Translations under genes and position numbers: made by a program
Notes under the pieces: generated by a model
Database searches by the model: none
What the model was told of the DNA's origin: nothing
What the model saw: only the letters and a program-made list of their open reading frames with translations
Assembly: GCA_964530335.1 (NCBI GenBank)
Contig: CAZGYG010000006.1
Coordinates: forward strand, 2,451-66,450
From: an uncultured Rhodospirillaceae bacterium
GTDB taxonomy: Bacteria; Pseudomonadota; Alphaproteobacteria; SP197
Length of the DNA stretch: 64,000 nucleotides
Direction: 5' to 3'
Part shown: one piece after another, positions 1 through 64,000 of the stretch
Layout of the letters: every line of letters begins with the position of its first letter
Numbering within the stretch: the first letter of the stretch is position 1

Positions 1-417
1 GTCGCGCGTGACCACCGCGCCGGCGGCGACGAAGCAATACGGGCCGAGCACCACGCCGCACAGGATGGTGGCGTTGGCGCCCACGGTGGCGCCGCGCCGC
101 ACCAGGGTGGGCCGGATCTCGGCATGCCGGTCGATCCCGGCGCGCGGGTTGGCGACGTTCGTGAACACGGCGGACGGCCCGACGAACACCTCGTCCTCGA
201 GGGTCACGCCGGTGTAGAGGCTGACGTTGTTCTGGATCCGGCAGCGGTCGCCGACCGTCACGTCCGCCCCGACCATGACGTTCTGGCCGAGCACGCAGTC
301 GCGCCCGATCCGGCTGCCCGCGAACACGTGGCAGAAGTGCCAGACCCGGGTGCCCAGGCCGATCGAGCACGGCTGGTCGATGACCGCGCTGGCGTGGATG
401 AACGGGTCCACGGTCAA
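1..417 (-). CDS. Hexapeptide-repeat N-acetyltransferase (WbpD/PglD-like); only the N-terminal part is present because the gene runs off the window start
   Basis: Minus-strand translation gives left-handed beta-helix hexapeptide repeats (...VIDQPCSIGLGTRVWHFCHVFAGSRIGRDCVLGQNVMVGADVTVGDRCRIQNNVSLYTGVTLEDEVFVGPSAVF...). A TTG/GTG start overlaps the stop of the upstream oxidoreductase (GTGA/TTGA). Not in the ORF track because it is partial. Confidence 0.7.
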   Translation of the reverse strand, partial: MTVDPFIHASAVIDQPCSIGLGTRVWHFCHVFAGSRIGRDCVLGQNVMVGADVTVGDRCRIQNNVSLYTGVTLEDEVFVGPSAVFTNVANPRAGIDRHAEIRPTLVRRGATVGANATILCGVVLGPYCFVAAGAVVTRD

Positions 418-1433
418 GCGCCGGCGGCGCGGGCGAGCGGCCGCGGCAGGATGGGCGCGCAAGGATGGGCGCCGGCCATGGCGCGCTCGGCCGCGTCGAG
501 CACGGCAAGCACGCGCACCCCTTCCCAGCCGTCGGTCAAGGCCGGCGCCCGATCGGCGATGCGGGCCAGGAAATGGCGCGCCTGGGCGACCAATGGCTCG
601 ACCGGCTCGAGCGCGATCGGTTCGCTCGCGCCGCGCTCGGCCACGACGCCACCTTCGTCCAGGCGCACGCGGCACGGCTGGATCGTCAGCTTGTCCGGCC
701 ACGGCCGCCCGTCGTCGAACACCGCCATGGCGTCCTCGCCGACCACCGCGAGCCGCTGCTCCTTGAACGGATGCAGCCACGATACGAACACGTAGGCCGA
801 CAGACCGTCGGCGAACTCGAGGGTGGTGCTGGTCACGTCGGCCACGGCGGAGTCGATATGGCGGCTGCCGATGGCCTGGACCCGCACCGGCATGGCGCCG
901 GCGAGCGCCAGGATCATGGAGACGTCGTGGGGCGCGAAGCTCCACAGGATGTTCTCCTCGCGCCGCACCCGCCCGAGGTTGAGCCGCGTGGCGTGGACGT
1001 AGCGCAGCGCCCCGAGCCGCCCCGCCGCCACCAGGCCGGCGAGCTGGGCGAACGCCGGATGGTAACGCAGCACGTGCCCGACCATGAGCACCCGGTCGGT
1101 GGCGAGTTCGGCCAGCGCAACGGCCTGGTCGAGCCCGAGCGCGAGGGGCTTTTCGACCAGCACGTCCTTGCCGGCGGCGAGCGCCCGGCGCACCAGCGCG
1201 CCGTGGCTGGCCGCCGGGGCCGCGATCACGACCGCGGGAATCGTGGCGTCATCGAGAATGGCGTCGAGCGTCCGGGCCGCGACACCGTGGCGCGCGGCGA
1301 TGGTCCGGGCGCGTTCGGGGTCCGGGTCGTGGACCGCGCCGAGCGCGCCCTCGGCCGCCAGCACCCGCGCGTGGTTGGCGCCCCACGGCCCGACCCCGAT
1401 GACCGCGACGGCCGCCGCGGGGCCAGAGCCCAT
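414..1433 (-). CDS. Gfo/Idh/MocA-family NAD-dependent sugar oxidoreductase (WbpB-like UDP-sugar 3-dehydrogenase)
   Basis: 339-aa ORF with an N-terminal Rossmann motif (VIGVGPWGANHARV), a EKP motif (VLVEKPLAL) and a C-terminal Gfo/Idh/MocA alpha/beta domain. Adjacent to the hexapeptide acetyltransferase, as in wbpB-wbpD clusters. Confidence 0.8.
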   Translation of the reverse strand: MGSGPAAAVAVIGVGPWGANHARVLAAEGALGAVHDPDPERARTIAARHGVAARTLDAILDDATIPAVVIAAPAASHGALVRRALAAGKDVLVEKPLALGLDQAVALAELATDRVLMVGHVLRYHPAFAQLAGLVAAGRLGALRYVHATRLNLGRVRREENILWSFAPHDVSMILALAGAMPVRVQAIGSRHIDSAVADVTSTTLEFADGLSAYVFVSWLHPFKEQRLAVVGEDAMAVFDDGRPWPDKLTIQPCRVRLDEGGVVAERGASEPIALEPVEPLVAQARHFLARIADRAPALTDGWEGVRVLAVLDAAERAMAGAHPCAPILPRPLARAAGA

Positions 1434-1437
1434 GATC

Positions 1438-2577
1438 CTAGAGCAGGCGGCGCTGGGGCGAGCGCAGCCAGCGGCGCAAGAGCGGGCTGGTCGCCCGGAG
1501 CACGATCGCCGCGTAGACCGCGGCCACGAGCCCGGCCCAGGCGAGCGTCCACGCCGGCCACGCGAGCGCCAGCACGGCGGGAACCCCGATCAACGCCAGA
1601 TAGCAGACCAGCACCCAGCGCGGCGCCATGCGGCGCAGCAGGAAATGGTGCAAGTGGTGCTTGTCCGGGTCGAACGGCGAGCGGCGCGACGCGACGCGCC
1701 ACACCATGAGCCTGAGGCAATCGATCACGGGCACCAGGAACCACAGCGCCACGACATCGGCGGGCAAGTTGGCGGGCGCCCGGTTGTAGGCGTAGATCGC
1801 GACGATCGCGACCACCATGGTGATGGCGTAGGTGCCCGAATCGCCCAGGAACAGCCGGCCCGAAAGATTGAAGCCGAGCGTGATCGCGAGCGCCGCGGCG
1901 AAGGCGGCGAGCAGCGGCGCGAGTTCGGGCGGACCGTACACGACCAGGAGCAGGCTCCAGATCAGGCAGGCGCCGAGCGCCAGACCGTTGATGCCGTCGG
2001 CCATGTTCATGGCGTTGACCAGCCCGATCAGGCACAGCGCCGTGAACAGCAACGAAAACGGGTAGAGCCCGAGCGGCGAGGAGGCGAAGGTGAAGCGCAG
2101 CCCGGTGACGACGAACTGGTCGGGCGCGATGTTCAGCACCACCAGCGCGATGACCGTGGCCAGCGCGAGCCGGTACTTGGGCTTGATGTCGTGCTGGTCG
2201 TCGACGAGCCCGAGGACGAAGAACGCCGCCGCCGTGACCGCGAGCGCCGGGTAGAGCCGATCGTCCGGGTTGTCGAGCGCGAGCGCGCCGCAATAGACGA
2301 CGAAGGGCGCCACGATCGCCAGGCCGCCGACCAGCGGCGTCGGCCGGGCGTGGCGCTTGCGCCGGCCGTCCGGGTGATCGACGACGCGGAGCACGTTCGC
2401 GATGGTCGGCGCCGAGAGGCACAGCAACAGGGTGAGCCCGCACAGGAAGACGAAATCGACGACGAACCGGGCCCAGATACCGTCCGAGAGTCCCGAAGCG
2501 ATCAGCGTCACGGCAGTGTCATGGCGTCGCCCGCCAGCCCCCCGTCCGGTCGTGCCACAGGGCCCGCCAAAAGACAA
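1438..2577 (-). CDS. Glycosyltransferase family 4 (MraY/WecA/WbpL-like) undecaprenyl-phosphate sugar-1-phosphate transferase
   Basis: Polytopic membrane protein with the GT4 signature VNAMNMADGINGLALG and multiple TM helices. The start codon is uncertain and may be an internal start. Confidence 0.8.
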   Translation of the reverse strand: MSFGGPCGTTGRGAGGRRHDTAVTLIASGLSDGIWARFVVDFVFLCGLTLLLCLSAPTIANVLRVVDHPDGRRKRHARPTPLVGGLAIVAPFVVYCGALALDNPDDRLYPALAVTAAAFFVLGLVDDQHDIKPKYRLALATVIALVVLNIAPDQFVVTGLRFTFASSPLGLYPFSLLFTALCLIGLVNAMNMADGINGLALGACLIWSLLLVVYGPPELAPLLAAFAAALAITLGFNLSGRLFLGDSGTYAITMVVAIVAIYAYNRAPANLPADVVALWFLVPVIDCLRLMVWRVASRRSPFDPDKHHLHHFLLRRMAPRWVLVCYLALIGVPAVLALAWPAWTLAWAGLVAAVYAAIVLRATSPLLRRWLRSPQRRLL

Positions 2578-2602
2578 GTTCGCGGTTGGTCCGCCGCGAC
2601 GG

Positions 2603-3493
2603 TCAAGGCAGCGGCCCGGGCCACGGGTCGTCGCTCAGACCGAGCACCCAATAGCCCAGCAGCCCGACAATTTCGTGGGTGGCGATCTTAATGGCTTCCA
2701 GATTCTCGAGCGGCGCGAAACCGAGCCCGAGGGCCGACGAGCCAAGAGTCCGGTAGTCCACCGGGTAGGGCACGACGTTCCAGCCGACGGCGCGAAAGCA
2801 GCCGACCGCACGCGGCATATGCGCGGCCGAGGTCACCAGCAGCCAGGTCTCGGCCGGCGCGGGCTGGACCAGCGCCTTCGACAACCGCGCATTCTCGGCC
2901 GTATTGCGCGCTTGGTCCTCGAACACGATGCGCTCGAGCGGGCCGCCGAGCTCGGCCACCAGGCGACGGGCGAACACGGCTTCCCCCGGTGCATCGACGA
3001 AGGCCGAGCTCGAGCCGCCGGTGACGACCAGCCGCGCCTGGGGATAGCGGCGGGCGAGGGTCAGAAGCGCCGCCACGCGGTCGGCCGCGTCGTTCAGCTC
3101 CACCGTGCCGTGGGTCACGCTCGCGCCGACGTTCGTGAACCCGCTCAGCACGATGACCCCGTCGGCCCGGTCCGGCAGCGGAGCCATCGGAAACCGCTCC
3201 TCGAGCCGGGCGAGCAACGCCGGTCCCACGGGAACGATCGCCAGGCCGAGGGCGAGCCCGACGGTCGCCGTGACGATCCCTCGCCCGAGCGCGCGTCGCC
3301 CGGTCCACAGCAGCGCGGCGCCCAGCGCCAGGAACGCCAGGCCGATGGTCGCCGGGTCGATGGCGTAGGCGGCAAGCTTGGACAGGACGAACACGGGACC
3401 GGGCTGGCGGAATTCGGCGGCCACGATATCACGGCGCCGGCGGCTCGGCCGGAACGTTGACCTCGACAGGGCCGGGCGGGCTCGGTAAGCCAT
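2603..3493 (-). CDS. DUF218 / YdcF-ElyC-family envelope protein
   Basis: N-terminal TM helices followed by a DUF218-like domain (GVIVLSGF...VVTGGSS...ENTAENAR). Start taken at MAYRARP; the longer 2603..3520 ORF would overlap the divergent flippase start. Confidence 0.6.
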   Translation of the reverse strand: MAYRARPALSRSTFRPSRRRRDIVAAEFRQPGPVFVLSKLAAYAIDPATIGLAFLALGAALLWTGRRALGRGIVTATVGLALGLAIVPVGPALLARLEERFPMAPLPDRADGVIVLSGFTNVGASVTHGTVELNDAADRVAALLTLARRYPQARLVVTGGSSSAFVDAPGEAVFARRLVAELGGPLERIVFEDQARNTAENARLSKALVQPAPAETWLLVTSAAHMPRAVGCFRAVGWNVVPYPVDYRTLGSSALGLGFAPLENLEAIKIATHEIVGLLGYWVLGLSDDPWPGPLP

Positions 3494-3512
3494 GCGCGGT
3501 CGGGAGGCAGCG

Positions 3513-4736
3513 ATGAACAAGCCCGGACGTCCCAGTTACGGCGCGCGCCTGGGCATCGGCGTGATCCACGCGCTGTTCCCGCTCGTCCCCCTCGTTTACC
3601 TGACGCGCGTGCTCAGCCCCGCCGAGCTCGGCTTCATCGGCCTGACGCTCGCCGGCACCATGATCGTCCAGGACCTCATCGCGCTGCGGGCCGAATCCGC
3701 GGTCGGCGGGGCCGAAGGCCCGAACGGGCCGCGTGCCACGCTCGATCGCGGCGTGGTGCTGGGCGTCGCGCTCGGCGGCTTGGCTATCGCGGGCGCCGCG
3801 TGCGCCGTGCTCGCCTTCGCCTTGCCGCGCTTTTCCGCCGTCTTCGCCCTGGCGCCGACGCTGGCGGCGATTCGCTTCATCGGCATGCTCGAATTGGCCG
3901 GGGTCACCGACGAAGGCCGGGCCAACCGGCACGGGGTCATTACCGCCGTGGGCAACCTGACCGGCTTCGCCTTGACCATCGGCTTCATCTCGGCGCTGGA
4001 GCTCAGTTGGGCGGGGCGCATCCTGGCGCTCGTCGTCGCCGAGGGCGGGGTCGTCGCCGTGCGCCTGGCGGTGCTCGCGCGTCTGGGCAAGCCGCACCGG
4101 GTCGCCTGGGATGCGGCGCGCGGCCGGACCCTGATCCACGAAGCAAGGCCCGAGCTGATCACCAGCTTGCTCGCCGTCGCGCTCGATCACGCCTCGCGCC
4201 TGGTCGCGCTGGGCGCGCTCGGCATGGCCCAGGTCGGGTTCCTGGTGGTCGCCTACCGGGTCGGCGCCGCCGTCCCGGCGATCAACAAGTCGCTGGCCTT
4301 CGCGCTCGGTCCCCGGGTCTGGGCCCGGATGGACGCGGGCGACCTGCGGGGCCTGGTGCGGCTGCACCTGGTCTATGGCGGCGCCGTGCTGGCCCTCGCG
4401 CTCGTCGTGGCGGGCGCCTGCCTGATCGCCACGGACGACGTGTTCGGCGCGGCCTTCGCAGTCGCGGCGCCCGCCGCCGCCGCTGTCTCGGTTGGGTACG
4501 GCTTCAAGGGGTTCCAGCGCGTGGCCGGGTTCATGCGCACCCGGCTCGGCATGCCCGCGCCCGACCCGTGGCATCAGGCGCTCGCCGTCGCGCTCGTGGT
4601 CGCGGTGGGTCTCGGGTTAGCGCCGAGCCTGGGCGTCACGGGGCTCGCGTTGGCGACGGCGCTGGGGCTCGCGACGGTGGCCGTGCTTTCGGTCGTGGGC
4701 GCCTACCGGGAATTCCTGGGCCGGCGCGGTCAGTAG
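3513..4736 (+). CDS. Polysaccharide/O-antigen flippase (Wzx/RfbX-like, MOP superfamily)
   Basis: About 12-TM protein with a typical Wzx N-terminus (GARLGIGVIHALFPLVPLVYLTRVLSPAELGFIGL). RBS gggagg lies before the ATG at 3513. Confidence 0.75.
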   Translation: MNKPGRPSYGARLGIGVIHALFPLVPLVYLTRVLSPAELGFIGLTLAGTMIVQDLIALRAESAVGGAEGPNGPRATLDRGVVLGVALGGLAIAGAACAVLAFALPRFSAVFALAPTLAAIRFIGMLELAGVTDEGRANRHGVITAVGNLTGFALTIGFISALELSWAGRILALVVAEGGVVAVRLAVLARLGKPHRVAWDAARGRTLIHEARPELITSLLAVALDHASRLVALGALGMAQVGFLVVAYRVGAAVPAINKSLAFALGPRVWARMDAGDLRGLVRLHLVYGGAVLALALVVAGACLIATDDVFGAAFAVAAPAAAAVSVGYGFKGFQRVAGFMRTRLGMPAPDPWHQALAVALVVAVGLGLAPSLGVTGLALATALGLATVAVLSVVGAYREFLGRRGQ

Positions 4737-5881
4737 GCCAGCGACTTCTGGATCGTGAAGGTCGCGCGGGCCAGGATTTCGGCGATGCGCGGCCCGCTGT
4801 GGCCGTCGCCGTAAAGCCCATCGCGCGGGTAACCGCCGTGGGCGAGCTGGGTTTCGATCGCCTTCTTGATGGCGTGCCGGTCGTAACCGACGTCGATCAC
4901 GTTGCCGGCGCGCTCGCGCCGGTTCTGCCGCGTCCCGATGTTGACCGCCGGCACCCCGAGAAACGCCCCTTCGCGAATCGCGCTCGACGAATTGCCGATC
5001 AGGCACGCCGAGGAGGCGATGACCCGGGCGTAGTCCTCGACCGCGAAGTTGCGGAACAGGTGGATCGGGAACCCCGGGTGCCGCGCGACGAAAAGCCGCA
5101 GCCCCTTCGAGGTGCTGTCCGAGCCGGCGTCCACGTTGGGCCACAGCCAGACCGTCGGCATGGCCAGGGCATGGATCGCCGCCAGCGTCTCCTCGATCTG
5201 GTGGAAGGCATCGCGGTACTCGGTCGTCACCGGATGCTGGAGCACGACGACGAAAGGCTTCGAGGCATCGAGCGAGGCGCCGGCGCCGCCGTGGGCATCG
5301 AAGAAATCCGCCGGCAGCCCGCGCTCGATGCCGACCAGCGGATCGAGCGACGGACATCCCGTGACGTGGACGGTTTCCGGCGCCTCGCCCATGCGGATCA
5401 GCCGCTCGCGCGACAGCTCGGTGGTCGCGAAATGCAGGTGCGCGAGCTTGCTGATGGCGTGGCGCACGCTTTCGTCGATCGAGCCGGTCACCTCGCCGCC
5501 CTGAGTGTGCGCGAGGGGAATGTTCATGTACGAGGCGGCGACCGCCGTGGCGAGCGTCTCGAACCGGTCGGCCACCGTCAGCACCACGTCGGGCTTGAGA
5601 TTCTCGAACTGGGTTGTCAGCTCGATGATGCCGAGCCCGGTCGACTTGGCCATGGTCGCCGGGTTTTCGCCCTCGATGATCGAGTAGACCCTGGCGGCGG
5701 GCTGGAAGCCGTCGCGCTCGATGACCTCGACAGCCGAACCGTAGCGGAACAGCAACGCCGAAGCGCCGACGATGAGCACGAGCTCGAGGTCGGGACGATC
5801 GCGCACCGCGGCCATGACCGACTTGATGCGGCCGTAGTTCGCCCGGCTGGCGACGACGACGCAGATCTTGCGGCGCGCCAT
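4730..5881 (-). CDS. neuC: UDP-N-acetylglucosamine 2-epimerase (hydrolysing), NeuC/LegG-like
   Basis: 383 aa with strong similarity to the NeuC family (ICVVVASRANYGRIKSVM...PDVVLTVADRFETLATAVAASYMNIPLAHTQGGEVTGSIDE...). Immediately upstream of a NeuB-like synthase. Confidence 0.85.
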   Translation of the reverse strand: MARRKICVVVASRANYGRIKSVMAAVRDRPDLELVLIVGASALLFRYGSAVEVIERDGFQPAARVYSIIEGENPATMAKSTGLGIIELTTQFENLKPDVVLTVADRFETLATAVAASYMNIPLAHTQGGEVTGSIDESVRHAISKLAHLHFATTELSRERLIRMGEAPETVHVTGCPSLDPLVGIERGLPADFFDAHGGAGASLDASKPFVVVLQHPVTTEYRDAFHQIEETLAAIHALAMPTVWLWPNVDAGSDSTSKGLRLFVARHPGFPIHLFRNFAVEDYARVIASSACLIGNSSSAIREGAFLGVPAVNIGTRQNRRERAGNVIDVGYDRHAIKKAIETQLAHGGYPRDGLYGDGHSGPRIAEILARATFTIQKSLAY

Positions 5882-5885
5882 GGCC

Positions 5886-6935
5886 TCAGGGTTCCAAGTC
5901 GTCCTGGACGAGCACGCGGTCGGCGGGCACGTCGCGAGCGAGCCGGCGGCCGATGCAAAGGCCGAGCTCGCGGGCCGGGATGCCGTCCGCCGGCTTCTTC
6001 GTCGTCAGCATGGCGGCGTCGAGCACGGTGCCACGCCGCTGCGGCCGCACCAGGGCGACGCTCTTGTTGAACAGGGCGCGCACGTGGGCGAGTTCGGCGT
6101 TCGCCGCGTCCTTGTCGACCGGGTGCGTGTCGATCTCGTGAATGGCGTCGCGCGCCTCGGCCAGCGTGCGCAACTGGTCGAGCGTGAGCGATGACGGCAC
6201 GTCGGGCCCGAACATGGCCTTGTGGAACGTGGCGTGAACCTCGATCACCGCGGCGCCCCGCGCCATGGCGGCGAGCGCCGGATAAACCGTGCCGCTGTGG
6301 TCGGACAGCCCGACCGGGGCGCCAAACCGCCGCATCTGGTCCATGACGTTGAGCCCGACGGCGGCCAGCGGCGTGGGGTAGCGGCTGGTGCACTGGAGCA
6401 CCGCGAAAGCCACGCCCGCGCGGTCGAAGCGCGCGACCGCGGCCGCGATCTCGTCCCAGCCGCTCGCCCCTGTGCTGAGCAGGATCGGCTTGCCCGAGCC
6501 GATCATGGCGTCGAGCAGCGGCGGATTGCTGATCTCGCCCGAGGCGACCTTCCAGGCGCCGATGCCGAGGGCTTGCAGCACTTCGAACGCGGCCATGGAG
6601 AACGGCGACGACAGGAACACGAGCCCGCGCTCCTCGGCGTGGGACTTAAGCCCGGCCCATTGCTCGGGCGTGAACTCCATGCGCTTCCAGTAGTCGTAGC
6701 GAGTGGCGTCCGCGTAGGAGAACTTCACCCGGAAGGGTTCGGCCGGGGTCGATTCGGCGTGCGCGATGTGGGTCTGGAACTTCACCGCGTCGGCGCCCGC
6801 CGCGGCGAAGGCGTCGACGAAGCTGTGGGCGAGCCCGAGCGAGCCGTCGTGGCTCTGCGCCACCTCGGCGATCACGAAGCACTTGGCCCCGGCGCCAACG
6901 GTCCGGCCGGCCACGCTGAAGCGATCGACGGGCAC
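5886..6935 (-). CDS. neuB: N-acetylneuraminate / nonulosonic acid synthase (NeuB/LegI/PseI family)
   Basis: 349 aa with a NeuB TIM-barrel (KCFVIAEVAQSHDGSL...GADAVKFQT...LSTGASGWDEI) and a C-terminal SAF/antifreeze-like domain. Confidence 0.85.
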   Translation of the reverse strand: MPVDRFSVAGRTVGAGAKCFVIAEVAQSHDGSLGLAHSFVDAFAAAGADAVKFQTHIAHAESTPAEPFRVKFSYADATRYDYWKRMEFTPEQWAGLKSHAEERGLVFLSSPFSMAAFEVLQALGIGAWKVASGEISNPPLLDAMIGSGKPILLSTGASGWDEIAAAVARFDRAGVAFAVLQCTSRYPTPLAAVGLNVMDQMRRFGAPVGLSDHSGTVYPALAAMARGAAVIEVHATFHKAMFGPDVPSSLTLDQLRTLAEARDAIHEIDTHPVDKDAANAELAHVRALFNKSVALVRPQRRGTVLDAAMLTTKKPADGIPARELGLCIGRRLARDVPADRVLVQDDLEP

Positions 6936-7010
6936 AATGCCCTCCGCGAACGACTCGGTTCACTCTTGGCCCGCCTTCGCCGATGGGTCAAGGCGCTCGG
7001 CCGCGCTCGA

Positions 7011-7110
7011 CCCCCGCCCGGGCGCGCGGGCGCGCGTCCCATCGCCGAGCCCGTCCTTGCCCCACCCTCTCACGCCGCTGCTCGCCGGCCTCGCCTCCAT
7101 CTCGGTGCGC
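7011..7110 (+). repeat. Diverged direct-repeat copy A of the upstream region and first about 20 codons of the acyl-CoA synthetase gene (a pseudo-start)
   Basis: cccccgcccgggcgcgcgggcgc (23/23 identical) and atcgccgagcccgtccttgccccaccctctcacgccgctgctcgcc (46/46 identical) are shared with 8029-8140. The copy encodes LPHPLTPLLAG... and terminates after 28 codons. Confidence 0.85.
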
Positions 7111-7281
7111 AGGATCGCCTCGCCCGGACGGATGCCGTAGCCCTCCACCGTCGGCGGGGGCGGCGTCGCGGGCCAGGTCATGGTCAAATGGATTTATTGT
7201 TCCTTGACAACAGTTTGCCGACAGTGGACGGAGCCCCCATGTTTGGGCTACAATGTGGCTCAACATAAGGAGTTCCGGCCC

Positions 7282-7539
7282 ATGAGGACCGTTGTTCGTG
7301 CGCGCATCGATGAGCGGGTGAAGAACGATGCCGCCGCCGTGCTGGCGTCCATCGGGCTTACCGTGTCCGACGCCTTCCGTCTCATGATGGTGCGCATCGC
7401 CACCGAGAAGCGGCTGCCTTTCGAGCCGCTGGTGCCTAATGCGGAGACCATCGAGGCCATGCAGGCCGCCCGGCGCGGCGACGTGGTCACCGTCGGCAGC
7501 GTGGACAACCTGCTGGCGGATCTGAATGCGGACGATTAG
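7282..7539 (+). CDS. dinJ: DinJ/RelB-family type II antitoxin
   Basis: 85 aa (MRTVVRARIDERVKNDAAAVLASIGLTVSDAFRLMMVRIATEKRLPFE) with strong similarity to E. coli DinJ. The locus is locally low in GC. Confidence 0.85.
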   Translation: MRTVVRARIDERVKNDAAAVLASIGLTVSDAFRLMMVRIATEKRLPFEPLVPNAETIEAMQAARRGDVVTVGSVDNLLADLNADD

Positions 7540-7807
7540 ACGCACCACCGCCTTCAAGCGCGACTACAAACGTGAGAAGAAGGGTCGGCATCGCCAGACG
7601 CTCGACGACGAGCTGTCGAAGGCGGTAGGGATGCTCGCCGCCGACGAGCCGCTTCCGCAGCGTTATCACGACCATCTCTTGGCCGGGGAATGGAACGATC
7701 ATCGGGATTGCCACATCAAGCCCGATCTGGTGGTGATTTACCGGAAGCCGGGCGACGAGACGCTCGTTCTGGTGCGCCTCGGTTCTCACAGCGAACTTGG
7801 GGTGTGA
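7526..7807 (+). CDS. yafQ: YafQ/RelE-family mRNA interferase toxin
   Basis: 93 aa (…FKRDYKREKKGRHRQ…LPQRYHDHLLAGEWNDHRDCHIKPDLVVIYR) with strong similarity to E. coli YafQ. Overlaps dinJ by 14 nt. Confidence 0.85.
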   Translation: MRTIRRTTAFKRDYKREKKGRHRQTLDDELSKAVGMLAADEPLPQRYHDHLLAGEWNDHRDCHIKPDLVVIYRKPGDETLVLVRLGSHSELGV

Positions 7808-7849
7808 CCGCTGAGGTCCCCTACCTGTAAGCTCCCGCCGCCGGATTGA

Positions 7850-8029
7850 GGACATATCTCCTCTCCGTTCAAGCGCCGGCGCCAATCCCTCGCCGCGGCC
7901 GATCTTGCGGGACATCAGGCTCTCCATCCGCTCGACGAAAACATCGATCAGCACCTCGCCCGCGGGCCCACGCCGGGTCTCGGTGCGGGCCTGGGTGTTG
8001 GGGACGGTGTTGTAGACGGTCGGCCGCAC
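7850..8029 (-). pseudogene. Possible N-terminal remnant (about 60 codons) of an unidentified gene, lying between the relE stop and repeat copy B
   Basis: The minus-strand ORF begins MRPTVYNTVPNTQARTETRRGPAGEVLIDVFVERMESLMSRKIGRGEG and then runs antisense into relE. Only the first about 60 codons lie outside relE. No family recognised. Confidence 0.2.
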
Positions 8030-8140
8030 CCCCGCCCGGGCGCGCGGGCGCTATAGTCCCGCGTCGCATCGCCGAGCCCGTCCTTGCCCCACCCTCTCAC
8101 GCCGCTGCTCGCCCCCGGCTCGATCGCCTTCGTCGGCGCC
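8029..8140 (+). repeat. Direct-repeat copy B: the genuine upstream region and 5' end of the acyl-CoA synthetase gene
   Basis: See 7011-7110. Contains the TTG start at 8084 (MPHPLTPLLAPGSIAFVGASP). Confidence 0.85.
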
Positions 8141-10153
8141 TCGCCGCGCGAGGGTTCGCTCGGCCACACCATGCTGCGCGTGATCCGGCACGGCGGCTAT
8201 CGCGGCACGATTCACCCGGTCAATCCGAACTACGACCGCATCGAGGACCTGCCCTGCCACCCCTCGCTCGCGGCGATCGGCGAACCGGTCGACCTGGCCG
8301 TGCTGGCCGTCGCGAACAGCCGCATCGAGGCCGCGCTCGAGGAGGCGATCGCCGCCGGGGCCCGCGCCGCCACGATCTTCGCCAGCGGTTATTTGGAGAA
8401 CGACGGCGATCCGCCGCTATTGTCCCGGCTGCGCGAGCTCGCCCGGGCGGCAGGCCTGCCGGTGTGCGGCGGCAACGCCATGGGCTTCTACAACCTGGAC
8501 GCCCGGACGCGGGTGTGCGGGTATTTGAACACGGTCGGCCCCGAGCAGGGCGGCATCGCGTTCATCACCCATTCGGGCTCGGTGTTCAGCGCGTTAGCCC
8601 ACAGCGATCCGCGGCTTGCCTACAACCTGGTCGTGTCGTCGGGCCAGGAGATCGCCACCACCGTTGCGGGCTACGTCGATTACGCGCTCGACCAGGAGAC
8701 CACCCGGGTCATCGGGCTTTTCCTCGAGACGGTGCGCGACGCGCCCGGGTTCCTCGCCGCCGCCGCCAGGGCGCTTGAGCGCCAGGTTCCCATCGTAGTG
8801 CTCAAGGTGGGGGTGGCGGCGGAATCCGCGCGCCTCGCGGTCAGCCATTCCGGAGCCATCGCCGGCGACGACGCCGCCTACGAGGCGGCGTTTGACCGCT
8901 ACGGCATCGTCCGAGTCGCCAGCCTGGACGAGCTGGCCGCGACGCTTCTGCTGCTCGGCCAGCCGCGCCGCGCCCGCGCCGGCGGGCTCGCCGCCATGCT
9001 CGATTCGGGCGGCGAGCGCGGCATGTTGATCGACCTGGCCCAGCGCCACGCCGTACCCTTCGCGGCGATCGCGCCCGCGACCCGCGCCCGGCTCGCCGCC
9101 CGGCTCGATTATGGGCTCGAGCCGGTCAACCCGCTCGACGCCTGGGGCACCGGCAACGACTTCGAAGGGGTATTGCGCGACTGCTTCCTGGCGCTGGCCG
9201 AGGACAAGGACACCGCCGCCGCGGTCATCTTCGCCGACATCCGCGATGCGGGATTCCTGTGCGGTCCCTACGAGCGGGTGCTGCGCCACGTCCACGCCAC
9301 GGTCGGCAAGCCGATCGCGCTGGCGCCCAACTTCTCGGGCGTCGCCCACGGCGAGGTGGCGCTGCGGCTTACCCGCGCCGGCATCCCCGTGCTCGACGGC
9401 ACCGAGAACGCGCTGGCCGCGATCGGGCATCTGTTCCGCCTGCGCGATGCCTGGGCGCGCCCCGAGCCGACGCCGCCGCAAGCCGACGCCGCCGCCGTCG
9501 CGCGCTGGAACGCGCGGCTCGGCAACGGCACGCTCGACGAGGCGGAGGCCCTGACCCTGCTCGCCGAGTTCGGGGTGCCGGCGTCGCCGACCGAGGTGAT
9601 CGACAGCCCCGAGGCCGCGCTCGCCGCCGCCGAACGCTTCGGCTTCCCGGTCGCGCTTAAGACCGCGCAACCGGGGATCGCGCACAAGTCGGACGTCGAT
9701 GGCGTGCGGCTGGGATTGGCCGACGGCGAGGCGCTGATCGCCGCCTACGTCGAATTGGCCGCGCGGCTGGGCCGGCGCATGGTCGTGGCGCCCATGGCCG
9801 GGCCGGGCGTCGAGCTCGCGTTTGGATTGGTGACCGACGCGCAGTTCGGCACGCTGGTCATGGTCGGCGCCGGGGGTACGCTGATCGAGGTGCTGCGTGA
9901 TCGCGTGGTCGCCTTGCCGCCGTTCGACCGCGCGACCGCACGGCGGCTGATCGACCGGCTCGCGCTTCGCCACTTGCTGGGGGGTGTGCGCGGCCGGCCG
10001 CCGGCCGATGTCGAGGCGCTGGCCGAGGCGTTCGCGCGGTTCTCGGTGCTGGCGGCCACTCTCGGCCCCCGCGTGGCCGAGATCGACGTCAACCCGGTGA
10101 TCTGCGGGCCACGAGGGCCCCTCGCCGTCGACGCCCTGGTGGTCGCCCGCTAA
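8084..10153 (+). CDS. Acyl-CoA synthetase, NDP/ADP-forming (acetate--CoA ligase [ADP-forming] family; CoA-binding, SCS-like and ATP-grasp domains)
   Basis: 689 aa with an N-terminal CoA-binding domain (IAFVGASPREGSLGHTML), a central ligase-CoA domain and a C-terminal ATP-grasp domain (GFPVALKTAQPGIAHKSDVDGVRLGL). Confidence 0.8.
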   Translation: MPHPLTPLLAPGSIAFVGASPREGSLGHTMLRVIRHGGYRGTIHPVNPNYDRIEDLPCHPSLAAIGEPVDLAVLAVANSRIEAALEEAIAAGARAATIFASGYLENDGDPPLLSRLRELARAAGLPVCGGNAMGFYNLDARTRVCGYLNTVGPEQGGIAFITHSGSVFSALAHSDPRLAYNLVVSSGQEIATTVAGYVDYALDQETTRVIGLFLETVRDAPGFLAAAARALERQVPIVVLKVGVAAESARLAVSHSGAIAGDDAAYEAAFDRYGIVRVASLDELAATLLLLGQPRRARAGGLAAMLDSGGERGMLIDLAQRHAVPFAAIAPATRARLAARLDYGLEPVNPLDAWGTGNDFEGVLRDCFLALAEDKDTAAAVIFADIRDAGFLCGPYERVLRHVHATVGKPIALAPNFSGVAHGEVALRLTRAGIPVLDGTENALAAIGHLFRLRDAWARPEPTPPQADAAAVARWNARLGNGTLDEAEALTLLAEFGVPASPTEVIDSPEAALAAAERFGFPVALKTAQPGIAHKSDVDGVRLGLADGEALIAAYVELAARLGRRMVVAPMAGPGVELAFGLVTDAQFGTLVMVGAGGTLIEVLRDRVVALPPFDRATARRLIDRLALRHLLGGVRGRPPADVEALAEAFARFSVLAATLGPRVAEIDVNPVICGPRGPLAVDALVVAR

Positions 10154-10226
10154 CCACCCGGACGCACGGTGACAGTGCCCCGGGCGGCGGCTACCATCGC
10201 GGCGAAGTACTGCCAGGGTCCGCGCC

Positions 10227-11153
10227 ATGTCCGTTCCCGGCCTGATCGCCAACCCGGTGCCGTGGCCCAACGGCGCCCGGGTCGCCGCGTGCTTCAGCTT
10301 CGACATGGACGGCGAGAGCCTGATGCACATCGCCCACCCGACCGACGCGAACAAGCGCGTCAGCGGGCTTTCCGAGCTGCGCTACGGGCCCACCGTCGGC
10401 GTGCCGCGGCTGCTGAATATCTTCGCGCATTTCGGCATCAAACAGACGTTCTTCGTGCCCGGCTGGTGCGCCGAACGCTACCCGGCGGCGGTCGAGGCGA
10501 TCCTCGATGCCGGCCACGAGATCGGCCACCACGGCTATCTGCACGAGGACCCCAACACGCTCGGCCGGGCGGACGAGCGCTACTGGACCGAGCGCGGGCT
10601 CGCCGCGCTGGTCAAGGCCACGGGGAAGAAGCCGGTCGGCTATCGCGCGCCGTCGTTCGCTTTCTCCGACGCCACCCTCGACATCCTGCTCGACCTCGGT
10701 TTCGCCTACGACGCCTCGCTCATGGGCGACGACGTGCCCTACCTGGTCGGCAACGGCAAAGCCGACCTGGTCGAACTGCCCTCGCCCATGGCCATGGACG
10801 ACTGGCCCCACTACATGCACTCGTTCGATTTCGCCGGCACGGCCAACCAAATCTCCGCGCCCGAGCGCGCGTTCGCCGTGTTCCGTTCCGAGTTCGAGGC
10901 CCAGTGGGAGCACGGCGGGCTGTGGATCGCCGTGTGGCACCCGTTCATCTCGGGCCGCCTGCCGCGCGCCATCGCCATGGCGGCGATGATCGAGGACATG
11001 ATGAAGAAGGGCGGCGTGTGGTTCGCCACGCTGGCCGAGATCGCGGCCCACGTGCGCAAGGTCACGGCGTCGGGCGCATGGAAACCCCGGGTCGAGCGGC
11101 TGCCGTTCTACGATGCCAGCCCAATCCCCGAGCTTAGGCGCGCGGCGGAGTAG
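10227..11153 (+). CDS. Polysaccharide deacetylase family protein (NodB homology domain; PuuE-like)
   Basis: 308 aa with NodB motifs (CFSFDMDGESL; GHEIGHHGYLHE; RAPSFAF). Confidence 0.8.
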   Translation: MSVPGLIANPVPWPNGARVAACFSFDMDGESLMHIAHPTDANKRVSGLSELRYGPTVGVPRLLNIFAHFGIKQTFFVPGWCAERYPAAVEAILDAGHEIGHHGYLHEDPNTLGRADERYWTERGLAALVKATGKKPVGYRAPSFAFSDATLDILLDLGFAYDASLMGDDVPYLVGNGKADLVELPSPMAMDDWPHYMHSFDFAGTANQISAPERAFAVFRSEFEAQWEHGGLWIAVWHPFISGRLPRAIAMAAMIEDMMKKGGVWFATLAEIAAHVRKVTASGAWKPRVERLPFYDASPIPELRRAAE

Positions 11154-11157
11154 GCGC

Positions 11158-12066
11158 TTGATCCAGAACCCGATCCCGTGGCCAGACGGCGCGCGCTGCG
11201 CGGTCTGCTTCAGCTTCGACGTCGACGCCGAGAGCCTGATCCACCTGGGCTACGGCGCCGACGCGGACAACAAGGTGGCGAGCCTTTCCGAGCTCGAATA
11301 CGACGCCGAGATCGCGGTGCCTCGCATCCTGGCGCTGTTCCAGCGCTATGGCCTGAAGCAGACGTTCTTCGTCCCGGCGTGGTGCCTGGAGCGGCACCCG
11401 GCGATGACCGAGCTGATCCTGGAGCACGGCCACGAGATCGCGCACCACGGCTATTTGCACGAGAACCCGAACAAGCTGACGCGCGAGCAGGAGCACTACT
11501 GGCTCAGCCGCTCGATCGCGACGATCGAGCGCATGACCGGACGGCGCCCGCGGGGTTACCGGGCACCGTCGTACGCCTTCTCGCGCCACACCGCCGAGTT
11601 GCTGGTCGAGGAAGGCTTCGCCTACGACGCCTCGCTGATGGGCGACGACATCCCCTATGTGCTCGACTACGCCGGAAAGCGCATCGTCGAGCTGCCGTCG
11701 AGCCGTGCGCTCGACGACTGGACGTATTTCATGCTGAGCCGGGACTTCAACTGGATGCTGCCGATCCATGCGCCGGAGCGGGGCTACGAAGTCTACCGCG
11801 CCGAGTTCGAGGCGGCGTGGCGTTACGGCGGTCTGTGGATCGCGGTGTGGCACCCGTTCGTCAGCGCGCGCCTCGGGCGCATCGACGCCATGGACCACCT
11901 GATCCGCGACATGCATGACCGGGGCGGCGTCTGGTTCGCGCCCATGGAGCGCATCGCGGCGCACGCGCGCGCGGTGATGGAAAGCGGCGCCTGGACGCCG
12001 CGCGTCAGGCCCCTGCCCTACCCGCGCGGGCCGATCCCCGAGTTGTCGGGCGAGGCCGCGGACTGA
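11158..12066 (+). CDS. Polysaccharide deacetylase family protein, tandem paralogue of the preceding gene
   Basis: About 55% identical to the upstream paralogue (CFSFDVDAESL; GHEIAHHGYLHE). TTG start at 11158 is preceded by ggagtagg; the alternative ATG at 11113 would overlap the upstream gene by 41 nt. Confidence 0.75.
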   Translation: MIQNPIPWPDGARCAVCFSFDVDAESLIHLGYGADADNKVASLSELEYDAEIAVPRILALFQRYGLKQTFFVPAWCLERHPAMTELILEHGHEIAHHGYLHENPNKLTREQEHYWLSRSIATIERMTGRRPRGYRAPSYAFSRHTAELLVEEGFAYDASLMGDDIPYVLDYAGKRIVELPSSRALDDWTYFMLSRDFNWMLPIHAPERGYEVYRAEFEAAWRYGGLWIAVWHPFVSARLGRIDAMDHLIRDMHDRGGVWFAPMERIAAHARAVMESGAWTPRVRPLPYPRGPIPELSGEAAD

Positions 12067-13208
12067 TGGAGCCGATCGCCACCATCCCCAACCCGGACCT
12101 CGCGGTCGGCACCGACAACAAGGCCCGCTGGAACCTGCCGGACCACCGGCGGCACGGCTTCCACAACCTGCACACCCTCGCCCGCTACGGCATGAGCTTC
12201 CGCGCCGCGCGGGTGATGACGCTTTCCAAGCGCATGGACATGCGCATCCCCGAGCTGCCCGAGGTGCGGCGGCTGACCTCGCTGCCCTGGTTCTCGGCCA
12301 TGGTGGTGATCCGGGGCCAGCACATCCTCTACGAGCGCTACGCGCCCGACTTCGGCCCCGACCGGCCGCACAACATCCAGTCGATCAACAAGACCGTGCT
12401 GAACCTGGCGGTCGGCCGCCTAGTCGAGGACGGCAAGATCGACGTCGGCCGCAAGGTGAAGGAGTACCTGCCCGAGATCGGTTCGGGCTACGCCGAGGCG
12501 ACCGTCCAGCAGGTCCTCGACATGGACGTGGCCAACGACTACACCGAGGACTTCACCGATCCGAACTCGACGTACTGGACCCACGAGGAGGCCATGGGCT
12601 GGCGCTTGCCGCGCGACCCGGCCCGCGAGGAGACCCAGAAATCCTTCGTCGTCCGCATCCGGAGCGACGACGTGACGAACCGGCTCGACCACATCCAGTA
12701 CAAGGACGCGAACAGCGTGGTGCTGGGGTGGATCGTCGAGCGGGTCGGCGGCCGGCCCTGGCGGGCGATTTTCGCCGACATCGCCGACGCGGCCGGGATC
12801 GAGGGCGTGCTCCACACCACCACCGACCGCGAGGGCTTCCCCACTCTGGAGGGCGGGGTCTGCATCACCGCCCGCGACCTCGCCCGCTACGCCGCGATCT
12901 TCGTCCGCCGGGGCCAGGGTGTCGATGGCCGCGCCGTCGGCAGCGCCCTGTTCATCGAGCGGAGCCTGGCCGCCGGCGTGCGGCTGGCCCCGCCGCGCGA
13001 GCACCTGCGCTACAGCAACCAGCTCAACACCGACGGCCGCTGGATCGGCCACGGCGGCTACGGCGGCCAGTACATGCTGGCGGACCTGACCAGCGGCGTG
13101 ATCGGCGTGTTCTTGAGCGTGGTCGAGGACAAGGACGGCTACCCCCTGCCCTACTACCCCCCGCTCATCGCCATGCTGGCCGAGATCGCACGGCTGGACG
13201 ACGCATGA
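12066..13208 (+). CDS. Beta-lactamase-fold serine hydrolase (class C beta-lactamase-related / 6-aminohexanoate-dimer-hydrolase-like)
   Basis: 380 aa with an S-x-x-K active-site motif (IQSINKTV). Start overlaps the upstream stop (TGATG). Confidence 0.75.
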   Translation: MEPIATIPNPDLAVGTDNKARWNLPDHRRHGFHNLHTLARYGMSFRAARVMTLSKRMDMRIPELPEVRRLTSLPWFSAMVVIRGQHILYERYAPDFGPDRPHNIQSINKTVLNLAVGRLVEDGKIDVGRKVKEYLPEIGSGYAEATVQQVLDMDVANDYTEDFTDPNSTYWTHEEAMGWRLPRDPAREETQKSFVVRIRSDDVTNRLDHIQYKDANSVVLGWIVERVGGRPWRAIFADIADAAGIEGVLHTTTDREGFPTLEGGVCITARDLARYAAIFVRRGQGVDGRAVGSALFIERSLAAGVRLAPPREHLRYSNQLNTDGRWIGHGGYGGQYMLADLTSGVIGVFLSVVEDKDGYPLPYYPPLIAMLAEIARLDDA

Positions 13209-13321
13209 ACGCCGCGGCTCCCTGGGACGCGTCCGATCCGCTCGCAAGCAAGCCTGTGCCGCGCCAGGGCGCCGATCCTTACTTGCGCGACGGGGCGCAT
13301 CTGACGCACACCTCGCCTTAG
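13205..13321 (+). repeat. Diverged duplicate of the 5' end of the HpaB-family gene (a pseudo-start, 38 codons)
   Basis: Encodes MNAAAPWDASDPLASKPVPRQGADPYLRDGAHLTHTSP* (compare MPNELPWKTPDPLVGKPVPRAGADPYLRDGAQY at 13780). About 80% nucleotide identity over about 70 bp. Its ATG overlaps the hydrolase stop (ATGA). Confidence 0.85.
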
Positions 13322-13626
13322 GCGGCCGCCCCCGCGGCCCTTGGCAAGCCCCTGATCTCCTTGCCCACGGCGCGCTCGGCCATCACCAGGTCGAGCTGGG
13401 CTTGCAGGTTCATCCAGAACTGGGGGTTGGTCCCGAACCAATGCCCGAGGCGCAAGGCCGTGTCCGCGGTTATGCCGCGCTTGCCCTGAATCAGTTGCGT
13501 CACTCGGTTGGGCGGTACTCGGAGCCGGCGGGCGAGCTCGGTCGGCGTGATGCCAAGCTCGCCCAACTCGTCCTTGAGCACCACGCCTGGGTGAATTCCT
13601 ACCCTCAACACGGTCTTTCCCTTCAT
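13318..13626 (-). CDS. higA: HigA-family antitoxin (XRE-type HTH; addiction-module antidote protein)
   Basis: MKGKTVLRVGIHPGVVLKDELGELGITPTELARRLRVPPNRVTQLIQGKRGITADTALRLGHWFGTNPQFWMNLQ is the canonical HigA motif set. Start chosen at the internal Met (13626) of the 13318..13686 ORF. Confidence 0.8.
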   Translation of the reverse strand: MKGKTVLRVGIHPGVVLKDELGELGITPTELARRLRVPPNRVTQLIQGKRGITADTALRLGHWFGTNPQFWMNLQAQLDLVMAERAVGKEIRGLPRAAGAAA

Positions 13627-13826
13627 CGGTGATAGTCCACGATCTCGACGTTGACCGGGCCTACGGCGTCGGATCGACATTGCCACTCATCTCCGCAGTT
13701 ATTCCGCTCGCCATACAGATACGATCCGATGCTGCGAGTCTTAAGGCTCGACTCCCGTAACCCACTCCGGACTCTTCCCATGCCCAACGAACTTCCGTGG
13801 AAGACCCCCGACCCTCTGGTCGGCAA
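13623..13826 (-). pseudogene. Degenerate higB (RelE/ParE-fold toxin, PF05015-like) remnant; only the C-terminal about 30 residues are recognisable
   Basis: C-terminus ...LYGERNNCGDEWQCRSDAVGPVNVEIVDYHR* matches the HigB C-terminal consensus (...LKGDR...W.I.F...DVEIVDYH). The N-terminal two thirds are unrecognisable and overlap the hpaB start. Overlaps the higA start (ATGA). Confidence 0.45.
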
Positions 13827-15276
13827 GCCGGTGCCGCGCGCGGGCGCCGACCCTTACTTGCGCGACGGCGCGCAGTACCGGGAATCGCTCCGCGACGGGC
13901 GCACGGTGATCGTGGCCGGGCGCGACGTGGCGGACGTGACGGCGGAACCGGGGCTCAAGCGCGGCATCGATACCCTGGCCGGGCTGTTCGACGCGCAGTT
14001 CGATCCGGTGCACCGCGACGTGACCACGGCGATCGACCCCGAGAGCGGCGAGCGCATCGCCACCGGCTGGCTGGTGCCGCGCACCGTCGACGATCTCAAG
14101 CGCCGCAGCCGGATGATCAAGTTCTCGACCCAGCGCACCTTCGGGGTGTTCGGCCGCCCGCCCGATTACGGCACGGTCAACCCGATCGGCTTCCTGGCCT
14201 TCGCCCACCTGATCGCGAAGGAGGACAGCGAGGCGCGCGCCAAGATCGAACGCTGCGTGCGCGTCGGCCAGCGCCACAACCTGGTCTCGACCGACATCAT
14301 CGTCGACGTCCAGGCCAACCGGAAGCTCACGGGCGCCGAGCTGCCGGGCCGGCTGCGCGTCATCGAGCGGCGCAAGGACGGCGTCGTGCTGTACGGCGCC
14401 AAGGCCGGCAACTCGGTGCTGGCCCAGGGCAACATGGGTTCGCTCGCCACCATCCTGAACCCGACGCTGCCAGACGACTGCGCGATCCTGGCCGCGCTGC
14501 CGGCCAACGCGCCGGGACTCAAGCTCTTGCTGCGCGAGGCCGTGACCCGGGGCGACGAGGATCCCGACGACCATCCGCTCGACGCCCAGGGCGAGGAGGC
14601 CGACGGAATCCTGATCTTCGACCGGGTGTTCGTGCCCGACGAGTACGTGTTCAGCGTCGGCAACCGCAAGGTGCTCGAGTATTACCACCTGATCGGCCAG
14701 CTCGCGTTCTGGAACATCGCGTCGCGCCTCGGCTACCGGGCCGAGATCTTCGCCGGCGCGGTCCAGCTCATCGTCAACGTGCTGGGCACCGACCACGTCC
14801 CCGCCGTGCGCGCCGCCGTGACCGAGGTGATCGGCTACGCCAGCGCGCTGCGCGCCTTCATGGTCGCCGCCGAGGAGAAGGCGAGCCCGACCGAGACCGG
14901 GGTGATGCTGCCGGACCACGCGCTGGTCACCGCCGGGCGGCTGCACTCGATCGTCGAGTACCCGCGCGTCATGCAGGTGCTGCGCGAGCTGTCGGGCCAG
15001 GGGTTGGTCAGCCGCGTGCCGCGCAAGACCTGGGAGCGCGCCGACCTCGGCCCCATGCTCGATGAGTTCCTTCCCGGGTTCGAGACCAGCGCGCGCGACA
15101 AGAACCGGCTGTTCAACCTGATCTGGGACCTGACGTGCAGCGCCCACGCCATGCGCGTCGCCATCTTCGAGAACGTCAACGCGACCCCGGCCTCGACGCT
15201 GCGCGAGGAGCTCTACAAGGTCTACGACCGCTCGGAGGGCATCGCCGTGGTCAAGCGCCTGGCCGGCATGGCTTGA
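13780..15276 (+). CDS. HpaB-family flavin-dependent monooxygenase (4-hydroxyphenylacetate 3-monooxygenase oxygenase-component family)
   Basis: About 498 aa from the ATG at 13780 (MPNELPWKTPDPLVGKPVPRAGADPYLRDG...), with HpaB N- and C-terminal domains. Confidence 0.75.
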   Translation: MPNELPWKTPDPLVGKPVPRAGADPYLRDGAQYRESLRDGRTVIVAGRDVADVTAEPGLKRGIDTLAGLFDAQFDPVHRDVTTAIDPESGERIATGWLVPRTVDDLKRRSRMIKFSTQRTFGVFGRPPDYGTVNPIGFLAFAHLIAKEDSEARAKIERCVRVGQRHNLVSTDIIVDVQANRKLTGAELPGRLRVIERRKDGVVLYGAKAGNSVLAQGNMGSLATILNPTLPDDCAILAALPANAPGLKLLLREAVTRGDEDPDDHPLDAQGEEADGILIFDRVFVPDEYVFSVGNRKVLEYYHLIGQLAFWNIASRLGYRAEIFAGAVQLIVNVLGTDHVPAVRAAVTEVIGYASALRAFMVAAEEKASPTETGVMLPDHALVTAGRLHSIVEYPRVMQVLRELSGQGLVSRVPRKTWERADLGPMLDEFLPGFETSARDKNRLFNLIWDLTCSAHAMRVAIFENVNATPASTLREELYKVYDRSEGIAVVKRLAGMA

Positions 15277-15334
15277 TCCCCCTCGTTCCGGAGCCATAGT
15301 ATCCCGCCGGCGTGCCGATTCGCGAGGGGAAGTC

Positions 15335-17116
15335 ATGGAATCAGGAGGGGAGCGCCGGGTCGAGCGCCGCCTTGCCGCGATCCTGGCCGCCGACGTGGCC
15401 GGCTACAGCCGGCTCATGGGCGTCGACGAGGAGGGCACGCTCGCGCAATTGAAGGGCCATCGGCGCGCCCTCGTCGACCCCAAGATCACGGAACACCGCG
15501 GGCGGATCGTCAAAACCACCGGCGACGGCATGCTGGTGGAGTTCGCCAGCGTGGTCGACGCCGTGCGTTGCGCCGCCGAAATTCAACGCGGCATGGTCGA
15601 GCGCAACGTCGACGTGCCGCCCGATCGGCGCATCGAGTTCCGCGTCGGCATCAACGTCGGCGACATCATCATCGACGGCGACGACATCTTCGGCGACGGC
15701 GTCAACATCGCGGCGCGCCTGGAAACCCTCGCCGCGCCCGGCGAAGTCTGGGTCGGCCGCACGGTTCGGGAGCAGGTGCGCGACAAGCTCGCGTTCGATT
15801 TCGAGGACATGGGCGAGCGCGAGGTCAAGAACATCGCCCGGCCGATCAAGGCCTATCGCATCGTGGCCAAGGAGCCCGTCACCGGCCCGGCCGCGGGTGT
15901 GGCGGACGCACCGTCGCTGCCGGTCAAATCCTCGATCGCCGTCCTGCCCTTCACCAACATGTCGGGCGATCCCGAGCAGGAATACTTCGCCGACGGCATG
16001 GTCGAGGACATCATCACCGCCCTGTCCCGGTTCAACCAGTTGTTCGTGATCGCCCGCAACTCGAGCTTTACCTACAAGGGCCGGGCGGTCGACGTGCGCC
16101 AGGTGGCCAAGGAGCTGGGCGTGCGCTTCGTGCTGGAAGGCAGCGTGCGCAAGGCGGGCAACCGCGTGCGCATCACCGGGCAGTTGATCGATGCCGCGAC
16201 CGGCGCCCATCTCTGGGCGGACCGGTTCGACGGTGGCCTGGAGGACGTCTTCGACCTCCAGGACAAGATCACCGCAAGCGTCGTCGGGGCGATCGAACCG
16301 ACCCTGCGCAAGGTGGAGATCGAACGCGCACGGCGCCGGCCCATCGAGAACCTCGATGCCTACGATCTCTATCTTCGCGCCTTGCCGCACGTCTACGCGT
16401 TTCGCCCAGACGACAATCGCCAGGGCTTCGAGCTGCTCCTGAAGGCGATCGACCTCGATCCCACCTATGCGCCGGCGCTGGCCTATGCCGCCTGGTGCCT
16501 CGAACAGCGCATCGTGCGGGGCTGGCCGCCGATCGGAGAGGACGACACAGGCACGGCGATCGCCCTCGCACGACGGGCGGTCGCCGCCGGTAGTGGCGAT
16601 GCGATGGCCTTGGTCGCCGCCGGGTTTGTCCTGGTGATGGTGGCGCGGGACTATGACACCGGCCTCGACGCCGTGCGCCGCGCGCTCGCGCTCAACCCCG
16701 GCTCCGGGTTCGTCACGTTCGTCTCGAGCGGCGCGCTGCTGTTCAGTGGCAATGCGGACGAGGCGTTGGTCCATATCGAACGGGCCATGGCCCTCAGCCC
16801 CTTGGATCCCGGCTTTTTCATGTACCTGGCCATCGCCGGTCTTGCCCACCTCGCGAACGGCCGCCCCGAGCAGGCCTTGCAACTGGGCAAGAAGTCGGCG
16901 GCCCTTTACCCCGACTGGGACACCGCCTACTGGCTCCTGGTCCCCGCGCATGTCCAACTCGGCAATCTGGGGGAGGCGCAGGCCGCGCTTGCCAGGCTCG
17001 TGGCCCTGACACCCGGAATGACGGTGTCCGGTACCCGCCGGCGTTTTCCGATCAGGAACCAGGAATTCTTGAACATGGTGCTCGACGGTCTCCGCGCGGC
17101 TGGCCTGCCGGAATGA
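15335..17116 (+). CDS. Class III adenylate/guanylate cyclase with a C-terminal TolB-like/TPR regulatory region
   Basis: N-terminal CHD cyclase domain (LAAILAADVAGYSRLMG...IVKTTGDGMLVEF...GINVGDII...GDGVNIAARLE) followed by about 400 aa of TPR-like helical repeats. Confidence 0.85.
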   Translation: MESGGERRVERRLAAILAADVAGYSRLMGVDEEGTLAQLKGHRRALVDPKITEHRGRIVKTTGDGMLVEFASVVDAVRCAAEIQRGMVERNVDVPPDRRIEFRVGINVGDIIIDGDDIFGDGVNIAARLETLAAPGEVWVGRTVREQVRDKLAFDFEDMGEREVKNIARPIKAYRIVAKEPVTGPAAGVADAPSLPVKSSIAVLPFTNMSGDPEQEYFADGMVEDIITALSRFNQLFVIARNSSFTYKGRAVDVRQVAKELGVRFVLEGSVRKAGNRVRITGQLIDAATGAHLWADRFDGGLEDVFDLQDKITASVVGAIEPTLRKVEIERARRRPIENLDAYDLYLRALPHVYAFRPDDNRQGFELLLKAIDLDPTYAPALAYAAWCLEQRIVRGWPPIGEDDTGTAIALARRAVAAGSGDAMALVAAGFVLVMVARDYDTGLDAVRRALALNPGSGFVTFVSSGALLFSGNADEALVHIERAMALSPLDPGFFMYLAIAGLAHLANGRPEQALQLGKKSAALYPDWDTAYWLLVPAHVQLGNLGEAQAALARLVALTPGMTVSGTRRRFPIRNQEFLNMVLDGLRAAGLPE

Positions 17117-17151
17117 TGGGTCCAATGTAGGGTTCTCGATGACGACGACGG

Positions 17152-17265
17152 GTCGCCATCTTCGAGAACGTCAACGCGGCCTCGACGCTGCGCGAGGAGC
17201 TCTACAAGGTCTACGACCGGTCGGAGGGCATCGCCGTGGTCAAGCGCCTGGCAGGCATGGCGTGA
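17152..17265 (+). repeat. Near-identical duplicate of the last about 115 bp of the HpaB-family gene (a pseudo-3' end)
   Basis: gtcgccatcttcgagaacgtcaacgcg...ggcatcgccgtggtcaagcgcctgg...atggc.tga matches 15157-15276 at about 97% identity, apart from a 6-bp in-frame deletion. It is in frame: VAIFENVNAASTLREELYKVYDRSEGIAVVKRLAGMA*. Confidence 0.9.
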
Positions 17266-17272
17266 ACACCCG

Positions 17273-18211
17273 TCAGCCGCGTCGACGGCCCCTGACGGTC
17301 TCGCGGTGGACGATGTAGAGCCCGGCGCCGACGATGAGCGCGAGCCCGATCCAGGTCGCGGGCGCGGGAAGATCGGCGAACACGAGGTACCCGGCCCCGA
17401 CCGCGAACGGCAGGCTCGAGTATTCGAACGGCGCGACCAGGCTGGCCGGGGCCGTGCGATACGCCTCGGCCAGCAGCAGGAAGCCGGCGGCGGAGATCGG
17501 CCCGGTCGCCGCGAGCAGCGCCAGGTCCAGCCACACGGGCAGCGACCAGGCGCGCAGGAGATAGCCGAGGATCGTGCCGCTCTGTTCGAACCGGCCGTCG
17601 CCCATGGCCAGCCCGGCGACGCCGGAAAGGACCAGCAGCAGCACGACCGAGTGGATCGCGAAGCCGGTGGCCGGCACCCGGCCGCCAGCCCGGCGCGTGA
17701 CCAGCATGGAACAGGCGTAGAAGAACGCCGCGCCGAGCGCGAGCACCATGGCCGGATCGACCGCCGTCACGTCCGGGCGCAGCACCACGACGACGCCGGC
17801 GAACCCGACCAGCACGGCCGCCCAGCGGCGCGGCCCCACGCGTTCGTGCAGGAAAGGCACCGACAGCGCGGTGATGAACAGCGGGTTGGCGTAATAGAGC
17901 GTCGAGGTCTCGGCCAGCGGCAACGCCGCGAGCGCCAGGTAGTAGCAGGTGAACGACACGAAGTGCAGAACGGCGCGCACGACCGCGGCGCCATGCAGGC
18001 GAAACGCCGCCGGATCGCCGCGCCACAGCGCGATCGCCAGGATGCACGGCAGGCCGGTGATGCTGCGGATGAACAGCATCTCGTGCAGCGGGTAGCTGCC
18101 CGAGAGCAGCTTGATGATGACGTCCTGGGCGACGAAGACGGAGACGCCGAGCGTCAGGCAGGCGATCCCGCGCAGCGGCGCGTCGGGAGCGTAGACCCTC
18201 GCATCGCTCAT
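17273..18211 (-). CDS. DMT-superfamily (EamA-like) transporter
   Basis: 312 aa with 10 predicted TM helices and two EamA repeats. Confidence 0.75.
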   Translation of the reverse strand: MSDARVYAPDAPLRGIACLTLGVSVFVAQDVIIKLLSGSYPLHEMLFIRSITGLPCILAIALWRGDPAAFRLHGAAVVRAVLHFVSFTCYYLALAALPLAETSTLYYANPLFITALSVPFLHERVGPRRWAAVLVGFAGVVVVLRPDVTAVDPAMVLALGAAFFYACSMLVTRRAGGRVPATGFAIHSVVLLLVLSGVAGLAMGDGRFEQSGTILGYLLRAWSLPVWLDLALLAATGPISAAGFLLLAEAYRTAPASLVAPFEYSSLPFAVGAGYLVFADLPAPATWIGLALIVGAGLYIVHRETVRGRRRG

Positions 18212-18329
18212 CGCGACGCCACGGACGTGCGTGTCATGGTCCGGTCGGCCCCCTCAGCCGGCTGGGTCGCCGGCCGGACGTGTCTAAGGCCGCGGGTGGC
18301 GGGGGCGCAAGCGGCCGCCGGGCCGAAGG

Positions 18330-18509
18330 CTAGAGAACGACCGCGATCTCGCTGACCAGGAACCACATGCCGGCGCAAGCGGCCAGCCAGACCAGCGTTG
18401 CCGTGGCCGGACCCATCCGCAGCGGCGCGACACGGGCGGCGGTTTCGCGCTCGAACCCGATCGGCTCGGCGAAGTCCGGTTCAGTCCCTTCGGTGCGCGA
18501 CGTGGCCAT
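18330..18509 (-). CDS. Hypothetical small membrane protein (about 59 aa, one TM helix)
   Basis: MATSRTEGTEPDFAEPIGFERETAARVAPLRMGPATATLVWLAACAGMWFLVSEIAVVL, taken from the internal Met of a longer minus ORF. No family assigned. Confidence 0.25.
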   Translation of the reverse strand: MATSRTEGTEPDFAEPIGFERETAARVAPLRMGPATATLVWLAACAGMWFLVSEIAVVL

Positions 18510-18756
18510 GGCGGCGTTTCCTTGATTGTCGTGTCGTTCGGCGAGCGAATCCGTTATGCCCGCGCCGGAACTAATGAGCGGTAAATCCGGCGCCACTCGG
18601 GCGACATATCGGCGCAACCGTGGCGCGCCGGTGACAGATCGAGGCTGCCAGCACCGCCGCGAATCTGGAAATGCCGATGCCCTATCGGTTTCATGTCCGG
18701 TGTCTTGCGTCCCGTCGCCATGACAGCAAAGATCACACGGCAACCGGCGGGGGTAA

Positions 18757-20019
18757 GTGATGGCCGACACGAAAAGCCGACTGCTCGACTGGATCGAGGC
18801 CGACCGCGACACGCTGATCGAGTTCTTCGCCGGGTTCGTCCGGGCCAAGACCCCGAACCCGCCGGGCGATACCGGCGAGGCCGTGGCCCATATCCGCCGG
18901 TTTCTCGACGATCGCGCCCTGCCCTACCGGGTGATCGCGCCGGAACCCCGGTTCCCCAACGTCGTCGGCACGTTCGAGGGCTCGGGCTCGGGCTCGGGCG
19001 CGGGCCCGGGCCGCCACCTGGTGCTCAACGGCCACATCGACGTCTTCCCGGTCGGCGACGAGCCGTGGAGCCACGGCCCGTGGTCGGGCGCCATCGCCGA
19101 CGGCAAGGTGTGGGGGCGCGGCGCCTGCGACATGAAGTGCGGCACCTCGGCCTCGATCTTCACCTTCGCTTACCTCTACAGGGTGAAGGACGAGCTCAAG
19201 GGGCGCTTGACGCTCACCTGCGTGTCCGACGAGGAGAACTTCGGGCCGTGGGGCGCGCGCTACCTGATGGAGAACCACCCCGAGGTCCACGGCGACTGCT
19301 GCCTGAACGGCGAGCCGTCGAGCCCGTTTACCATCAGATTCGGTGAGAAATCGCCGATCTGGCTGGCCATCACGGTGACGACGCGCGGCGCCCACGGCGC
19401 CTACACCCACGCCTCGCCCAGCGCGACCAAGATCGCCGCCCGGCTGATCGGCGAGCTCGAGGCCCTGACCGCGATTTCCGTCGAGGCGCCGCACAACGTC
19501 GCCACCGCGCTGACCCAGGCCCGCGAGGCGATCGACAAGGCTCAAGGCGCCGGCGCCGCCGAGATCGTGCAGAAGGTGACCGTCAACATCGGCAAGATCG
19601 AAGGCGGGCTCAAGGTCAACATGATCCCCGGCACCTGCCGCTTCGAGCTCGACGTACGCCTGCCGGTGGGCGCGACCAAGGAGCTGATCATGGCCGAGGT
19701 CGACCGCATCGTCGGCCGTTTCCCCGAGGCCCGCGTCGAGGAGATCAACAGCCAGCCGCCGTCATGGTGCGACCCCTACGGCGACATGGTCGGGATTCTC
19801 CAGGACAACGTCGAGCGCCTGCGCGGGTTCCGGCCGACGCCGATCATCAGCCTGGGCGGCACCGACGCCCGGCTGTGGCGGCTGCGGAACATCCCGGCCT
19901 ACGTCTACGGCCCCATGCCGACCAACATGGGCGCGGCCGACGAGCACGTCGAGATCGACGAGTTCCTGCACGTCGTGCGCACGCACGTCGTCTCGGCCTA
20001 CGACTACTTGACGCGGTAA
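18757..20019 (+). CDS. M20-family metallopeptidase (ArgE/DapE/CPG2-like deacylase)
   Basis: 420 aa with M20 metal-ligand motifs (LNGHIDVFPVGD; GACDMKCG; SDEENFG) and a dimerisation domain. Confidence 0.8.
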   Translation: MMADTKSRLLDWIEADRDTLIEFFAGFVRAKTPNPPGDTGEAVAHIRRFLDDRALPYRVIAPEPRFPNVVGTFEGSGSGSGAGPGRHLVLNGHIDVFPVGDEPWSHGPWSGAIADGKVWGRGACDMKCGTSASIFTFAYLYRVKDELKGRLTLTCVSDEENFGPWGARYLMENHPEVHGDCCLNGEPSSPFTIRFGEKSPIWLAITVTTRGAHGAYTHASPSATKIAARLIGELEALTAISVEAPHNVATALTQAREAIDKAQGAGAAEIVQKVTVNIGKIEGGLKVNMIPGTCRFELDVRLPVGATKELIMAEVDRIVGRFPEARVEEINSQPPSWCDPYGDMVGILQDNVERLRGFRPTPIISLGGTDARLWRLRNIPAYVYGPMPTNMGAADEHVEIDEFLHVVRTHVVSAYDYLTR

Positions 20020-20045
20020 GTTGCGGTAAACCTTCTCCCTGCGGG

Positions 20046-20073
20046 CGCGACGGCGGATGCTCCCGCCGTCGCG
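20046..20073 (+). terminator. GC-rich hairpin after the M20 peptidase gene (putative intrinsic terminator without a clear U-tract)
   Basis: cgcgacggcgg-atgctc-ccgccgtcgcg, a perfect 11-bp stem with a 6-nt loop, 27 nt downstream of the stop codon. Confidence 0.35.
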
Positions 20074-20137
20074 GGTGGCGAGCGGAGCGAGCCGGATGAG
20101 GGACCTTACGCACCGGTCACGAACACAGGGCGCAACC

Positions 20138-21178
20138 ATGCCGCGGGCGTTTCGATTTCCCGGACTTCTCGCCATCGTTACGGTGGGTTTGTTCCTGAGT
20201 TTCGCCGCCGCCGCGGGACCGCTCGATGACGGGGTCGCGGCGTACGAGCAGGGCGACTATGCGACGGCGGTGGAGCTTTGGCGCCCGCTGGCCGAGCAAG
20301 GCGACTCCTGGGCCCAGTTCAACCTCGGCTACATGTACGACAACGGCCTTGGCGTGACGCAGGACGCCGCCGAGGCGGCGCGCTGGTACCGGATGGCGGC
20401 CGACCAGGGGCACGCCGGTGCTCAAACCAGCCTCGGCTACATGTACTACGACGGCCGGGGCGTGGCACAGGACGATGCCGAAGCGGCGCGGCTCTACCGC
20501 CTGGCGGCCGAGCAGGGCGTCGCCTTGGCCCAGAACAACCTCGGTTACATGTACCAGAACGGCTGGGGCGTACCTCAGGACGACACCGAGGCGGTGAACT
20601 GGTACCGCCAGGCGGCCGAGAAGGGTGACGCCGACGCCCAGAACAACCTTGGCATCATGTACGATGCCGGCCGGGGCGTGCCACAGGACGACGCCGAGGC
20701 AGTGAACTGGTACCGCCTGGCGGCCGATCAGGGGCACGCCGGCGCCCAAGGCAATCTCGGCGCCATGTACGCCAACGGCCGGGGCGTGGCGCAGGACGAA
20801 GCCGAAGCGGTGCGGCTTTACCGCCTGGCGGCCGACCAGGGGCACTCCGGCGCCCAGTACAACCTCGGCCTCGCGTACGACAGCGGCCGGGGCGTGGCGC
20901 AGGACTTCGTCGAGGCCGCGCACTGGTACCGCATGGCTGCCGACCGGGGCGACGGCTATGCCCAGGTCAACCTCGGAGTCATGTACCTGAACGGCGAAGG
21001 CGTAGAGCAGGATCTCGTTCAGGCCCATCTCTGGTTCGACCTGGCGGCGGCGGGGTTTGCGCCGGGCGAGGACCAGGATTTCGCGCTGGAGAACCGCGAC
21101 GGGGTCGCGGCCGAGATGAACCCGGATCAGGTGGCGGAGGCGCAGCGGCTGGCGGCCGAGTGGCAACCGCTACCGTGA
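20138..21178 (+). CDS. Sel1-repeat (SLR/TPR-like) protein, secreted; 7 Sel1 repeats
   Basis: N-terminal signal peptide (MPRAFRFPGLLAIVTVGLFLSFAAAAG) followed by 7 x 36-aa Sel1 repeats (...A..WYR.AA.QG.A.AQ.NLG.MY..G.GV.QD...) and a conserved C-terminal tail (...LENRDGVAAEMNPDQVAEAQRLAAEWQPLP). Confidence 0.85.
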   Translation: MPRAFRFPGLLAIVTVGLFLSFAAAAGPLDDGVAAYEQGDYATAVELWRPLAEQGDSWAQFNLGYMYDNGLGVTQDAAEAARWYRMAADQGHAGAQTSLGYMYYDGRGVAQDDAEAARLYRLAAEQGVALAQNNLGYMYQNGWGVPQDDTEAVNWYRQAAEKGDADAQNNLGIMYDAGRGVPQDDAEAVNWYRLAADQGHAGAQGNLGAMYANGRGVAQDEAEAVRLYRLAADQGHSGAQYNLGLAYDSGRGVAQDFVEAAHWYRMAADRGDGYAQVNLGVMYLNGEGVEQDLVQAHLWFDLAAAGFAPGEDQDFALENRDGVAAEMNPDQVAEAQRLAAEWQPLP

Positions 21179-21277
21179 GGGGGGCGGTCGGAGTGCCGTC
21201 GTGGCGCACGAAGATGCGGGCCCGGCTTGGTCGCCTGATGCTGAGAATGAAGGGTGCTCACTAAGGAGGAGGTAACC

Positions 21278-22747
21278 ATGTCGTGGATGCTGCGATTCCC
21301 TAGGCCGGTCGTCGTCGCGGCGGCCCTCCTCCTCGGATTTCCCGCGACCGCGGGACCGCTCGAGGACGGGGTCGCGGCGTATGAGCAGGGCGACTATGCG
21401 ACGGCGGTGGAGCTTTGGCGCCCGCTGGCCGAGCAAGGCGACTCCTGGGCCCAGTTCAACCTCGGCTACATGTACGAGTACGGCCTGGGCGTGACGCAGG
21501 ACTATGCCGAGGCGGCGCGGCTCTACCGCCTGGCGGCCGACCAGGGGAACGACGCGGCTCAAGACAACCTCGGCTACCTGTACGAGAGCGGCCTGGGCGT
21601 GACGCAGGGCCATGCCGAGGCGGCGCGGCTTTATCGCCTGGCGGCCGAGCAAGGGAACGCCAACGCCCAAGACAACCTCGGCTACCTGTACGAGAACGGC
21701 CTGGGAGTGCCACAGGACTATGCCGAGGCGGTGAATTGGTACCGCCAGGCGGCCGAGCAGGGCGACGCCGACGCTCAAGACAGTCTCGGCTACATGTACC
21801 AATACGGCCTCGGCGTGGCGGAGGACGACAACGAAGCGGTGAACTGGTACCGCCTGGCGGCCGAGCAGGGGCTCGCCAATGCCCAGTTCGACCTCGGCTA
21901 CATGTACGAGAGCGGTCTGGGCGTGGCGCAGGACCTTGCCGAGGCGGCGCGGCTTTATCGCCTGGCGGCCGAGCAAGGGGACGCCGACGCCCAGAACAAC
22001 CTCGGAGTCATGTACAGCACCGGCCGGGGCGTGCCGCTGGACGACGTCGAGGCGGTACGGCTCTACCGCCTGGCGGCCGAGCAGGGGGATGCGGGAGCCC
22101 AGAACAATCTTGGCTACATGTACGACAGGGGCGAGGGCGTGCCGGAGGACGACGCCGAGGCGGTGCGGCTCTATAGCCTGGCGGCCGACCAGGGGTACGC
22201 CGAAGCCCAGAATAACCTCGGCCTCATGTACGACTACGGCCGGGGCGTGCCGCTGGACGACGCCGAGGCGGTGAACTGGTACCGCCAGGCGGCCGAGCAG
22301 GGGTTCGCCGAAGCCCAAAACAACCTCGGCTACATGTACGCCCACGGCGAGGGCGTGGCGGAGGACGCCACCGAGGCGGTGCGCTGGTACCGCCTGGCGG
22401 CCGAGCAGGGCGACGCCTGGGCCCAAAACAATCTCGGCTGGATGTACGAAACCGGTGATGGCGTGGCGGAAGACGACGCCGAGGCGGTGCGTTGGTACCG
22501 CCAAGCGGCCGAGCAGGGACACGGCAAGGCCCAGAGCAACCTCGGCTACTTGTACCAGAACGGCGAGGGCACAGAGGTGGACCTCGTTCAGGCCCACCTC
22601 TGGTACGACCTCGCGGCGTCGGGGTTTGCGCCGGGCGAGGACCTGGATTTCGCGCTGGAGAACCGCGACGCGGTCGCGGCCGAGATGACCCCGGATCAGT
22701 TGGCGGAAGCGCAGCGGCTGGCGGCCGAGTGGCAGCCCGTGGAGTGA
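21278..22747 (+). CDS. Sel1-repeat protein, secreted; 11 Sel1 repeats (tandem paralogue)
   Basis: RBS aaggaggagg, signal peptide (MSWMLRFPRPVVVAAALLLGFPATAG), 11 Sel1 repeats, and the same C-terminal tail as the upstream paralogue. Confidence 0.85.
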   Translation: MSWMLRFPRPVVVAAALLLGFPATAGPLEDGVAAYEQGDYATAVELWRPLAEQGDSWAQFNLGYMYEYGLGVTQDYAEAARLYRLAADQGNDAAQDNLGYLYESGLGVTQGHAEAARLYRLAAEQGNANAQDNLGYLYENGLGVPQDYAEAVNWYRQAAEQGDADAQDSLGYMYQYGLGVAEDDNEAVNWYRLAAEQGLANAQFDLGYMYESGLGVAQDLAEAARLYRLAAEQGDADAQNNLGVMYSTGRGVPLDDVEAVRLYRLAAEQGDAGAQNNLGYMYDRGEGVPEDDAEAVRLYSLAADQGYAEAQNNLGLMYDYGRGVPLDDAEAVNWYRQAAEQGFAEAQNNLGYMYAHGEGVAEDATEAVRWYRLAAEQGDAWAQNNLGWMYETGDGVAEDDAEAVRWYRQAAEQGHGKAQSNLGYLYQNGEGTEVDLVQAHLWYDLAASGFAPGEDLDFALENRDAVAAEMTPDQLAEAQRLAAEWQPVE

Positions 22748-22797
22748 ATGAGCGCCGGCCCATCGTGCGCGGCCACCGCCTCGGCGTACGATGATCC

Positions 22798-22869
22798 GAG
22801 GTGCGGCTGAACGCGCCGGTGCCGGGCGCGGCGCTTACCGCGACCGCCGCGCTTACGTGACCGCACCTC
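22798..22869 (+). other. Long imperfect hairpin between Sel1 paralogues 2 and 3
   Basis: gaggtgcgg ... ccgcacctc arms enclose about 55 nt containing internal cgcttac direct repeats. It lies immediately upstream of the signal-peptide-less third paralogue. Confidence 0.4.
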
Positions 22870-22897
22870 AACCGCGATTGTCCAGCAAGGATCGGAC

Positions 22898-24088
22898 TTG
22901 ATCCCTTTCGACCCCTTCAAGGAAGGCCTTGCGGCGTTCAAGCGTGGCGACTATGCGGCGGCGGCGGAGCTGTGGCGTCCGCTGGCCGAGCAGGGTATGG
23001 CCGAAGCCCGGTACTACCTCGCCGTGCTGTACGACAACGGCAAGGGCGTAGCACAAGACGACGCCGAGGCGGTGCGGCTCTACCGCCTGGCGGCCGATCA
23101 GGGGGATGCCGCCGCCCAAACCAACCTCGGTACGATGTACCTCGACGGCCGGGGCGTGCCACGGGACGACGCCGAGGCAGCGCGGCTCTACCGCCTGGCG
23201 GCCGACCAGGGGTTGGCCAAAGCCCAATACAACCTAGGGCTCATGTACTGGAACGGCAGGGGCATGCCAAAGGACGACGCCGAGGCGGCGCGCTGGAGCC
23301 GCCTGGCGTCCGACCGGGGGATGGCCGAAGCGCAGTACAACCTAGGGCTCATGTACCGCAACGGCTGGGGCGTGCCGCGCGACGACGCCGAGGCGGCGCG
23401 CTTGTTCCGCCTGGCGGCCGACCAGGGGGACGCCGAAGCCCAGTACAACCTCGGGCTCATGTACCGGAACGGCAAGGGCGTGCCACGGGACGACGCCGAG
23501 GCGGCGCGCTGGTTCCGCCTGGCGGCCGACCAGGGGATGGCCCAAGCCCAGTTCAAACTCGGCTTCATGTACGACAACGGCAGGGGCGTGCCACGGGACG
23601 ACGCCGAGGCGGTGCGGCTCTACCGCCTGGCGGCCGAGCAGGGGTACGCCGGTGCCCAGTACAACCTCGGGCTCATGTATGACAACGGCGAGGGCGTGCC
23701 AATGGACGACGCCGAGGCGGTGCGGCTCTACCGCCTTGCGGCCGAACAGGGGATGGCCCAAGCCCAGTTCAACCTCGGGCTCATGTACCGCAACGGCGAG
23801 GGCGTGCCAATGGACGACGCCGAGGCGGCGCGCTGGTTCCGCCTTGCGGCCAATCAGGGGATGGCCGAAGCCCAGTTCAACCTCGCCGTCAGGTACCAGA
23901 ACGGCGAAGGCGTAGAGCAGGATCTCGTCCAGGCCCATCTCTGGTTCGACCTGGCGGCGTCGGAGTTCCCGCCGGGCGAGGACCAGGATCTCGCGCTGGA
24001 GAACCGCAACGCGGTCGCGGCCGAGATGACCCCGGATCAGGTGGCGGAGGCGCAGCGGCTGACGGCCGAGTGGCAGCCCGTGCCGTGA
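22898..24088 (+). CDS. Sel1-repeat protein; 9 repeats, no signal peptide, TTG start (tandem paralogue, possibly 5'-truncated)
   Basis: Begins LIPFDPFKEGLAAFKRGDYAAAAELWRPLAEQG, exactly where the mature domain of paralogues 1 and 2 begins. The in-frame stop at 22808 leaves no room for a signal peptide. Carries the same C-terminal tail. Confidence 0.7.
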   Translation: MIPFDPFKEGLAAFKRGDYAAAAELWRPLAEQGMAEARYYLAVLYDNGKGVAQDDAEAVRLYRLAADQGDAAAQTNLGTMYLDGRGVPRDDAEAARLYRLAADQGLAKAQYNLGLMYWNGRGMPKDDAEAARWSRLASDRGMAEAQYNLGLMYRNGWGVPRDDAEAARLFRLAADQGDAEAQYNLGLMYRNGKGVPRDDAEAARWFRLAADQGMAQAQFKLGFMYDNGRGVPRDDAEAVRLYRLAAEQGYAGAQYNLGLMYDNGEGVPMDDAEAVRLYRLAAEQGMAQAQFNLGLMYRNGEGVPMDDAEAARWFRLAANQGMAEAQFNLAVRYQNGEGVEQDLVQAHLWFDLAASEFPPGEDQDLALENRNAVAAEMTPDQVAEAQRLTAEWQPVP

Positions 24089-24214
24089 AGGGCACGGTTG
24101 ACGAGCTCCCGCCCTTCGTGCGGCGCCGCGTGCTGTCCGCGTGCGATTGCCTGAGGGCAGAGGAAGTTGACGTTTACTCCTGCCGACAACGAACCCGTCA
24201 TGGCGAGGAGGGCG

Positions 24215-24395
24215 ACCTTCCTTCGCCCGCCGAAGCGGGCTTCGCGAAGGCGGGAGCCCGACGACGCCATCCAGGGCAAGCGCACGAGCGGTCGCCCTGG
24301 ATCGCTCCCGCCTTCGCGAAGCCCGCCTTCACGCACCATAGCGGCGGCTTCACGCTTCGGCGGGCGAAGGAAGGTCGCCTTCGGCTCGCGAAGAC
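24215..24395 (+). repeat. Composite palindromic (MITE/REP-like) element, family 1
   Basis: Nested inverted repeats gcccgccgaagcgggcttcgcgaaggcgggagc / gctcccgccttcgcgaagcccgcc / cgcttcggcgggcgaagg. A related copy (cgcccgccttcgc...cttcggcgggc...gggcgaagga) lies at 45790-45875. Confidence 0.6.
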
Positions 24396-24465
24396 GGTTC
24401 GAAATTTGCGGGCGGGTCAAGGTCAACGATCGCTTGTATGACGAGAGGCTGAACGCGAGGGGCCC

Positions 24466-26094
24466 ATGGCGACCGTCGCCGACACCATCCTGGTCAACGG
24501 CAAGGTCGTCACCATGGACGGCGAGCGCCGCGTCGCCCAGGGCGTCGCGCTCTGGCGGGACCGCATCCTGGCGGTCGGCGACGACGCCGACATCCGTGCG
24601 CTGGCTGGGCCGCGCACCGAGGTGATCGATCTGGCCGGTCGCACGGTCATTCCCGGCATCGTCGATTCCCACTGTCATCCGGACAGCCACGCCGCGCATA
24701 AGGTCAAGTGGCACGATATCGGCTGGCCGACGGTTCGCTCGGTCGCGGGCGTGCTGGGCTTGGTCGAGCGGGCGACGGCCAAGCTCGCGCCCGGTCAATG
24801 GTTCCTGGGCTTCGGCTACGACGACCGGAAGTGCGGCGGCTACCCGACGCGGGACCAGATCGACGCCGTGGGCCACGGCCGCCCAGTCTGGCTCTACCGC
24901 ACCGACGGGCACATCGCCGTGGTCAATTCGGCCGTGCTCGCCTTCGCCGGCATCGGCGAGGACGCGCCGGACCCGCCGCACGGCCGCTACGACCGCGATG
25001 CGGCCGGGCGGATGACCGGGCTGCTGCGCGAGATGGCGGCGTGGGACATCGACCTGGCGATCAACAAGCGCACCACGACGGTCGAGGAGTACGAGCGTGG
25101 GCTGCCGCTGGTGTTCGAGGACTATCTGCGCCACGGCGTGACCTCGCTGCACAACTCGCTGACCCAGGGGCGGGCGGTCATCGCCTACCAGCGCCTGCGC
25201 GAACAGCGCCGGCTGCCCATGCGCATCGGCATCATCCTCGACGGGCGCGACGAGGACCTGGTCGCGAGCCACCTGGCGGCGGGGGTGCGCACCGGGTTCG
25301 GCGACGAATGGATCCGCGTCATCGGCGTCGAGTGGTGCCCGGACTGCTCGACCAGCGGGCGCACGGCGGCCTACTACGAGCCCTACGTCGGCGAACCCGT
25401 GCCCGGCGAACCGGTGCCCAACTACGGCATGTTGCTCTACGACAAGGAGGAACTGGCGCCCAAGGTCGCGCGCGCCCACGCGGCGGGACTCAGGGTGTGC
25501 GTCGAAGGGCTCGGCGACCGCGGCATCGACTTCGCCCTCGACGTCATCGAGGCGGCGCTGAAGGCCCACCCGCGCGCGGATCACCGCAGCCGGATCGAGC
25601 ACTGCTGCTACGTGACCCCGCCCCTGCTCGAGCGGATCAAGGCGCTGGGCTGCGTCGATTCCTCGGCTACCGGATTCATGTGGTCGCTGGGCGACGCCTA
25701 CGTCGCGGCGCGCGGCAGCCAGGCCATGCACTGGATGTTCCCCCATCGCGCGCTGATCGACGCGGGCGTGCCGGCGCCGGGGCACTCCGACGCGCCGGTG
25801 TGCGGCACCAACCCGTGGCCGATCCTCCAGGCCCTGGTCACGCGCAAGACCGATTCCGGCGCCTCGTTCGGACCCAGTCAGGCGATCACGCTCGAGGAGG
25901 CGCTGGCCGCCTACACCACGCTGGGCGCCTGGGCCGGGTTCGAGGAAGACCTCAAGGGCTCGATCGAGCCGGGCAAGCTTGCCGACCTGGCGGTGCTGGC
26001 GACCGATCCGTTCCGCGCCAGCCCGGAGACCATCAAGGACACGGCCGTCGCCATGACCTTCGTCGGCGGCAAGCTCGGGTGGGCGGCAAGCTAG
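24466..26094 (+). CDS. Amidohydrolase-family metal-dependent hydrolase (amidohydrolase 3 / AmhX-like)
   Basis: 542 aa with an N-terminal beta-sandwich (ILVNGKVVTMDG), a metal-binding HxH motif (GIVDSHCHPDSH) and a C-terminal TIM-barrel including HSDAPV. Confidence 0.75.
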   Translation: MATVADTILVNGKVVTMDGERRVAQGVALWRDRILAVGDDADIRALAGPRTEVIDLAGRTVIPGIVDSHCHPDSHAAHKVKWHDIGWPTVRSVAGVLGLVERATAKLAPGQWFLGFGYDDRKCGGYPTRDQIDAVGHGRPVWLYRTDGHIAVVNSAVLAFAGIGEDAPDPPHGRYDRDAAGRMTGLLREMAAWDIDLAINKRTTTVEEYERGLPLVFEDYLRHGVTSLHNSLTQGRAVIAYQRLREQRRLPMRIGIILDGRDEDLVASHLAAGVRTGFGDEWIRVIGVEWCPDCSTSGRTAAYYEPYVGEPVPGEPVPNYGMLLYDKEELAPKVARAHAAGLRVCVEGLGDRGIDFALDVIEAALKAHPRADHRSRIEHCCYVTPPLLERIKALGCVDSSATGFMWSLGDAYVAARGSQAMHWMFPHRALIDAGVPAPGHSDAPVCGTNPWPILQALVTRKTDSGASFGPSQAITLEEALAAYTTLGAWAGFEEDLKGSIEPGKLADLAVLATDPFRASPETIKDTAVAMTFVGGKLGWAAS

Positions 26095-26102
26095 GCTAGC
26101 GC

Positions 26103-26987
26103 TCAGCTCGCGAGGCGCTGCTCGGCGGCCGCGTTCTTGACCGCGCGCTGAAGTTTCTCGAAGGCGCGGACCTCAATCTGGCGCACGCGCTCGCGGCTGA
26201 TGCCGTAGTGCTGGCTCAACTCCTCCAGGGTCTTGGGCTCCTCGGTGAGCCGTCGTTCGACAAGGATGTGGCGTTCGCGCGCATTGAGCTTGGCCAGCCC
26301 ATGGTCGAGCAGGACCCGGCGCTGACCGAGTTCCTCGGCTTCGCCGATCGCGGTTTCCTGGTTCGCGGTCTCGTCCACCAGCCAGTCCAGCCACTCGCCT
26401 TCGCCGCCGGCCTGGAGCGGGGCGTTGAGTGAATGGTCGGGGCCGGCAAGCCGCCGGTTCATCTGGATCACGTCGTCCTCGGGCACGTCCAGGCGCTCGG
26501 CGATCGTCCTGACCGTCTCGGGTTTCAGGTCGCCGTCGTCGATCGCCTGGAGCTGGGCCTTGAGCCGGCGCAGGTTGAAGAACAGCTTTTTCTGCGCCGC
26601 CGTGGTGCCGATCTTCACCAGCGACCACGAGTGCAGGATGTATTCCTGGATCGACGCGCGGATCCACCACATGGCGTAGGTCGCCAGGCGGAACCCGCGC
26701 TCGGGCTCGAACCGCTTGACCGCCTGCATCAGGCCGACGTTGCCCTCGGAGATCAGCTCGGAAATCGGCAGGCCGTAGCCGCGATAGCCCATGGCGATCT
26801 TGGCGACCAGGCGCAGATGGCTGGTGACCAGGCGATGGGCGGCGTCGATGTCGCCGTGCTCGCGCCAGCTCTTGGCCAGCATGTACTCCTCCTGCAACTC
26901 CAGCATGGGGAAGCGGCGGACATCCTGGAGGTAGCGCCTGAGGCCCGCGTCGGAGGCGAGCGCCGGCAAAGAAGTTCGTTCGACCAT
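26103..26987 (-). CDS. rpoH: RNA polymerase sigma-32 factor RpoH
   Basis: 294 aa with sigma-70 regions 2-4 plus the RpoH box (QKKLFFNLRRLK). Convergent with the amidohydrolase, with only an 8-bp gap. Confidence 0.9.
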   Translation of the reverse strand: MVERTSLPALASDAGLRRYLQDVRRFPMLELQEEYMLAKSWREHGDIDAAHRLVTSHLRLVAKIAMGYRGYGLPISELISEGNVGLMQAVKRFEPERGFRLATYAMWWIRASIQEYILHSWSLVKIGTTAAQKKLFFNLRRLKAQLQAIDDGDLKPETVRTIAERLDVPEDDVIQMNRRLAGPDHSLNAPLQAGGEGEWLDWLVDETANQETAIGEAEELGQRRVLLDHGLAKLNARERHILVERRLTEEPKTLEELSQHYGISRERVRQIEVRAFEKLQRAVKNAAAEQRLAS

Positions 26988-27103
26988 GGTTAGGTTGTCT
27001 CGGCGCGGAAGCGCCGCTGTTGTCTGAAGTTGTTGGAGCGTGGCGGGAGTCTAGCGAACAACACGCGAACAGTCAATACCCGACTTGGGAAGTCAACTAT
27101 TTG

Positions 27104-28078
<975 letters not shown>

Positions 28079-28132
28079 GGTCAGCCGCCCGCCATCGTCG
28101 TCGGTGCCGGGCTGAAGATTCTGGTCATCGTC

Positions 28133-28396
28133 ATGGCCGTCCTGATCGTCGCGGGCATCGCCGTGCTCGCGGTCACCGTCGTCCAGCGCGGCGGCGAGGC
28201 GGATTTCGGCATCGGCGGGGACTATGCCACGGCGACGGTGCCGCTGCCCGAGGGAAGCCGGGTTCTGGATCTGGCAGGCGACGGCAACGCGCTGACGCTG
28301 CTGGTCGAGGCCGCCGACGGCGCCCAAAGCCTGGTCACGGTCGATCGCCGCAGTGGCCAGGTGCTCGGCACCCTGAGCCTGGGGAAAAGGCCGTGA
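28133..28396 (+). CDS. Hypothetical small membrane-anchored protein (about 87 aa)
   Basis: MAVLIVAGIAVLAVTVVQRGGEADFGIGGDYATATVPLPEGSRVLDLAGDGNALTLLVEAADGAQSLVTVDRRSGQVLGTLSLGKRP. Its stop overlaps the GTG start of the downstream gene (GTGA), suggesting translational coupling. Start uncertain. Confidence 0.35.
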   Translation: MAVLIVAGIAVLAVTVVQRGGEADFGIGGDYATATVPLPEGSRVLDLAGDGNALTLLVEAADGAQSLVTVDRRSGQVLGTLSLGKRP

Positions 28397-29379
28397 CCGA
28401 GCTTCCGGTTCTCGATGTCCCGGCGATCGAGGCGGCGCGCGCCCGGCTCGCCCCGTACATCGTCGAGACCCCGACGGTGCGCTGGACCAGCCCCGAGGTC
28501 GGCCGCAGGCTCGGGCCCGAGAGCGACGTCCGGCTCAAGCTCGAGCTCCTCCAGGTGACCGGCACGTTCAAGCCCCGCGGCGCGCTCACGGTGATGCTCG
28601 ACATGGCGCCCGACGCGCTCGGGCGTGGGGTCGTCGCGGTCAGCGCCGGCAACCATGCCATCGCCACGGCCTACGCGGCCAGCGTGCTGGGCACGACGGC
28701 GAAGGTCGTGATGATGAAATCGGCGAGCCCGGTGCGGATTTCCAGGGCCAAGGGCTACGGCGCCGAGGTCATCCTGGCCGAGGACGTGCACGCCGCCTTC
28801 GCCGAGGTCGAGCGCATCGCCGAGGCCGAAGGCCGCACGTTCGTCCATCCCTACGAGGGCCCGCTGACGGCGCTCGGCAATGCGACGCTCGGGCTCGAGG
28901 TCGCGCGGCAGGCGCCGGACCTCGACGCGGTGATCGTGCCGGTGGGCGGCGGCGGGCTGGCCGCCGGCGTGGCCGCCGCGATCAAGGCGGCGAGCCCGGG
29001 GACCGCGGTCTACGGCGTCGAGCCCGAAGGTGCCGCGAGCATGCGACTCAGCCTGGACGCCGGCCGGCCCATGGCGATCGACAAGGTGACGACCATCGCC
29101 GACAGCCTGGGCGCGCCGCGCGCCATGCCGATGAGCTTCGAGCTGTGCCGGCGTTTTCTCGACGACGTCGTGCTGGTCGACGACGACGCGCTGCGCCGCG
29201 CCATGGCGCTGCTGTTCGACGAGGCCAAGCTGGCGGTCGAGCCCGCGGGCGCGGCGGCGACGGCGGCGCTGTTCGGGCCGCTCCGGGCGCGGCTCGCCGG
29301 GCAAAGAGTCGTCGTCATCGTGTGCGGCTCGAACATCGACCTGGCGACCTGGCAGCGCCACGTCGGCCAGGCAGCTTGA
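28393..29379 (+). CDS. PLP-dependent threonine/serine dehydratase-family enzyme (fold type II)
   Basis: 328 aa with the Lys-PLP motif TGTFKPRGA, a glycine loop (GGGGLAAGVAAA) and a C-terminal regulatory-less form. Confidence 0.75.
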   Translation: MTELPVLDVPAIEAARARLAPYIVETPTVRWTSPEVGRRLGPESDVRLKLELLQVTGTFKPRGALTVMLDMAPDALGRGVVAVSAGNHAIATAYAASVLGTTAKVVMMKSASPVRISRAKGYGAEVILAEDVHAAFAEVERIAEAEGRTFVHPYEGPLTALGNATLGLEVARQAPDLDAVIVPVGGGGLAAGVAAAIKAASPGTAVYGVEPEGAASMRLSLDAGRPMAIDKVTTIADSLGAPRAMPMSFELCRRFLDDVVLVDDDALRRAMALLFDEAKLAVEPAGAAATAALFGPLRARLAGQRVVVIVCGSNIDLATWQRHVGQAA

Positions 29380-30434
29380 CCCGGGAAACGCCCTTGGATT
29401 TCCGCAGCGACAACACCGCGGGCGTGCTGCCCGAGATCATGGCGGCGCTCGCCGCCGCCAACGTGGGCACCGACGCCTCCTATGGCGAGGATGCCGTGAG
29501 CGCGGGTCTGGAGGCCCGCGCGTCCGAACTGTTCGAGCGCAAGGTCCGGGTCTTCCCGGTGGCGACCGGTTCGGCCGCCAACGCGCTCGCGCTTTCGGCG
29601 CTCACCCCGCCGTGGGGCATGGTTTACTGCCACCGGCTGGCCCATGCGGACGTCGACGAGGCCAATGGGCCCGAGTTCTTCAGCGGCGGCGCCAAGCTGC
29701 GCCCGCTCGACGGCGCCGACGGACGGATTGCCGCCGCCGATCTCGACGCGGCCCTGGCCCACGCGCCGTTCGGCGTCGTCCACCATCCGCAACCGTCGGC
29801 GGTGACCATCACCCAGATCACCGAACTCGGCACCGCGTACCGGCCCGCCGAGATCGCGGGCATAGCCGAGGTCGCGCGCCGCCACGGGTTGCGGCTGCAC
29901 ATGGATGGCGCGCGCTTCGCCAACGCCGTCGCGTTCCTCGGCTGCCGCCCGGCGGAGATGACCTGGCGAGCCGGCGTTGATGTGTTGTCGCTCGGGGCAA
30001 CCAAAGGTGGCGCCATGGCCGCCGAGGCTATCGTCCTGTTCGACGATCGGCTGGCGACCGAGCTCGCGTTCCGGCGCAAGCGCGCCGGGCAACTGTTCAG
30101 CAAGATGCGGTTCGTCGCCGCCCAGATCGACGCCTTCCTGACCGACGACCTGTGGCTGCGCGCCGCGCGCCATGCCAACGCGCGCGCGGCGGAGCTCGGG
30201 CGCGGGCTGGCCCAGGTGCCGGGGCTCGAGCCTTTCGCGCCGGTCGAGGGCAACATGGTGTTCGCGCGTTTATCCGAGGCGGTGTTGAAGGGGCTGGAGG
30301 CGGACGGGTTCCGGTTCTTCGCCGGCGAGGCCGGACGGCCCGACGTTGTGCGCTTCGTCTGCTCGTTCGCGACCAAGCCGCAGGACGTGGCGCGGCTGAT
30401 CCAAGCCGCGCGGCGCCACGCGCCCGGTCAGTAG
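29376..30434 (+). CDS. ltaE: Low-specificity L-threonine aldolase
   Basis: LDFRSDNTAGVLPEIMAA...LSLGATKGGAMAAEAIVLFD matches the LtaE/beta-eliminating-lyase family. TTG start overlaps the upstream stop (TTGA). Confidence 0.75.
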   Translation: MTRETPLDFRSDNTAGVLPEIMAALAAANVGTDASYGEDAVSAGLEARASELFERKVRVFPVATGSAANALALSALTPPWGMVYCHRLAHADVDEANGPEFFSGGAKLRPLDGADGRIAAADLDAALAHAPFGVVHHPQPSAVTITQITELGTAYRPAEIAGIAEVARRHGLRLHMDGARFANAVAFLGCRPAEMTWRAGVDVLSLGATKGGAMAAEAIVLFDDRLATELAFRRKRAGQLFSKMRFVAAQIDAFLTDDLWLRAARHANARAAELGRGLAQVPGLEPFAPVEGNMVFARLSEAVLKGLEADGFRFFAGEAGRPDVVRFVCSFATKPQDVARLIQAARRHAPGQ

Positions 30435-31824
30435 ACCGTGGTGGCGCAGAACAGGCCGCGCGCGACCAGCGCGGCGCAGATTTGCAGGGCCTGGGTCGCG
30501 TCGGTCATCGGCCCGGCCGAGACCTCGAAGTAGACCCCGCGATCGCCGTGGTCGACCGCGGCGATGTGCGCCTCGAACCCGCCCAGAAGGTCCGAATTCG
30601 CGGCCAAGAGCTGTTCCCAGCCCTGCTGCGCCTGCTCCGGCGTGCGGAACGACGCCACGTGAATCCCGATGCCGCCCTGGTCGATCGTCGCGGACTCCGG
30701 CACCAGGGGAAGCGGAACATCCGGCTCGGCCGACGCAACTTCGGTCGTGCCGGCGCCGTCGAGGCTCGGCGCGGCGACAGGCGCTTCGGCCGGCGTGGCT
30801 TCGGCCGGCGCGGCTGTCGCTGGCCGTTCGGGCTTGAGGGCTGGCAACGGCGGAGCCGCAACCGGCTTCGCTGGCGGCGCGGGATCGGCGGCCGCGAACG
30901 CGACCGAACCCGCGAGTTCGCCCCGGGCGTCGGCCTCGGCCAGCCCGCCGGCCTGCACCAGGGCCGCAAGCGCGGCTTCGTCGAGCGGCGGAAGGGAAAC
31001 GAGCCGCGGCCCATCCAGCGGCAAGAGCGCGTCGAGGATCGCGAGCCGTTCGCGCCGCCACTGTTCCTCGGTCGCGGCGCCGCGCGTGCGCTGCTGGTCG
31101 AGCTGGACGAAGCGGTCGAGCACGTCCTGGACCGCGGGCGACGGTTGCGCCAGCACCGCGCTGGGTGGCGGAGCGGAGCGCACGAGCCAGGCGCCGAGGC
31201 TGGTGGCGCGGCGCTGCTGGTGCTCGGCCACGTCGATGTAGCCGGCGTCCAGCAGCGCGTCGAGCACGGCCAGCCGGCCGGCAAGGGAATCGCTCGGATC
31301 GACCGGCGGCGGCGCGGCCGGGCTCATCGCCGCCAGTCTTTGCGCGGCCAAGTCTGCCAACTTGACCCAGGCGGGAAGCCCGCGCTCGGCAGGCGCCGCG
31401 CCGGTGCGCGCGCCGGCGATCGCCGGAACGGGCGAAGTCATGGCCGCGGTCGTGCGCCGCAGTTCGGCGACATCGAGCGCGCGGCGATAGAGCGCGGCGG
31501 CGTGTCCCGGCCGCGCCTGCTGCTCGCGGATCAGCCCGAGCAGGACGAGCGCCTCGACGCTGTCGGGGTTCGCGGCGAGCGCCGCCTCGAAGGCGAGCGC
31601 GGCCGCCGCGATGTCGCCGGCGTCGAGCGCGGCGCGGCCCTCGTCGAGAAACCTGCGCTCGGGGGCCTCGACCGGCGCCATGTCGGCGAACAGTTCGCCG
31701 AGATCGAGCGCCAAGCCGAGCGACGCCAGCCACGCCGGCAATCCGGCGGCGGCGGGCGCCTGGAGCAGGGCGAGCGACAAGACGCCGAGCACAAGCGCGC
31801 GCGCGAAGGCCGTGAATCGCGACA
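30428..31824 (-). CDS. Secreted SPOR-domain protein with TPR-like N-terminal region and a proline/alanine-rich linker
   Basis: Signal peptide (MSRFTAFARALVLGVLSLALLQAPAAAG) and a C-terminal SPOR domain (GIGIHVASFRTPEQAQQGWEQLLAAN...GVYFEVSAGPMTDATQALQICAALVARGLFCATT). Start at the internal Met of the 30428..31966 ORF. Confidence 0.7.
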
Positions 31825-31927
31825 TGGCCCGATGGTGAGCGAACGTGCTTAAGGTTCGGTGAAGGATCGCGGGCCCGCCGCGCCGTTGACCGCCGTGGCC
31901 CCGTCGTCTAAGTAGGTCGTGGACCGC

Positions 31928-32003
31928 GTCCCCATCGTCTAGCGGCCCAGGACGCTGGCCTCTCACGCCGGAAACAGGGGTTCGATTCCCCTTGGGGACG
32001 CCA
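31928..32003 (+). tRNA. tRNA-Glu (anticodon CTC)
   Basis: 76-nt cloverleaf GTCCCCATCGTCTAGCGGCCCAGGACGCTGGCCTCTCACGCCGGAAACAGGGGTTCGATTCCCCTTGGGGACGCCA with a 7-bp acceptor stem, anticodon loop C-T-CTC-A-C, T-loop GTTCGATTC and 3' CCA. Closely resembles canonical bacterial tRNA-Glu. Confidence 0.85.
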
Positions 32004-32012
32004 CGTTCAACG

Positions 32013-32819
32013 TCAGCGACCCTTGAAGCGGGGCGGTCGCTTCGCGGCGAAAGCCTCGGGGCCTTCCCTGGCGTCCTCGGAGCGCAGCGCCCGATCGTAG
32101 AGCGCGAACCGACCCCGGCGCATGGCGTCGAAGATGGCGATCGGATGGCTCCCCTCGCTCTCGGTCACGATCTGCTTGATCGCTTGAACGGCCAGCGGAC
32201 CGCCCTGGCAGATGCTGGCCGCCTGTTCGCGCGCCCGCGTCATCACGTCCGCCGCGGGGACGACCGCGTTGACCAGCCCGAAATGCAGCGCCTCGGCGGC
32301 CGTGAGGCGCCGGCCCGTCAGCAGCATCTCAAGCGCGATGTTGCGCGGCAGGCGGCTGGCGAGCCGCTGCACCCCGCCCGCGTCGGGAAGCAGCCCCACC
32401 TTCACTTCCGGCACGGCGAACGTGGCGTGGTCGGCGGCGATGACGATGTCCGAGGCCAGCGCGATCTCGCAGCCGCCGCCGAACGCCATGCCGTTGACCG
32501 CCGCGATGACCGGCTTGTAAAGGCCCGGCAGCTCGGTGATGCCGCCGAAGCCGCCGACGCCGAACGGGCCGCCGGGACGCAGGTCGGCGAAGCTCTCGGG
32601 ATCGGCGTCAGACTTGAGATCGAAGCCGGCCGAGAAGAACCTGTCGCCCGCGCCGGTGACGATGCCGACCAGAAGCCGCTCGTCGTCGCGCAGGCGCGCG
32701 AAGGCTTCGCCGAGCGCGCGGCTGGTCGCCGCGTCGATGGCGTTGGCCTTGGGCCGGTCGATCGTGATCTCGATGACCTTGCCGTCGATCTTCGTCGCGA
32801 CCCCGGACACGGCGCTCAC
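32013..32819 (-). CDS. Enoyl-CoA hydratase/isomerase (crotonase family)
   Basis: GTG start (VSAVSGVATKIDGKVIEITIDRPKANAID...) overlaps the upstream ACAD stop (GTGA). Crotonase fold motifs present (GGGCEIALASDIVIAA; oxyanion FSAGFDLK). The ORF track's 504-aa ORF is a read-through into out-of-frame sequence. Confidence 0.8.
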   Translation of the reverse strand: MSAVSGVATKIDGKVIEITIDRPKANAIDAATSRALGEAFARLRDDERLLVGIVTGAGDRFFSAGFDLKSDADPESFADLRPGGPFGVGGFGGITELPGLYKPVIAAVNGMAFGGGCEIALASDIVIAADHATFAVPEVKVGLLPDAGGVQRLASRLPRNIALEMLLTGRRLTAAEALHFGLVNAVVPAADVMTRAREQAASICQGGPLAVQAIKQIVTESEGSHPIAIFDAMRRGRFALYDRALRSEDAREGPEAFAAKRPPRFKGR

Positions 32820-33979
32820 CCGGCGTCGAGGATGAAGGGCAGGCCCTGCTTCTCGAGGTAGCGGCCGATCAGCATCTTCTGGATCTGGTTCGTACCGTCG
32901 AAGATCTCGAACGCCTTGACGTCGCGCATCATCCGTTCGAGCGGATACGCCTTGCTGAGCCCGTTGCCGCCCAGCACCTGAACCGCGTCGGTGGTGATGC
33001 GCATGGCCGCCTCGGTCGCCACCAGTTTCGCCATGGCCGCGTAGGTGCTGGCGCGCCGGGTATGGTCGTTCGCCAGCAGGTCCATGGCGGATTCCCACAG
33101 GCTGCGCGCCGCGGCCAGCCGCGCGGTCATCTCCGCCAGCAGGAACTGCAGGCCCTGGTGCTGAATGATCGGCTTGCCGAACTGCACGCGCTCGCCGGCG
33201 TAGGCGACCGCCAGCCTGAGCGCCCCCGTGGCGACCCCGATGGCCATGGCGGCGCAGTTGAGCCGCGCCTCGTCCAGGGTGATCATCGCGACCTTGAAGC
33301 CCTCGCCCTCCTCGCCCAGCCGGTTGCCCAAGGGCACCGGGGCGTCGTCGAAGAACAATGGGGTCGTGGGGCTGCCGCGCAGGCCCAGAAGGTCCTCGTC
33401 GGGTCCCCACGTGAAGCCTGGCGTATCGCGCGGGACCAGGAAGGCGGAGATCCCCTTGTGGCCCGCGTCGCGATCCGTCTTGGCGAAGACCACGAACACC
33501 TCGGCGACGGCGCCATTGGTGCACCACGCCTTACGGCCGTTGAGGACATAGTGGTCGCCGCGTCGCTCGGCGAAGGTCGTGATGCTCGCCGCGTCGGACC
33601 CTGCGGCCGGCTCGGACAGGCTGAAGGCCGGGACGATCTCGCCGGAAGCGATCCGCGGCAGGTATGCGCGCTTGAGGTCCTCGGAGGCGGCCTGCACGAT
33701 CGGCGTGGTCGCGTCGCCGCAGTTGGAATAGATCAGCGAGAACGTCGCGCTGTCGCGGGCCAGGCGTTCGGCGATCAGGAGCGGCGTGACCACGTCCAGC
33801 CCGCTGCCGCCGAAGTCTTCGGGTATCCACAAGCCGAACAGGCCCAGCTTTCCCGCTTCGGCGTAGAGGTCGCGCGGAAAGGCGCCGGTGCGGTCGATCT
33901 CGGCGGCGCGCGGCGCGACCTTGTCGCGCGCGAACCGGTCGACCGTCGCGAGGATTTGGCGCTGTTGCTCCCTGTCCAT
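32816..33979 (-). CDS. Acyl-CoA dehydrogenase
   Basis: 387 aa with ACAD N-terminal, middle and C-terminal domains (AFSLSEPAAGSDA; catalytic region YAGERVQFGKPI...IFDGTNQIQ). Confidence 0.85.
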   Translation of the reverse strand: MDREQQRQILATVDRFARDKVAPRAAEIDRTGAFPRDLYAEAGKLGLFGLWIPEDFGGSGLDVVTPLLIAERLARDSATFSLIYSNCGDATTPIVQAASEDLKRAYLPRIASGEIVPAFSLSEPAAGSDAASITTFAERRGDHYVLNGRKAWCTNGAVAEVFVVFAKTDRDAGHKGISAFLVPRDTPGFTWGPDEDLLGLRGSPTTPLFFDDAPVPLGNRLGEEGEGFKVAMITLDEARLNCAAMAIGVATGALRLAVAYAGERVQFGKPIIQHQGLQFLLAEMTARLAAARSLWESAMDLLANDHTRRASTYAAMAKLVATEAAMRITTDAVQVLGGNGLSKAYPLERMMRDVKAFEIFDGTNQIQKMLIGRYLEKQGLPFILDAG

Positions 33980-33991
33980 GACGACACCCGC

Positions 33992-34741
33992 CTAGATCAT
34001 CACCAGCCCGCCGCTGACGCTGATGGTCTGGCCGGTGATGTAGTCGGCGTCGCGCGACAGCAGGAAGCTCACGGCGCCGGCCTGGTCTTCCGGCTGGGCC
34101 ACCCGGCGGAACGGGATCAGGCGGACCATGCGCCGGATCAGCTCCGGGTCCTCCTCGATCTCCGCCTTCAAAAGCGGGGTCTCGGTCGGCCCGGGGGAGA
34201 CGCAGTTGACGTTGATGTTGTGGCGCGCGTGCTCGCGGGCGAGGCTCTTGGCGAAGGCGATGATGCCGCCCTTCATGGCCGAATAGACGACCTCGCCGCT
34301 GGTGCCGACGCGCCCCGCGTCCGACGCGAAGTGCACGATCTTGCCGCGCTTGCGTTCCACCATCCCCTTCAGCACGGCGTGGGTCACGTAGAGGACCGAT
34401 TCGAAGTTGATCGCGATCACCTTGCGCCAATAGGCCGAGTCCTCGTCGACGAAGCGCGACGTGCCGACCCAGCCGATGACGTTGACCAGCGCCTCGATGG
34501 GTCCCACGTCCCGTTCGACGCGCGCGACCGTCTCGCGCGCGGCCCGCTCGTCCGTTTGATCGCAGGGCCACGAGGTCAGCCGATCGGCGCCCTTGGTGAC
34601 CTTCCCGCGCAACTCCGCCAAGCCGGCCTGGTTGATGTCCATGACCGCGACCTTGAAGCCATCGGCGAGCAAGCGGCCGACCACCGCCTGACCGATGCCG
34701 CCGGCGCCACCCGTGACCAACGCAACCTTGGACTCCGCCAT
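33992..34741 (-). CDS. SDR-family oxidoreductase (FabG-like)
   Basis: TGGAGGIG glycine motif, NVIG, and the catalytic Y-x-x-x-K (YSAMKGG). Confidence 0.8.
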   Translation of the reverse strand: MAESKVALVTGGAGGIGQAVVGRLLADGFKVAVMDINQAGLAELRGKVTKGADRLTSWPCDQTDERAARETVARVERDVGPIEALVNVIGWVGTSRFVDEDSAYWRKVIAINFESVLYVTHAVLKGMVERKRGKIVHFASDAGRVGTSGEVVYSAMKGGIIAFAKSLAREHARHNINVNCVSPGPTETPLLKAEIEEDPELIRRMVRLIPFRRVAQPEDQAGAVSFLLSRDADYITGQTISVSGGLVMI

Positions 34742-34752
34742 TCCACCCTCCC

Positions 34753-35595
34753 TCACAGCCCGAACACGCGGGCGGCGTTTTCGTAAAGAAACTTTTCCAT
34801 GGATCGCGGCTTGAATCCCAGCGCCGCGATCTGGTCGAGCGCCTCCTTGTGCCCGATCAGCGGATAGTCCGTGCCGAACATAACCTTGTCCTGCCCGAAC
34901 GAGTTGATGAACTTGACCAGCTCCGGCTTCCAGTATTTCGGGGCGTGCGCGGACGTTCCCAGAAACACATTGGCGTGGCGGCGGGCGATGGCGATCGCCT
35001 CCTCGGTCCACGGCCACCCGGTATGGGTACAGACGATGGCCAGGTCCGGAAAATAGAGCGCGACCTCGTCGAGGTAGACCGGGCGCCCGGGTTCGATCGG
35101 CATCAAGTCGAGGGTCGTACCCATCGAGATGACGACCGGGACGCCGAGCTCCTGGGCCTTGGCATAGTACGGAAAGTAGTGCGCGTGGCTGGGCGGGACG
35201 CGATAGCCGTGGGGGTGGATGTGCAGCCCCTTGAAGCCGTGCTCGCGCACCGCTACCTCGAGCGCCTGGACGCCCTTCATGCGCTCGTAGATGTTGACGC
35301 CGAACAGGCCGAAGACCCGGCCCGGCGCCTGGCGCTGGAGCGCCACCACCTCCGCCACGGTCGTGTTTTCGAGCAGGCGCTGCTGCTGGATCGACCAGGT
35401 CTTGACCGCGCAGATCAGCAGCTTCTCGACCCCCAGATCGTCCATCCGCCGCATGAACTCGGGCGTCTCGTAGCCGACGAAGTTCCCGACCCGGCCGACC
35501 TGCTCCCAGCGGCTGTGCTCCTCCTCGTTCTCGAGGTAGTTCTTGCGGATGCCGGCCGGCGAGAAGTCGTTGCACAGAATATCGATGACCTTCAT
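34753..35595 (-). CDS. Amidohydrolase-2 family TIM-barrel metal-dependent hydrolase/decarboxylase (ACMSD-like)
   Basis: 280 aa (MKVIDILCNDFSP...GLHIHPHGY...VCTHTGWPW...FGTDYP) with amidohydrolase_2 motifs. Confidence 0.75.
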   Translation of the reverse strand: MKVIDILCNDFSPAGIRKNYLENEEEHSRWEQVGRVGNFVGYETPEFMRRMDDLGVEKLLICAVKTWSIQQQRLLENTTVAEVVALQRQAPGRVFGLFGVNIYERMKGVQALEVAVREHGFKGLHIHPHGYRVPPSHAHYFPYYAKAQELGVPVVISMGTTLDLMPIEPGRPVYLDEVALYFPDLAIVCTHTGWPWTEEAIAIARRHANVFLGTSAHAPKYWKPELVKFINSFGQDKVMFGTDYPLIGHKEALDQIAALGFKPRSMEKFLYENAARVFGL

Positions 35596-35603
35596 CGCGC
35601 CCC

Positions 35604-36350
35604 TCAAAGACCGCGGTTGACGCCGCCGTCGACCAGCAGGTTCTGGCCGGTGATCGAGCCCGCGTCGGCGGACAGCAGGAAGGCGACGGTCGCCGCCAGC
35701 TCCGCCATGGTCACCGCGCGCTCCATGGGAATCGTCCGTCGTACCGCGTCGCTCAGCGGCCAGTTCTCGACGAATCCCGGCAGAAGGTTGTTCATGCGGA
35801 TGCCGTCGCGGGCGTAGCGGTCCGCGTACAGCTTCGTGTACGAGGCGAGCGCCATGCGCAGCGTCCCGGAAACCGGGAAGATGAGCCGCGGCTCGGGCGC
35901 GACGAACGTCGAAACGTTGACGATCGACCCGCCGCGCTGCTCCCGAAGGACCGGGGTCACGGCGCGGGCCATGCGGACGACGTTGAGGAAGTAAAGCTCG
36001 ACCCCGAACAGCCACGCCTCGTCGGGAATGTCCACGAGCGACCGCTCGAGGTCGGGGTCGTAGGCCGGTCCCGAGACGTGCAGGCTCTGGTTGTCGCGGC
36101 CGGTGTTGTTGACCACGCCGTCGACGCGCCCGTAGGTCGCGAGCGCGAGCCGGACCACGGCCTCGAGGTCGTCGGGCTCGGTGACCGAGCCCTGCATGCC
36201 GACCCCGCCGAGCTCGCGGGCAAGCTCGACCACGGTCGCGGAACGAGCCATGAGCACCACACGATGGTCGCGCTCGGCCAAACCGTTCGCGAGCGCCGCG
36301 CCGATCCCCCGGCTTGCCGCCGTGACGATGGTCACGGGTCCTTCCGCCAT
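35604..36350 (-). CDS. SDR-family oxidoreductase
   Basis: 248 aa with TAASRGIG and the catalytic Y-x-x-x-K (YTKLYAD). Confidence 0.75.
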   Translation of the reverse strand: MAEGPVTIVTAASRGIGAALANGLAERDHRVVLMARSATVVELARELGGVGMQGSVTEPDDLEAVVRLALATYGRVDGVVNNTGRDNQSLHVSGPAYDPDLERSLVDIPDEAWLFGVELYFLNVVRMARAVTPVLREQRGGSIVNVSTFVAPEPRLIFPVSGTLRMALASYTKLYADRYARDGIRMNNLLPGFVENWPLSDAVRRTIPMERAVTMAELAATVAFLLSADAGSITGQNLLVDGGVNRGL

Positions 36351-36353
36351 CGC

Positions 36354-37700
36354 CTAGCGCGCGTGCGCGCGCTGGTCGAGCCAGCGCCGGGCCTTGTACT
36401 CGCTGCGCGCCAGATCGCCCGGCGCCAGCACATCGACCAGGAAGCGGATGCCCACCTTGCGCTGCACGGCTTCGGCGAGGTGCCGCTCGTAGCCGCCGAT
36501 CTCGTCCCGCGCCAAGGACCGCTTGGGCATGACCCGAAGCGTCGCCACGTCGGCATGACGGTCGTCGGACGTGAGCACGACTTGATACTCATCCACGATC
36601 GCGTCGGCGAACACGACATCGTCGATGGCCTGGGGCCAGATGTTGACGCCCTTGACCTTCTTCATGTCATCGAGCCGGCTGATCGAGGCGACCTCGACGC
36701 CGGACAAGGGCCGCCCGCAGGCGCACGAAGCGTGGGACCGAAAGATACCGCGGTCGCGGGTGCGGCAGCGCACCAGCGGCGTGTCGGTGTGATAGAGGCT
36801 GGTGATGACGATTTCGCCGGCCTCGCCATCCTCGACATGGCGGCCCGTCTCGGGATCGATCACCTCGGTCAAGACCATGGAATCGATGTTGTGCAGCATC
36901 CCGGGCCGCGCCGCCGTGCCGATGCCATGCTCGCAACTGAACATGTGGTCGTTGCCCGACTGGGTCGAGCCGTAGCGATCATAGACCTTGGCGCCGAAGG
37001 CCTGCTCCAGGCGCTCGAGCCACGGATAGCCCGAGCCTTCCGCGCCCGTCAGCAGCACCTCGATCCCGAGCGACGATGGGTCAGTCGGGCAAACCGCCGC
37101 GAGGTGCCCGAAGTAGGACGTCGTGCCGAACAAGGCGCGCGGGCGATAGCGCTCGATCAGCTCGATCTTCTTGCGGACATCGTAATTGCCGACCGGGAAC
37201 ACCGTGAGGCCCGACGCCACCGCGCCCTGAAACTCGCAGCGGCCTCCGGCCATCATGGTGACCGGCAGGGTCAGGAACACGCCATCCCCCCGCTTCAGTC
37301 CCGACCAGCGGACATGAAACCCGTAGATGTGGCCGGTCTGCTCGAATTCCGCCGCGGTCTGGACGTGCACCTCGACGCCCTGTCCGGTCGTCCCGCTCGT
37401 GTTCGCGATGACGAGCGGGCAACCGAGGCCCAGGGCATGGCTGTGCCGCAACCCAAAGGGCGGGGCCTTCTCCTGGTCGGCGATGAAGTCCTTCTTCTCG
37501 ACGGTCGGAACGCGCTGGCGGAAATCGGCGACGGACGCGACGAGATCGGGCGTCACCTTCGCCTTCCGCCACGCCTCGCGGTAAAACTCGTTCTCGTGCC
37601 AGGTCTTGCGCAGAAGCTGCATGAGCCGCCGCGCCTGAAGCGCGAGCAACGCATCCCGAGTCAGTCCCTCGACGCTCGGATCGTGGATGCGCCGTTCCAT
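36354..37700 (-). CDS. Phenylacetate-CoA ligase-family adenylate-forming enzyme (PaaK / coenzyme F390 synthetase-like)
   Basis: About 448 aa from MERRIHDP; the family's adenylation motif is TSGTTGQ. Confidence 0.7.
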   Translation of the reverse strand: MERRIHDPSVEGLTRDALLALQARRLMQLLRKTWHENEFYREAWRKAKVTPDLVASVADFRQRVPTVEKKDFIADQEKAPPFGLRHSHALGLGCPLVIANTSGTTGQGVEVHVQTAAEFEQTGHIYGFHVRWSGLKRGDGVFLTLPVTMMAGGRCEFQGAVASGLTVFPVGNYDVRKKIELIERYRPRALFGTTSYFGHLAAVCPTDPSSLGIEVLLTGAEGSGYPWLERLEQAFGAKVYDRYGSTQSGNDHMFSCEHGIGTAARPGMLHNIDSMVLTEVIDPETGRHVEDGEAGEIVITSLYHTDTPLVRCRTRDRGIFRSHASCACGRPLSGVEVASISRLDDMKKVKGVNIWPQAIDDVVFADAIVDEYQVVLTSDDRHADVATLRVMPKRSLARDEIGGYERHLAEAVQRKVGIRFLVDVLAPGDLARSEYKARRWLDQRAHAR

Positions 37701-37828
37701 GCCCGCGCCGATTCCCTGCCCCTGGACGACGTCGTTACTAATGCAGAAACCTTCCGCGCTGGCAATCGGGTCGGTAGATTGTCGACGGGACCGGCGGCGC
37801 AGCACGGAATCGGGAAGCGCGAGGGGCG

Positions 37829-39006
37829 CGATGATCGAATCGGGAGGCACCGGGTTTCTGACGGGCACCCGGGTTCTGGACCTGACGCAGTTCACGCCCG
37901 GGCCCTACGCGACGCTTCTGCTGTCGGACTTCGGCGCGACGGTCCTGAAGGTCGAGCCTCCGGCCGGCGATCCGCAGCGCACCGACGGGCCGGCCGACAG
38001 CGATGGGTTGTCGGTCTGGTACAAGCTGATCAACCGCAACAAGGACGTGGTGCGGCTCGATCTCAAGTCGGCCGAGGGCAAGGACGTCTTCGCGCGCCTG
38101 TTGCAACGCGCCGACGTCCTGGTCGAATCCTATCGACCCGATGTGCTGTCGCGCCTGGGGTTTCCGCGGGACCGCATCACGGCGCTCAATCCCGGCCTGA
38201 TTCACTGCGCGCTCTCCGGATGGGGGCAGACCGGCCCCTACCGCCTGCGCCCGGGCCATGACCTGAACTACATCGCCTTCGGTGGCGGGCTCGTTGCGTC
38301 GGGCACGGCGGAAGCCCCGGTCATCAGCCACCTCACGGTCGCCGACTGGGCCGGAGGATTGCTCGCGGCGACGACGATCCTGGCGGCCCTCGCCGGTCGG
38401 CGGCGGAGCGGTGGTGGCTGCTTCCTCGACGTGAGCCTGGCCGAGGCCGTGATGTCCTGGCTGAGTTTCGATCTGACCGGCGAGCTGCGGCCCGGGTTCG
38501 AATCGCGTCGCGCGGCAAGCACGTACAACGGTGGACTCGCCTGCTATCAGATTTATCGCACGGCCGATGACCGGTTCGTCACGCTCGGCATCATCGAGGC
38601 GAAGTTCTGGCGCAACTTCTGCGCGGCCGTTGGGCAACCCTCGTGGGTCGAGCGTCAGGCCGAGCCCGTGCCGCAGCATGCCCTGATCGCCGAGGTCGCC
38701 GCGCTATTTGGTACCCGCACGCTCGATCAATGGAACGCGCTGCTCGATCCGATCGAGACCTGCTACCACCCGGTGCTCGAGTTTTCCGAGCTCATGCGGC
38801 ATCCGCACGTACAGGCCCGGCGCATGGTCGAAACGTCCGATGGCCAGGACCCGACCGCCGAGGTCCTCTTGCCGCTGTGGCTCGACGGGCGCCCACCGCC
38901 CGGCCGCCGGCCGCTTCGCGAGCTGAGCCTCGCCGAGGTGCGGCGCGACTGGCGCCTCGAGTCCCAGCCTGCCACCGACCCGGTCGCGCAACCGACCCCG
39001 AAGTGA
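37829..39006 (+). CDS. CoA-transferase family III (CaiB/BaiF-like)
   Basis: LTGTRVLDLTQFTPGPYATLLLSDFGATVLKVE is the canonical CaiB N-terminus; conserved Asp region present. Start at the internal ATG of the 37687 ORF. Confidence 0.8.
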
Positions 39007-39066
39007 CATGATGGCCCGGCCGGGGCGTCGCGCACGCCCCGGGTGAACCCAACATGGGAGTAAGCC

Positions 39067-39357
39067 ATGGCCACGTACATCGCCCTGATGAACTGGACCG
39101 ACCAAGGCATCAAGACCGTCAAGGAATCGCCCAAGCGTTCCGAACTGGCGCGGGCCGTCGCCAAGAAGCTCGGCTGCGAGCTCACGAAGTTCTACATGAC
39201 GATCGGAAGCTACGACATGGTGGCCTTCATCAAGGCGCCCGACGCCGAGACGGCAGCGAAGTTCCTCCTGAGCATCGGCGGCGCGGGCAACGTGCGCACA
39301 ACGACGCTCAGGGCGTTCTCGGAGGACAGCTACAAGCGCATCGTCGGCAGCCTGTAG
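39067..39357 (+). CDS. GYD-domain protein
   Basis: 96 aa (MATYIALMNWTDQGIKTVKESPKR...GSYDMVAFIKAPD) matching the GYD family. Confidence 0.7.
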   Translation: MATYIALMNWTDQGIKTVKESPKRSELARAVAKKLGCELTKFYMTIGSYDMVAFIKAPDAETAAKFLLSIGGAGNVRTTTLRAFSEDSYKRIVGSL

Positions 39358-39367
39358 CGGCAAACGC

Positions 39368-39838
39368 ATGGACGGCGACCGGCAGCTCCTGGTCGTCGCC
39401 CACGCGCCGTCGGCCAACACCCGCCGGCTGATCGAGGCGGTCGAGGACGGCATCCGGTCGGCCGAGGCGGCGAGCGTGCGCTGGCGGGTCATGCGCCCGT
39501 TCGACGCCGGGCCCGACGACGTGCGCGGCGCCCGCGCGATCATCCTGGGGACGACCGAGAACCTCGGCTACATGAGCGGGGCGCTCAAGGACTTCTTCGA
39601 CCGCGTCTATTACCCGTGCCTCGAGCACACCCAGGGACTGCCCTACGCGCTCGTCATCCGCGCCGGGCACGACGGCACCGGCACGCGGCGCGGCGTCGAG
39701 ACCATCGTGACGGGCTTGCGCTGGCGCGCGGTGCAGGAGCCCGTGGTCCTGAGGGGCCCGTGGCAGGAGGCGTTCCTCGAGCCCTGCCGGGAGCTCGGCG
39801 CCGCGATGGCCGCCGGGCTCGACGCCGGGGTGTTCTGA
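39368..39838 (+). CDS. Flavodoxin-like fold protein (NAD(P)H-dependent FMN reductase / flavodoxin family)
   Basis: 156 aa; LLVVAHAPSANTRRL...AIILGTTENLGYMSGALKDFFDR fits a flavodoxin-like fold. Confidence 0.55.
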   Translation: MDGDRQLLVVAHAPSANTRRLIEAVEDGIRSAEAASVRWRVMRPFDAGPDDVRGARAIILGTTENLGYMSGALKDFFDRVYYPCLEHTQGLPYALVIRAGHDGTGTRRGVETIVTGLRWRAVQEPVVLRGPWQEAFLEPCRELGAAMAAGLDAGVF

Positions 39839-39911
39839 AACCCCCTCGCCCTTGGCACGGGCGATCGATTATGGTGCTCGCCCGCGCCACCCGGAAGGAA
39901 CGATTGCCGCC

Positions 39912-41216
39912 ATGAACCAGCGTTACGACGCCATCGTCATCGGGGCCGGCGTGATCGGCGCCTGTGTCGCCTTCGAGCTGGCCAAGAAGGGCTGGAAGAC
40001 GCTCAGCGTCGACAAGAACGCGAGCGCGGGCTACGGCTCGACCTCGGCCAGTTGCGCGATCATCCGCACCTACTATTCGGTCTACGAGACCTGCGCGATT
40101 TCGTACGAGGGCTGGTTCTACTGGAAGGATTGGCCCGGCTACCTGGGCGTCGCCGACCCGCGCGGCATGGCGGTCTATCACGACACCGGCTGCCTGGTGG
40201 TCAAGACCGGGCACAACAAGGGGCTCGGCCACATCGCGGAAATCATGGACCGCATCGGCTGCCCCTACCAACACCTGACGCCCGACGAGATGAAGGCGCG
40301 CCTGCCGATCATCGACCTGCACGAGTTCGGCCCGGCCAAGCGCCCCGAGGACCCGGGGTTCGGCGAGCCGAGCGGCGGGCTGCTGGCGGGCGGCGTGTTC
40401 TTTCCGCGCGGCGGCTACGTGTCGGACCCGGCGCTCAGCGCCCAGAACGCGGAATGCGCGGCCAAGTCCAAGGGCGCCGAGTTCCGCTACCGCGCCGAGG
40501 TCGTCGCGGTGCGCCGGGCGAAGGGCCGCGTCGCCGGCGTGACGCTGGCAGACGGAGCCGAGATCGACGCCCCCGTGGTCGTCAACGTCGCGGGACCGCA
40601 CTCGGCCAAGATCAACCAGATGGCCGGCGTGTTCGACGCCATGAAGATGAAGACCCGGGCGCTGCGCCACGAGGTCGCCCACGTGCCCTCGCCCCAGGGC
40701 TTCGATTTCGAGGCGCGCGGCATGGTCTACTCCGACAGCGACATCGCGACCTACTGCCGGCCCGAGCTCGGCAACCACATCCTGATCGGGTCCGAGGACC
40801 CGGCGTGCGACAAGCGCGAATGGGTCGACCCGGACGATTTCAACCGCGAGTTCACCGAGCAGTGGCGCGTGCAGGCGCTGCGCCTGGCCCAACGCTTCCC
40901 CGAGCTGCCCATCCCCTCGCGCATGAAGGGCGTGGTCGACCTCTACGACGTGACCGAGGACTGGATCCCGATCTACGACCGCACCGACCTGGACGGCTTC
41001 TACGTCGCCATCGGCACCAGCGGCAACCAGTTCAAGAACGCGCCGGTCGCCGGCAAGATGATGACGCGGCTGATCGAGGCGTGCGAGGCCGGCCACGATC
41101 ACGACCGCGACCCGGTCGTGTTCCACCTCGACCACATCGGCCACGACGTCACGGTCGGGTTCTTCTCGCGCAACCGCGAGGTCAATCCCAACTCGAGCTT
41201 CTCGGTGCTCGGCTGA
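39912..41216 (+). CDS. FAD-dependent oxidoreductase (DAO family; sarcosine-oxidase-beta / amino-acid-oxidase-like)
   Basis: N-terminal GxGxxG (YDAIVIGAGVIGACVAFELAKKG) and DAO-domain length (434 aa). Confidence 0.75.
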   Translation: MNQRYDAIVIGAGVIGACVAFELAKKGWKTLSVDKNASAGYGSTSASCAIIRTYYSVYETCAISYEGWFYWKDWPGYLGVADPRGMAVYHDTGCLVVKTGHNKGLGHIAEIMDRIGCPYQHLTPDEMKARLPIIDLHEFGPAKRPEDPGFGEPSGGLLAGGVFFPRGGYVSDPALSAQNAECAAKSKGAEFRYRAEVVAVRRAKGRVAGVTLADGAEIDAPVVVNVAGPHSAKINQMAGVFDAMKMKTRALRHEVAHVPSPQGFDFEARGMVYSDSDIATYCRPELGNHILIGSEDPACDKREWVDPDDFNREFTEQWRVQALRLAQRFPELPIPSRMKGVVDLYDVTEDWIPIYDRTDLDGFYVAIGTSGNQFKNAPVAGKMMTRLIEACEAGHDHDRDPVVFHLDHIGHDVTVGFFSRNREVNPNSSFSVLG

Positions 41217-41469
41217 ACCTCCTAATGCGCATTCCGATCGCGTGGAAGCGTGCTCCGTCCACCCCCTTCGACGCCGCCTGCGGCGTCGCTCAGGACAGGC
41301 TTCAAGACGCGGCCCTGCGGGCGTGGCGGCGGTTGCTCCCGCCCCCACACCTCAGGGCGAACGGGCAAGAGAAACAGACGTTCGTGGTGAGGAGGCGCGA
41401 AGCGCCGTCTCGAACCACGGACTGCGTCACGCACCCCGGTGATCCCATGGGATCGAAACCTGCTGTACA

Positions 41470-41530
41470 ACGGGGGACCCACGCATGAAGAGCCACGCCC
41501 GCGTCGTCGTGATCGGCGGCGGTGGTCGGA
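41470..41530 (+). repeat. Pseudo-start: diverged copy of the RBS and first about 15 codons of the dimethylglycine-dehydrogenase-like gene
   Basis: cgggggacccacgcATGAAGAGCCACGCCCGCGTCGTCGTGATCGGCGGCGGTG versus agggggcccacgcATGAAGTCCCACGCCCGCGTGGTCGTGATCGGCGGCGGTG at 42033-42085, about 90% identical. Confidence 0.85.
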
Positions 41531-41582
41531 AAGCTACGGTACCGGGGGTGCGGCTTGCGGGGAAGCGGAGGAGCGACGCCAC

Positions 41583-41822
41583 ATGAGCGAAGACGACAGC
41601 AGCGAGCCTACCGCCGCTGAGCAAGGAGCTTTCTCCAGGGTCCACGATGTCGTCGACGAGATGGTGGGTCGGGAGGGCCACCCCGCGGTTGAGGTGGGTC
41701 GAGGGATCCTCACCGCCGCGGTCGTCTGTCTAAGGAAGGCCCTCCCCGACGAAGAGGTCGCGAAACTGCTCTATGGCTTGGCGGACGGGTGGGCCACGTC
41801 GCGGTTCGAGCGAGAGCGATGA
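41583..41822 (+). CDS. Hypothetical small acidic protein (79 aa; possibly DUF2267-like)
   Basis: RBS ggaggag lies 9 nt upstream. MSEDDSSEPTAAEQGAFSRVHDVVDEMVGREGHPAVEVGRGILTAAVVCLRKALPDEEVAKLLYGLADGW... shows weak resemblance to DUF2267 helices. Confidence 0.35.
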   Translation: MSEDDSSEPTAAEQGAFSRVHDVVDEMVGREGHPAVEVGRGILTAAVVCLRKALPDEEVAKLLYGLADGWATSRFERER

Positions 41823-41835
41823 CCCTCCGTTGCGG

Positions 41836-41871
41836 CGATGGCGGCCGGGCTCGACGCCGCAGTGTTCTGAG
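41836..41871 (+). repeat. Pseudo-3' end: copy of the last about 36 bp (including the stop) of the flavodoxin-like gene at 39803-39838
   Basis: gcgatggcggccgggctcgacgccgcagtgttctga versus gcgatggccgccgggctcgacgccggggtgttctga, 33/36 identical. Confidence 0.75.
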
Positions 41872-41911
41872 TATCCGAGCGAGAATAGCGGGACCATTAA
41901 CGTGTTCAGCC

Positions 41912-41998
41912 GTCATGACCGGGCGAAGTCCCGGTCATCCACGCCGTTGGACCAGAGAAGACGTGGATGCCCGGCACGAGGCCGGGCATGACGGTTCC
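41912..41998 (+). repeat. REP-like tandem hairpins (family 2)
   Basis: atgaccgggcgaagtcccggtcat followed by gtggatgcccggcacgaggccgggcatgacggttcc. The second hairpin recurs at 46147-46182 as gtggatgcccggctcaaggccgggcatgacgattcc. Confidence 0.65.
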
Positions 41999-42045
41999 GG
42001 GTTTGCATCCGTCGGTGTCGCACCAATAGTAAAGGGGGCCCACGC

Positions 42046-44463
42046 ATGAAGTCCCACGCCCGCGTGGTCGTGATCGGCGGCGGTGTCGTTGGCTGCTCGG
42101 TGCTCTACCACCTGACCAAGCTCGGCTGGAGCGACGTCATGCTGGTCGAGCGCTCCGAGCTCACGTCCGGCTCGACCTGGCACGCGGCGGGCGGGTTTCA
42201 CACGCTGAACGCCGACACCAACATGGCGGCGCTGCAGGGCTACACCATCCGGCTCTATCGCGAGCTCGAGAAGATCTCCGGCCAGTCGTGCGGCCTGCAC
42301 CACGTCGGCGGCGTGACGCTGGCGACCACGCGCGACCGCTTCGACTACCTCAAGGCCGAGCGCGCCAAGCACCGCTACATGGGGCTCGAAACCGAGATCA
42401 TCGGGCCGGACGAGGTCAAGAAGTTCTCGCCGATCACCAACATCGAGGGCGTGCTCGGCGCCTTGTACGACCCGCTCGACGGGCATTTGGACCCGGCGGG
42501 CACGACCCAGGCCTACGCCAAGGCCGCGCGCATGGGCGGCGCCGAGATCGTGCTGCGCAACCCGGTGGTCGAGACCAACCCGCGCGCCGACGGCGGCTGG
42601 GACGTGGTGACGCGGGACGGCACGATCCAGGCCGAGCACGTGGTCAACGCCGGCGGCCTGTGGGCGCGCGAGGTCGGCCGTTTGGCCGGCGTCTACTTCC
42701 CCGTCCATCCCATGGAGCACCAGTACCTGGTGACCGAGGCGACGCCCGAGGTCTACGAGCGCGACCACGAGCTGCCCCACGTTCTGGACCCGGAGGGGGA
42801 GAGCTACCTGCGCCAGGAAGGCCAGGGCCTTGTGATCGGCTTCTACGAGCAGGGTTGCGAGTTCTGGTCGGTCGACGGCACGCCCGCCGGCTTCGGCCAC
42901 GAGCTGCTGGAGAACAAGCCGGACCGCATCGGCGACGCGGTCGAGTTCGCGTTCCGCCGCTACCCGGTGCTCCAGCGCGCCGGCATCAAGCGCACGATCA
43001 ACGGCCCGTTCACGTTCTCGCCGGACGGCAACCCGCTGGTCGGGCCGGTGCCGGGCTTGCGCAACTACTGGTCGGCGTGCGCGGTCATGGCCGGGTTCAG
43101 CCAGGGCGGCGGCGTCGGGCTCAGCCTCGCCGAGTGGATGATCGAGGGCGAGCCGTCGCGCGACGTGTTCGCCGCCGACGTCGCCCGCTTCGGGCCGTGG
43201 ATCACGCCGGGCTACACCCGCGCCAAGGTGCGCGAGACCTACCAGCGCCGGTTCTCGGTGTCGTACCCGAACGAGGAGCTGCCGGCGGCGCGCCCGTTCC
43301 GCACCACGCCGGCCTACGCCCTGTGGCAGGGCCGGCGCGCGGTGTTCGGCGCCGCCTACGGCATGGAGGCGGTCAACTACTTCGCGCCCGAGGGCGAGGC
43401 GTTGTTCGAGACGCCGAGCTTCCGCCGCTCCAACGCCTTCGCCGCGACCGGAGCGGAATGCCGTGCCGTGCGCGAGGGCGTCGGCCTCAACGAGATCCAC
43501 AACTTCGGCAAGTACCTGGTGACCGGGAAGGACGCGCGCGCCTGGCTCGACCGCATCATGGCCGGGCGCCTGCCGGCGATTGGACGGCTGAGCCTGACGC
43601 CCATGCTGAGCCCGAAGGGCCGGATCATCGGCGACTTCACCGTCTCCGGGATCGCCGAGACGACGTTCCAGCTCACCGCCTCGTTCGGCGCCCAGGCGTT
43701 CCACACGCGCTGGTTCGAACGGCACCTGCCCGCGGGCGACGTGGCGGTCGAGAACGTGTCGACCCGGCGCCTCGGCTTCCAGATCGCCGGGCCGAAGGCG
43801 CGCGATCTGCTGGCCCGGGTCGCGCGCGCCGACGTGTCCAACGCGGCGTTCCCGTTCATGGCCGTGCGCGAGCTCGAGATCGGCGTGTGCCGGGCGCTGG
43901 TCCAGCGCGTGTCCTACACCGGCGACCTCGGTTACGAGATCTACGTGCCGGCCGAGGATCAGGTCGCGCTTTACGGGATCCTGACCGCCGCGGGCGCCGA
44001 CCTGGGGCTCAAAGCGTTCGGCATGCGCGCGATGATGAGCCTGAGGCTCGAGAAGTCGTTCGGTTCGTGGCTGCGCGAATACAAGCCCGAATACATGCCG
44101 GCCGAGACCGGGCTCGACCGCTTCGTCGCCTACAACAAGCCGGTCGATTTCATCGGCAAGGCCGCGGCGATGAAGGAAAAGTCGGCCGGGCCCAGCCGCC
44201 GGCTGGCGACCTTCGTGGTCGATGCCAAGGACGCCGACGTGGCGGGCTACGAGCCGATCTGGCACCAGGGCAAGGTGGTCGGCTTCGTCACCTCGGGCGG
44301 CTACGCGCACTACGTCGGAAAATCGGTCGCGCTCGGCTTCCTGCCCGTGGAGCTCGTCGCCGAGGGTCAGAACGTCGAGATCGAGATCCTGGGCGAGCTG
44401 CGCCCGGCGCGCATGATCACCCGGCCGTTGTTCGACCCCGACGCCAAGCGCCTGCGCGGCTGA
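42046..44463 (+). CDS. Dimethylglycine/sarcosine dehydrogenase-family enzyme (FAD DAO domain plus GcvT-like folate-binding domain)
   Basis: 805 aa with an N-terminal dinucleotide-binding site (VVVIGGGVVGCSVLYHL), a histidine probably covalently linked to FAD (SGSTWHAAGG) and a C-terminal aminomethyltransferase fold. Confidence 0.85.
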   Translation: MKSHARVVVIGGGVVGCSVLYHLTKLGWSDVMLVERSELTSGSTWHAAGGFHTLNADTNMAALQGYTIRLYRELEKISGQSCGLHHVGGVTLATTRDRFDYLKAERAKHRYMGLETEIIGPDEVKKFSPITNIEGVLGALYDPLDGHLDPAGTTQAYAKAARMGGAEIVLRNPVVETNPRADGGWDVVTRDGTIQAEHVVNAGGLWAREVGRLAGVYFPVHPMEHQYLVTEATPEVYERDHELPHVLDPEGESYLRQEGQGLVIGFYEQGCEFWSVDGTPAGFGHELLENKPDRIGDAVEFAFRRYPVLQRAGIKRTINGPFTFSPDGNPLVGPVPGLRNYWSACAVMAGFSQGGGVGLSLAEWMIEGEPSRDVFAADVARFGPWITPGYTRAKVRETYQRRFSVSYPNEELPAARPFRTTPAYALWQGRRAVFGAAYGMEAVNYFAPEGEALFETPSFRRSNAFAATGAECRAVREGVGLNEIHNFGKYLVTGKDARAWLDRIMAGRLPAIGRLSLTPMLSPKGRIIGDFTVSGIAETTFQLTASFGAQAFHTRWFERHLPAGDVAVENVSTRRLGFQIAGPKARDLLARVARADVSNAAFPFMAVRELEIGVCRALVQRVSYTGDLGYEIYVPAEDQVALYGILTAAGADLGLKAFGMRAMMSLRLEKSFGSWLREYKPEYMPAETGLDRFVAYNKPVDFIGKAAAMKEKSAGPSRRLATFVVDAKDADVAGYEPIWHQGKVVGFVTSGGYAHYVGKSVALGFLPVELVAEGQNVEIEILGELRPARMITRPLFDPDAKRLRG

Positions 44464-44475
44464 GGCGCCGGCCGG

Positions 44476-45651
44476 TCAAGCGCGCGCCGCCAGCAGGCGC
44501 TCGACGTGGCGGGCGATCATGGCTTCCTCGTCGGTGCGGATCACGTAGGCGGCGACCGCCGAGCCCGGCGCGGAGATCACGGTATCCGAGGCTTCGTTCG
44601 CGCGTAGGTCGAGCGCGAGGCCGAGGAAATTCAACCCCTGGGCGACGCGGCCGCGCAAGCCAGCCGCGTTCTCGCCGATGCCGCCGGAAAAGACCACGCC
44701 GTCGAGGCCGCCGAGCTCGGCCGCCAGCGCGCCGCATTCGCGCACGATGCGGTGGACGAAATAGTCGAGCGCGCGCGAGGCCTCGGGCGTGCCGGCGGCT
44801 TCGAGAACCCGCACGTCGTGGCCGAGGCCCGACAGCCCCTTGAGCCCGGATTCCCGGTTGAGCAGGTCGCCGAGGGCCTTCGCATCGAGCCCGTCGTGCT
44901 CGATCAGGTAGAGCAGGACGCCGGGGTCGATCTGGCCGCAGCGGGTGCCCATGGGCAGCCCATCGAGCGGCGAGAACCCCATGGTCGTGGCCACGGCCCG
45001 GCCCGCGCGCATGGCGCAGAGCGACGCTCCGTTGCCGAGGTGCGCCGCGATCACCCGCCCGGCCGCGACTGTGGGCGCCACGCGCCCAAGCTCGGCCGCC
45101 AGGTACTCGTAGGAGAGCCCGTGGAAGCCGTAGCGCCGAATCCCCCGGTCGTAGTAGGAGCGGGGAAGCGCGTAGGTGTCGGCGACCCACGGCTGGGTGC
45201 GGTGGAACGCGGTGTCGAAGCAGCCGATCTGCGGCGCGTCGGGGAACGCGGCTCGTGCCGCCGCCACGCCGGCAAGATTGTGCGGCTGGTGCAGCGGCGC
45301 GAGCGATTCGAGGCGATGGAGCGTCGCGATTGTGCCGTCGTCGAGGACGACGGGCGCCGCGAACGTCGCGCCGCCGTGGACGATCCGGTGGCCGACGGCG
45401 GCAATGCCCTGATCCGGGAAATGCCGGGACAAGAGGGCGATGACCACGCCGAGCGCCGCCCGGTGGTCGGCGATGGCGGCACCCCAGGCGCCGTCGTGGA
45501 GCGCCCGCTTGCCGGCCCGGAACTGGATCCGGATCGTGGCGCCGAGCCCTTCGACCTGGCCGCGAGCGAGCTCGGTCGGCCCGCCCCGGGCGTAGAGCGC
45601 GAACTTGACCGACGACGAGCCGGCGTTGAGCGTCAGGATCGAAGCCGTCAT
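44476..45651 (-). CDS. ackA: Acetate kinase
   Basis: 391 aa (ILTLNAGSSSVKFALY...HRIVHGG...GFHGLSY...HLGNGAS...VFSGGIGEN), matching acetate/propionate kinase family signatures. Confidence 0.85.
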   Translation of the reverse strand: MTASILTLNAGSSSVKFALYARGGPTELARGQVEGLGATIRIQFRAGKRALHDGAWGAAIADHRAALGVVIALLSRHFPDQGIAAVGHRIVHGGATFAAPVVLDDGTIATLHRLESLAPLHQPHNLAGVAAARAAFPDAPQIGCFDTAFHRTQPWVADTYALPRSYYDRGIRRYGFHGLSYEYLAAELGRVAPTVAAGRVIAAHLGNGASLCAMRAGRAVATTMGFSPLDGLPMGTRCGQIDPGVLLYLIEHDGLDAKALGDLLNRESGLKGLSGLGHDVRVLEAAGTPEASRALDYFVHRIVRECGALAAELGGLDGVVFSGGIGENAAGLRGRVAQGLNFLGLALDLRANEASDTVISAPGSAVAAYVIRTDEEAMIARHVERLLAARA

Positions 45652-45789
45652 GGGCAGGGCTTTAGCAGGGGGCCGGGCGACCTGCTAGGGCGCAATCTGC
45701 ACAACGTGATCCATGAAGGCGCCATGGCCGGGCGTGTCCCACGGCTGTCCGGTTCGCCGCCGAAAGTTCTGGCGCGCGATCCTTGGAAA

Positions 45790-45875
45790 ACCTCTCCTGG
45801 GGGAGAGGTCGCCCGCCTTCGCCAAGGCTTCGGCGGGCTTGCCCTCCGAAGCCCAAAGGGCGAAGGAGGGTGAGG
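45790..45875 (+). repeat. Palindromic element related to family 1, plus a cctctcctgggggagagg hairpin
   Basis: cgcccgccttcgccaaggcttcggcgggcttgccctccgaagcccaaagggcgaagga shares arms with 24215-24395. A further hairpin, ccaccttctccccccgggagaaggtttc, lies at about 45975-46005. Confidence 0.5.
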
Positions 45876-46146
45876 GGCGGCGGCGACGCTGCGCGCCGAG
45901 GCAGGTTTGGGCACCCTCTGTCCGTCGCCACCGTAACCAACATGGGCTGCCCCTCATCCGGCTCGCTGCGCTCGCCACCTTCTCCCCCCGGGAGAAGGTT
46001 TCATGCGGCGACCGTGTCCTCTCCAGCGGTAGCCCCTGGAGTGTCGCAGCGGTCCGGGCGTTTCCGCCAATTGGATGGGCGCTCAACCGGACAGCCGTGG
46101 GCTTGACCCGGCCATCCACATCTTTGAATCACTTACGTTTCAAGGC

Positions 46147-46182
46147 GTGGATGCCCGGCTCAAGGCCGGGCATGACGATTCC
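46147..46182 (+). repeat. REP-like hairpin, family 2 copy
   Basis: gtggatgcccggctcaaggccgggcatgacgattcc; see 41963-41998. Confidence 0.65.
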
Positions 46183-46236
46183 CTTTGAATGGTATTCGCC
46201 CTACCTTGGGCCGGTTCAATCGCGGGGAGACCGAAC

Positions 46237-47049
46237 ATGAGGTTGCAGGGCAAGCGCGCGCTCGTCACCGGCGGCAATTCGGGGATCGGGCGGGGCATCG
46301 TCCATCGTTTCGTGGCCGAAGGCGCGCGGGTGGCGTTCTGCGGCCGCGACCAGGCCAAGGGCGATAAGGTGCTGGCCGAAGTGAAGGGCTTGGGCGGCGA
46401 CGGCGCGTTCTACGCCCTGGACCTCGCGCGCGAGGCGGCGGTCAAGGACATGGTGGCCAAGGCCGCCGAGCGCCTGGGCGGGCTCGACATCGTCATCAAC
46501 AACGCGGGCGCGGGCAGCCGGCGCGGCGGCGTGCTGGACGACGACACGCCCGGCGCGCGCTGGGACAAGCTGCGCGGGTCCAACATCGACGCCGCGTTCT
46601 TCGTCGCCGCCTACGCCATGCCGTGGCTGGCCAAGTCGGGCAAGGGCGCGATCGTCAACATCTCGTCCACCGCGACGATCCACGGCAACTGGGGGCTCTA
46701 CTGCGTGGCCAAGGCGGCGGTCGAAGGGTTGACCCGTTCGCTCGCGGCGGAAGGCGCGCCGTTCGGCGTGCGCGCCAACGGCGTCAGCCCGGGCTGGATC
46801 GCCACCGATCAGGACAAGGACGAGCCCGCCTCGGGGCACGCGGGCGGCTGGCAGATGAAGCCCTCGCTGTTCGACCGCATGGGCACGCCGGGGGAGATCG
46901 CGGCGGCGGTGCTGTTCCTGGCCTCCGACGAAGCCTCGTTCGTGACCGGGCAGACGTTGATCGTCGACGGCGGCATGGCGATCACCGACTACCCGTCGCT
47001 GGCATTGCTCGACAAGGTCGGGCACCGACTGTTCGCCGGCACGGTGTGA
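46237..47049 (+). CDS. SDR-family oxidoreductase
   Basis: RBS ggggaga. ALVTGGNSGIGRG, NNAG, and Y-x-x-x-K (YCVAKAA). Confidence 0.8.
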   Translation: MRLQGKRALVTGGNSGIGRGIVHRFVAEGARVAFCGRDQAKGDKVLAEVKGLGGDGAFYALDLAREAAVKDMVAKAAERLGGLDIVINNAGAGSRRGGVLDDDTPGARWDKLRGSNIDAAFFVAAYAMPWLAKSGKGAIVNISSTATIHGNWGLYCVAKAAVEGLTRSLAAEGAPFGVRANGVSPGWIATDQDKDEPASGHAGGWQMKPSLFDRMGTPGEIAAAVLFLASDEASFVTGQTLIVDGGMAITDYPSLALLDKVGHRLFAGTV

Positions 47050-47079
47050 GCGGGGAGCCGGCCGCGATTAGCAGGCTGC

Positions 47080-47215
47080 GGAAAAACCCCCATCATCGTC
47101 ATCGCGAGCCGCCGTAGGCGGCGTGGCGATCCAGGGCAATGGCGGAATTCCGCGCGATTCTGGATTGCCGCGTCGGCCTTCGGCCTCCTCGCAATGACAC
47201 CATCGGGGGTTTTTC
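47080..47215. terminator. About 135-bp palindromic element acting as a probable bidirectional intrinsic terminator between convergent genes
   Basis: Outer arms ggaaaaacccccatcatcgtcatcgcgag / ctcgcaatgacaccatcgggggtttttc enclose inner hairpins (gccgccgtaggcggc; ggccttcggcc). G/C stems are followed by T5 on the plus strand and by its complement A5/T5 on the minus strand. Confidence 0.55.
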
Positions 47216-47224
47216 AGCACCCTG

Positions 47225-48312
47225 TTACCCGAGCAAACGCGCCTTGGGCAGAGTCGCGCCGGCGATCGCCTCGGCCTTGGCGGCGAGGCTCGCGACCCTC
47301 TGGCCGAACGAGCCGAAGCGGGCGTCGGCGGTCTCGCCACGCAGCCAGCGGATGTAGATCTGCTGCAGGATGACCGCGGTGCGGAAGGTGGCGAAGCACC
47401 AGTACCAATCGACGCGCGCGCCGTCGAAGCCGGTGCGCGCCAGGTAGCGCTCGACCGCCGCCCGCCGGGTCGGGAAGCCGGGCCGGTCGGAGGGCATCGC
47501 GGTGGCGGTGCCCCAGCCTTCCGGGTCGTCGCCTTCGTTCCAGTAGTTGAGCAGGGTGCCTAGGTCGGCCAGCGGATCGCCCTGGGTGCACATGTCCCAG
47601 TCGAGCACGGCGGTGGCGACCCCCGGGTCGTCGGTGGCGACGAGCACGTTGTCGAGCTTGAAGTCGTTGTGGACCAGGGCGTGGACGGCGCCGGCCGGCC
47701 GCTCGGCGCGGAGCCAGGCGATCAGCGCCCCGAGATTGGGCGCGGCGTCGTCCTTTGCCGCCTGCCAGCGCCGTTCCCAGCCTTCGAGCTGGCGTTCGAT
47801 GAAGCCCTGGGGACGACCCAGGTCGGCCAAGTCAACGTCCGCCGGGGGCACCTTGTGCAGGTCGGCCAGGATGTCGACGATCATCGCGCCGACGCGGGCG
47901 CAGGTTTCGGGGTCGGCGAGCAGGCGGTCGGCGTTGGCCTCGCGCACGACGACGCCGTGCCTTCGTTCCATGACGTGGAACTCGGCGCCGATGATCGTTC
48001 GGTCGGCGCAATGAACGAAGCTGCGCGGCGCCAGGGGGTAGGCGCGCCACAACCGGGCCAGCACGCGGTGCTCGCGCGCCATGTCGTGGGCCGAGGGCGC
48101 GATGGTGCCGTGGGGCGGGCGGCGCAGCACGAACTCGCGCCCGCCGAAGCGCAGGAGATAGGTGAGATTGGCGTGGCCGCCGCCGAACTGGCGCACCGCG
48201 AGCGGCCCCTCGGCGCCCTCAAGATGGGCGCGCAGCCAGGGTTCGAGGCGCGTGAGGTCGAGCCGCTCGTCGGGCCGGACGTCGATGGTCTCGGGATCGT
48301 CAGCCGTCGCCA
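47225..48312 (-). CDS. Phosphotransferase-family protein (APH/ChoK-like kinase fold; ACAD10/11 N-terminal-domain homologue)
   Basis: About 362 aa from [12 protein letters not shown] with the Brenner motif [11 protein letters not shown] and a DWDM motif. Start overlaps the end of the downstream ACAD by 13 nt. Confidence 0.75.
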
Positions 48313-49523
48313 TGGCGCCAGCCGCGCCCGCTGTTGCGCGCGAGCTCGAGCCGGGCGATGGCGCGCAAGTGCACCTCGTCCGGGCCATCGACGATGCGCG
48401 TGACGCGCGCCTGGACCCAGGCGTGGGCGAGGCCGAAGTCGGGGCTGACCCCGGCGGCGCCGTGAGCCTGGATCGCCCGGTCGATGACCGCCTGGGCCAT
48501 GCGCGGCGCGGCCACCTTGATCGCCGCGATCTCGCGCCGCGCCTCCTTGTTGCCGACCGCGTCCATGCGTTCGGCGGCGTGCAGCACGAGCAACCGCGCC
48601 TGGTCGATCTCGATGCGGCTGAGCGCGATGTCGGCCTGGATCGTGCCCTGCTCGGCCAGCGGCTTGCCGAACGCGACGCGCTGCTTGACCCGCTGGCACA
48701 TGGCGGCGAGCGCGCGTTCGGCGGTGCCGATCAGGCGCATGCAGTGGTGGATGCGCCCCGGCCCGAGGCGGCCTTGCGCGATCTCGAAGCCGCGGCCCTC
48801 GCCGAGCAGCAGGTTGGTTGCCGGCACGCGAACGTTGTCGAACGCGATCTCCATGTGGCCGTGGGGCGCGTGGTCGTAGCCGAACACGCCGAGCGGCCGC
48901 ACGATCCGCACCCCCGGGGTATCGACCGGCACCAGGATCATGGCGTGGCGCTGGTGCTTCGGCGCGTCCGGGTTGGTCACGCCCATGACGATCAGGATCT
49001 GGCAGTGCGGGTGGCCGGCGCCCGAGCTCCACCACTTGCGGCCGTTGACGACGTAACTGTCGCCGTCGCGCGCGATGCTGGCGCGGATGTTGGTGGCGTC
49101 CGACGAGGCGACGTCCGGTTCGGTCATCGAGAACGCGGAACGGATCGTGCCGTCGAGCAGCGGCGTGAGCCAGCGTGCCTTTTGCGCCGCGTCGCCGTAG
49201 CGCGCCAGCACTTCCATGTTGCCGGTGTCGGGGGCGGAGCAGTTGAAGGCCTCGGGGCCGATCGGGCTCTGGCCCATGATCTCGCACAGCGGCGCGTAGT
49301 CGCGGTTCGAAAGCCCGGCGCCGTATTCGGACTCGGGCAGGAACAGGTTCCACAGCCCGGCCGCCTTGGCCCTGGCCTTGAGCGCCTCCATGACCGGCGG
49401 CTGGGTCCAGCGGCCCCGTTCGTCGAGCTCGCGCTCGAACACCGCCTCGGCCGGGAACACGTGCGCATCCATGAACGCGCCGAGGCGTTCGGCCAGGTCC
49501 GCCGGGTCGGGTCGTTCGGTCAT
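48300..49523 (-). CDS. Acyl-CoA dehydrogenase (ACAD10/ACAD11-like)
   Basis: 407 aa with ACAD domains ([14 protein letters not shown]; [14 protein letters not shown]; catalytic region ...[11 protein letters not shown]). Confidence 0.85.
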
Positions 49524-49530
49524 CGCGTCC

Positions 49531-51591
49531 TCAAAGGGCTGCTAGCTTGACGTTCTCGCGCTTGAAGGGCGTCGTGTCGGGCATCGGGGCGCCGAGCTCG
49601 CGCGCGAAGCGATGGCCCTGCCACACGGCCGCGGCGATGATGCCGGGCCCGTAGCAATCGCCGATGCGCGCGACCCGCCTGATGCCGGCCGCCTTCAGGC
49701 GCGACGGCTTCTTGATGAGCGCGTGGTAGAGCGCGTCGTCCGGGGCCTGGGCCGTGACCATGACGACCGAGCGGCACGCCCGGCGCGTCACGCGGCCGGT
49801 GTAGACGCAGGCGAGCTCGACCGCGTCGGGTGCGACGGCGGCGAGCGAATGCCCGGCGACGATCTCGACGCCCAGCTCGATCAGCCGCTTCTGGATGCGT
49901 CCCTGCTCGAGGGTGTAGGCGGTCCAGGCCGCGACCGTCGCCTGCGTCGTGACGTAGACGACGGCGCGCCCCGCGGCCACCAGCGCCTCGGCCATCACCG
50001 AGCCCATGTAGTAGTGGTCGTCGTCGTAGACCACGACCGGGCCCTCGGGCGCCCGCCCCGCCATCACGTCGTCGGGCGTGGCGACGTTGGCGCCGTCGCT
50101 GCCCGGGATCGGGAAGCCGGTCGTGCGGCCGGTGCCGTCCTTGCGCCAGGTCGCGCCGGTGGCGATGGCGACGAGGGACGCGCCGGATTGCAGCACGTCC
50201 TCGGCGGCCATGCGGCTGCCCGGGTAGACTTCGACGTTGGTCATCTTGTTGATCTGGCCCACCCGCCAGTCGCGCACCCGGCCCCAGGTCGCGAGCCCCG
50301 GCAGCCGGCATTCGCGCGCCACCCGGCCGCCGAGCTCGCGTTCCGCCTCGGCCAAAGTCACCTTGTAGCCGCGCTGGCCGAGCCCGCGCGCCGCCTCGAG
50401 CCCGGCCGGGCCGGCGCCGACCACGAGCACGGTGTCATCGGTGTCCTTGGGAGGCATGCGTTCGGGGTGCCAGCCGCGCCGCCATTCCTCGCCCATGGTC
50501 GGGTTCTGGGTGCAGCGCATGGGCGCGTAGAACGAATCCCACGCGACGCAGATGTTGCAGCCGATGCACTCGCGGATGTCGTCGATGCGGCCTTCCTCGA
50601 TCTTCCTGGGCAGGAACGGGTCGGCGATCGAGGGCCGCGCGGCGCCGATCATGTCCATGACGCCGTTGCGGATCAGGCTGACCATGCGGTCGGGCGAGGT
50701 GTAGCGCCCGACCCCGACCACGGGCTTGGTGGTCAGCTTCTTGACGAAGTCGATGTAGGGTTCCTGGAACCCTTCGTCGGCGAAGCGGGCGGAGATCGAA
50801 TCGTTCTCCCACGCCGCGCAGTTGACGTCCCACAGGTCGGGAAGCTCGGCCAGCATGGCGACGACGTCGTGGCCCTCGGCGCCGACCGTGACGCCGCCTT
50901 CGCCGAGCAGTTCCTCGACCGCGAAGCGCACGACGACGCCGCAGGTGTCGCCGACCGCCGCCTTGGTGTCCTCGATCACCTCGCGCAACAGCCGGGCGCG
51001 GTTTTCGAGCCGGCCGCCGTACTCGTCGGTGCGGTGGTTGTGCCGGCGGGCGAGGAAGTGCATGGGCAGCGACAGGTCGTGGCCGGCGTAGACCACGACG
51101 ATGTCGAAGCCGGCGGCGCGCGCATTCAGCGCCGCCTTGCGGTGCCAGCGGCGGTAGTTGCGGATGTCGGTCTTGTCGGCGGTGCGGGCGTGGACCGGGT
51201 TGATGTAGTGGATCGGCTTGCCGGTGGGCGCGAAGGGTACTTCGCGGCTTTCCACGTTCGAGGCGTAGTAGCCCATGTGGACCAGCTCGATGCCCGCGAG
51301 CCCGCCGTGCTGGTGGACCTGATCGGCCATGCGCGCGAGGGTCGGGATGTCCTTGCGGTCCCACAGGCGTATCTCGCGGGTCGTCGCGCCGGAATGGTGG
51401 ATGTCGCACTGCTCGGTGCATACCACCGCCCAGCCGCCCTCGGCCTTGACGCCGCGCATGACCGCCATGGGCGTGGGGTAGTGGCGGCCCATGCCGTTAC
51501 AGTGCGGCACTTGGTAAAAGCGGTTCCTGGCGGTCACCGGGCCGATGCGCACCGGCTCGAACAACACGTCGTAGCGGGGATCGCGGGCCAT
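49531..51591 (-). CDS. NADH:flavin oxidoreductase / 2,4-dienoyl-CoA reductase-like Fe-S flavoprotein (OYE-like TIM barrel plus 4Fe-4S plus FAD/NAD(P) domain)
   Basis: 686 aa from [31 protein letters not shown] (OYE N-terminus), with Cys cluster [26 protein letters not shown] and a C-terminal GAGPAG Rossmann domain. The ORF track's 982-aa ORF is a read-through into the thiolase gene. Confidence 0.8.
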
Positions 51592-52772
51592 CAACGCACC
51601 TCGAACAGACCGGCCATGCCCATGCCGCCGCCGATGCACATGGTGACGACGACGCGCTTCGCGCCGCGCCGGCGGCCCTCGATCAGGGCGTGCCCGGTCA
51701 TGCGCGCCCCCGACATGCCGTACGGATGCCCGATGGCGATCGCCCCGCCATCGACGTTGAGCACGTCGGCGGAGATGCCCAGGCGATCGCGGCAGTAAAC
51801 GACCTGCACGGCGAACGCCTCGTTGAGCTCCCACAGGTCGATGTCGTCGATGCCAAGCCCGTGGCGTTCGAGCAGGCGTGGCACCGCGAACACCGGGCCT
51901 ATGCCCATTTCGTCGGGCTCGAGCCCGGCGACCGCCATGCCGCGGTAGACGCCGAGCGGCTCGAGCCCGCGCTTTTCGGCGAGCTTGGCGTCCATCACGA
52001 CGCACGCCGAGGCGCCGTCGGACAATTGCGAGGCGTTGCCCGCCGTGATCGTGTAACCGGGCCCGCGCACGGGTTCGAGCTTGGCCAGGCCCTCGGGCGT
52101 GGTGTCGGGCCGGTTGCCCTCGTCCTTGCCGAGCGTGACCTCCTCGAGGCGCGTGGTCCCGCTCGCCTTGTCGGCGACCTCCTTGACCGTCGGCAGGGGC
52201 ACGATCTCGGCGTCGAACCGCCTGGCCTGTTGCGCCGCCGCGGTCCGCCGCTGGCTTTCGAGCGCGTAGGCGTCCTGCGCCTCGCGCCCGACGCCGTAGC
52301 GCTTGGCGACGATTTCGGCCGTGTCGATCATCGGCATATGCAGGTTGGGCGCGTGCAGGGCGAGCCACGGTTCCTCGCGGTGCGTCGCGTTGGTGGCCGG
52401 CTGGACCAGGCTGATCTGCTCGATACCGCCGGCCACCATGATCGGCACGCCATCGACGATGACCCGGTGCGCCGCGCACGAAATGGCCTGAAGCCCCGAG
52501 GAGCAGTAGCGGTTGATCGTGGTGCCCGAGGTCGTCACCGGCAGCCCGGCGCGCAGCGCCGCCTGGCGGGCGTGGTTGAACCCGGTCGCCCCTTCGGGCA
52601 GGCCGCAGCCGACGATGACGTCCTCGACCTCGGCGGGCTCGACGCCGGCGCGCGCGACCGCGTGTTGGATGGCGTGGCCCATCAGCGTCGCGCCGTGGGT
52701 GCGGTTGAACGCGCCCCGGAACGCCTTGCCGATCGGCGTGCGCGCGGTCGAGACGATGACGGCTTCAGGCAT
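51591..52772 (-). CDS. Acetyl-CoA C-acyltransferase (thiolase II family)
   Basis: 393 aa with the active-site Cys ([12 protein letters not shown]), NEAFA, and a C-terminal CIGGGMG. Confidence 0.85.
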
Positions 52773-54876
52773 CGGCGCCCTCCCCCTTGTTGTCCAGGTC
52801 GGCGAAGCGCCGGCCCTCGGCCACGAGCCGGGCGAGCAGCGGCGCCGGCTGCCAGTAATCGTGGCTCTTGCCGAACCGCTCGATCGCCGCCAGCACCTTG
52901 GGCAACCCGACCGTGTCGGCCCAGAACATCGGCCCGCCGCGCCACGCCGGAAAGGCGTAGCCGTTGATCCAGACGATGTCGATGTCGCCGGCGCGCAGCG
53001 CGATGCCCTCGTCCAGGATGCGCGCGCCTTCGTTGACCAGCGGATAGAGACAACGTTCGACGATCTCGTCGCCGGAGACGTCGCGGCGCTGGATGCCCCG
53101 CTCCTTCGCCGCCTGGGCGATGACCTGGTCCACGAACGGATCGGGGATCGGCGTGCGGTCGCCCTTTTCGTAACGGTAGTAGCCGGCACCGGTCTTCTGG
53201 CCAAACCGGCCCGCCTCGCACAGGCGATCGGCGACCGGCGAGGAGCGTTTCGATGGGTCGCGCTTGTCGGCGTTCGCCTTGCGCTTGCGCCAGCCGACGT
53301 CGAGCCCGGCCAGATCGCCGACCGCGAACGGCCCCATGGGGAAGCCGAAGCCGGTGATCGCCGCGTCGACGTGCGTGGGCGAGGCGCCCTCCTCCAGGAG
53401 AAACGCGGCCTCGCGGAAATAGCCTTCGAGCATGCGGTTGCCGATGAAGCCGTGGCACACCCCGGCGACCACGGGAACCTTGCGCATGCGCCGGCCGAGC
53501 TCGATCACCGTGGCCAGCGTCGTCGGGCTCGCGGTCCTGGCGCGCACGATCTCGAGCAGGCGCATGACGTTGGCTGGGCTGAAGAAGTGGGTGCCGAGCA
53601 CGTCGCCGGCGCGGCCCGGCACGGTCGCCGCGATATCGTCGACGTTGAGGTACGAGGTGTTGGTGGCCAGGATCGCGCCGGGCTTGCACGTGGCGTCGAG
53701 ACGTTGAAACACGTCGAGCTTGATCGGCATGTCCTCGAACACCGCTTCGATCACCATGTCCGCGTCGGCGAAGGCCGCGAGGTCGGAGACCGGCTGGATC
53801 AGGGCGAGCGCCTTGTCCGCCGCGTCCTTGGCCAGCGAACCGCGCGCCACCGACCCGGCGTAGTTCTTGCCGATGGTCGCCATGCCGCGGGCGAGCGCCG
53901 CCGGGTCGCTGTCGAACAGCTTCACCGGGATGCCCGCGTTGGCGAAGTTCATGGCGATGCCGGCGCCCATGGTGCCCGAGCCCGCGACGGCGGCCCTGGC
54001 GATCGGCTTGCGCGCCGTGTCCTTGGCGACGCCGGGCACCTTGCCCACCGCGCGTTCGGCGAAGAAGACGTGGCGCAGCGCGCGGGATTCGTCCGACGCC
54101 ATGCACGCCTCGAACAGCTCGCGCTCGCGCTTGACGCCATCGTCGAACGGCCGGTCGACGGCGGCCTCGACGCATTCGATGCACGCGAACGGCGCGCGCT
54201 GGCCGCGTGCGCGTTTGGCCACGCGCTCGCGCATGGCGGCGATCGCGTCGGGAGCGGCGGCCGCCTGGCGGTCGCGCGCGCGCGGGTGCGGCCCGCCGGC
54301 CTTGACCCGCGCCTCGGCGAAGGCGACCGCGCCCGCTTGGAAATCGCCATCGATCACCGCGTCGATGGCGCCCATGGCGTGGGCCTTCGCCGCCGGCACC
54401 GGGTTGCCCTCGACGATGACCGGCAGCGCCGCCGCGACCCCGACCAGGCGGGGCCAGCGCTGGGTGCCGCCGGCGCCTGGCGGGAACCCCAGCTTGACCT
54501 CCGGCTGGCCGACCGCGGCGTCGGGACTGGCCACCCGGTAGTGGCAGCCGAGCGCGATCTCCATGCCGCCGCCGAGACAACTGCCCCGGAGGGCGGCGAC
54601 GACGGGCTTGGGGCTGGCCTCGAACGCGACGATCACGTCGCGCAGCGTCGGTTCGCCCTTGGGCCACGGCTTGCCGAACATGCGGATGTCGGCGCCGGCG
54701 ATGGTGCCCGCCCCGCCGCCCCGGAACACGATGGCCTTCACGCGACCGTCGGCAAGCGCCTCGTTCAGCCGGGCGATGATCGCCCCGGGCACGCCAGGGC
54801 TCATGGCGTTGACCGGCGGGTTGTCCACCGTGACGACCGCGACGGTCCCCTCGCGCGTCAGACTCGCGCCCGCCAT
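52765..54876 (-). CDS. Multifunctional fatty-acid oxidation protein (enoyl-CoA hydratase plus 3-hydroxyacyl-CoA dehydrogenase; FadB/FadJ-like)
   Basis: About 703 aa from [24 protein letters not shown] (crotonase domain) plus a 3HCDH NAD-binding domain ([24 protein letters not shown]) and C-terminal 3HCDH repeats. Confidence 0.85.
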
Positions 54877-54925
54877 GCCCGCTGCCTCCCCCCTGCCGGT
54901 TCCATGAGTACCCCGGCGGCAAGCC

Positions 54926-55669
54926 CTAGCCAAGCGGGCCGGCGAGGTCGAGCGCCGCCCCGTCGCGCAGGATCGCCTCGGCGGCCTCGGTGTAGCGCCC
55001 GTCGGCCCGGTGCAGGACCAGGCCGGGCGCGAGCACGAGCGGCGCGCGCCGCCCGGGGCGGGCGCGCACCAGCACCCGCTTCGCCGCCGCGCCGTCGCGC
55101 GGCCACAGCGGAAACACCACGATCGACCCTGCCCGCCCCGCGAGCGCGGCGAGCACGTCGTCGAGCCGATCGGCGCGCTGGATCGCCGTGAGCGTGCCCC
55201 CGGGCCGCACCAGCGCGAGACAATGCTCGACCCAGCGCGCGAGCCCGACATCGGGATGCTCGACGGTGGCCGCGGACCGACGGGTTCGCGCGGCACGCTG
55301 GGGCGGCAGGTACGGCGGGTTGGTCAGCACGTGATCAACCGAGCCCGGGCCGAGGGCGGCGGGCCAGCGGCCGCCGACGACCCCGACCTTGAACCGCACC
55401 CGGTCGACCGCGCCGTTGCGCCGGGCGTTGGCGCGCGCCATGCGCGCCAGCGCGGCGTCGCGATCGACGCCGACGACGCGAACGCCGGGCACGCGCCGGG
55501 CGAGGCAGAGCGCCGCCGCGCCGACGCCGCAGCCGATGTCGAGGGCGAGTTCGCCCGCGCGCGCCGGCACCGCCGCGGCGAGCAGCACCGTATCCGTCGT
55601 GGCGGCGAGCGCGCCATCGGGCTCGGTGATCGCGACCCGGCCGCCGAGCAATGTGTAACCGCGCGTCAC
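54926..55669 (-). CDS. Class I SAM-dependent methyltransferase with NPPY motif (tRNA m6A / TrmN6-YfiC-like)
   Basis: 247 aa with SAM-binding LDIGCGVGAAAL and amino-methyltransferase motif LTNPPY. Confidence 0.7.
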   Translation of the reverse strand: MTRGYTLLGGRVAITEPDGALAATTDTVLLAAAVPARAGELALDIGCGVGAAALCLARRVPGVRVVGVDRDAALARMARANARRNGAVDRVRFKVGVVGGRWPAALGPGSVDHVLTNPPYLPPQRAARTRRSAATVEHPDVGLARWVEHCLALVRPGGTLTAIQRADRLDDVLAALAGRAGSIVVFPLWPRDGAAAKRVLVRARPGRRAPLVLAPGLVLHRADGRYTEAAEAILRDGAALDLAGPLG

Positions 55670-55884
55670 GGGGCGCCGTCGAGCTCGCCGGCTGCGTCGA
55701 GCACGCGCCGGGCGGCGGCCGCGTCGGAGTCACCGACGACGAGCCGGCGCGGCAGCGCGCCGATGCTGCCCTCGAGGTTGCTGGTGTGACCGTCGAGCAC
55801 CGTGGCTTCGATCCCGGCGTCCTTGAGGAGCGCGATCAGCCACGACAGCCGGACGAGATCGTTGGTGCGCAGGAGTTCGATCAT
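55666..55884 (-). CDS. DUF2007-domain protein
   Basis: 72 aa (MIELLRTNDLVRLSWLIALLKDAGIEATVLDGHTS...) fits the DUF2007 / putative signal-transducing small-protein pattern. Overlaps the downstream MTase start by 4 nt. Confidence 0.6.
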   Translation of the reverse strand: MIELLRTNDLVRLSWLIALLKDAGIEATVLDGHTSNLEGSIGALPRRLVVGDSDAAAARRVLDAAGELDGAP

Positions 55885-55985
55885 GGCGCCGACAGGAAAC
55901 CGGCGCGGCCTTGTGGACGCAAGTCCCTCTGTTATGCTGGCGTCGCCGTGGGGGCCGCATACGTCGGCACGGAAGGGGGTCCAGC

Positions 55986-57011
55986 GTGTCCGTGATCGAG
56001 ACCGCCGAGGACGGGCGCACGCGAGCCGCGACGGCCGCGACGCTCGACCGGCTTCACGCCCTGGTGGCGGAGGACCTGCAGGCGGTCAACCGCGTCATCC
56101 TCGAGCGCATGCACAGCCCGGTCGCCCTGATCCCGCAGCTCGCCGGGCACATCATCGCCGCCGGCGGCAAGCGCGTGCGCCCGATGCTGACCCTGCTGTC
56201 CGCGCGGCTGTGCGGCTATCGCGGGCGCCGGCACGTCGCGCTGGCGGCGTGCGTCGAGTTCATCCATACCGCGACGCTGCTGCACGACGACGTGGTCGAC
56301 GAAAGCGATCTTCGACGCGGCAGCGCCACCGCCAACGCGCTGTGGGGCAACAAGGCGAGCGTGCTGGTCGGCGATTTCCTGTTCAGCCGCTCGTTCCTGC
56401 TCATGGTCGAGGACGGTTCGCTCAAGGTGCTCGGCATCCTGGCCGACGCGGCGGCGGTGATCGCCGAGGGCGAGGTGTTGCAGCTCACCACCGCCAACGA
56501 CGTGACCACCGACGAGGACGCGTACATGGCGGTGATCAGCGCCAAGACCGCCAAGCTGTTCGCCGCGGCGTGCCGGCTGGGCGCCGTGGTCGCCGACCGC
56601 CCGGCGGCCGAGGAACAGGCGTTGCAGAGCTACGGCCAGAACCTGGGCACCGCGTTCCAGCTCGTCGACGACGCGCTCGATTACTCGGCGCGCGAGGCCG
56701 AGCTCGGCAAGCGCATCGGCGACGACTTCCGCGACGGCAAGATCACGCTGCCCGTGGTCCTGGCGTACCGGCGCGGCAGCGAGGCCGAGCGGCGGTTCTG
56801 GCGCCGCACGCTCGAGGACCGCGAGATCGACGACGCCGACCTGGCCGAGGCGATCCGCCTGTTGGAAGGGCATGGCACCACGGCCGACACCATCGACCGG
56901 GCGCGGCATTTCGCCAAGGTGGCCAAGGACGCGCTGGCCCTGTTCGAGGACGGCGTGGAAAAGGGCGCATTGCTCGACCTGCTCGATTTCGTCGTCGAGC
57001 GGGCGCACTGA
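55986..57011 (+). CDS. ispB: Polyprenyl (octaprenyl/decaprenyl) diphosphate synthase
   Basis: FARM motif LLHDDVVDESDLRRG, second Asp-rich motif FQLVDDALDY, about 340 aa, GTG start. Confidence 0.8.
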   Translation: MSVIETAEDGRTRAATAATLDRLHALVAEDLQAVNRVILERMHSPVALIPQLAGHIIAAGGKRVRPMLTLLSARLCGYRGRRHVALAACVEFIHTATLLHDDVVDESDLRRGSATANALWGNKASVLVGDFLFSRSFLLMVEDGSLKVLGILADAAAVIAEGEVLQLTTANDVTTDEDAYMAVISAKTAKLFAAACRLGAVVADRPAAEEQALQSYGQNLGTAFQLVDDALDYSAREAELGKRIGDDFRDGKITLPVVLAYRRGSEAERRFWRRTLEDREIDDADLAEAIRLLEGHGTTADTIDRARHFAKVAKDALALFEDGVEKGALLDLLDFVVERAH

Positions 57012-57019
57012 GAAGCGCT

Positions 57020-57745
57020 ATGGCCGCGGCCAAGACAAAGGGGTGCGCCATCGTCGTCGGCGTCGGCGGTGGGCTGGGCGCCGCGCTCGTCCGCCGTTTC
57101 GCCGCCGAGGGCCTGGCGGTCGTTGCCTCGGCGCGCAGTGGCGATACCATCGAAGCCTTGGCCCGGGCGGCCAAGAAGGCGGGCCAGAGCGTGCACGCGG
57201 TCAAGGCGGATGCGACCGACGAGGCCGACGTGCGCCGCCTGTTCGAGGCGGCCGAGGCGAAGTGCGGCGTGCCCGAGCTGGTCGTCTATAACGCCGGCGC
57301 GTTCCGGCCGAAGTCGATCCTGGAGACCACCGTCGAGGACGTGGAGACGTGCTTTCGCACCGGCGCCCTGGGCGGCTTCCTGGTCGGGCGCGAGGCGGCC
57401 CGGCGCATGGTCGAACACGGCGCGGGCACGATCGTCTTCACCGGCGCGACGGCTTCGCTGCGCGGCAGCGCGCGCTTCTTCAACCTGGCGGTCGGCAAGT
57501 TCGCGCTGCGCGCGCTGGCCCAGAGCATGGCGCGCGAGCTTGGGCCTAAGGGCGTGCATGTCGCCCACGTCATCATCGACGGCCAGATCGCCGGCCCCTA
57601 CTACGCGAAGCTCAAGGCCGAGCGCGGCCCCGACGCCCTGCTCGAACCCGACGCGCTCGCCGACATCTATTGGGGGCTGCACCGCCAGCACCGCAGCGCC
57701 TGGACGCTCGAACTCGACGCGCGCCCGTGGGTCGAGAAGTTCTAG
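57020..57745 (+). CDS. SDR-family oxidoreductase (short, about 241 aa)
   Basis: AIVVGVGGGLGAAL Rossmann motif, NAGA. Confidence 0.65.
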   Translation: MAAAKTKGCAIVVGVGGGLGAALVRRFAAEGLAVVASARSGDTIEALARAAKKAGQSVHAVKADATDEADVRRLFEAAEAKCGVPELVVYNAGAFRPKSILETTVEDVETCFRTGALGGFLVGREAARRMVEHGAGTIVFTGATASLRGSARFFNLAVGKFALRALAQSMARELGPKGVHVAHVIIDGQIAGPYYAKLKAERGPDALLEPDALADIYWGLHRQHRSAWTLELDARPWVEKF

Positions 57746-57766
57746 GCGGGCGCCAACACTTCTCGC

Positions 57767-58009
57767 TTGACTACGGCAATTGGATACGGCACGATATGCC
57801 GTATGAATGATACGCAGAAGGTTACGGCTCACCTCCCGATGGAGTTGCTGCGGCGCGCGCAGGCGGTGACCCATACGGGGATCACGGAAACCTTGCGCCG
57901 CGCGCTTGACATGCTCGTGGAGGGGCAGGCGGCCGACGAACTTCGTGCGTTGCGCGGCAAAGTCCACCTCAAGATCGACCTGCGCGAGTTGCGCAAGGAC
58001 AGGCGTTGA
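57767..58009 (+). CDS. vapB: VapB-type type II antitoxin (start may be the ATG at 57803, giving 68 aa)
   Basis: Small basic/acidic protein MNDTQKVTAHLPMELLRRAQAVTHTGITETLRRALDMLVEG... Its stop overlaps the PIN toxin start (TTGA). Confidence 0.7.
   Translation: MTTAIGYGTICRMNDTQKVTAHLPMELLRRAQAVTHTGITETLRRALDMLVEGQAADELRALRGKVHLKIDLRELRKDRR
57784..57804 (+). promoter_or_regulatory. Palindromic operator-like site overlapping the vapB start codon
   Basis: atacggca-cgata-tgccgtat, perfect 8-bp inverted arms with a 5-nt spacer. The ATG of MNDTQK... lies in the right arm. TTGACT at 57766-57771 is a possible -35. Confidence 0.5.
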
Positions 58010-58392
58010 TCGCCGTCGACACCAGCACGTTGATCGCGTTTCTGGCGGGCGAGCCCGGCGACGACGTGGAGGCGCTTGATCGAGCACTCGCTGACCGTGA
58101 AGCGCGGCTGCCTCCGGTCGTCGTTACCGAAGTCTTGAGTCCCCCGGACGTGACGACTCAGATGGTTGATCTGCTGCGCCGGCTGCCCAAGCTCGCGGTG
58201 ATCGATGGATTCTGGGAACGTTCCGGGCGAACGCGAAGCAAGCTGCTAAGCCATGGGATGAGGGCCGCCATCGCCGACACGTTGATATGTCAGTCCTGCC
58301 TCGACCACGACCTGCCGCTTCTCACCCGCGATGACGACTTCAAATCCTTCGCGCGGCATTGCGGACTGAAACTCGCCGACGGCAGCCCATAA
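58006..58392 (+). CDS. vapC: VapC PIN-domain ribonuclease toxin
   Basis: 128 aa with PIN acidic residues (MIAVDTS...; ...VVTEVL...; ...TRDDDF...). Confidence 0.8.
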   Translation: MIAVDTSTLIAFLAGEPGDDVEALDRALADREARLPPVVVTEVLSPPDVTTQMVDLLRRLPKLAVIDGFWERSGRTRSKLLSHGMRAAIADTLICQSCLDHDLPLLTRDDDFKSFARHCGLKLADGSP

Positions 58393-58417
58393 TCGGACAC
58401 CGACAACGAGGCACCGG

Positions 58418-58723
58418 TCAGTGGCCCTCGGCCTTAGCCTGGGCGGCGGCGAAGGTTGCCTTGGCCTCGGCGCTCGCTTCCTTCTGGTGCTTGGCCTGCC
58501 AGTCCTTGTAGGGCATGCCGTAGATGGTCTCGCGCGCGCCATCGTAGTTGATCGCCTGGCCGCGCTCCTGGGCGGCGGCGGCGTACCACTTGGCCAGGCA
58601 GTTGCGGCAGAACCCGGCCAGGTTCATCACGTCGATGTTCTGCACGTCGGTGCGCTGGCGGAAGTGATCGACCATGCGGCGGAACACCGCCGCCTCGATC
58701 TCGGTGCGGGTCTTGTCGTCCAT
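58418..58723 (-). CDS. DUF1244-domain protein
   Basis: 101 aa (MDDKTRTEIEAAVFRRMVDHFRQRTDVQNIDVMNLAGFCRNCLAKWY), matching the conserved DUF1244 CxxC region. Confidence 0.65.
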   Translation of the reverse strand: MDDKTRTEIEAAVFRRMVDHFRQRTDVQNIDVMNLAGFCRNCLAKWYAAAAQERGQAINYDGARETIYGMPYKDWQAKHQKEASAEAKATFAAAQAKAEGH

Positions 58724-58815
58724 GGCGGGCCTCCTTAGTTACGGCTCATGTGGGGGTGCGGCGGCCCCCTTCCTAGCCCTATGCTGCCGCCGAACGCCCA
58801 TTCCCGCCAGAGCGC

Positions 58816-60669
58816 ATGTACCGACCCAACCGCCGCCCGCCGCCCGACCCGACGACGCCGCTCACGCGGGACTGGAGCTCGTTCCGCACGCTCGGCACGC
58901 TCGCGCCGCACCTATGGCCCAAGGGCAACCCCGGCATCAAGGCCCGGGTCGTGCTCGCGCTCGCCCTGCTGCTCGGGGCGAAGCTGGCCAACGTCTACGT
59001 GCCCATCCTCTACAAGCACGCGGTCGATGCGCTGGGCGCGCAGGGCGTACTCGTGGTGCCGCTCGGGCTGATCGTCGGCTACGGCTTGATCCGTTCGCTG
59101 GCGCTCGCCTTCGCCGAGCTGCGCGACGTGGTGTTCGCCCGGGTTGGCCAGCGGGCGATCCGGGCGACGGCGCTGGCCACGTTCCGCCACCTGCACGCGC
59201 TTTCGCTCGGCTTCCACCTGGACCGCCAGACCGGCGGGCTCAACCGCGCCATCGAGCGCGGCGTCAAGGGCATCGAGTACCTGCTGTCGTTCATGGTGTT
59301 CAGCATCGTGCCGACGCTGGTCGAGATCGCCATGGTGTGCGGCCTGCTGTGGTACCTGTTCGGCGCCCGCTTCGCCGCGGCGACCTTCGTCACCATCGGG
59401 GTCTACGTCGGCTACACGATCGCTATCACCGAATGGCGCACCAAGTTCCGCCGCGCCATGAACCTGATGGACGGCGAGGCCAACACCAAGGCGATCGACA
59501 GCCTGCTCAACTACGAGACGGTCAAGTACTTCGGCAACGAGGAGCTCGAGGCCGGGCGCTACGACCACGCGCTCGCCGCCTACGAATCCGCCGCGATCAA
59601 GAGCAAGGCGAGCCTGTCGTTGCTCAACGTCGGCCAGAGCGCGATCATCGCCGCCGGGCTGATCCTGATCATGACCATGGCGGCCAAAGGCATCGTCGCG
59701 GGCCGCTTCACGCTCGGCGACTTCGTGCTGGTCAACGTCTACCTGATCCAGCTCTACATGCCGCTCAACATGATGGGCATGGCCTACCGCGAGGTGAAGC
59801 AGTCGCTGATCGACATGGAGCAAATGTTCCGCCTGGGCGAGATCGCGCCCGAGATCGTGGACCGGCCGGACGCCCGGCCGCTGGCGCCCGGCCCCGGGGC
59901 GATCGAGTTCGACGCCGTGAGCTTCGGCTACGCCGGCCGCCGGCGCTTGCTCGACGGCGTGTCGTTCCATGTGCCCGGCGGCGGCAAGGTCGCCATCGTC
60001 GGCCCGAGCGGCGCGGGCAAGTCGACGATCGCGCGGCTGGTGTTCCGCTTCTACGACGTGGACGGCGGCGCGATCCGTATCGACGGCCAGGACATACGCG
60101 ACGCGACCCAGGCCTCGGTGCGCGCGACCATCGGCATCGTCCCCCAGGACACCGTGCTGTTCAACGACACGATCGGCTACAACATCGCGTATGGCCGCCC
60201 GGGCGCCGACGCGGCCGCGATCGAGCGGGCGGCGCGGCTCGCCCGGGTCCACGACTTCGTCAAGGCGCTGCCCGAGGGCTACGCGACCCGGGTCGGCGAA
60301 CGCGGGCTCAAGCTTTCGGGCGGCGAGAAGCAGCGCGTCGCCATCGCGCGCACGATCCTCAAGGATCCGCGCATCCTGGTGTTCGACGAGGCGACCTCGG
60401 CGCTCGACACCCGCACCGAACGCGAAATCCAGCGGAGCCTCGACGAGGTGTCGCGCGAGCGCACGACCCTGGTCATCGCGCACCGGCTGTCGACCGTGAT
60501 CGACGCCGACGAGATTCTGGTGCTCGACGGCGGCCGCATCGTCGAGCGCGGGCGCCACGCCGAGCTCCTGGCCCGCGATGGGCTCTACGCCACCATGTGG
60601 CGCCGCCAGCAGGAGGCGGAGGTGCGCGCCGGGACGGAACCGGAAAGGGCGCTGACCGGCACCGATTAG
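58816..60669 (+). CDS. ABC transporter permease/ATPase fusion, ABCB/ATM1-type exporter
   Basis: 617 aa with a 6-TM domain followed by an NBD with Walker A (GPSGAGKST), signature LSGGEKQR and Walker B ([12 protein letters not shown]). Confidence 0.85.
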
Positions 60670-60738
60670 CCTGTCGTTGCCTAAGGCTACGGCCTGGCCC
60701 ATTGTGGCGCTCGCATCGCGCAGCGCGGAGTCCCGCCC

Positions 60739-61695
60739 TTGCCCAGGCCTCAGCATTACGGCGTCCAGCGCGTCGCGATCGTCGGCGGCGGCGTCATTGG
60801 CAGCGGCTGGGCCGCGTACTTCCTCGGCCGCGGGCTCGACGTCATCGCCACGGACCCGCACCCGGACGGCGAGGCGCGGATTCGCGCCGCGGTCGCCAAC
60901 GCCTGGCCGGCGCTCGAGCGCATGGGCCTGGCACCCAGCGCGGATGCGCGCCGGTTGAGCTACGCCAAGACGGTCGCGGAAGCCGTGGCGAGCGCCGATT
61001 TCATCCAGGAAAGCGCGCCGGAGAACGAGGACCTCAAGACCAAGTTGATGGTCGATATCGACGCCGCGGCGCCACCCGATGTCGTCATCGCCTCGTCGAC
61101 CTCGGGTCTCCTGCCCAGCCGGTTCCAGCGCCTGGCGAAGCAGCCGGAGCGCATCCTGGTCGGCCATCCGTTCAACCCGGTTTATCTGCTGCCGCTGGTC
61201 GAGGTGGTCGGCGGCGCCCAGACCAGCGAGGACGCCAAGGACTGGGCGGTGGCGTTCTACAACGCCATCGGCAAGCGCGCGCTCAAGTGCCGCATGGAGG
61301 TGCCGGGCTTCATCTCGGACCGGCTGCAGGAGGCGTTGTGGCGCGAGGCCTTGCACCTGGTCAACGACGGCATCGGCACGACCGCCGAGGTCGACGACGC
61401 CATCCGCTTCGGCCCCGGCCTTCGCTGGGCGTTCATGGGCTCGTTCCTAACCTATCACCTGGCCGGGGGCGACGCCGGCATGGCCCACTTCATCGAGCAG
61501 TTCGGGCCCGCGCTCGAGCTGCCGTGGACCAACCACAAGGGACCGGCCATGTCGCGCGATCTCGTGGAACGACTCGTGATCGGCACCCGCGATCAGGCCG
61601 CCGGTCTCACGGTCAAGGAGCTCGAACGCAAGCGCGACGACGTGCTGATCGGCATCATGGAGTTGCTGCGCGAGCGCTGGTATACGAAGACGTAA
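60739..61695 (+). CDS. lcdH: L-carnitine dehydrogenase (3-hydroxyacyl-CoA dehydrogenase family)
   Basis: 318 aa with an NAD motif ([14 protein letters not shown]), 3HCDH N- and C-terminal domains and the carnitine-DH-typical C-terminus. Adjacent to a BKACE-family gene. Confidence 0.75.
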
Positions 61696-61717
61696 ATCGA
61701 CACGGGGAGGACGAGCC

Positions 61718-62605
61718 ATGAACACCGAAGTCGTCGTGAGCTGCGCGCTGACCGGCGCCGGCGACACCACCGGCAAGAGCCCGCTGGTGCCGATCACGCC
61801 CAAGCAGATCGCCGAGGCTGGCATCGACGCCGCCAAGGCGGGCGCCTCGATCGTCCACTGCCACGTGCGCGAGCCCGACGGCAAGCCGGCGCGCAAGCCC
61901 AAGTATTACAAGGAAGTGTGCGACCGCATCCGGGATTCGGGCGTCGACGTCATCATCAACCTGACGTGCGGCATGGGCGGCGAGCTCACGCTCGACAAGG
62001 ACGACCCCATGAAGTTCGACCCCAAGGGCACCGACATCGCCTCGGCCGACGAGCGGATCGAGCACCTGGAACTGTGCATGCCCGAGGTCGCGACGCTCGA
62101 CTGCGGCACCATGAACTTCGGCGACAGCGACGGCATGGCGATCTTCACGCCCAGCGTGCTGCGCCGCATGGCCAAGCGCATGAAGGAACTTGGCGTCAAG
62201 CCCGAGATGGAAGTGTTCGAGCTCGGCCAGTTGTGGTTCGCCAAGCAGCTCGTGGCCGAAGGCCTGATCGCGGGCACGCCGATGTTCCAGTTCTGCCTGG
62301 GCATCCCGTGGGGCGCGCCAGCCGACACCACGACCATGAAGGCGATGCGGGATTCGCTGCCGCCGGGCGCCTACTGGGCCGGGTTCGGCATCTCGCGCAT
62401 GCAGATGCCGATCGTCGCCCAGGCCGTGCTGCTGGGCGGCAACGTGCGCGTCGGGCTCGAGGATAACCTGTACCTCGAACGCGGCAAGCTGGCGACCAAC
62501 GCCCAACTCGTCGAGAAGGCCGTGCGCATCATCGAGCTGCTGGGCGCGCGGGCCGTGACGCCCAAGGAGGCGCGCGGCAAGCTGGGCATCAAGCCAATGA
62601 ATTAG
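61718..62605 (+). CDS. BKACE-family (DUF849) beta-keto acid cleavage enzyme; probable 3-dehydrocarnitine cleavage enzyme
   Basis: 295 aa TIM-barrel ([13 protein letters not shown]...[11 protein letters not shown]...) with family-typical Zn ligands. Genomic pairing with lcdH. Confidence 0.75.
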
Positions 62606-62632
62606 GCCGGCCCCGCCGTCTGGCTTCCGGCG

Positions 62633-63088
62633 GTGATCCGCGTCGAACGCATCCTCGGCTTCGCCGCCGACCCGGCGGTGGCCGAGCGCCTGCACGCGTT
62701 GGGCCACGCGGGCCGGATCGAAACCCTGGTGCTCGAACGCAAGGACACGTTGCGCCACCGGCTGCGCGCGAGGACCGACCGGGGCACCGAGCTCGCCATC
62801 GCGCTCGCCCGCGACCAGCGCCTGGCCGACGGCGCCGTGCTCGTGCTCGACGAGGCGCGGGCGGTGGTGGTGCGCATGGCCGACGAAACCTGGCTGCGGC
62901 TACGCCCGCGCGACGCCGCGGCGGCGCTCGAGCTCGGCTACCACGCCGGCAACCTGCACTGGCGCGTGCGCTTCGAGGGCGCGGTGATGGCCGTGGCCCT
63001 GGAAGGCCCGGAGGCCGCGTACCTCGACCGCGTGGCGCCGGCGCTCGCCGACGGCCGCGTCGCGCGCGTTCCCGATGACCGACGCTGA
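62633..63088 (+). CDS. ureE: Urease accessory protein UreE (no His-rich tail)
   Basis: 151 aa; LGYHAGNLHWRVRFEG corresponds to the UreE GNRH region. Confidence 0.7.
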   Translation: MIRVERILGFAADPAVAERLHALGHAGRIETLVLERKDTLRHRLRARTDRGTELAIALARDQRLADGAVLVLDEARAVVVRMADETWLRLRPRDAAAALELGYHAGNLHWRVRFEGAVMAVALEGPEAAYLDRVAPALADGRVARVPDDRR

Positions 63089-63755
63089 CAGCCTGCTGGC
63101 GCTGCTCCAGCACGCCGACAGCTTCTTTCCGGCCGGCGGGTTCGCGTTCTCGTGGGGCCTCGAGACGCTGGCCGCCGAGGGCCACGTGCGGGGCGCCGAG
63201 GGGGTCGCGCGCTTCGCCGCCGAGCAGATCGAGCGGCGCTGGGCGACCACCGACCGGCCGGCGCTCGTGCTGGCCCACCGCGCCGCCGGCGACCTCGACC
63301 GGGTCGCGGAGCTCGACGCGACCCTCGAAGCGGCGGCGCTGGCACGCGAGCTGCGTGAAGGTTCGCGCCGCGCCGGCCGCGCGCTCCTCGGCAGCCACGC
63401 GCGGCTCGGCACACCCGGCGCCGCCGCGTACCGCGCGCGCATCCGCGCCGGTGCCGCGTTCGGTCACGGCGCCGTCGTCCAGGGCCTGGTGTGGCGCGCG
63501 GCGGGAATCGGCGAGACCGCCGCCGTCCTCGCCTCCGGCCACCAGTTGGTCGTGGGCTGCGCCAGCGCCGCCTTGCGTCTCGGCATCATCAGCCACATCG
63601 ACGCGCAGAGGATCGTGACCGGGTCGCGGCCGCTCATCGCCCGCCTCGCCCGCTTGCCCGTGGCGCCGACCTTCGCCCCCACGGCCTTCGCCCCCGCCGC
63701 CGATATCGCCATGATGCGTCACGAGCGCCAGTTCACCCGCTTGTTCGCCAACTGA
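63075..63755 (+). CDS. ureF: Urease accessory protein UreF
   Basis: 226 aa; LLALLQHADSFFPAGGFAFSWGLETL is the canonical UreF N-terminus. Confidence 0.8.
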   Translation: MTDADSLLALLQHADSFFPAGGFAFSWGLETLAAEGHVRGAEGVARFAAEQIERRWATTDRPALVLAHRAAGDLDRVAELDATLEAAALARELREGSRRAGRALLGSHARLGTPGAAAYRARIRAGAAFGHGAVVQGLVWRAAGIGETAAVLASGHQLVVGCASAALRLGIISHIDAQRIVTGSRPLIARLARLPVAPTFAPTAFAPAADIAMMRHERQFTRLFAN

Positions 63756-63779
63756 CGCGTCACGCCCGCGGAGACCGCC

Positions 63780-64000
63780 ATGCTGCTGACCCCGACCGAG
63801 ATGGAGCGCCTGGTCATCTTCACCGCCGCCGAGCTGGCGCGCCGGCGCAAGGCGCGTGGGCTCCGCCTCAACCATCCGGAGGCGGTCGCCTACATCGCCG
63901 ACGAACTCCTGGAGGCGGCGCGCGACGGCCGCTCCCTGGCCGAGGTCAAGGGCTGGGGCGCGACGCTGCTGACCACCGACGACGTGCTGCCGGGGGTGGC
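63780..64000 (+). CDS. ureA: Urease subunit gamma (UreA), 3'-truncated by the window end
   Basis: [56 protein letters not shown] matches UreA. Confidence 0.8.

Follow-up and report, generated by a model that had tools for sequence, protein, structure and literature searches.

In the toxin-antitoxin (TA) systems dinJ-yafQ of E. coli and HP0892/HP0894 of H. pylori the antitoxin gene comes first and the two genes overlap. Prophage morons, which form a second point of comparison, are independent transcription units inserted between conserved phage genes (PMC3594210). An insertion accompanied by duplication of its target is known from lambda Red 'Dup-In' recombineering, where a linear fragment with swapped end homologies ends up between direct repeats of the target, and segregation of Dup-Ins of 100-210 bp does not exceed background (PMC5389514). 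In Acinetobacter baylyi double illegitimate recombination and SPDIR join foreign DNA at microhomologies, no site-specific enzyme being needed; SPDIR replaces short patches and makes microindels (bioRxiv 10.1101/2023.11.22.568220).

The locus described here lies in a window of 64 kb (the whole stretch of DNA that was analysed) and can be set beside each of these systems. Compared with the DinJ/RelB-YafQ systems its proteins are ordinary, whereas its setting differs: the pair is flanked by stubs of phage tail genes, and the chromosomal target is duplicated. Its relB-yafQ unit shares with related viral contigs the antisense position between the tape-measure gene (TMP) and the next tail gene. In contrast to prophage morons, however, it stands outside a phage, in a chromosomal promoter spacer, with only ~200 bp and ~100 bp of tail-gene flanks. 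Like a Dup-In product (PMC5389514), the insert has on either side a direct copy of a target segment of which the parent has only one; in Dup-In products the homologies of the donor ends are swapped and short duplications are stable, and the same may hold for the window. Dup-In makes use of designed homology extensions and lambda Red, whereas the window would record a natural event at imperfect chance patches of 13-17 nt. With the A. baylyi processes the locus would have in common that microhomologies, and no site-specific enzyme, guide the joining of foreign DNA, but here 941 bp and a duplication of 77-86 bp were gained. The features of the region, in window coordinates, are as follows.

5886..6935, minus strand: neuB-family sugar-acid synthase gene, the left neighbour (Pfam NeuB, 2.4e-59, and SAF).
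6936..7009, no strand: unique neuB-side part of the ancestral divergent spacer, with a conserved GGGTCAAGG motif; aligns with the spacers of L179, L170, L169 and L180.
7010-7086 (77 bp), plus strand: repeat copy 1, the ligase promoter region and codons 1-10, a dead duplicate.
7087..8027 (941 bp), no strand: insert, a D3-like prophage tail-module fragment with a TA moron; absent from empty sites.
7087..7187, minus strand: stub, the first ~34 codons (M(TTG)TMTWPATPPPPTVEGYGIRPGEAILRTEMEARP) of the virion structural gene (gene N) that comes after the tape-measure gene in D3-like phages; matches the N-termini of P0133-P0137.
7188..7281, plus strand: TA promoter region, with a promoter-like TGGACG-18-TACAAT at 7225-7254 and an AAGGAG Shine-Dalgarno sequence at 7267-7272.
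7282..7539, plus strand: relB/dinJ antitoxin gene, 85 aa, intact (Pfam RelB PF04221, 3.4e-18).
7526..7807, plus strand: yafQ toxin gene, 93 aa, intact (Pfam YafQ_toxin PF15738, 2.3e-31).
7821..8027, minus strand: stub, the last ~67 codons and stop of the tail tape-measure gene; convergent with yafQ across a 13-nt gap.
8028-8113 (86 bp), plus strand: repeat copy 2, the predicted working ligase promoter region (GCTATAGTCCCGCGT) and ligase codons 1-10.
8084..10153, plus strand: ADP-forming acyl-CoA synthetase (ligase) gene, 689 aa (Pfam CoA_binding_2, Succ_CoA_lig and ATP-grasp_5).

The presence of dinJ and yafQ between the repeats, which had been recognized in a sequence-only reading of this DNA, was borne out by Pfam, where both matches exceeded the gathering scores. 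The two genes are on the same strand, antitoxin first, with an overlap of 14 nt. One promoter-like site was found upstream of relB against 0.2 expected, and no terminator-like site was found for the TA unit. Homology to plasmid dinJ-yafQ loci begins at 7239, and the TA DNA is ~70% identical to such loci on many conjugative plasmids. With the phage-borne copies RelB shares 81-84% and YafQ 71-73% of its amino acids. The structural relatives of YafQ in the PDB are HP0892 and E. coli YafQ, the latter being 35% identical to the window protein. In a BLASTP alignment with the E. coli sequence, H, H, D and H are found opposite the catalytic positions H50, H63, D67 and H87. The TA pair is intact and probably active.

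Around this pair imperfect direct repeats of ~110 bp, reaching to 7110 and 8140 and ~85% identical overall, had been described. Repeat search and MAFFT alignment, by which the edges were set, recover both copies, but these are shorter and more alike than had been thought. Homology ends abruptly at 7086/8113, so that the copies measure 77 and 86 bp, and 76 of the 77 aligned bases are identical (99% outside one indel, 88% with the gap counted). The sole substitution is 7039 C vs 8066 G. The two blocks of perfect identity had been correctly seen: a 46-mer at 7041-7086 and 8068-8113 and a 24-mer, ACCCCCGCCCGGGCGCGCGGGCGC, at 7010-7033 and 8028-8051, each of which occurred twice in 0 of 100 shuffles. 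The repeat is present in only two copies in the 64-kb window. The indel consists of the 9 bp TATAGTCCC, which hold a -10-like box and are found in copy 2 and in the empty sites of L179, L170 and L180, but not in copy 1; this indicates that copy 1 has lost them. The box GCTATAGTCCCGCGT of copy 2 is identical in L179 and conserved in L170, L180 and L007. As the sequence-only reading had it, copy 1 contains a pseudo-start (TTG 7057, LPHPLTPLLAG...*), which runs into the insert and stops at 7140, and the downstream copy contains the TTG start of the ligase gene, which in a start-region alignment is homologous to the GTG start of relatives. There is thus a direct repeat at each end of the insert, and copy 2 supplies the ligase with its promoter and codons 1-10. 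Direct repeats that complete a host gene are common to att-site models and to models of duplication-insertion.

The proposal that cargo had integrated and had duplicated a short 5' segment of the target gene is supported by the empty sites of relatives. Gene order in these, epimerase-neuB followed by ligase-deacetylase, is syntenic with the window. In the closest relative, L179 (ligase 85% identical at the amino acid level), the neuB-upstream sequence passes straight into the ligase promoter and start, and in L170, L169 and L180-L187 the distance between neuB and ligase is 139 bp. Altogether, in the closest relative and more than 20 other contigs the two genes are ~140 bp apart with nothing between them. 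Removal of 7010-8027 makes the window collinear with L179, L170, L169 and L180 without loss of target bases, and what flanks the insert as two repeats is, in the empty sites, one uninterrupted target segment present once. The ancestral arrangement was therefore neuB and the acyl-CoA synthetase gene diverging from a spacer of ~150 bp, into which 941 bp of phage DNA is now inserted.

The spacer between neuB and the ligase is a variable spot among the relatives; in L007 and L171 it contains unrelated cargo. That L007, L171 and the window have their cargo at one point, with the GTCAAGG motif on one side and the ligase promoter on the other, was considered as a sign of a specific att site. This was rejected, since selection can explain it: nowhere else between the two divergent promoters is there a dispensable stretch. 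Ligase-based scans of genome and metagenome contigs yielded one useful relative, L007 (78%), the others being at most 56% identical in amino acids. An exact look-up of the ligase protein with either start returned nothing on record, and the 90%-identity clusters of neuB, RelB, YafQ and the epimerase comprise this lineage only. A 27-mer from the repeat gave 0 matches in an exact-pattern scan of the metagenome contig collection. As JGI contigs do carry the sequence, that collection evidently does not include them.

The insert itself is of phage origin. Window positions 7083-8022 align with L176 over 944 bp, and positions 7073-8020 with the viral contig L260 over 956 bp, in both cases at 73%. The gene-N stub, which is 81-87% identical in amino acids to the N-termini of its homologues, aligns with phage D3 orf21; the full-length homologues belong to phrog_384, 'virion structural protein', and GC3 of the stub in its frame is 0.97. 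The stub at the other end had been taken for a ~60-codon N-terminal fragment of an unidentified gene. It proves to be the C-terminal part of the tape-measure gene, read on the minus strand from 8027 to 7821. It matches the extreme C-termini of proteins of 450-997 aa (75-85% with P0126-P0131), and these homologues carry the PHROG annotation 'tail length tape measure protein' and Pfam Tape_meas_lam_C. The GC3 of the TMP stub in its frame is 0.9-1.0, and the frame is interrupted by a 5-nt tandem duplication that was read from the sequence (TCTCC/TCTCC, 7857-7866). No significant match of the TMP stub to plasmids was obtained with tblastn. The start of gene N, running on the minus strand from 7187 to 7087, had not appeared in the earlier reading, and the cargo is a prophage tail-module fragment, more than a bare TA cassette. 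No further copy of the stubs or of the TA genes and no resident prophage were seen in the 64-kb window. Pfam revealed no integrase or transposase in the insert, nor did one occur among the tested ORFs of at least 250 aa in ~7 kb to the left and ~10 kb to the right of it, and the repeat search found no terminal inverted repeats that pair the insert ends.

In phage D3 the tape-measure gene and the next tail gene abut or overlap. Gene N is likewise abutted by TMP in 55 of 83 viral loci (~81 distinct contigs), and in the other 28 (26 distinct contigs) 48-941 bp are inserted between the two genes. In four distinct IMG/VR contigs relB-yafQ is situated antisense exactly between TMP and gene N, and the spacing of these genes is 613-637 bp, as in the window; parDE pairs and other small genes occupy the junction in other contigs. 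The unit is present between conserved genes in some phages and missing in close relatives, as is characteristic of a moron.

L172-L178 carry a fusion ORF of 79 aa, composed of the first 36 codons of gene N and the last 44 of TMP, between two TA cassettes. Concatenation of the gene-N stub and the TMP stub gives a match that covers 97% of the 79-aa P0125, and the reading frame continues when 7087 and 8027 are joined. A circle of 941 bp opened inside a single gene 'X' (circular permutation) was nevertheless rejected, since P0125 itself fuses two phage genes. The natural order is TMP followed by gene N, as seen in phage D3, L176 and the 55 viral loci; the window already has this order and no permutation is needed. 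P0134 was likewise dismissed as a second independent break at the same gene-N codon, as it is merely a frameshifted gene N. The 73-aa 'hypothetical protein' of gene callers is chimeric, part of it being a phage gene stub and part the repeat read antisense.

Where the insert is aligned with independent phage homologues, the match extends 13-16 nt beyond both insert boundaries into the repeats. These junction patches were judged from homologues that are ~73-90% identical to the insert and stand in for the donor; the TMP-side patch is weak (13/17 with a gap, only GGT/G being certain), and in GC-rich sequences chance sharing of 9-mers is fairly frequent. Relative to the fragment the patches appear in swapped order, as seen in the homologues and with the same weakness on the TMP side. 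Patches of similarity between donor and target point to illegitimate or short-homology recombination rather than to the enzyme of a dedicated mobile element. We consider it probable (roughly 60%) that the event was a recombinase-independent, short-homology duplication-insertion of a phage fragment, either ends-in or by template switch.

According to this duplication-insertion model the phage fragment would have been inserted, and the target segment duplicated, in a single event without a recombinase. One end of the fragment would have paired with a short patch in the ligase 5' end (gene N ...CCGGCGCGGCAGCGGCG; target minus strand ...GGGGCG-AGCAGCGGCG) and the other end ~80 bp upstream (phage TMP GCGCCCACGGTGGTGGT/GCAGCCGACC; target GCGCCC-GGGCGGGGGT). 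The donor is predicted to match the target at GGCG(N)GCAGCGGCG and at ...GGT/GC. Because the patches are in swapped (ends-in) order, joining would re-copy the intervening 77-86 bp on both sides of the insert. The fragment may have bridged two sister chromosomes, a gap may have been repaired, or replication may have switched template to phage DNA and back. The left copy would be a relic, the -10-like box of which was later lost by the 9-bp deletion, whereas the ligase would stay functional because the right copy retains a complete promoter and start. The insert may be held in place by TA addiction and by the rarity of recombination between repeats that are under 100 bp long.

The main rival to duplication-insertion is a decayed D3-like prophage that was integrated by an integrase at an attB overlapping the ligase 5' end, copy 1 being attL and copy 2 attR. 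Phage att sites typically take the form of direct repeats by which a gene end is rebuilt, as with phage 21/e14 in icd, and here too repeats bound phage-derived DNA and one copy restores the host gene. In such a scenario an attP with at least 86 bp of matching sequence would have rebuilt promoter and start, and two later deletions would have spared only the TA moron and the adjoining stubs, loss of the TA pair being toxic. Addiction would then explain which piece survived, short-homology patches are also expected at deletion endpoints, and a prophage followed by two short-homology deletions would yield the identical final sequence. However, three events are required, with both deletions ending inside short att repeats. 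An integrase remnant is missing from the insert and from the tested ORFs of the flanks, and the locus departs from attL/attR in that a 5' end together with its promoter is rebuilt, hardly any of the phage is left and the phage sequence breaks off directly at the repeat on either side. Moreover, the copies are 99% identical although the region differs strongly even in the closest relative, which fits a duplication in situ better than a phage-borne copy. No relative has a prophage at this position, the cargo in the L007 and L171 spacers being unrelated. For these reasons we regard a decayed prophage as unlikely.

Considerably less probable is a Campbell-type integration, in which a small circle carrying a 77-86-bp ligase segment beside the TA fragment entered by one homologous crossover. 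This would yield exactly the order repeat-insert-repeat, and the perfectly identical blocks of 46 and 24 bp agree with it. It only moves the problem back, however, since the circle must first gain the host segment illegitimately; Pfam detected no replicon or origin functions in the 941 bp, and phage-like similarity that reaches into the repeat at both edges is not predicted. Transposon and IS target-site duplications are short and of fixed length (2-15 bp). They are far exceeded by the 77-86 bp found here, so that a dedicated mobile element, be it a transposon with a long target-site duplication, an integron cassette or a miniature element, is very improbable despite the superficial resemblance of the direct repeats to such a duplication. 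Transposase, integrase and terminal inverted repeats were not found, and in the 64 kb the repeat has two copies and the unit one. In addition, the coding sequences in which the insert ends lie run on in real phages, so that these ends are arbitrary cut points. TA pairs are nevertheless common in integron cassettes and Tn3-family transposons (PMC7157771). An assembly artefact or chance similarity might also be suspected, as chimeric joins at repeats can occur in short-read assemblies and the Logan k-mer contigs break within the 46-bp identical block. Such breaks are to be expected for a true repeat. The JGI contig L001, which comes from another sample, covers 4675-8226 without gaps, and with it both copies and the insert, at 99.8% identity; three more contigs (L002, L003 and L087) cross copy 1, and shuffling never produced two repeat copies. 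Chimerism, for which a check had been advised, is thereby excluded: an artefact is already refuted by independent contigs, and chance as the source of the repeats has a negligible probability.

The locus represents an ordinary gene acquisition and a known kind of element, with an unusually legible and informative scar. What is known of DinJ-YafQ itself is unchanged by it. For annotation practice it calls for caution with the chimeric 73-aa ORF, with the breaks of short-read assemblers at the repeat and with the variable spacer. The arrival of chromosomal TA pairs at intergenic sites without a visible mobility gene is usually unexplained; here the donor context (a phage tail-module moron), the empty site and both junctions are readable directly from the sequence. 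The route would need only short chance similarities, the neighbouring gene being protected by the duplicated promoter and start. More speculatively, and with the odds against it, the place in D3-like phages at which TMP meets the next tail gene may serve as a docking site for TA cassettes (relB-yafQ, parDE), which would swap and stack there, with the ends of the tail genes as portable homology arms; the fusion ORF of L172-L178 and the insert in the window would then be two outputs of one enzyme-free shuffling process. If this is true, TA modules would escape from phages into chromosomes by duplication-insertion.

A direct repeat bounds a 941-bp insert (7087-8027) between neuB and the gene for an ADP-forming acyl-CoA synthetase (ligase, 689 aa). 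The locus is organized as follows:

5886-6935, minus strand: neuB-family synthase (Pfam)
7010-7086: repeat copy 1, 77 bp (alignment)
7187 to 7087, minus strand: gene-N stub, the initial ~34 codons of a virion structural protein (phrog_384)
7282-7539: RelB/DinJ antitoxin (Pfam)
7526-7807: YafQ toxin (Pfam)
8027 to 7821, minus strand: stub of a tape-measure gene (TMP), C-terminal matches to tape-measure proteins
8028-8113: repeat copy 2, 86 bp (alignment)
8084-10153, plus strand: ligase (Pfam)

The repeat was reproduced when both regions were realigned. Exact matches of 46 bp (ATCGCCGAG...CTGCTCGCC; 7041-7086 and 8068-8113) and 24 bp (ACCCCCGCCCGGGCGCGCGGGCGC; 7010-7033 and 8028-8051) were found, neither of which has a further site in the 64 kb or occurred twice in any shuffle. 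The alignment has sharp edges at 7010/8028 and 7086/8113. The sequence-only reading had described a repeat of about 110 bp with about 85% identity; its presence is upheld, its length is 77/86 bp, and the copies are far cleaner, with 76 of the 77 aligned bases equal. They differ by one substitution, which sits in copy 2, and by a 9-bp indel (TATAGTCCC) that is present in copy 2 and absent from copy 1. Because this 9-bp box was found in all empty sites of relatives, copy 1 must have lost it after the duplication. It is a young duplication, though not a fresh one. Assembly chimerism was ruled out by a JGI contig from another sample (L001), which spans 4675-8226 without gaps at 99.8% identity and leaves a negligible chance for an artefact. 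Three other retrieved contigs (L002, L003, L087) also traverse copy 1. Logan contigs end within the 46-bp identical block, as is explained by a true repeat, where k-mer assemblers stop. Elsewhere in the window three arrays of a 108-bp (36-codon) tandem repeat were observed (20290-20995, 21427-22564 and 22984-23913; 75-81% matches). Their consensus reads as Sel1/TPR-type (...NLGYMYENGxGVPQDDAEAVRLYRLAAEQGDA...), and they are probably part of one or more large repeat-protein genes.

Relatives were collected by homologue searches with neuB and ligase followed by genomic-context look-ups, which gave a graded series; the source lineage is rare in public data. In the closest relative (contig L179 of MAG GCA_050725795.1; ligase 85% at the amino acid level) the spacer is empty: on one contig, the neuB-upstream sequence corresponding to window 6963-7035 is followed directly by the promoter box of the ligase (GCTATAGTCCCGCGT, the same as in copy 2) and then by the ligase start. 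The spacer is likewise empty in L170, L169 and L180-L187, a set drawn from many samples that comprises at least 19 contigs (ligase/neuB 72-75%), whose flanks are syntenic with the window (epimerase-neuB, ligase-deacetylase). The neuB-ligase distance is 139 bp in L170 and L180-L187, and the L169 spacer is comparably short. The window without 7010-8027 aligns collinearly with these empty sites. This shows that its structure is an insertion into an ancestrally empty spacer, and bears out the earlier proposal of a cargo integration that duplicated the 5' end of the target gene. The GCA_050725795.1 assembly also has a break in this spacer despite the empty site, its contigs L168 and L179 ending and beginning there with an overlap of 9 nt only (CTCTTGGAC).

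The spacer is occupied by 2.4 kb of other cargo in L007 (ligase 78%) and by a GST gene in L171 (neuB 70%). As it is empty in some relatives and carries different cargo in these two, it is a variable spot. L007 belongs to MAG Alphaproteobacteria LejiaC_69_14, the closest GTDB genome. Its cargo region (L007:2400-6000) contains a 192-bp direct repeat (3425-3616 and 4429-4620, 93%) that duplicates the neuB 5' end together with ~70 bp of its upstream sequence; an in-frame fusion joins the second copy to a C-terminal fragment of a putative IS256-like transposase (ORF 4152-4619, assigned by sequence motifs), followed by an AT-rich 360-aa gene (4732-5814), apparently ParA-like by motif. L007 thus holds a second, independent duplication-plus-insertion in the spacer. 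In L171 the glutathione S-transferase gene (6945-7930) has no flanking repeats.

The toxin-antitoxin (TA) pair belongs to the DinJ/RelB-YafQ systems and is unremarkable among them. Both genes are intact and equal in length to those in phages, the toxin aligns with E. coli YafQ and conserves its four catalytic positions, and YafQ-family relatives of the toxin are present in the PDB. The TA DNA (7239-7811) is ~70% identical to dinJ-yafQ loci of many conjugative plasmids, and a promoter-like site lies at 7225-7254. On both sides of the pair the minus strand shows strong third-position GC. The TMP stub corresponds to the far C-terminal end of proteins of 450-997 aa and is 75-85% identical to tape-measure C-termini; these homologues are tail length tape-measure proteins in PHROGs and Pfam. 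Its TAG stop (7823-7821) and the yafQ stop are 13 nt apart. Its frame is shifted shortly before the natural ...AAGAYR* end by a tandem duplication of 5 nt (7857-7866, TCTCC twice on the plus strand), which confirms the stub as a decaying pseudogene fragment. Collinear alignments of the insert, at 73% identity in each case, span 944 bp with metagenome contig L176 and 956 bp with viral contig L260. The two stubs, this collinearity and the relB-yafQ loci of viruses show that the insert comes from the interior of a prophage tail module and carries the TA pair as a moron, i.e. an extra unit lodged between conserved phage genes. A 73-aa 'hypothetical protein' called at 6960-7187 (minus strand; P0132) was rejected as an annotation artefact, being the gene-N stub running on into the antisense of copy 1. 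We place above 0.9 the probability that a phage-derived TA fragment entered a spacer that was ancestrally empty, and that the target was duplicated.

TMP and gene N, the virion structural (tail) gene that follows it, overlap by 4 nt in Pseudomonas phage D3. Among IMG/VR loci of the D3-like group (viral contigs L189-L325) they abut in 55 of 83 and are separated by 48-941 bp in the other 28. In four distinct viral contigs the junction carries an antisense relB-yafQ insert of 613-637 bp (RelB 81-84%, YafQ 71-73% identical to the window proteins); elsewhere it carries parDE in ~5 contigs and, in others, a variety of ORFs that are small or AT-rich. The junction is a moron hot spot in this group. 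In a prophage tail locus of L172-L178 (L176:500-2480) relB-yafQ and then parDE are stacked antisense between TMP and gene N, separated by a 79-aa fusion ORF (P0125) made of 36 codons from the start of gene N and 44 from the end of TMP; direct repeats of 137 bp and 112 bp occur there. A TA-rich island adjoining a Mu-like transposase takes the place of the left side in L172. It is conceivable, if doubtful, that the junction serves as a TA docking site with the conserved gene ends as portable homology arms, the fused ORF and the ectopic copy in the window being products of one process.

When the window is aligned to phage homologues, several of them independent, the match extends 13-16 nt past both insert boundaries into the repeats. 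At the gene-N side the phages read GGACCGGCGCGGCAGCGGCG, the window AGGCC/GGCG-AGCAGCGGCG and the target (ligase promoter region and first 10 codons; copy 2, minus strand) CCGGG/GGCG-AGCAGCGGCG. The patch at the TMP side is weaker (phages GCGCCCACGGTGGTGGTGCAGCCGACC; window GCGCCC-GGGCGGGGGT/GCGGCCGACC). The two putative patches lie in opposite order in target and donor, so that a fragment joined at both must be flanked on each side by a copy of the 77-86 bp that separate them. Such joining would re-create this segment on each side of the insert, a geometry that would fit ends-in (insertion-type) recombination or equally a replication template switch out to the donor with a later return; candidate activities would be host RecA, end joining and an annealing protein of the phage. 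A single short-homology duplication-insertion event is favoured on these grounds as the probable origin.

The same final sequence would be expected from a decayed prophage whose att site overlapped the ligase 5' end and which was later cut to its TA moron by two short-homology deletions, and the phage origin of the insert would be accounted for. This course is unlikely: it requires three events, an attP with at least 86 bp nearly identical to this host and two deletions that both stop within the att repeats; moreover, no integrase remnant was found, nor a prophage at this spacer in any relative examined. Campbell integration, by homologous recombination, of a circle already holding the host segment seems quite improbable. 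A dedicated transposon or integron-type element is still less credible; neither integrase nor transposase was found in the insert or, within ~7 kb on its left and ~10 kb on its right, in any candidate ORF tested, and terminal inverted repeats of the insert were not found.

Under the single-event reading, the ligase gene would have been destroyed by an insert placed at its codon 10. The duplication would restore its promoter, TTG start (homologous to a GTG start in relatives) and codons 1-10 in the right-hand copy, leaving the left-hand copy as a relic whose -10-like box would since have been deleted. No terminator-like site was found between yafQ and ligase, so read-through from the TA promoter towards the ligase may be possible. 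Addiction and the short repeat length plausibly keep the insert in place. Duplications of 100-210 bp made by Duplication-Insertion recombineering showed a loss frequency not above background (PMC5389514); that method yields the same product deliberately, whereas the case in the window is natural. Neither TA morons of prophages nor TA pairs in chromosomal spacers are new; natural duplication-insertion scars for which empty sites exist and the donor context can be identified are less commonly documented.

Follow-up and report, generated by a model that had tools for sequence, protein, structure and literature searches.

Five pairs of direct repeats, every one overlapping the start or stop codon of a gene, were found in the window (the whole 64-kb stretch of DNA analysed), and are best read, with a probability of about 0.6, as scars of recombinase-independent additive insertion of linear foreign DNA (0.3-2 kb) without a mobile element. 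The evidence consists of the repeats, empty sites in a relative, foreign and truncated cargo and one microhomology junction, and no recombinase or common motif was found.

Four of the pairs had been described in the original prediction as loci with a common architecture, and each was found in place and in direct orientation; the fifth, locus 4b, is additional (Table 1). The pairs are 39-129 nt long and 79-98 % identical, with self-BLAST E-values of 3e-7 to 3e-45, and no comparable local inverted repeats were detected in the window by the same search. As also predicted, the intact copies restore the adjoining genes, and the ACS-like, HpaB, FMN-reductase-like (FMN_red) and DMGDH-like genes are each complete. 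The locus 1 pair, as aligned by BLAST (6991-7086 vs 8014-8113), is 84 % identical with two indels and includes a core of 98 % identity (7033-7086 / 8060-8113); the duplicated target after removal of the junction microhomology is 7010-7086 vs 8028-8113. The locus 2 pair is 79 % identical, rising to 90 % over a 52-nt core, the locus 3 pair is 91 % identical with a single indel, and the pairs at loci 4 and 4b, which are interleaved, are 92 % and 90 % identical, respectively.

Table 1 Features of the repeat pairs and the DNA between them (window positions)
Locus	Feature	Positions	Strand	Description
1	Remnant copy	6991-7086	+	ACS-like upstream region and first 10 codons; true target copy 7010-7086
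1	Cargo, left end	7087-7181	-	First 32 codons of phrog_384-family phage virion structural gene, truncated at junction
1	Cargo, relB and yafQ/relE-type toxin gene	7282-7807	+	relB 7282-7539; toxin gene 7526-7807
1	Cargo, right end	7808-8027	-	Last ~57 codons of phage tail tape-measure gene, frameshifted
1	Intact copy	8028-8113	+	ACS upstream region and ACS start (TTG at 8084; gene 8084-10153)
2	Remnant copy	13205-13299	+	Original HpaB start, cut after codon 31
2	Cargo	13300-13779	-	Intact higA (13318-13626) and higB 3' remnant
2	Intact copy	13780-13874	+	Functional HpaB 5' end (HpaB 13780-15276)
3	Intact copy	15154-15282	+	HpaB last 40 codons, stop codon and 6 nt
3	Cargo	15283-17148	+	Cyclase-TPR gene (15335-17116), then ribosome-binding site and ~10 nt of next gene
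3	Remnant copy	17149-17271	+	HpaB 3' end; four synonymous differences, in-frame 6-nt deletion, stop codon retained
4b	Intact copy	39800-39838	+	3' end of FMN-reductase-like gene G1 (39368-39838)
4b	G2	39852-41216	+	DAO-family FAD oxidoreductase between both G1-end copies; GC3 host-like
4	Remnant copy	41473-41524	+	12 nt upstream (ribosome-binding-site region) and first 13 codons of DMGDH-like G3
4	Cargo	41525-41831	+	79-aa ORF (41583-41822), GC3 0.76
4b	Remnant copy	41832-41870	+	G1 3' end, immediately before 163-nt spacer leading to G3
4	Intact copy	42034-42085	+	Functional G3 start (G3 42046-44463)

The cargo gene identities were upheld as RelB with YafQ/RelE, a HigA antitoxin with truncated higB, and an adenylate/guanylate cyclase with TPR repeats, and the GC3 of cargo genes is 0.76-0.87 compared with 0.91-0.98 for host genes. 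The locus 1 cargo, 0.94 kb long, comes from the interior of a prophage tail module, and in it relBE is flanked by the C-terminus of the tape measure and the N-terminus of the phrog_384 virion protein. The unbroken order of tape measure, relBE and virion gene is present in prophage contigs L159-L161, and homology extends across 7215-8033 in L143/L144 and across 7084-7807 in L145-L154. At the right junction (8020-8030), the only one that could be reconstructed from both parents, donor and target have the GC-rich microhomology TCGGCCGC..ACC in common. A TATAGT -10-like box lies upstream of ACS in the intact copy and is absent from the remnant. In the locus 2 cargo the higB remnant is clear over its last ~20 codons (13629-13688) and decayed-looking from there to ~13745, and the right edge of the locus 3 cargo, ATGACGACGA (17139-17148), corresponds to the first ~10 nt of the gene found after the cyclase in locus L156. 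Cargo ends thus cut donor genes at arbitrary points (inside phage genes at locus 1, leaving a higB tail only at locus 2, and 10 nt into the next gene at locus 3), so the cargoes are not cassettes, and the excised gene cassettes and gene-end-targeting mechanism proposed earlier were rejected on this ground.

Locus 4 had been described as a small ORF between duplicated gene ends, and that pair is present, but the second, interleaved pair had been missed. The order of elements is G1-end, G3-start, G1-end, G3-start, which indicates that two versions of the G1-G3 junction were concatenated and that this is not a simple insertion of the small ORF, a member of a small conserved family of unknown function. 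G2 may be part of the added DNA. The interleaving weighs against illegitimate additive insertion, as it calls for two haplotypes together with a filler fragment, or else for two independent events.

Comparison with other genomes supplied unoccupied targets for two loci. In relative L047 (88 % amino acid identity) the beta-lactamase-like gene directly abuts HpaB and no cyclase follows HpaB, so that the sites of loci 2 and 3 are empty and single-copy there; the remnant ATG at locus 2 overlaps the stop codon of the beta-lactamase-like gene, as the HpaB start does in L047. The nearest relatives are just 85-88 % identical, and no strain close to identity was found without an insert. Similar scars occur in two other alphaproteobacterial MAGs, L141 and L034. 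The duplicated stretch in L141 is 192 nt long and comes from the NeuB 5' end, with a C-terminal fragment of an IS256-family transposase fused to the NeuB remnant; the L034 scars (L034-A and L034-B) involve the 3' ends of a beta-lactamase-like gene and a 2-hydroxyacid dehydrogenase gene and flank a merB-like ORF and a stretch in which no genes could be recognised. A filtered scan of the other fetched loci (1.50 Mb) returned 17 direct vs 3 inverted hits, most of them weak, and two that were inspected proved to be one paralogue pair and one REP-like element. Clear gene-terminus duplications number only three in the 1.50 Mb (one in L141, two in L034) vs five in the 64-kb window. The scar does not accompany every small cargo, since no duplication flanks a VapBC-like module at 57767-58392.

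The differences between copies are largely synonymous at several loci. Synonymous and non-synonymous codon changes number 4 and 0 at locus 3 (where the indel is in-frame), 2 and 0 at locus 4 (AGC/TCC serine and GTC/GTG valine), 2 and 1 at locus 4b, and 3 and 2 at L034-A, and the stop codon is retained in both copies at L034-B (TAA vs TGA). The copies at locus 2 and L141 carry mixed changes compatible with simple decay. The synonymous bias, calculated over 14 changed codons, has a rough binomial P of about 0.005 for a grouping picked post hoc, and hints that one copy sometimes came in with the incoming DNA, as in homology-facilitated illegitimate recombination (HFIR). The divergence at loci 3, 4 and 4b looks allelic rather than decayed, which makes it unsafe to take copy identity as a measure of event age, as had been suggested; the same mostly synonymous differences and in-frame indel mean that DNA of a diverged relative, also suggested, may be involved.

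Under additive insertion, a fragment from a prophage, another chromosomal operon or a diverged relative would recombine illegitimately with the chromosome, guided by microhomology, at one end or at both. Joints landing 40-130 nt apart in the target would leave the interval on both sides of the insert, an 'insertion with long target duplication'. At loci 3 and 4/4b, and perhaps 2, one of the copies was probably brought in by the incoming DNA; in an HFIR variant a homologous crossover in the gene body would anchor the fragment, the other end would join illegitimately 'behind' the anchor, and the resident gene end would be displaced as an orphan. At loci 1 and 3 this variant demands that the cargo already lay beside the same gene in the donor, and the unrelated contexts of cyclase orthologues elsewhere give no support to this. 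The identity of the resident copy is an inference, as is the way the ends were joined, whether by NHEJ capture at a break with a wide stagger, by replicative template switching or by HFIR.

Campbell-type single crossover, in which a small circle carrying the cargo and a 40-130-nt gene-end patch integrates by homologous recombination within the patch, is an unlikely origin of these scars. It would account for cargo flanked by direct repeats and for the allelic-looking divergence at loci 3, 4 and 4b, and a single crossover of a ~560-nt circle (small ORF, G1 end, spacer and G3 start) would yield the interleaving at locus 4. The circle could have formed in a relative when an earlier insertion was excised across its direct repeats, and Kobayashi's group proposed insertion, repeat-mediated amplification and then release (PMC2853133). 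However, the cargo-to-patch junctions lie inside phage and other genes, and building the circle would thus itself take an illegitimate event; RecA, moreover, acts very poorly on patches of 39-77 nt with 90 % identity. A circle of this kind would have no replication or transfer function, DNA delivered by transformation or gene-transfer agents is linear, and no circular form was observed. The Campbell-type integration originally proposed may operate as a secondary spreading step, but not as the primary origin of junctions within phage genes.

It is improbable that the loci are degraded integrative elements, such as prophages or islands that a tyrosine recombinase inserted at gene ends, that brought a replacement gene end (att duplication) and that were later reduced by deletions, the integrase included, sparing a toxin-antitoxin module or single gene. 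Gene ends are common integrase targets that are restored afterwards, the locus 1 cargo is phage DNA with an addiction module of a kind that resists loss, and the NeuB-ACS spacer of relative L141 also carries foreign DNA; nevertheless, two deletions per locus, ending exactly at the inner att edges, would be needed, the locus 1 piece comes from the middle of a tail module and not from a phage end, and locus 3 is a single chromosomal-type gene without phage trace. The repeats vary in length and identity and have no core in common, and the window yielded no integrase.

Very little probability is given to a dedicated gene-end-targeting system that moves defined small cassettes and whose recombinase gene lies elsewhere in the genome. 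Such a system would fit the scars in two other MAGs and the position of all five events of the 64 kb at gene termini, but the cargoes lack defined ends and are truncated parts of donor loci unrelated to one another, the scars occupy 5' as well as 3' gene ends, and duplication length ranges from 39 to 192 nt. In agreement with the original prediction, the 42 window ORFs scanned included no transposase, integrase or recombinase, and the junctions share no motif above chance, a 7-mer in three junctions being equalled in 62 % of random trials; nor were terminal inverted repeats found at the cargoes or attC-like structures at the junctions. Survivorship by itself accounts for the gene-end position.

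The least probable explanation, concatenation of two strain alleles by a metagenome assembler, is suggested by the origin of the window in a MAG contig, by copies that differ like two-strain alleles and by the lack of loci 2 and 4 in any second assembly seen (contig L157 begins at 41969), but is countered by the unique foreign DNA in the inserts, which allele concatenation could not produce, by similar structures in unrelated MAGs, and by independent contigs that clear loci 1 and 3. Contig L135, from another sample, spans both copies of locus 1, L138 covers both of its cargo junctions and L139, also from another sample, spans both copies of locus 3, all at 99.7-100 % identity with few SNPs, confined to host genes; the contigs that reproduce one or other locus with its junctions came from other samples and pipelines (JGI 3300010391, 3300048079 and 3300048080; Logan SRR6155503).

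The route is not uncharacterised, as the original prediction had considered possible, and was already known from restriction-modification genes (Furuta, Abe & Kobayashi 2010, NAR, PMC2853133, citing Nobusato et al. 2000, Gene 259:99). Those genes lie, with no mobility genes, between target duplications of >30 to ~420 bp that frequently take in a start or stop codon (PMC2853133). Common to the published cases, which cover several phyla, and those reported here are a small insert (<20 kb) between direct repeats, a single copy at a relative's empty site, repeats unique in the genome, and a target gene that is left intact. The cargo differs, consisting here of two toxin-antitoxin modules (one truncated), a signalling cyclase, a small ORF and perhaps an oxidoreductase, and is demonstrable as random donor-locus fragments; published pairs are mostly >90 % identical, whereas the copies here are diverged (79-98 %), some pairs in an allele-like way.

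HFIR (de Vries & Wackernagel 2002; Prudhomme et al. 2002; Meier & Wackernagel 2003) likewise adds foreign DNA by one homologous anchor and one microhomology joint and retains the displaced gene end downstream as an orphan fragment, with copies that differ like alleles. Kirchberger et al. (2017, PMC5361080) drew on it to explain orphan 3' ends and immunity genes of T6SS, Rhs and CDI arrays, whereas the targets here are ordinary metabolic genes; its experimental proof is limited to naturally transformable species and E. coli conjugation. NHEJ capture of heterologous fragments was demonstrated in another alphaproteobacterium, Sinorhizobium meliloti (Dupuy, Sauviac & Bruand 2019, NAR, PMC6379672), where linear foreign fragments, sometimes several in tandem, are ligated into a break without homology or recombinase and with small deletions or microhomology at the joints. 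Those breaks were I-SceI cuts with 4-nt overhangs and long target duplication was not reported, whereas a 40-130-nt stagger would require widely spaced nicks or a replicative step. Integron cassettes and those tyrosine-recombinase islands that rebuild the 3' end of the target gene also involve small cargoes, often toxin-antitoxin modules, and leave a duplicated gene end and a restored target, but the present loci have no attC or att core and no integrase and differ in their variable repeat length, their use of both gene ends and cargo that ends inside truncated genes.

The density of the scars, five in 64 kb, is unusual among reported long target duplications. The genome is tightly packed, and an insertion would be tolerated only where the duplication takes in a start or stop codon; because only events that rebuild the whole gene would survive, the surviving cases would all lie at gene termini.

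The window is a chromosomal stretch of 70 % G+C from an uncultured alphaproteobacterium; the 42 ORFs annotated with Pfam include ordinary metabolic and envelope genes and three tandem Sel1-repeat genes, and a tRNA-Glu was its sole RNA match in an Rfam search. The original prediction had described four sites at which a short cargo lies between a remnant and an intact copy of one end of a neighboring gene. All four repeat pairs were recovered at their sites, the gene labels proved correct on Pfam annotation, and a fifth pair (L4b) was found. The five pairs are all direct, 39-129 nt long and 79-98 % identical, with a start or stop codon inside each, and give self-BLAST E-values of 3e-7 to 3e-45. 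Each repeat is present in two copies in the window, and the inserts between copies measure 0.3-2.0 kb. No local inverted repeat of like strength was detected in the whole-window self-BLAST, in which the remaining strong matches were confined to a paralogous deacetylase gene pair, the Sel1 repeats and short REP-like elements. The pair 34027/35642 was rejected as a gene-terminus duplication: it is a motif conserved between two SDR paralogues.

Direct-repeat pairs at gene ends in the window (window positions)
Pair	Duplicated gene end	Positions	Orientation	Detected by
L1	ACS-like gene	6991-7086 / 8014-8113	direct	repeat finding, pairwise alignment, whole-window self-BLAST
L2	HpaB 5' end	13205-13299 / 13780-13874	direct	repeat finding, pairwise alignment, whole-window self-BLAST
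L3	HpaB 3' end	15154-15282 / 17149-17271	direct	repeat finding, pairwise alignment, whole-window self-BLAST
L4	DMGDH-like gene (G3) start	41473-41524 / 42034-42085	direct	repeat finding, pairwise alignment, whole-window self-BLAST
L4b (fifth pair)	FMN-reductase-like gene (G1) end	39800-39838 / 41832-41870	direct	repeat finding, pairwise alignment, whole-window self-BLAST

The Sel1 repeats, 108-nt (36-aa) units with a mutual identity of 72-82 % in the three tandem genes at 20057-24088, are the main component of the window's self-similarity map. The adjacent polysaccharide-deacetylase paralogues (10240-11104 and 11156-12017, 68 % identity) are an old tandem duplication; L141, a syntenic metagenome-assembled genome (MAG) contig, carries two small ORFs between its counterparts of these genes. 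Imperfect palindromes that are 68-74 % self-complementary occupy the intergenic spacers at 24190-24401 (212 nt) and 47069-47227 (159 nt); they probably represent nested REP-like elements or clusters of terminators.

RelE and the cyclase recur unchanged on contigs of other samples, namely the JGI metagenomes 3300010391, 3300048079 and 3300048080 and a Logan assembly of SRR6155503. At 99.7-100 % identity, contig L135 covers both L1 copies, L138 both L1 cargo junctions and L139 both L3 copies, and since the few SNPs that separate these contigs from the window lie in flanking host genes only, they represent a slightly different strain with the same structure. L1 and L3 are thus no assembly artefacts; a second assembly spanning L2 or L4 was not found.

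The most complete history is that of L1. The cargo has DNA homology to contigs L143 and L144 over 7215-8033, ending at the right junction, and to contigs L145-L154 over 7084-7807, beginning at the left junction. In these contigs the flanking gene runs on past the junction point, and the window junctions are therefore truncations inside genes. A piece of a tail tape-measure gene, its last ~57 codons with a frameshift in the window, forms one cargo flank, and the first 32 codons of a phrog_384 virion protein form the other. The intact order, tape measure (853 aa), relE and relB, virion gene (164 aa), is present in three IMG/VR prophage contigs, which identifies the cargo as a 0.94-kb internal piece of a prophage tail module with its toxin-antitoxin moron; the closest relBE homologues lie in prophage or IS630 contexts. 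A 73-aa gene is called by JGI pipelines at 6960-7187 (minus strand; in L135-L137). This ORF is a chimera, running from 32 phage virion codons into the antisense ACS remnant, and is an annotation artefact made by the scar.

The L1 right junction was the only one rebuilt from both parents, the other junctions being without parental sequence. Donor (L143) and target share the GC-rich microhomology TCGGCCGC..ACC; the donor reads ...GACGGTCGGC(T/C)GCACC and continues ACCAC, the target reads ...TCGGCCGCGCTCGACC and continues CCCGCCC, and in the product the switch from donor to target falls inside TCGGCCGC..ACC. With the junction microhomology set aside, the duplicated target proper spans 7010-7086 (77 nt). 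The intact copy has an extra 9-nt CTATAGTCC at 8050-8058, containing TATAGT, a -10-like box ~28 nt upstream of the ACS start. Because this element is absent at 7033 in the remnant, yet has a counterpart (TAATAT) at the equivalent place in L141, the remnant either lost 9 nt or stems from another allele.

At L2 the cargo consists of higA and a higB remnant, and its end falls inside higB, of which only the last 20-40 codons are left. At L3, homology to comparison contig L156 continues past the cyclase stop, taking in the ribosome-binding site and initial ~10 nt (ATGACGACGA) of the following gene, and stops where the HpaB remnant starts; the closest cyclase orthologues have unrelated neighborhoods, after infC or beside unrelated genes. 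Empty sites for both loci are provided by the relative L047 (HpaB 88 % identical in amino acids; only ~85 % DNA identity), in which the beta-lactamase-like gene abuts HpaB, and HpaB, with just one 3' end and no cyclase behind it, precedes an unrelated small gene. The L2 remnant abuts the beta-lactamase-like gene stop-to-start, in the same way as the two genes overlap in L047. [quoted passage not shown] The nearest relatives in genome and metagenome collections are alphaproteobacterial MAGs with 78-90 % amino-acid identity; close strains lacking the inserts were not found (best 78-88 % in amino acids in the genome-contig scan; nothing, or at best 61 %, in two metagenome scans), and exact-protein look-ups for HpaB and the beta-lactamase-like gene returned no record. 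A clear mosaic was not visible in the sliding-window identity of HpaB against three relatives, a comparison that was uninformative at their 84-87 % identity. On metagenome contig L127 (613-858), an HpaB homologue downstream of a deacetylase gene is cut after about residue 90 and followed by convergent unrelated genes; it is another orphan HpaB 5' fragment.

Locus 4 had been read as the insertion of a small ORF. The L4 pair itself stands; the simple architecture does not, as the L4b pair is interleaved with it. The order is G1 end, G2 (a DAO-family oxidoreductase), REP-rich spacer, G3-start remnant, small ORF, G1-end remnant, 163-nt spacer and intact G3 start, so that the G1-end remnant, spacer and G3 form a compact G1-G3 junction behind a G1-G2-G3 version of the same junction. 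Simple insertion cannot give such interleaved repeats. A single event may instead have joined two haplotypes and a filler fragment, either by homology-facilitated illegitimate recombination (HFIR) or by one crossover of a ~560-nt circle. The small ORF encodes a 79-aa protein whose relatives form a small family of unknown function (74-81 aa; 25 cluster representatives). Short GC-rich palindromic intergenic repeats of REP/MITE type, such as gttcgtggtgaggaggcgcgaagcgccgtctcgaaccacg and gtggatgcccggc.caaggccgggcatgacg, occur in the window at 20037-20102, 41313-41430, 41958-41998, 45951-45979 and 46142-46182 and in a related MAG at L001 15460-15504 and 15895-15941; two of them lie inside locus-4 spacers, and a Logan contig breaks at one (41969).

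The cargoes comprise relBE, higA with the higB remnant, the cyclase-TPR gene and the 79-aa ORF, and none contains a restriction-modification system. Their genes have a third-codon-position GC (GC3) of 0.76-0.87 against 0.91-0.98 in the neighbors, and phage and plasmid BLAST returned only distant toxin-antitoxin matches. The original prediction had reported no transposase, integrase or common junction sequence, and this was borne out: the Pfam scan of the 42 window ORFs contained no integrase or transposase, and no junction motif exceeded chance, since 62 % of random trials gave sharing as good as that of CCTCGCC, the only 7-mer common to three junctions. Terminal inverted repeats were absent from the cargo ends (longest terminal inverted word 3-6 nt). 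As the ends cut genes and carry neither terminal inverted repeats nor a motif above chance, the cargoes are random fragments rather than cassettes. A VapBC-like module at 57767-58392, between an SDR gene and a DUF1244 gene, consists of an 80-aa ORF and a 128-aa PIN-domain gene that share 4 nt (GC3 0.75-0.78); no duplication flanks it.

Several conventional explanations were rejected. Integron cassettes lack support in an attC-like inverted repeat, a shared motif or an integrase in the window. A tyrosine-recombinase element (prophage, island or IME) is opposed by the lack of an integrase in the window and by cargo ends that consist of pieces from within tail genes (L1) or chromosomal genes (L2, L3), and att sites of an intact island were likewise rejected. 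An IS, transposon or MITE would have terminal inverted repeats and duplications of 2-14 bp, against the 39-129 nt found here. Tandem duplication with decay leaves foreign cargo of lower GC3 unexplained.

When the same repeat filter was applied to fetched loci of diverse bacteria totalling 1.50 Mb, 17 direct and 3 inverted matches passed, mostly weak. Only three were clear gene-terminus cases, one in L141 and two in L034, a locus of another alphaproteobacterial MAG; a pair in L018 (two small paralogous genes) and one in L001 (a REP-like element) were rejected on inspection. In L141 (GCA_040905845.1, contig JBBDQV010000199.1), the NeuB 5' end and upstream region are directly duplicated at 2756-2947 / 3760-3951 (192 nt, 93 % identity) around an 84-aa ORF and the C-terminal part of an IS256-family transposase, the latter forming an in-frame fusion with the NeuB remnant. 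The rest of this spacer between the NeuB and ACS-like genes is filled with other foreign DNA, a ParA-like gene and AT-richer sequence; with foreign DNA there in both the window and L141, the spacer is an insertion hot spot in two lineages. In L034, a 70-nt duplication of a beta-lactamase-like gene 3' end (3034-3103 / 4053-4122) surrounds a merB-like ORF, and a 102-nt duplication (4134-4235 / 4963-5064) involves the 3' end of a convergent 2-hydroxyacid dehydrogenase gene. The two duplications are back to back, and their remnants, 11 nt apart, resemble a fossil of the original convergent junction. Given the clear cases in L141 and L034, the signature is not unique to the window genome; five cases per 64 kb is nevertheless dense.

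Whether the copies differ by decay or as alleles was considered codon by codon. Synonymous and non-synonymous changed codons numbered 4/0 at L3 (with an in-frame 6-nt indel and the stop codon kept), 2/0 at L4 (including AGC versus TCC, serine in both), 2/1 at L4b and 3/2 in the L034-A pair; in L034-B both copies have a stop codon, TAA versus TGA. By our own estimate, neutral decay with one copy under selection would make ~40 % of changed codons synonymous, and the 11 of 14 seen in four short pairs have roughly P = 0.005 under that model, with small numbers and a post-hoc grouping. At some loci, then, the codon counts are suggestive of copies derived from two lineages, and the synonymous-biased, frame-preserving differences at L3, L4, L4b and L034 would be consistent with a donor-derived intact end under HFIR. 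The differences at L2 (7/10) and L141 (about 2 synonymous and 5 non-synonymous, by eye) could reflect plain decay. The original prediction's idea of a contribution by DNA from diverged relatives is thus supported in part, by the synonymous bias at some of the loci.

The features of the window are real, and the kind of scar that they represent is a known one; the original prediction's reading of them as an uncharacterized, cassette-like or gene-end-targeting route was not upheld. Insertion with long target duplication (Furuta 2010) has been described for nine to about twenty restriction-modification loci in Helicobacter, Haemophilus, Neisseria, Burkholderia, Microcystis and others, where the repeats are >30 to ~420 bp long and mobility genes are lacking (PMC2853133). 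The window matches it in flanking direct repeats of >30 bp (five pairs), a single copy at a relative's empty site (L2 and L3), non-multicopy repeats, inserts of <20 kb and the lack of a linked mobility gene. It differs in cargo, the original papers having screened for restriction-modification systems. The illegitimate joint at GC-rich microhomology typical of HFIR is seen at the L1 right junction, and the orphan-end logic of the HFIR model for T6SS and Rhs arrays (PMC5361080) is the same as in these scars. New here are the cargo types, a cargo that is a random internal prophage fragment, one fully reconstructed microhomology junction, and the local density.

The evidence agrees with an origin of these scars by recombinase-free additive insertion of linear DNA through two joints 40-130 nt apart in the target, with only those events surviving that leave one complete gene. 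Three chemistries may be envisaged. HFIR would cover both allele-like copies and orphan ends, and for L1 and L3 would require that the cargo had previously come to lie next to the gene in a donor; such an adjacency was not seen in the contexts of the closest relBE and cyclase homologues. Ku/LigD could capture a fragment at a widely staggered break, capture of heterologous fragments being proven in Sinorhizobium meliloti (PMC6379672). In replicative template switching, the copying strand would re-enter the target upstream of where it had left. Once a scar exists, a circle excised between its repeats could spread it by Campbell-type re-integration, but this cannot make junctions inside phage genes. 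The broadest reading is that this lineage, and perhaps many uncultured Alphaproteobacteria, gains genes systematically by a dedicated or strongly favored break-repair pathway that inserts random sub-2-kb fragments, duplicates 40-200 nt of the target each time and acts often enough to leave roughly one scar in 13 kb, the candidates being replicative template switching and Ku/LigD capture at widely spaced, staggered nicks; we consider this improbable, at a probability of about 0.12.

Locus 1 is unusually informative in that the product can be aligned with both its target and its donor, a prophage tail module, and its junction, combining microhomology with a 77-nt stagger, offers a concrete test case for models of long target duplication, for which a mechanism has been lacking since 2000. 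In the annotation of MAGs, a short ORF like 6960-7187 (-), or a gene fragment beside an intact gene, can be neither a gene nor an assembly error but a recombination scar. If the process is general, small accessory genes such as toxin-antitoxin modules, signaling genes and orphan ORFs would join compact bacterial chromosomes without mobile-element machinery, leaving scars that are readable in sequence alone. Should the break-repair reading be true, it would be a major, so far unrecognized way of gaining genes horizontally without a recombinase, and Kobayashi's 'long target duplication' would have the mechanism that it has lacked.

Follow-up and report, generated by a model that had tools for sequence, protein, structure and literature searches.

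Duplicated hpaB start flanking an orphan higA gene: a probable scar of an old insertion with long target duplication

In the 64-kb stretch of DNA analysed here (the window), an HpaB-family monooxygenase gene (hpaB) is preceded by an intact antitoxin gene, higA, by the dead remnant of a higB toxin gene and, beyond these, by a fossil copy of its own 5' end. With a probability of roughly 70%, the locus is the scar of an old insertion accompanied by a long target duplication, and it is not unique, being one of a series of such scars. The features that bear on this reading, with coordinates counted from the first base of the window, are as follows.

12066-13208, plus strand: serine hydrolase gene (beta-lactamase fold; PF00144, 80.4 bits)
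13205-13299, plus strand: fossil hpaB 5' end, left copy of the direct repeat, with robust homology only from 13219
13300-13779, unstranded: 480-bp insert between the repeat copies, comprising 18 nt, higA, the higB stub and 100 nt more (lower in G+C than its flanks; absent from L047)
13318-13626, minus strand: higA, intact antitoxin gene of 102 codons (TIGR02607, 91.0 bits)
13623-13679, minus strand: higB remnant, last 17-18 codons plus stop (custom HigB profile)
13680-13779, unstranded: 100 nt upstream of the higB stub (G+C ~0.58)
13780-15276, plus strand: working HpaB-family monooxygenase gene (PF11794, 186.6 bits; PF03241, 128 bits), of which 13780-13874 is the right repeat copy
15154-15282, plus strand: true hpaB 3' end, left copy of a second direct repeat (self-BLAST)
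15335-17116, plus strand: inserted adenylate/guanylate cyclase and TPR gene, the cargo of a second event (PF00211 plus TPR families)
17149-17265, plus strand: fossil hpaB 3' end including its TGA, 7 nt from the stop of a convergent EamA gene

An ATGA at 13205, which the initial annotation had taken to open an hpaB-like ORF of 38 codons, proved to do so: the TGA of the hydrolase gene (whose own start has 1 nt in common with the stop of the deacetylase gene before it, TGATG) shares bases with the ATG of an ORF at 13205-13321 that starts MNAAAPWDASDPLASKPVPRQGADPYLRDGAH, and ungapped alignment with the true hpaB start at 13780 returned 70/95 identities counted from the ATG. Between 13219-13299 and 13794-13874 the figure was 64/81, and over the final 68 nt 56/68, while merely 14 of the first 27 nt were identical to the working start; with the first 14-27 nt barely alignable, the duplicated unit may exclude the start codon itself. 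The runner-up ungapped match of the 95-mer across the 64-kb window was 47/95 (z = 9.2), and self-BLAST of the window recovered the repeat core at E = 1e-12. The fossil 5' end and the working start are confirmed as homologous segments. Six contigs, independently assembled from different samples, were 99.8-100% identical over hydrolase, fossil, higA and hpaB, and since the structure is common to all six it is no assembly artefact. Chance similarity, or mis-assembly of a metagenome-assembled genome, has in its favour only the metagenomic origin of the assembled contig, and against it both these statistics and the agreement of the six contigs over the junctions, which leaves it a negligible probability.

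Homology of the fossil ends at 13299, the remaining 22 nt of the pseudo-ORF being read-through into inserted DNA. The TAG of the pseudo-ORF (13319-13321) does overlap the complement of the higA stop (13318-13320), as had been pointed out, but because homology has already stopped at 13299 the exact ending there is incidental. The product of the working gene is an HpaB family member as judged by its Pfam HpaB_N and HpaB domains, and with 242 bits against TIGR02309, the HpaB-1 equivalog (4-hydroxyphenylacetate 3-monooxygenase; cut-off 480), it falls outside that equivalog.

The 480-bp insert has a G+C content of 0.633, compared with 0.694 and 0.700 in the flanking genes, and holds only higA and the higB stub, without transposase or integrase. 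The higA product, present in identical form on seven contigs, covered positions 5-80 of the 81 in TIGR02607 (cut-off 47.7) and scored 28.4 bits with PF01381 (HTH_3). In common with known higBA systems, the locus presents an HTH antitoxin matching the HigA equivalog, a toxin gene upstream (the reversed order) and a stop/start overlap, the higA start overlapping the higB stop in an ATGA. The nearest relatives of this HigA have an intact PF05015 toxin as neighbour, on a contig of plasmid-like character; for the top non-self homologue, 73% identical, the contig carries Rep3/ParA and the adjoining HigB is intact. Unlike in such systems, no more than 17 codons of the toxin are recognisable here, and the promoter/operator region has been lost.

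An intact HigB (PF05015) would be expected to have ~92-94 aa and to lie immediately upstream of higA. A custom HigB profile of 94 positions, built from 114 homologues, matched just the final 17 residues, CRSDAVGPVNVEIVDYH, of a 67-codon minus-strand ORF at 13623-13826, at profile positions 78-94 of 94 (E = 5e-5 for the region in six frames; E = 0.0045 for all ORF fragments of the window), and tblastn of the stub against the HigB of L061 gave 11/16 identities. The remnant is thus C-terminal, as first annotated, but of the ~30 residues then assigned to it only 17 are statistically recognisable, extension to ~30 needing two ad hoc indels; nor did the 67-codon ORF match PF05015 (HigB) or any other Pfam or NCBIfam family. 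An intact 94-codon higB would have to extend ~130 nt into hpaB. The death of higB is supported by six-frame profile searches, which find the C-terminus only and, in line with the earlier claim, recover no full-length HigB by frameshift correction; a profile search found no other HigB within the 64-kb window. Together, higA and the stub are not a functional toxin-antitoxin pair, and the description of the intact higA as an orphan antitoxin, with no partner within 64 kb, holds.

In the 100 nt upstream of the stub (13680-13779) no HigB signal was detected in any frame, nor any Rfam match, promoter or terminator consensus, sigma-70-like site or palindrome of the kind bound by HigA. The proposal that the hpaB promoter and ribosome-binding site now lie inside the dead higB therefore found no support, there being no promoter-like site, and the leader and first five codons of working hpaB matching those of L070 (MPESLPW vs MPNELPW), a relative with no higA at that position, so that they have no evident origin in higB. 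The last ~20 nt of 13680-13779 resemble the hpaB leader of both L070 and L068, weakly (11/19 by hand count). Because no terminator-like site was seen, hpaB is probably transcribed from the upstream operon, antisense through higA, and it would be translated from its own weak GGA-type leader. Given that the working leader and first codons are like those of L070 and L068, both of which carry other upstream neighbours, uncoupling from the hydrolase may predate the present higA module, which may itself be a later replacement.

The ancestral form of the junction is indicated by L047, the sole empty-site comparator, the contig of which ends inside the hydrolase gene. Its hydrolase and hpaB proteins are both 88% identical to those of the window, and its hydrolase gene, with a TAG at 520-522, overlaps hpaB, with an ATG at 515 (ATGGGTAG), there being no insert. 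Retention of this overlap supports the contention of the initial annotation that hydrolase and hpaB were formerly translationally coupled. Over the comparable 66 nt, the fossil and L047 share 46/66 identities, the true start and L047 53/66, and the fossil and the true start 54/66.

From such a coupled arrangement, with stop and start overlapping, a higBA module would have lodged between hydrolase and hpaB while ~81-95 bp around the hpaB start were doubled, the left copy staying coupled to the hydrolase as a dead start and the right copy heading the working gene. A later deletion may have taken approximately the first 75 higB codons and the module promoter, leaving higA intact and partnerless. 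In a separate and more recent event, the cyclase gene would have been inserted at the hpaB 3' end with a duplication of ~120 bp. As to the higBA cassette with target duplication that had been proposed at the outset, a module of lower G+C (0.63 vs 0.70) does lie between direct repeats, but duplication in situ is not required.

At the 3' end, self-BLAST aligned 15154-15282 with 17149-17271 over 129 nt at 90.7% identity (E = 3e-45). The cyclase gene between them is absent from L047, L068 and L070, and an independent contig, L071, is 99.7% identical across the event. Compared with 15154-15276, the 3' fossil differs by four synonymous mismatches and has lost 6 nt in frame, and it is nearest to the window's own hpaB (3 mismatches over the last 120 nt, vs 12-19 to relatives). 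Divergence between repeat copies is 17/81 at the 5' end and 4/117 at the 3' end (Fisher p = 1e-4); this inequality, together with the closeness of the 3' fossil to its own gene, points to two separate events at hpaB. The same data bear upon the idea that a resident hpaB lost its interior to a single incoming 3.85-kb block (13300-17148: higA, the higB stub, a complete foreign hpaB, the cyclase gene), its own two ends staying behind as fossils, or, as a variant, that deletion trimmed a tandem pair of hpaB paralogues. The fossil 5' and 3' ends do bracket exactly 13300-17148, but their divergences (21% vs 3.4%) remain unequal at that significance even allowing for ~2.2-fold faster 5' evolution among orthologues, the 3' fossil is closest to the window's own gene, and the 'true' 5' end occurs without a cyclase gene in L070, the closest relative. 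Single-repeat events elsewhere, moreover, show that each end can arise alone, and a single replacement is regarded as very improbable.

Such events number four in the window and four in the relatives L070, L068 and L034. The third and fourth of those in the window are composed as follows.

6991-7086, plus strand: third event, left repeat, fossil leader plus first 10 codons (TTG at 7057) of a CoA-ligase gene
7282-7807, plus strand: third event, cargo, an intact relB-yafQ pair (PF04221, 64 bits; PF15738, 108 bits)
8014-8113, plus strand: third event, right repeat, leader plus start (TTG at 8084) of the working CoA-ligase gene (8084-10153)
41473-41524, plus strand: fourth event, left repeat, fossil ribosome-binding site plus first 13 codons of an 805-codon DAO/GCV_T gene
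42034-42085, plus strand: fourth event, right repeat, start of the working gene (42046-44463)

The repeats of the third event gave a 105-nt alignment at 83.8% identity (E = 3e-26), and this relB-yafQ event was seen in four independent contigs. Those of the fourth (52 nt, 92.3%, E = 2.7e-14) both encode MKSHARVVVIGGG, the copies differing by AGC/TCC (Ser) and GTC/GTG (Val), and enclose an insert (41525-42033) with REP-like palindromes and a 79-codon ORF (41583-41822) that has no Pfam match. In L070 an intact higBA module, with a palindrome at 2456-2489 upstream of higB, lies between 86-nt repeats, 98% identical, of an EamA 3' end; in L068 an MCP gene is enclosed by 128-nt repeats (97.7% identical), and in L034 repeats of 70 nt and 102 nt enclose MerB-like and DinB-like genes. 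The scar that recurs is one in which the repeats span a start or stop codon and the insert contains no recombinase gene.

Two familiar kinds of element were considered and rejected. Insertion of a classical DNA transposon or IS would be expected to leave terminal inverted repeats, of which the ends of the 480-bp insert have none, and a target repeat of 2-14 bp rather than 81-95 nt. A site-specific integrative element would call for an adjacent tyrosine or serine recombinase and a shared attachment core, yet no recombinase lies nearby, the principal genes called between 5.9 and 22.7 kb being assigned to non-mobility Pfam families, and the repeats of the eight events are mutually unrelated.

Within the reading of an insertion with long target duplication, the route preferred, at about even odds, involves no transposase-like staggered cut: the cargo would have arrived on DNA from a related genome, attached to the homologous gene end, through a single homologous exchange combined with a single illegitimate join within the gene end of the recipient or, alternatively, through Campbell-type integration of a circularised fragment, the displaced resident gene end becoming the fossil. 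No donor arrangement, with an intact higBA of this type beside hpaB, was found. The competing view, which takes the initial annotation at its word on a duplicated target and which we consider rather unlikely, is that higBA inserted ~95 bp into hpaB with in situ duplication of the target by a staggered double-strand break and fill-in (for example when NHEJ captures a DNA fragment), after which the fossil decayed neutrally. The repeat/insert architecture fits this view, and repeat identity drops with the apparent age of the cargo, from 98% around the intact higBA of L070, through 84% around relB-yafQ, to 79% around the dead higB. As neutral decay predicts, the L068 pair shows one non-synonymous change plus a frameshifting 1-nt indel in the fossil, and the old higA-flanking pair has a compatible mixture of 6 synonymous vs 3-4 non-synonymous differences at orthologue-conserved codons (p = 0.13-0.21). 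On the other hand, the copies of three young repeat pairs differ at 8 codons, in 8/8 cases synonymously, the Ser AGC/TCC switch included; this pattern has P = 0.001 if the copies were duplicated in situ and the fossil evolved neutrally, and inclusion of the L068 pair raises p to 0.006-0.02. Divergence within the 95 nt is also uneven (13/27 then 12/68 mismatches), mirroring orthologue variability rather than uniform decay, and we know of no enzyme that cuts with a ~100-nt stagger. The mostly synonymous differences in the young pairs are suggestive, and only suggestive, of one repeat copy having been imported with the cargo. Once formed, repeats of ~50-130 bp would persist, being too short to recombine the insert out often, and where a toxin is live, addiction would penalise loss of the module.

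The roles of insert and recipient might also be exchanged, with the hydrolase as cargo: a genome already bearing higA, the higB stub and hpaB would have received, from a donor with coupled hydrolase-hpaB, a fragment that reached from the deacetylase gene across the hydrolase and 95 nt into hpaB; homology would have anchored it on the deacetylase side, and an illegitimate join would have been made just downstream of higA. The hydrolase is indeed accessory, in that relatives 60-68% identical in HpaB have deacetylase-hpaB as the conserved pair with no hydrolase between, L066 is without one at this position, and L070 retains only a 45-nt stub of its 5' end; in L068, which has a different higBA type at the hydrolase-hpaB junction and no fossil, the hydrolase stop lies 3 nt from the higA stop, with no repeat. 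Under this proposal, however, the tight overlap of deacetylase and hydrolase must have been restored or brought in with the fragment, and gene order from the CoA ligase gene to the hydrolase is conserved among the window, L068 and L069 (78-80% nucleotide identity), an indication that the hydrolase was inherited vertically. The end structure of the proposal is indistinguishable, on present data, from that of the higBA insertion, and we judge it improbable.

Insertion with long target duplication is known from work on restriction-modification systems (Nobusato, Uchiyama, Ohashi and Kobayashi 2000, Gene 259:99; Furuta, Abe and Kobayashi 2010, PMC2853133; review PMC3874152). It is recognised by direct repeats >30 bp flanking the insert (PMC2853133), which often span translation starts or stops and in the cases of those papers measure 46-423 bp, with restriction-modification systems as the cargo (PMC2853133, PMC3874152). 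The repeats at hpaB extend over 81-95 nt, at 79% and 74% identity, and a single-copy empty site exists in L047, one comparator at 88% protein identity. Shared with the published class are a small module without transposase or integrase, repeats (52-129 nt here) that are single-copy at the empty site and often span a start or stop so that the target gene survives, addictive cargo and an atypical insert G+C. What differs is the cargo (the type II toxin-antitoxin modules higBA and relB-yafQ, and ordinary genes of cyclase, MCP, MerB-like and DinB-like kinds), the host, an uncultured alphaproteobacterium, and the age of the higA event, which is old, with 79% repeat identity and a dead toxin. The hpaB-start insertion extends the known class in that its cargo is a toxin-antitoxin module. 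The authors who described long target duplication suggested that the process depends on the restriction enzyme breaking DNA. Toxins of the HigB and YafQ families are mRNA interferases, and a dependence of that kind therefore cannot apply here.

Homology-facilitated illegitimate recombination (HFIR) and Campbell-type insertion-duplication likewise admit heterologous DNA through a short homologous anchor with no dedicated recombinase, and Campbell-type integration necessarily duplicates its anchor; we infer a route of this kind here from the mostly synonymous repeat differences. Integrase-mediated integration into gene ends is also familiar, from phage 21 and e14 in icd and from islands in tRNA genes. 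Such elements carry the end of the target gene, so that the gene stays intact and the displaced end becomes a fossil with mostly synonymous differences. Unlike them, the present inserts have no integrase in or beside them, and each has a different repeat, with no common attachment site. It is possible, though doubtful, that small modules enter the chromosomes of this alphaproteobacterial lineage mainly in recombinase-free fashion, attached to 50-130 bp of a neighbouring gene end, with toxin-antitoxin pairs conspicuous among them, the long duplication straddling a start or stop, no DNA cleavage by the cargo needed and addiction stabilising the inserts. If so, toxin-antitoxin modules would be autonomous Campbell-type cassettes, which would explain their movement without recognisable mobile elements and contradict the cleavage-dependence proposed for restriction-modification systems. 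Long target duplication is a known but little-studied route of bacterial gene movement, of which the hpaB locus is probably one case.

Orphan immunity gene arrays of the Vibrio cholerae T6SS are reported to arise by sequential displacement of effector-immunity modules (PMC5361080). By analogy only, that being another system in another genomic context, the orphan higA resembles those genes as described there, in that an antidote is kept after its toxic partner has been lost by recombination at a module boundary.

Gapless alignment confirmed the initial annotation's claim of homology between the working start of hpaB, an HpaB-family gene, and a 38-codon ORF opened by an ATG inside the end of the preceding serine hydrolase gene. 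Counted from the ATG, 70 of 95 positions are identical, the next best match of this 95-mer in the 64-kb window being 47/95 (z = 9.2), and the repeat core (64/81 identical) was recovered with E = 1e-12 when the window was compared with itself by BLAST. Identity is concentrated in the last 68 nt of the repeat (56/68), with just 14 identical positions among the first 27. The features of the locus are:

12066-13208, serine hydrolase ORF (PF00144), its TGA overlapping the ATG at 13205
13205-13299, fossil hpaB start
13219-13299 and 13794-13874, repeat core
13300-13779, insert of 480 bp between the repeat copies, G+C 0.63 versus 0.69-0.70 in the flanking genes
13318-13626, minus strand, intact higA (TIGR02607, HigA equivalog, 91 bits against a cut-off of 47.7)
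13780, working hpaB start

The pseudo-start had been said to end exactly at the higA stop, and its stop codon does fall there; however, homology has already ceased at 13299 and over its final 22 nt the pseudo-ORF merely runs on into the insert, so the coincidence is incidental. An assembly artefact is excluded by six contigs, independently assembled from different samples, that agree at 99.8-100% identity from the hydrolase through the fossil and higA to hpaB. The very few population variants in these contigs all lie within genes, none being in the fossil or the insert, and reading of the junction sequences revealed no convincing microhomology or common end motifs.

The insert, foreign in composition, consists of an 18 nt spacer, higA, a higB stub whose TGA overlaps the higA ATG, and about 100 nt without assignment. 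The stub was recognised by no Pfam or NCBIfam model, and a profile custom-built from 114 HigB homologues matched it over the final 17 residues alone, CRSDAVGPVNVEIVDYH (E = 5e-5 for six frames of the region; E = 0.0045 when every ORF fragment of the window was searched). The supposed remnant of about 30 residues is reached by eye only at the cost of two indels. The same profile gave no further HigB signal in the 64 kb, and on this evidence higB is dead and higA an orphan, as proposed. An intact 94-codon higB would reach about 130 nt into hpaB, which excludes a full-length toxin concealed by a sequencing frameshift. Because the surviving 17 codons are about as close to their homologues (11/16) as HigA is to its own (73%), higB was probably lost by deletion of its first ~75 codons and promoter rather than by slow decay. 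The closest non-self HigA, 73% identical, lies beside an intact HigB on a contig carrying Rep3 and ParA genes, a plasmid-like context. A search of plasmid DNA returned similarity at the level of HigA only, reaching no further than 27 nt into what is left of the toxin gene, too little to map the end-point of the deletion.

A hydrolase-based genome scan yielded 54 loci, in only one of which, L047 from a Lake Baikal alphaproteobacterial MAG, hpaB lies directly downstream. Both hydrolase and HpaB of this relative are 88% identical to those of the window, and the hydrolase TAG (520-522) overlaps the start of hpaB (ATG at 515) with no insert between them. This sole empty-site comparator supports the proposal that the two genes were ancestrally translationally coupled. 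Among close relatives the gene surroundings of hpaB are very fluid. In L066 hpaB directly follows the deacetylase gene. L068 and L069 share the order hydrolase, a different and intact type of higBA (with 3 nt between the stops of its higA and the hydrolase), 456 nt of spacer, DUF4440 gene and hpaB. The closest relative, L070 (hpaB 91% identical in nucleotides), retains of the hydrolase only a 45-nt 5' remnant, its start codon lost, between the deacetylase stop and hpaB (111-169), from which deletion of the hydrolase in that lineage follows; L068-type higBA lies downstream of its hpaB. In L068 the intact higBA (4528-5576) abuts the hydrolase stop without a repeat or an hpaB fossil, and the 456-nt spacer contains an inverted repeat of 47 nt (5198-5244 / 5447-5493) whose 21-nt core is perfect; in L070 the final hpaB codons carry a 19-nt tandem duplication at about 1652-1690 (CCGGAATGGCTTAGGTTTT / CCGGAATGGCGTAGGTTCC). 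An apparent grouping of the fossil with L068 and of the working copy with L047, suggested by codons 11-14, was set aside, the relationships being star-like with all pairs at 46-55/66 over the 66 alignable nt.

Exact look-ups of the window's HpaB returned nothing, though a 100% identical cluster exists; a metagenome scan with this single protein confirmed no relatives, and a second, with an alignment as query, gave relatives at 68% identity or below only, none displaying the event itself. Relatives 60-68% identical in HpaB share a conserved deacetylase-hpaB core, often with an M20 peptidase gene, and lack the hydrolase, which indicates that within this clade the hydrolase, too, was inserted as an accessory gene. 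Across loci L076-L119 (45-68% HpaB identity) the recurrent neighbours are polysaccharide-deacetylase-family and M20 peptidase genes in either order, pointing to a conserved pathway; the window's HpaB falls short of the equivalog cut-off for 4-HPA hydroxylase.

Restriction-modification systems were the cargo for which Nobusato et al. [quoted passage not shown] (2010, PMC2853133) surveyed. Its inserts lack other mobile elements, and the direct repeats that flank them, on the scale of 100 bp (46-423 bp in the authors' tables), occur as a single copy in the empty-site genome. The higA locus shows every one of these features except the type of cargo, and was accordingly filed as an old, degraded member of the class carrying toxin-antitoxin (TA) cargo. 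The class itself is known, if little studied, and TA cargo extends it relative to the literature searched, although an earlier report of such cargo is possible. The scar does not stand alone, a point absent from the initial annotation. Comparison of relatives with the whole window matched the last ~115 nt of hpaB twice, and a direct-repeat search covering the whole window found two scars beyond hpaB:

15154-15282 and 17149-17271, direct repeat of the hpaB 3' end, the copy spanning the last ~117 nt of the gene
15335-17116, cyclase/TPR gene, inserted after the hpaB stop
17149-17265, fossil hpaB 3' end including the stop, beyond the cyclase gene and 7 nt from the convergent EamA stop
6991-7086 and 8014-8113, repeats of about 100 nt, 84% identical, comprising a CoA-ligase leader and first 10 codons
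7282-7807, intact relB-yafQ pair (PF04221, PF15738) between these repeats
41473-41524 and 42034-42085, repeats of 52 nt, 92% identical, comprising the RBS of a DAO/GCV_T gene of 805 codons together with its first 13 codons
41525-42033, insert of 509 bp with a 79-codon ORF (41583-41822, no Pfam match) and palindromic REP-like elements

The cyclase and relB-yafQ structures were both confirmed by independent contigs. The left CoA-ligase repeat is a fossil start (TTG at 7057), and both copies of the DAO/GCV_T repeat encode MKSHARVVVIGGG despite an AGC/TCC serine switch. The 206 nt from the yafQ stop to the right repeat resemble a minus-strand fragment of another gene, with no Pfam match. Dispersed ~40-nt repeats, 90% identical and including the palindrome GGATGCCCGGCACGAGGCCGGGCATGAC, occur at 39800-39838, 41832-41870, 41958-41998 and 46142-46182, and look like REP or MITE-like intergenic elements.

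Mismatches between the fossil hpaB 3' end and the working one number four and are without exception synonymous; the fossil also lacks 6 nt, in frame. Its presence raised the possibility that a single 3.85-kb replacement had produced both hpaB scars. This was rejected in favour of two separate events, because repeat divergence is unequal (17/81 at the 5' scar versus 4/117 at the 3' scar; Fisher p = 1e-4), the nearest match of the 3' fossil is the window's own hpaB, and L070 has the 'true' hpaB 5' end without the cyclase gene.

With four in the 64 kb, and four more in relatives around the same operon, events of this architecture recur. Those in relatives are:

L070, intact L068-type higBA at 1861-2447 between 86-nt repeats of the EamA 3' end (1747-1832 and 2581-2666)
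L068, MCP gene at 8171-9919 between 128-nt repeats, 97.7% identical (7503-7630 and 9992-10118)
L034, MerB-like gene between 70-nt repeats of the hydrolase 3' end (3034-3103 / 4053-4122)
L034, DinB-like gene between 102-nt repeats of the 2-hydroxyacid dehydrogenase 3' end (4134-4235 / 4963-5064)

The L070 repeats are 98% identical, both differences being synonymous, and a palindrome upstream of higB (2456-2489) is a likely operator. The L068 repeats, which begin 6 nt past the hpaB stop, are copies of the 3' end of a convergently oriented gene of 75 codons, the fossil copy having a 1-nt indel and one non-synonymous change. L034 is a distant MAG whose two insertions are adjacent. A direct repeat in L123 was rejected as an insertion scar, being internal to an RTX-like protein.

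All eight codon differences in three young repeat pairs are synonymous, the Ser AGC/TCC switch included, a pattern with P = 0.001 under duplication in situ followed by neutral decay of the fossil; adding the L068 pair raises this to 0.006-0.02, and the old pair flanking higA contributes no signal. Though modest, the pattern suggests that both copies were functional alleles while they diverged. The cargo may have come from a related genome and brought one copy with it, either by homology-facilitated illegitimate recombination or by Campbell-type integration of a circularised fragment. A further rival holds that the imported piece was the hydrolase plus fossil rather than higBA. Repeats of ~50-130 bp may be no more than the survivors, long enough to have mediated integration or gone along with it and too short for quick recombining-out, and a live TA pair would further penalise loss of the insert. 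Toxins of the HigB and YafQ families act as mRNA interferases, and cyclase, MCP, MerB-like and DinB-like genes are cargo too, so that a cargo-encoded nuclease cannot be the general explanation. In the proposal of Furuta et al., the process requires that the restriction enzyme break DNA; extension of the class to cargo without DNA-cutting activity speaks for a mechanism driven by the host.

The observation of the initial annotation stands, and its interpretation is borne out in part only. Its placement of the hpaB promoter and RBS within the dead higB lacks support. Promoter and terminator scans together with Rfam over 13150-13900 found nothing. Over the ~20 nt ahead of the hpaB ATG and the opening codons (MPNELPW) the working gene is similar to that of L070 (MPESLPW) and, to a lesser degree, of L068, two relatives without this higB stub. 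Judged from sequence, it is at least as likely that hpaB would be co-transcribed from the upstream operon, antisense through higA. Given this common leader, and the different higBA type at the L068 junction, it is possible that hydrolase and hpaB were uncoupled before the present module arrived, and that TA modules have replaced one another there.

The locus comes from an uncultured organism and its repeats cover short segments; it bears on the long-unclear question of how chromosomal TA modules move without transposases or integrases, and its main interest lies in the cluster of events over the single scar. This natural series presents TA cargo at three stages (intact higBA, intact relB-yafQ, and orphan higA with a dead toxin) beside ordinary genes inserted likewise, with at least one empty-site comparator, and so offers a tractable system for recombinase-free movement of TA and other small modules and a concrete test of whether the copies of a repeat represent two functional alleles. 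A lesson for annotation is that a short ORF fused to the end of a gene in a tight operon can be the fossil of a neighbour, and that an operon can apparently go on working once selfish DNA has split it.

Elsewhere in the window, about 4.4 kb (20020-24477) comprise three ORFs of 108-nt (36-aa) Sel1 repeats (PF08238; 7 and 11 units in the two ORFs scanned), separating M20 peptidase and amidohydrolase genes that are adjacent in L047 and L068; no direct repeat flanks this block at E < 1e-6. The window's only Rfam or ARAGORN match is a tRNA-Glu (CTC) at 31928-32003, away from all insertion scars.
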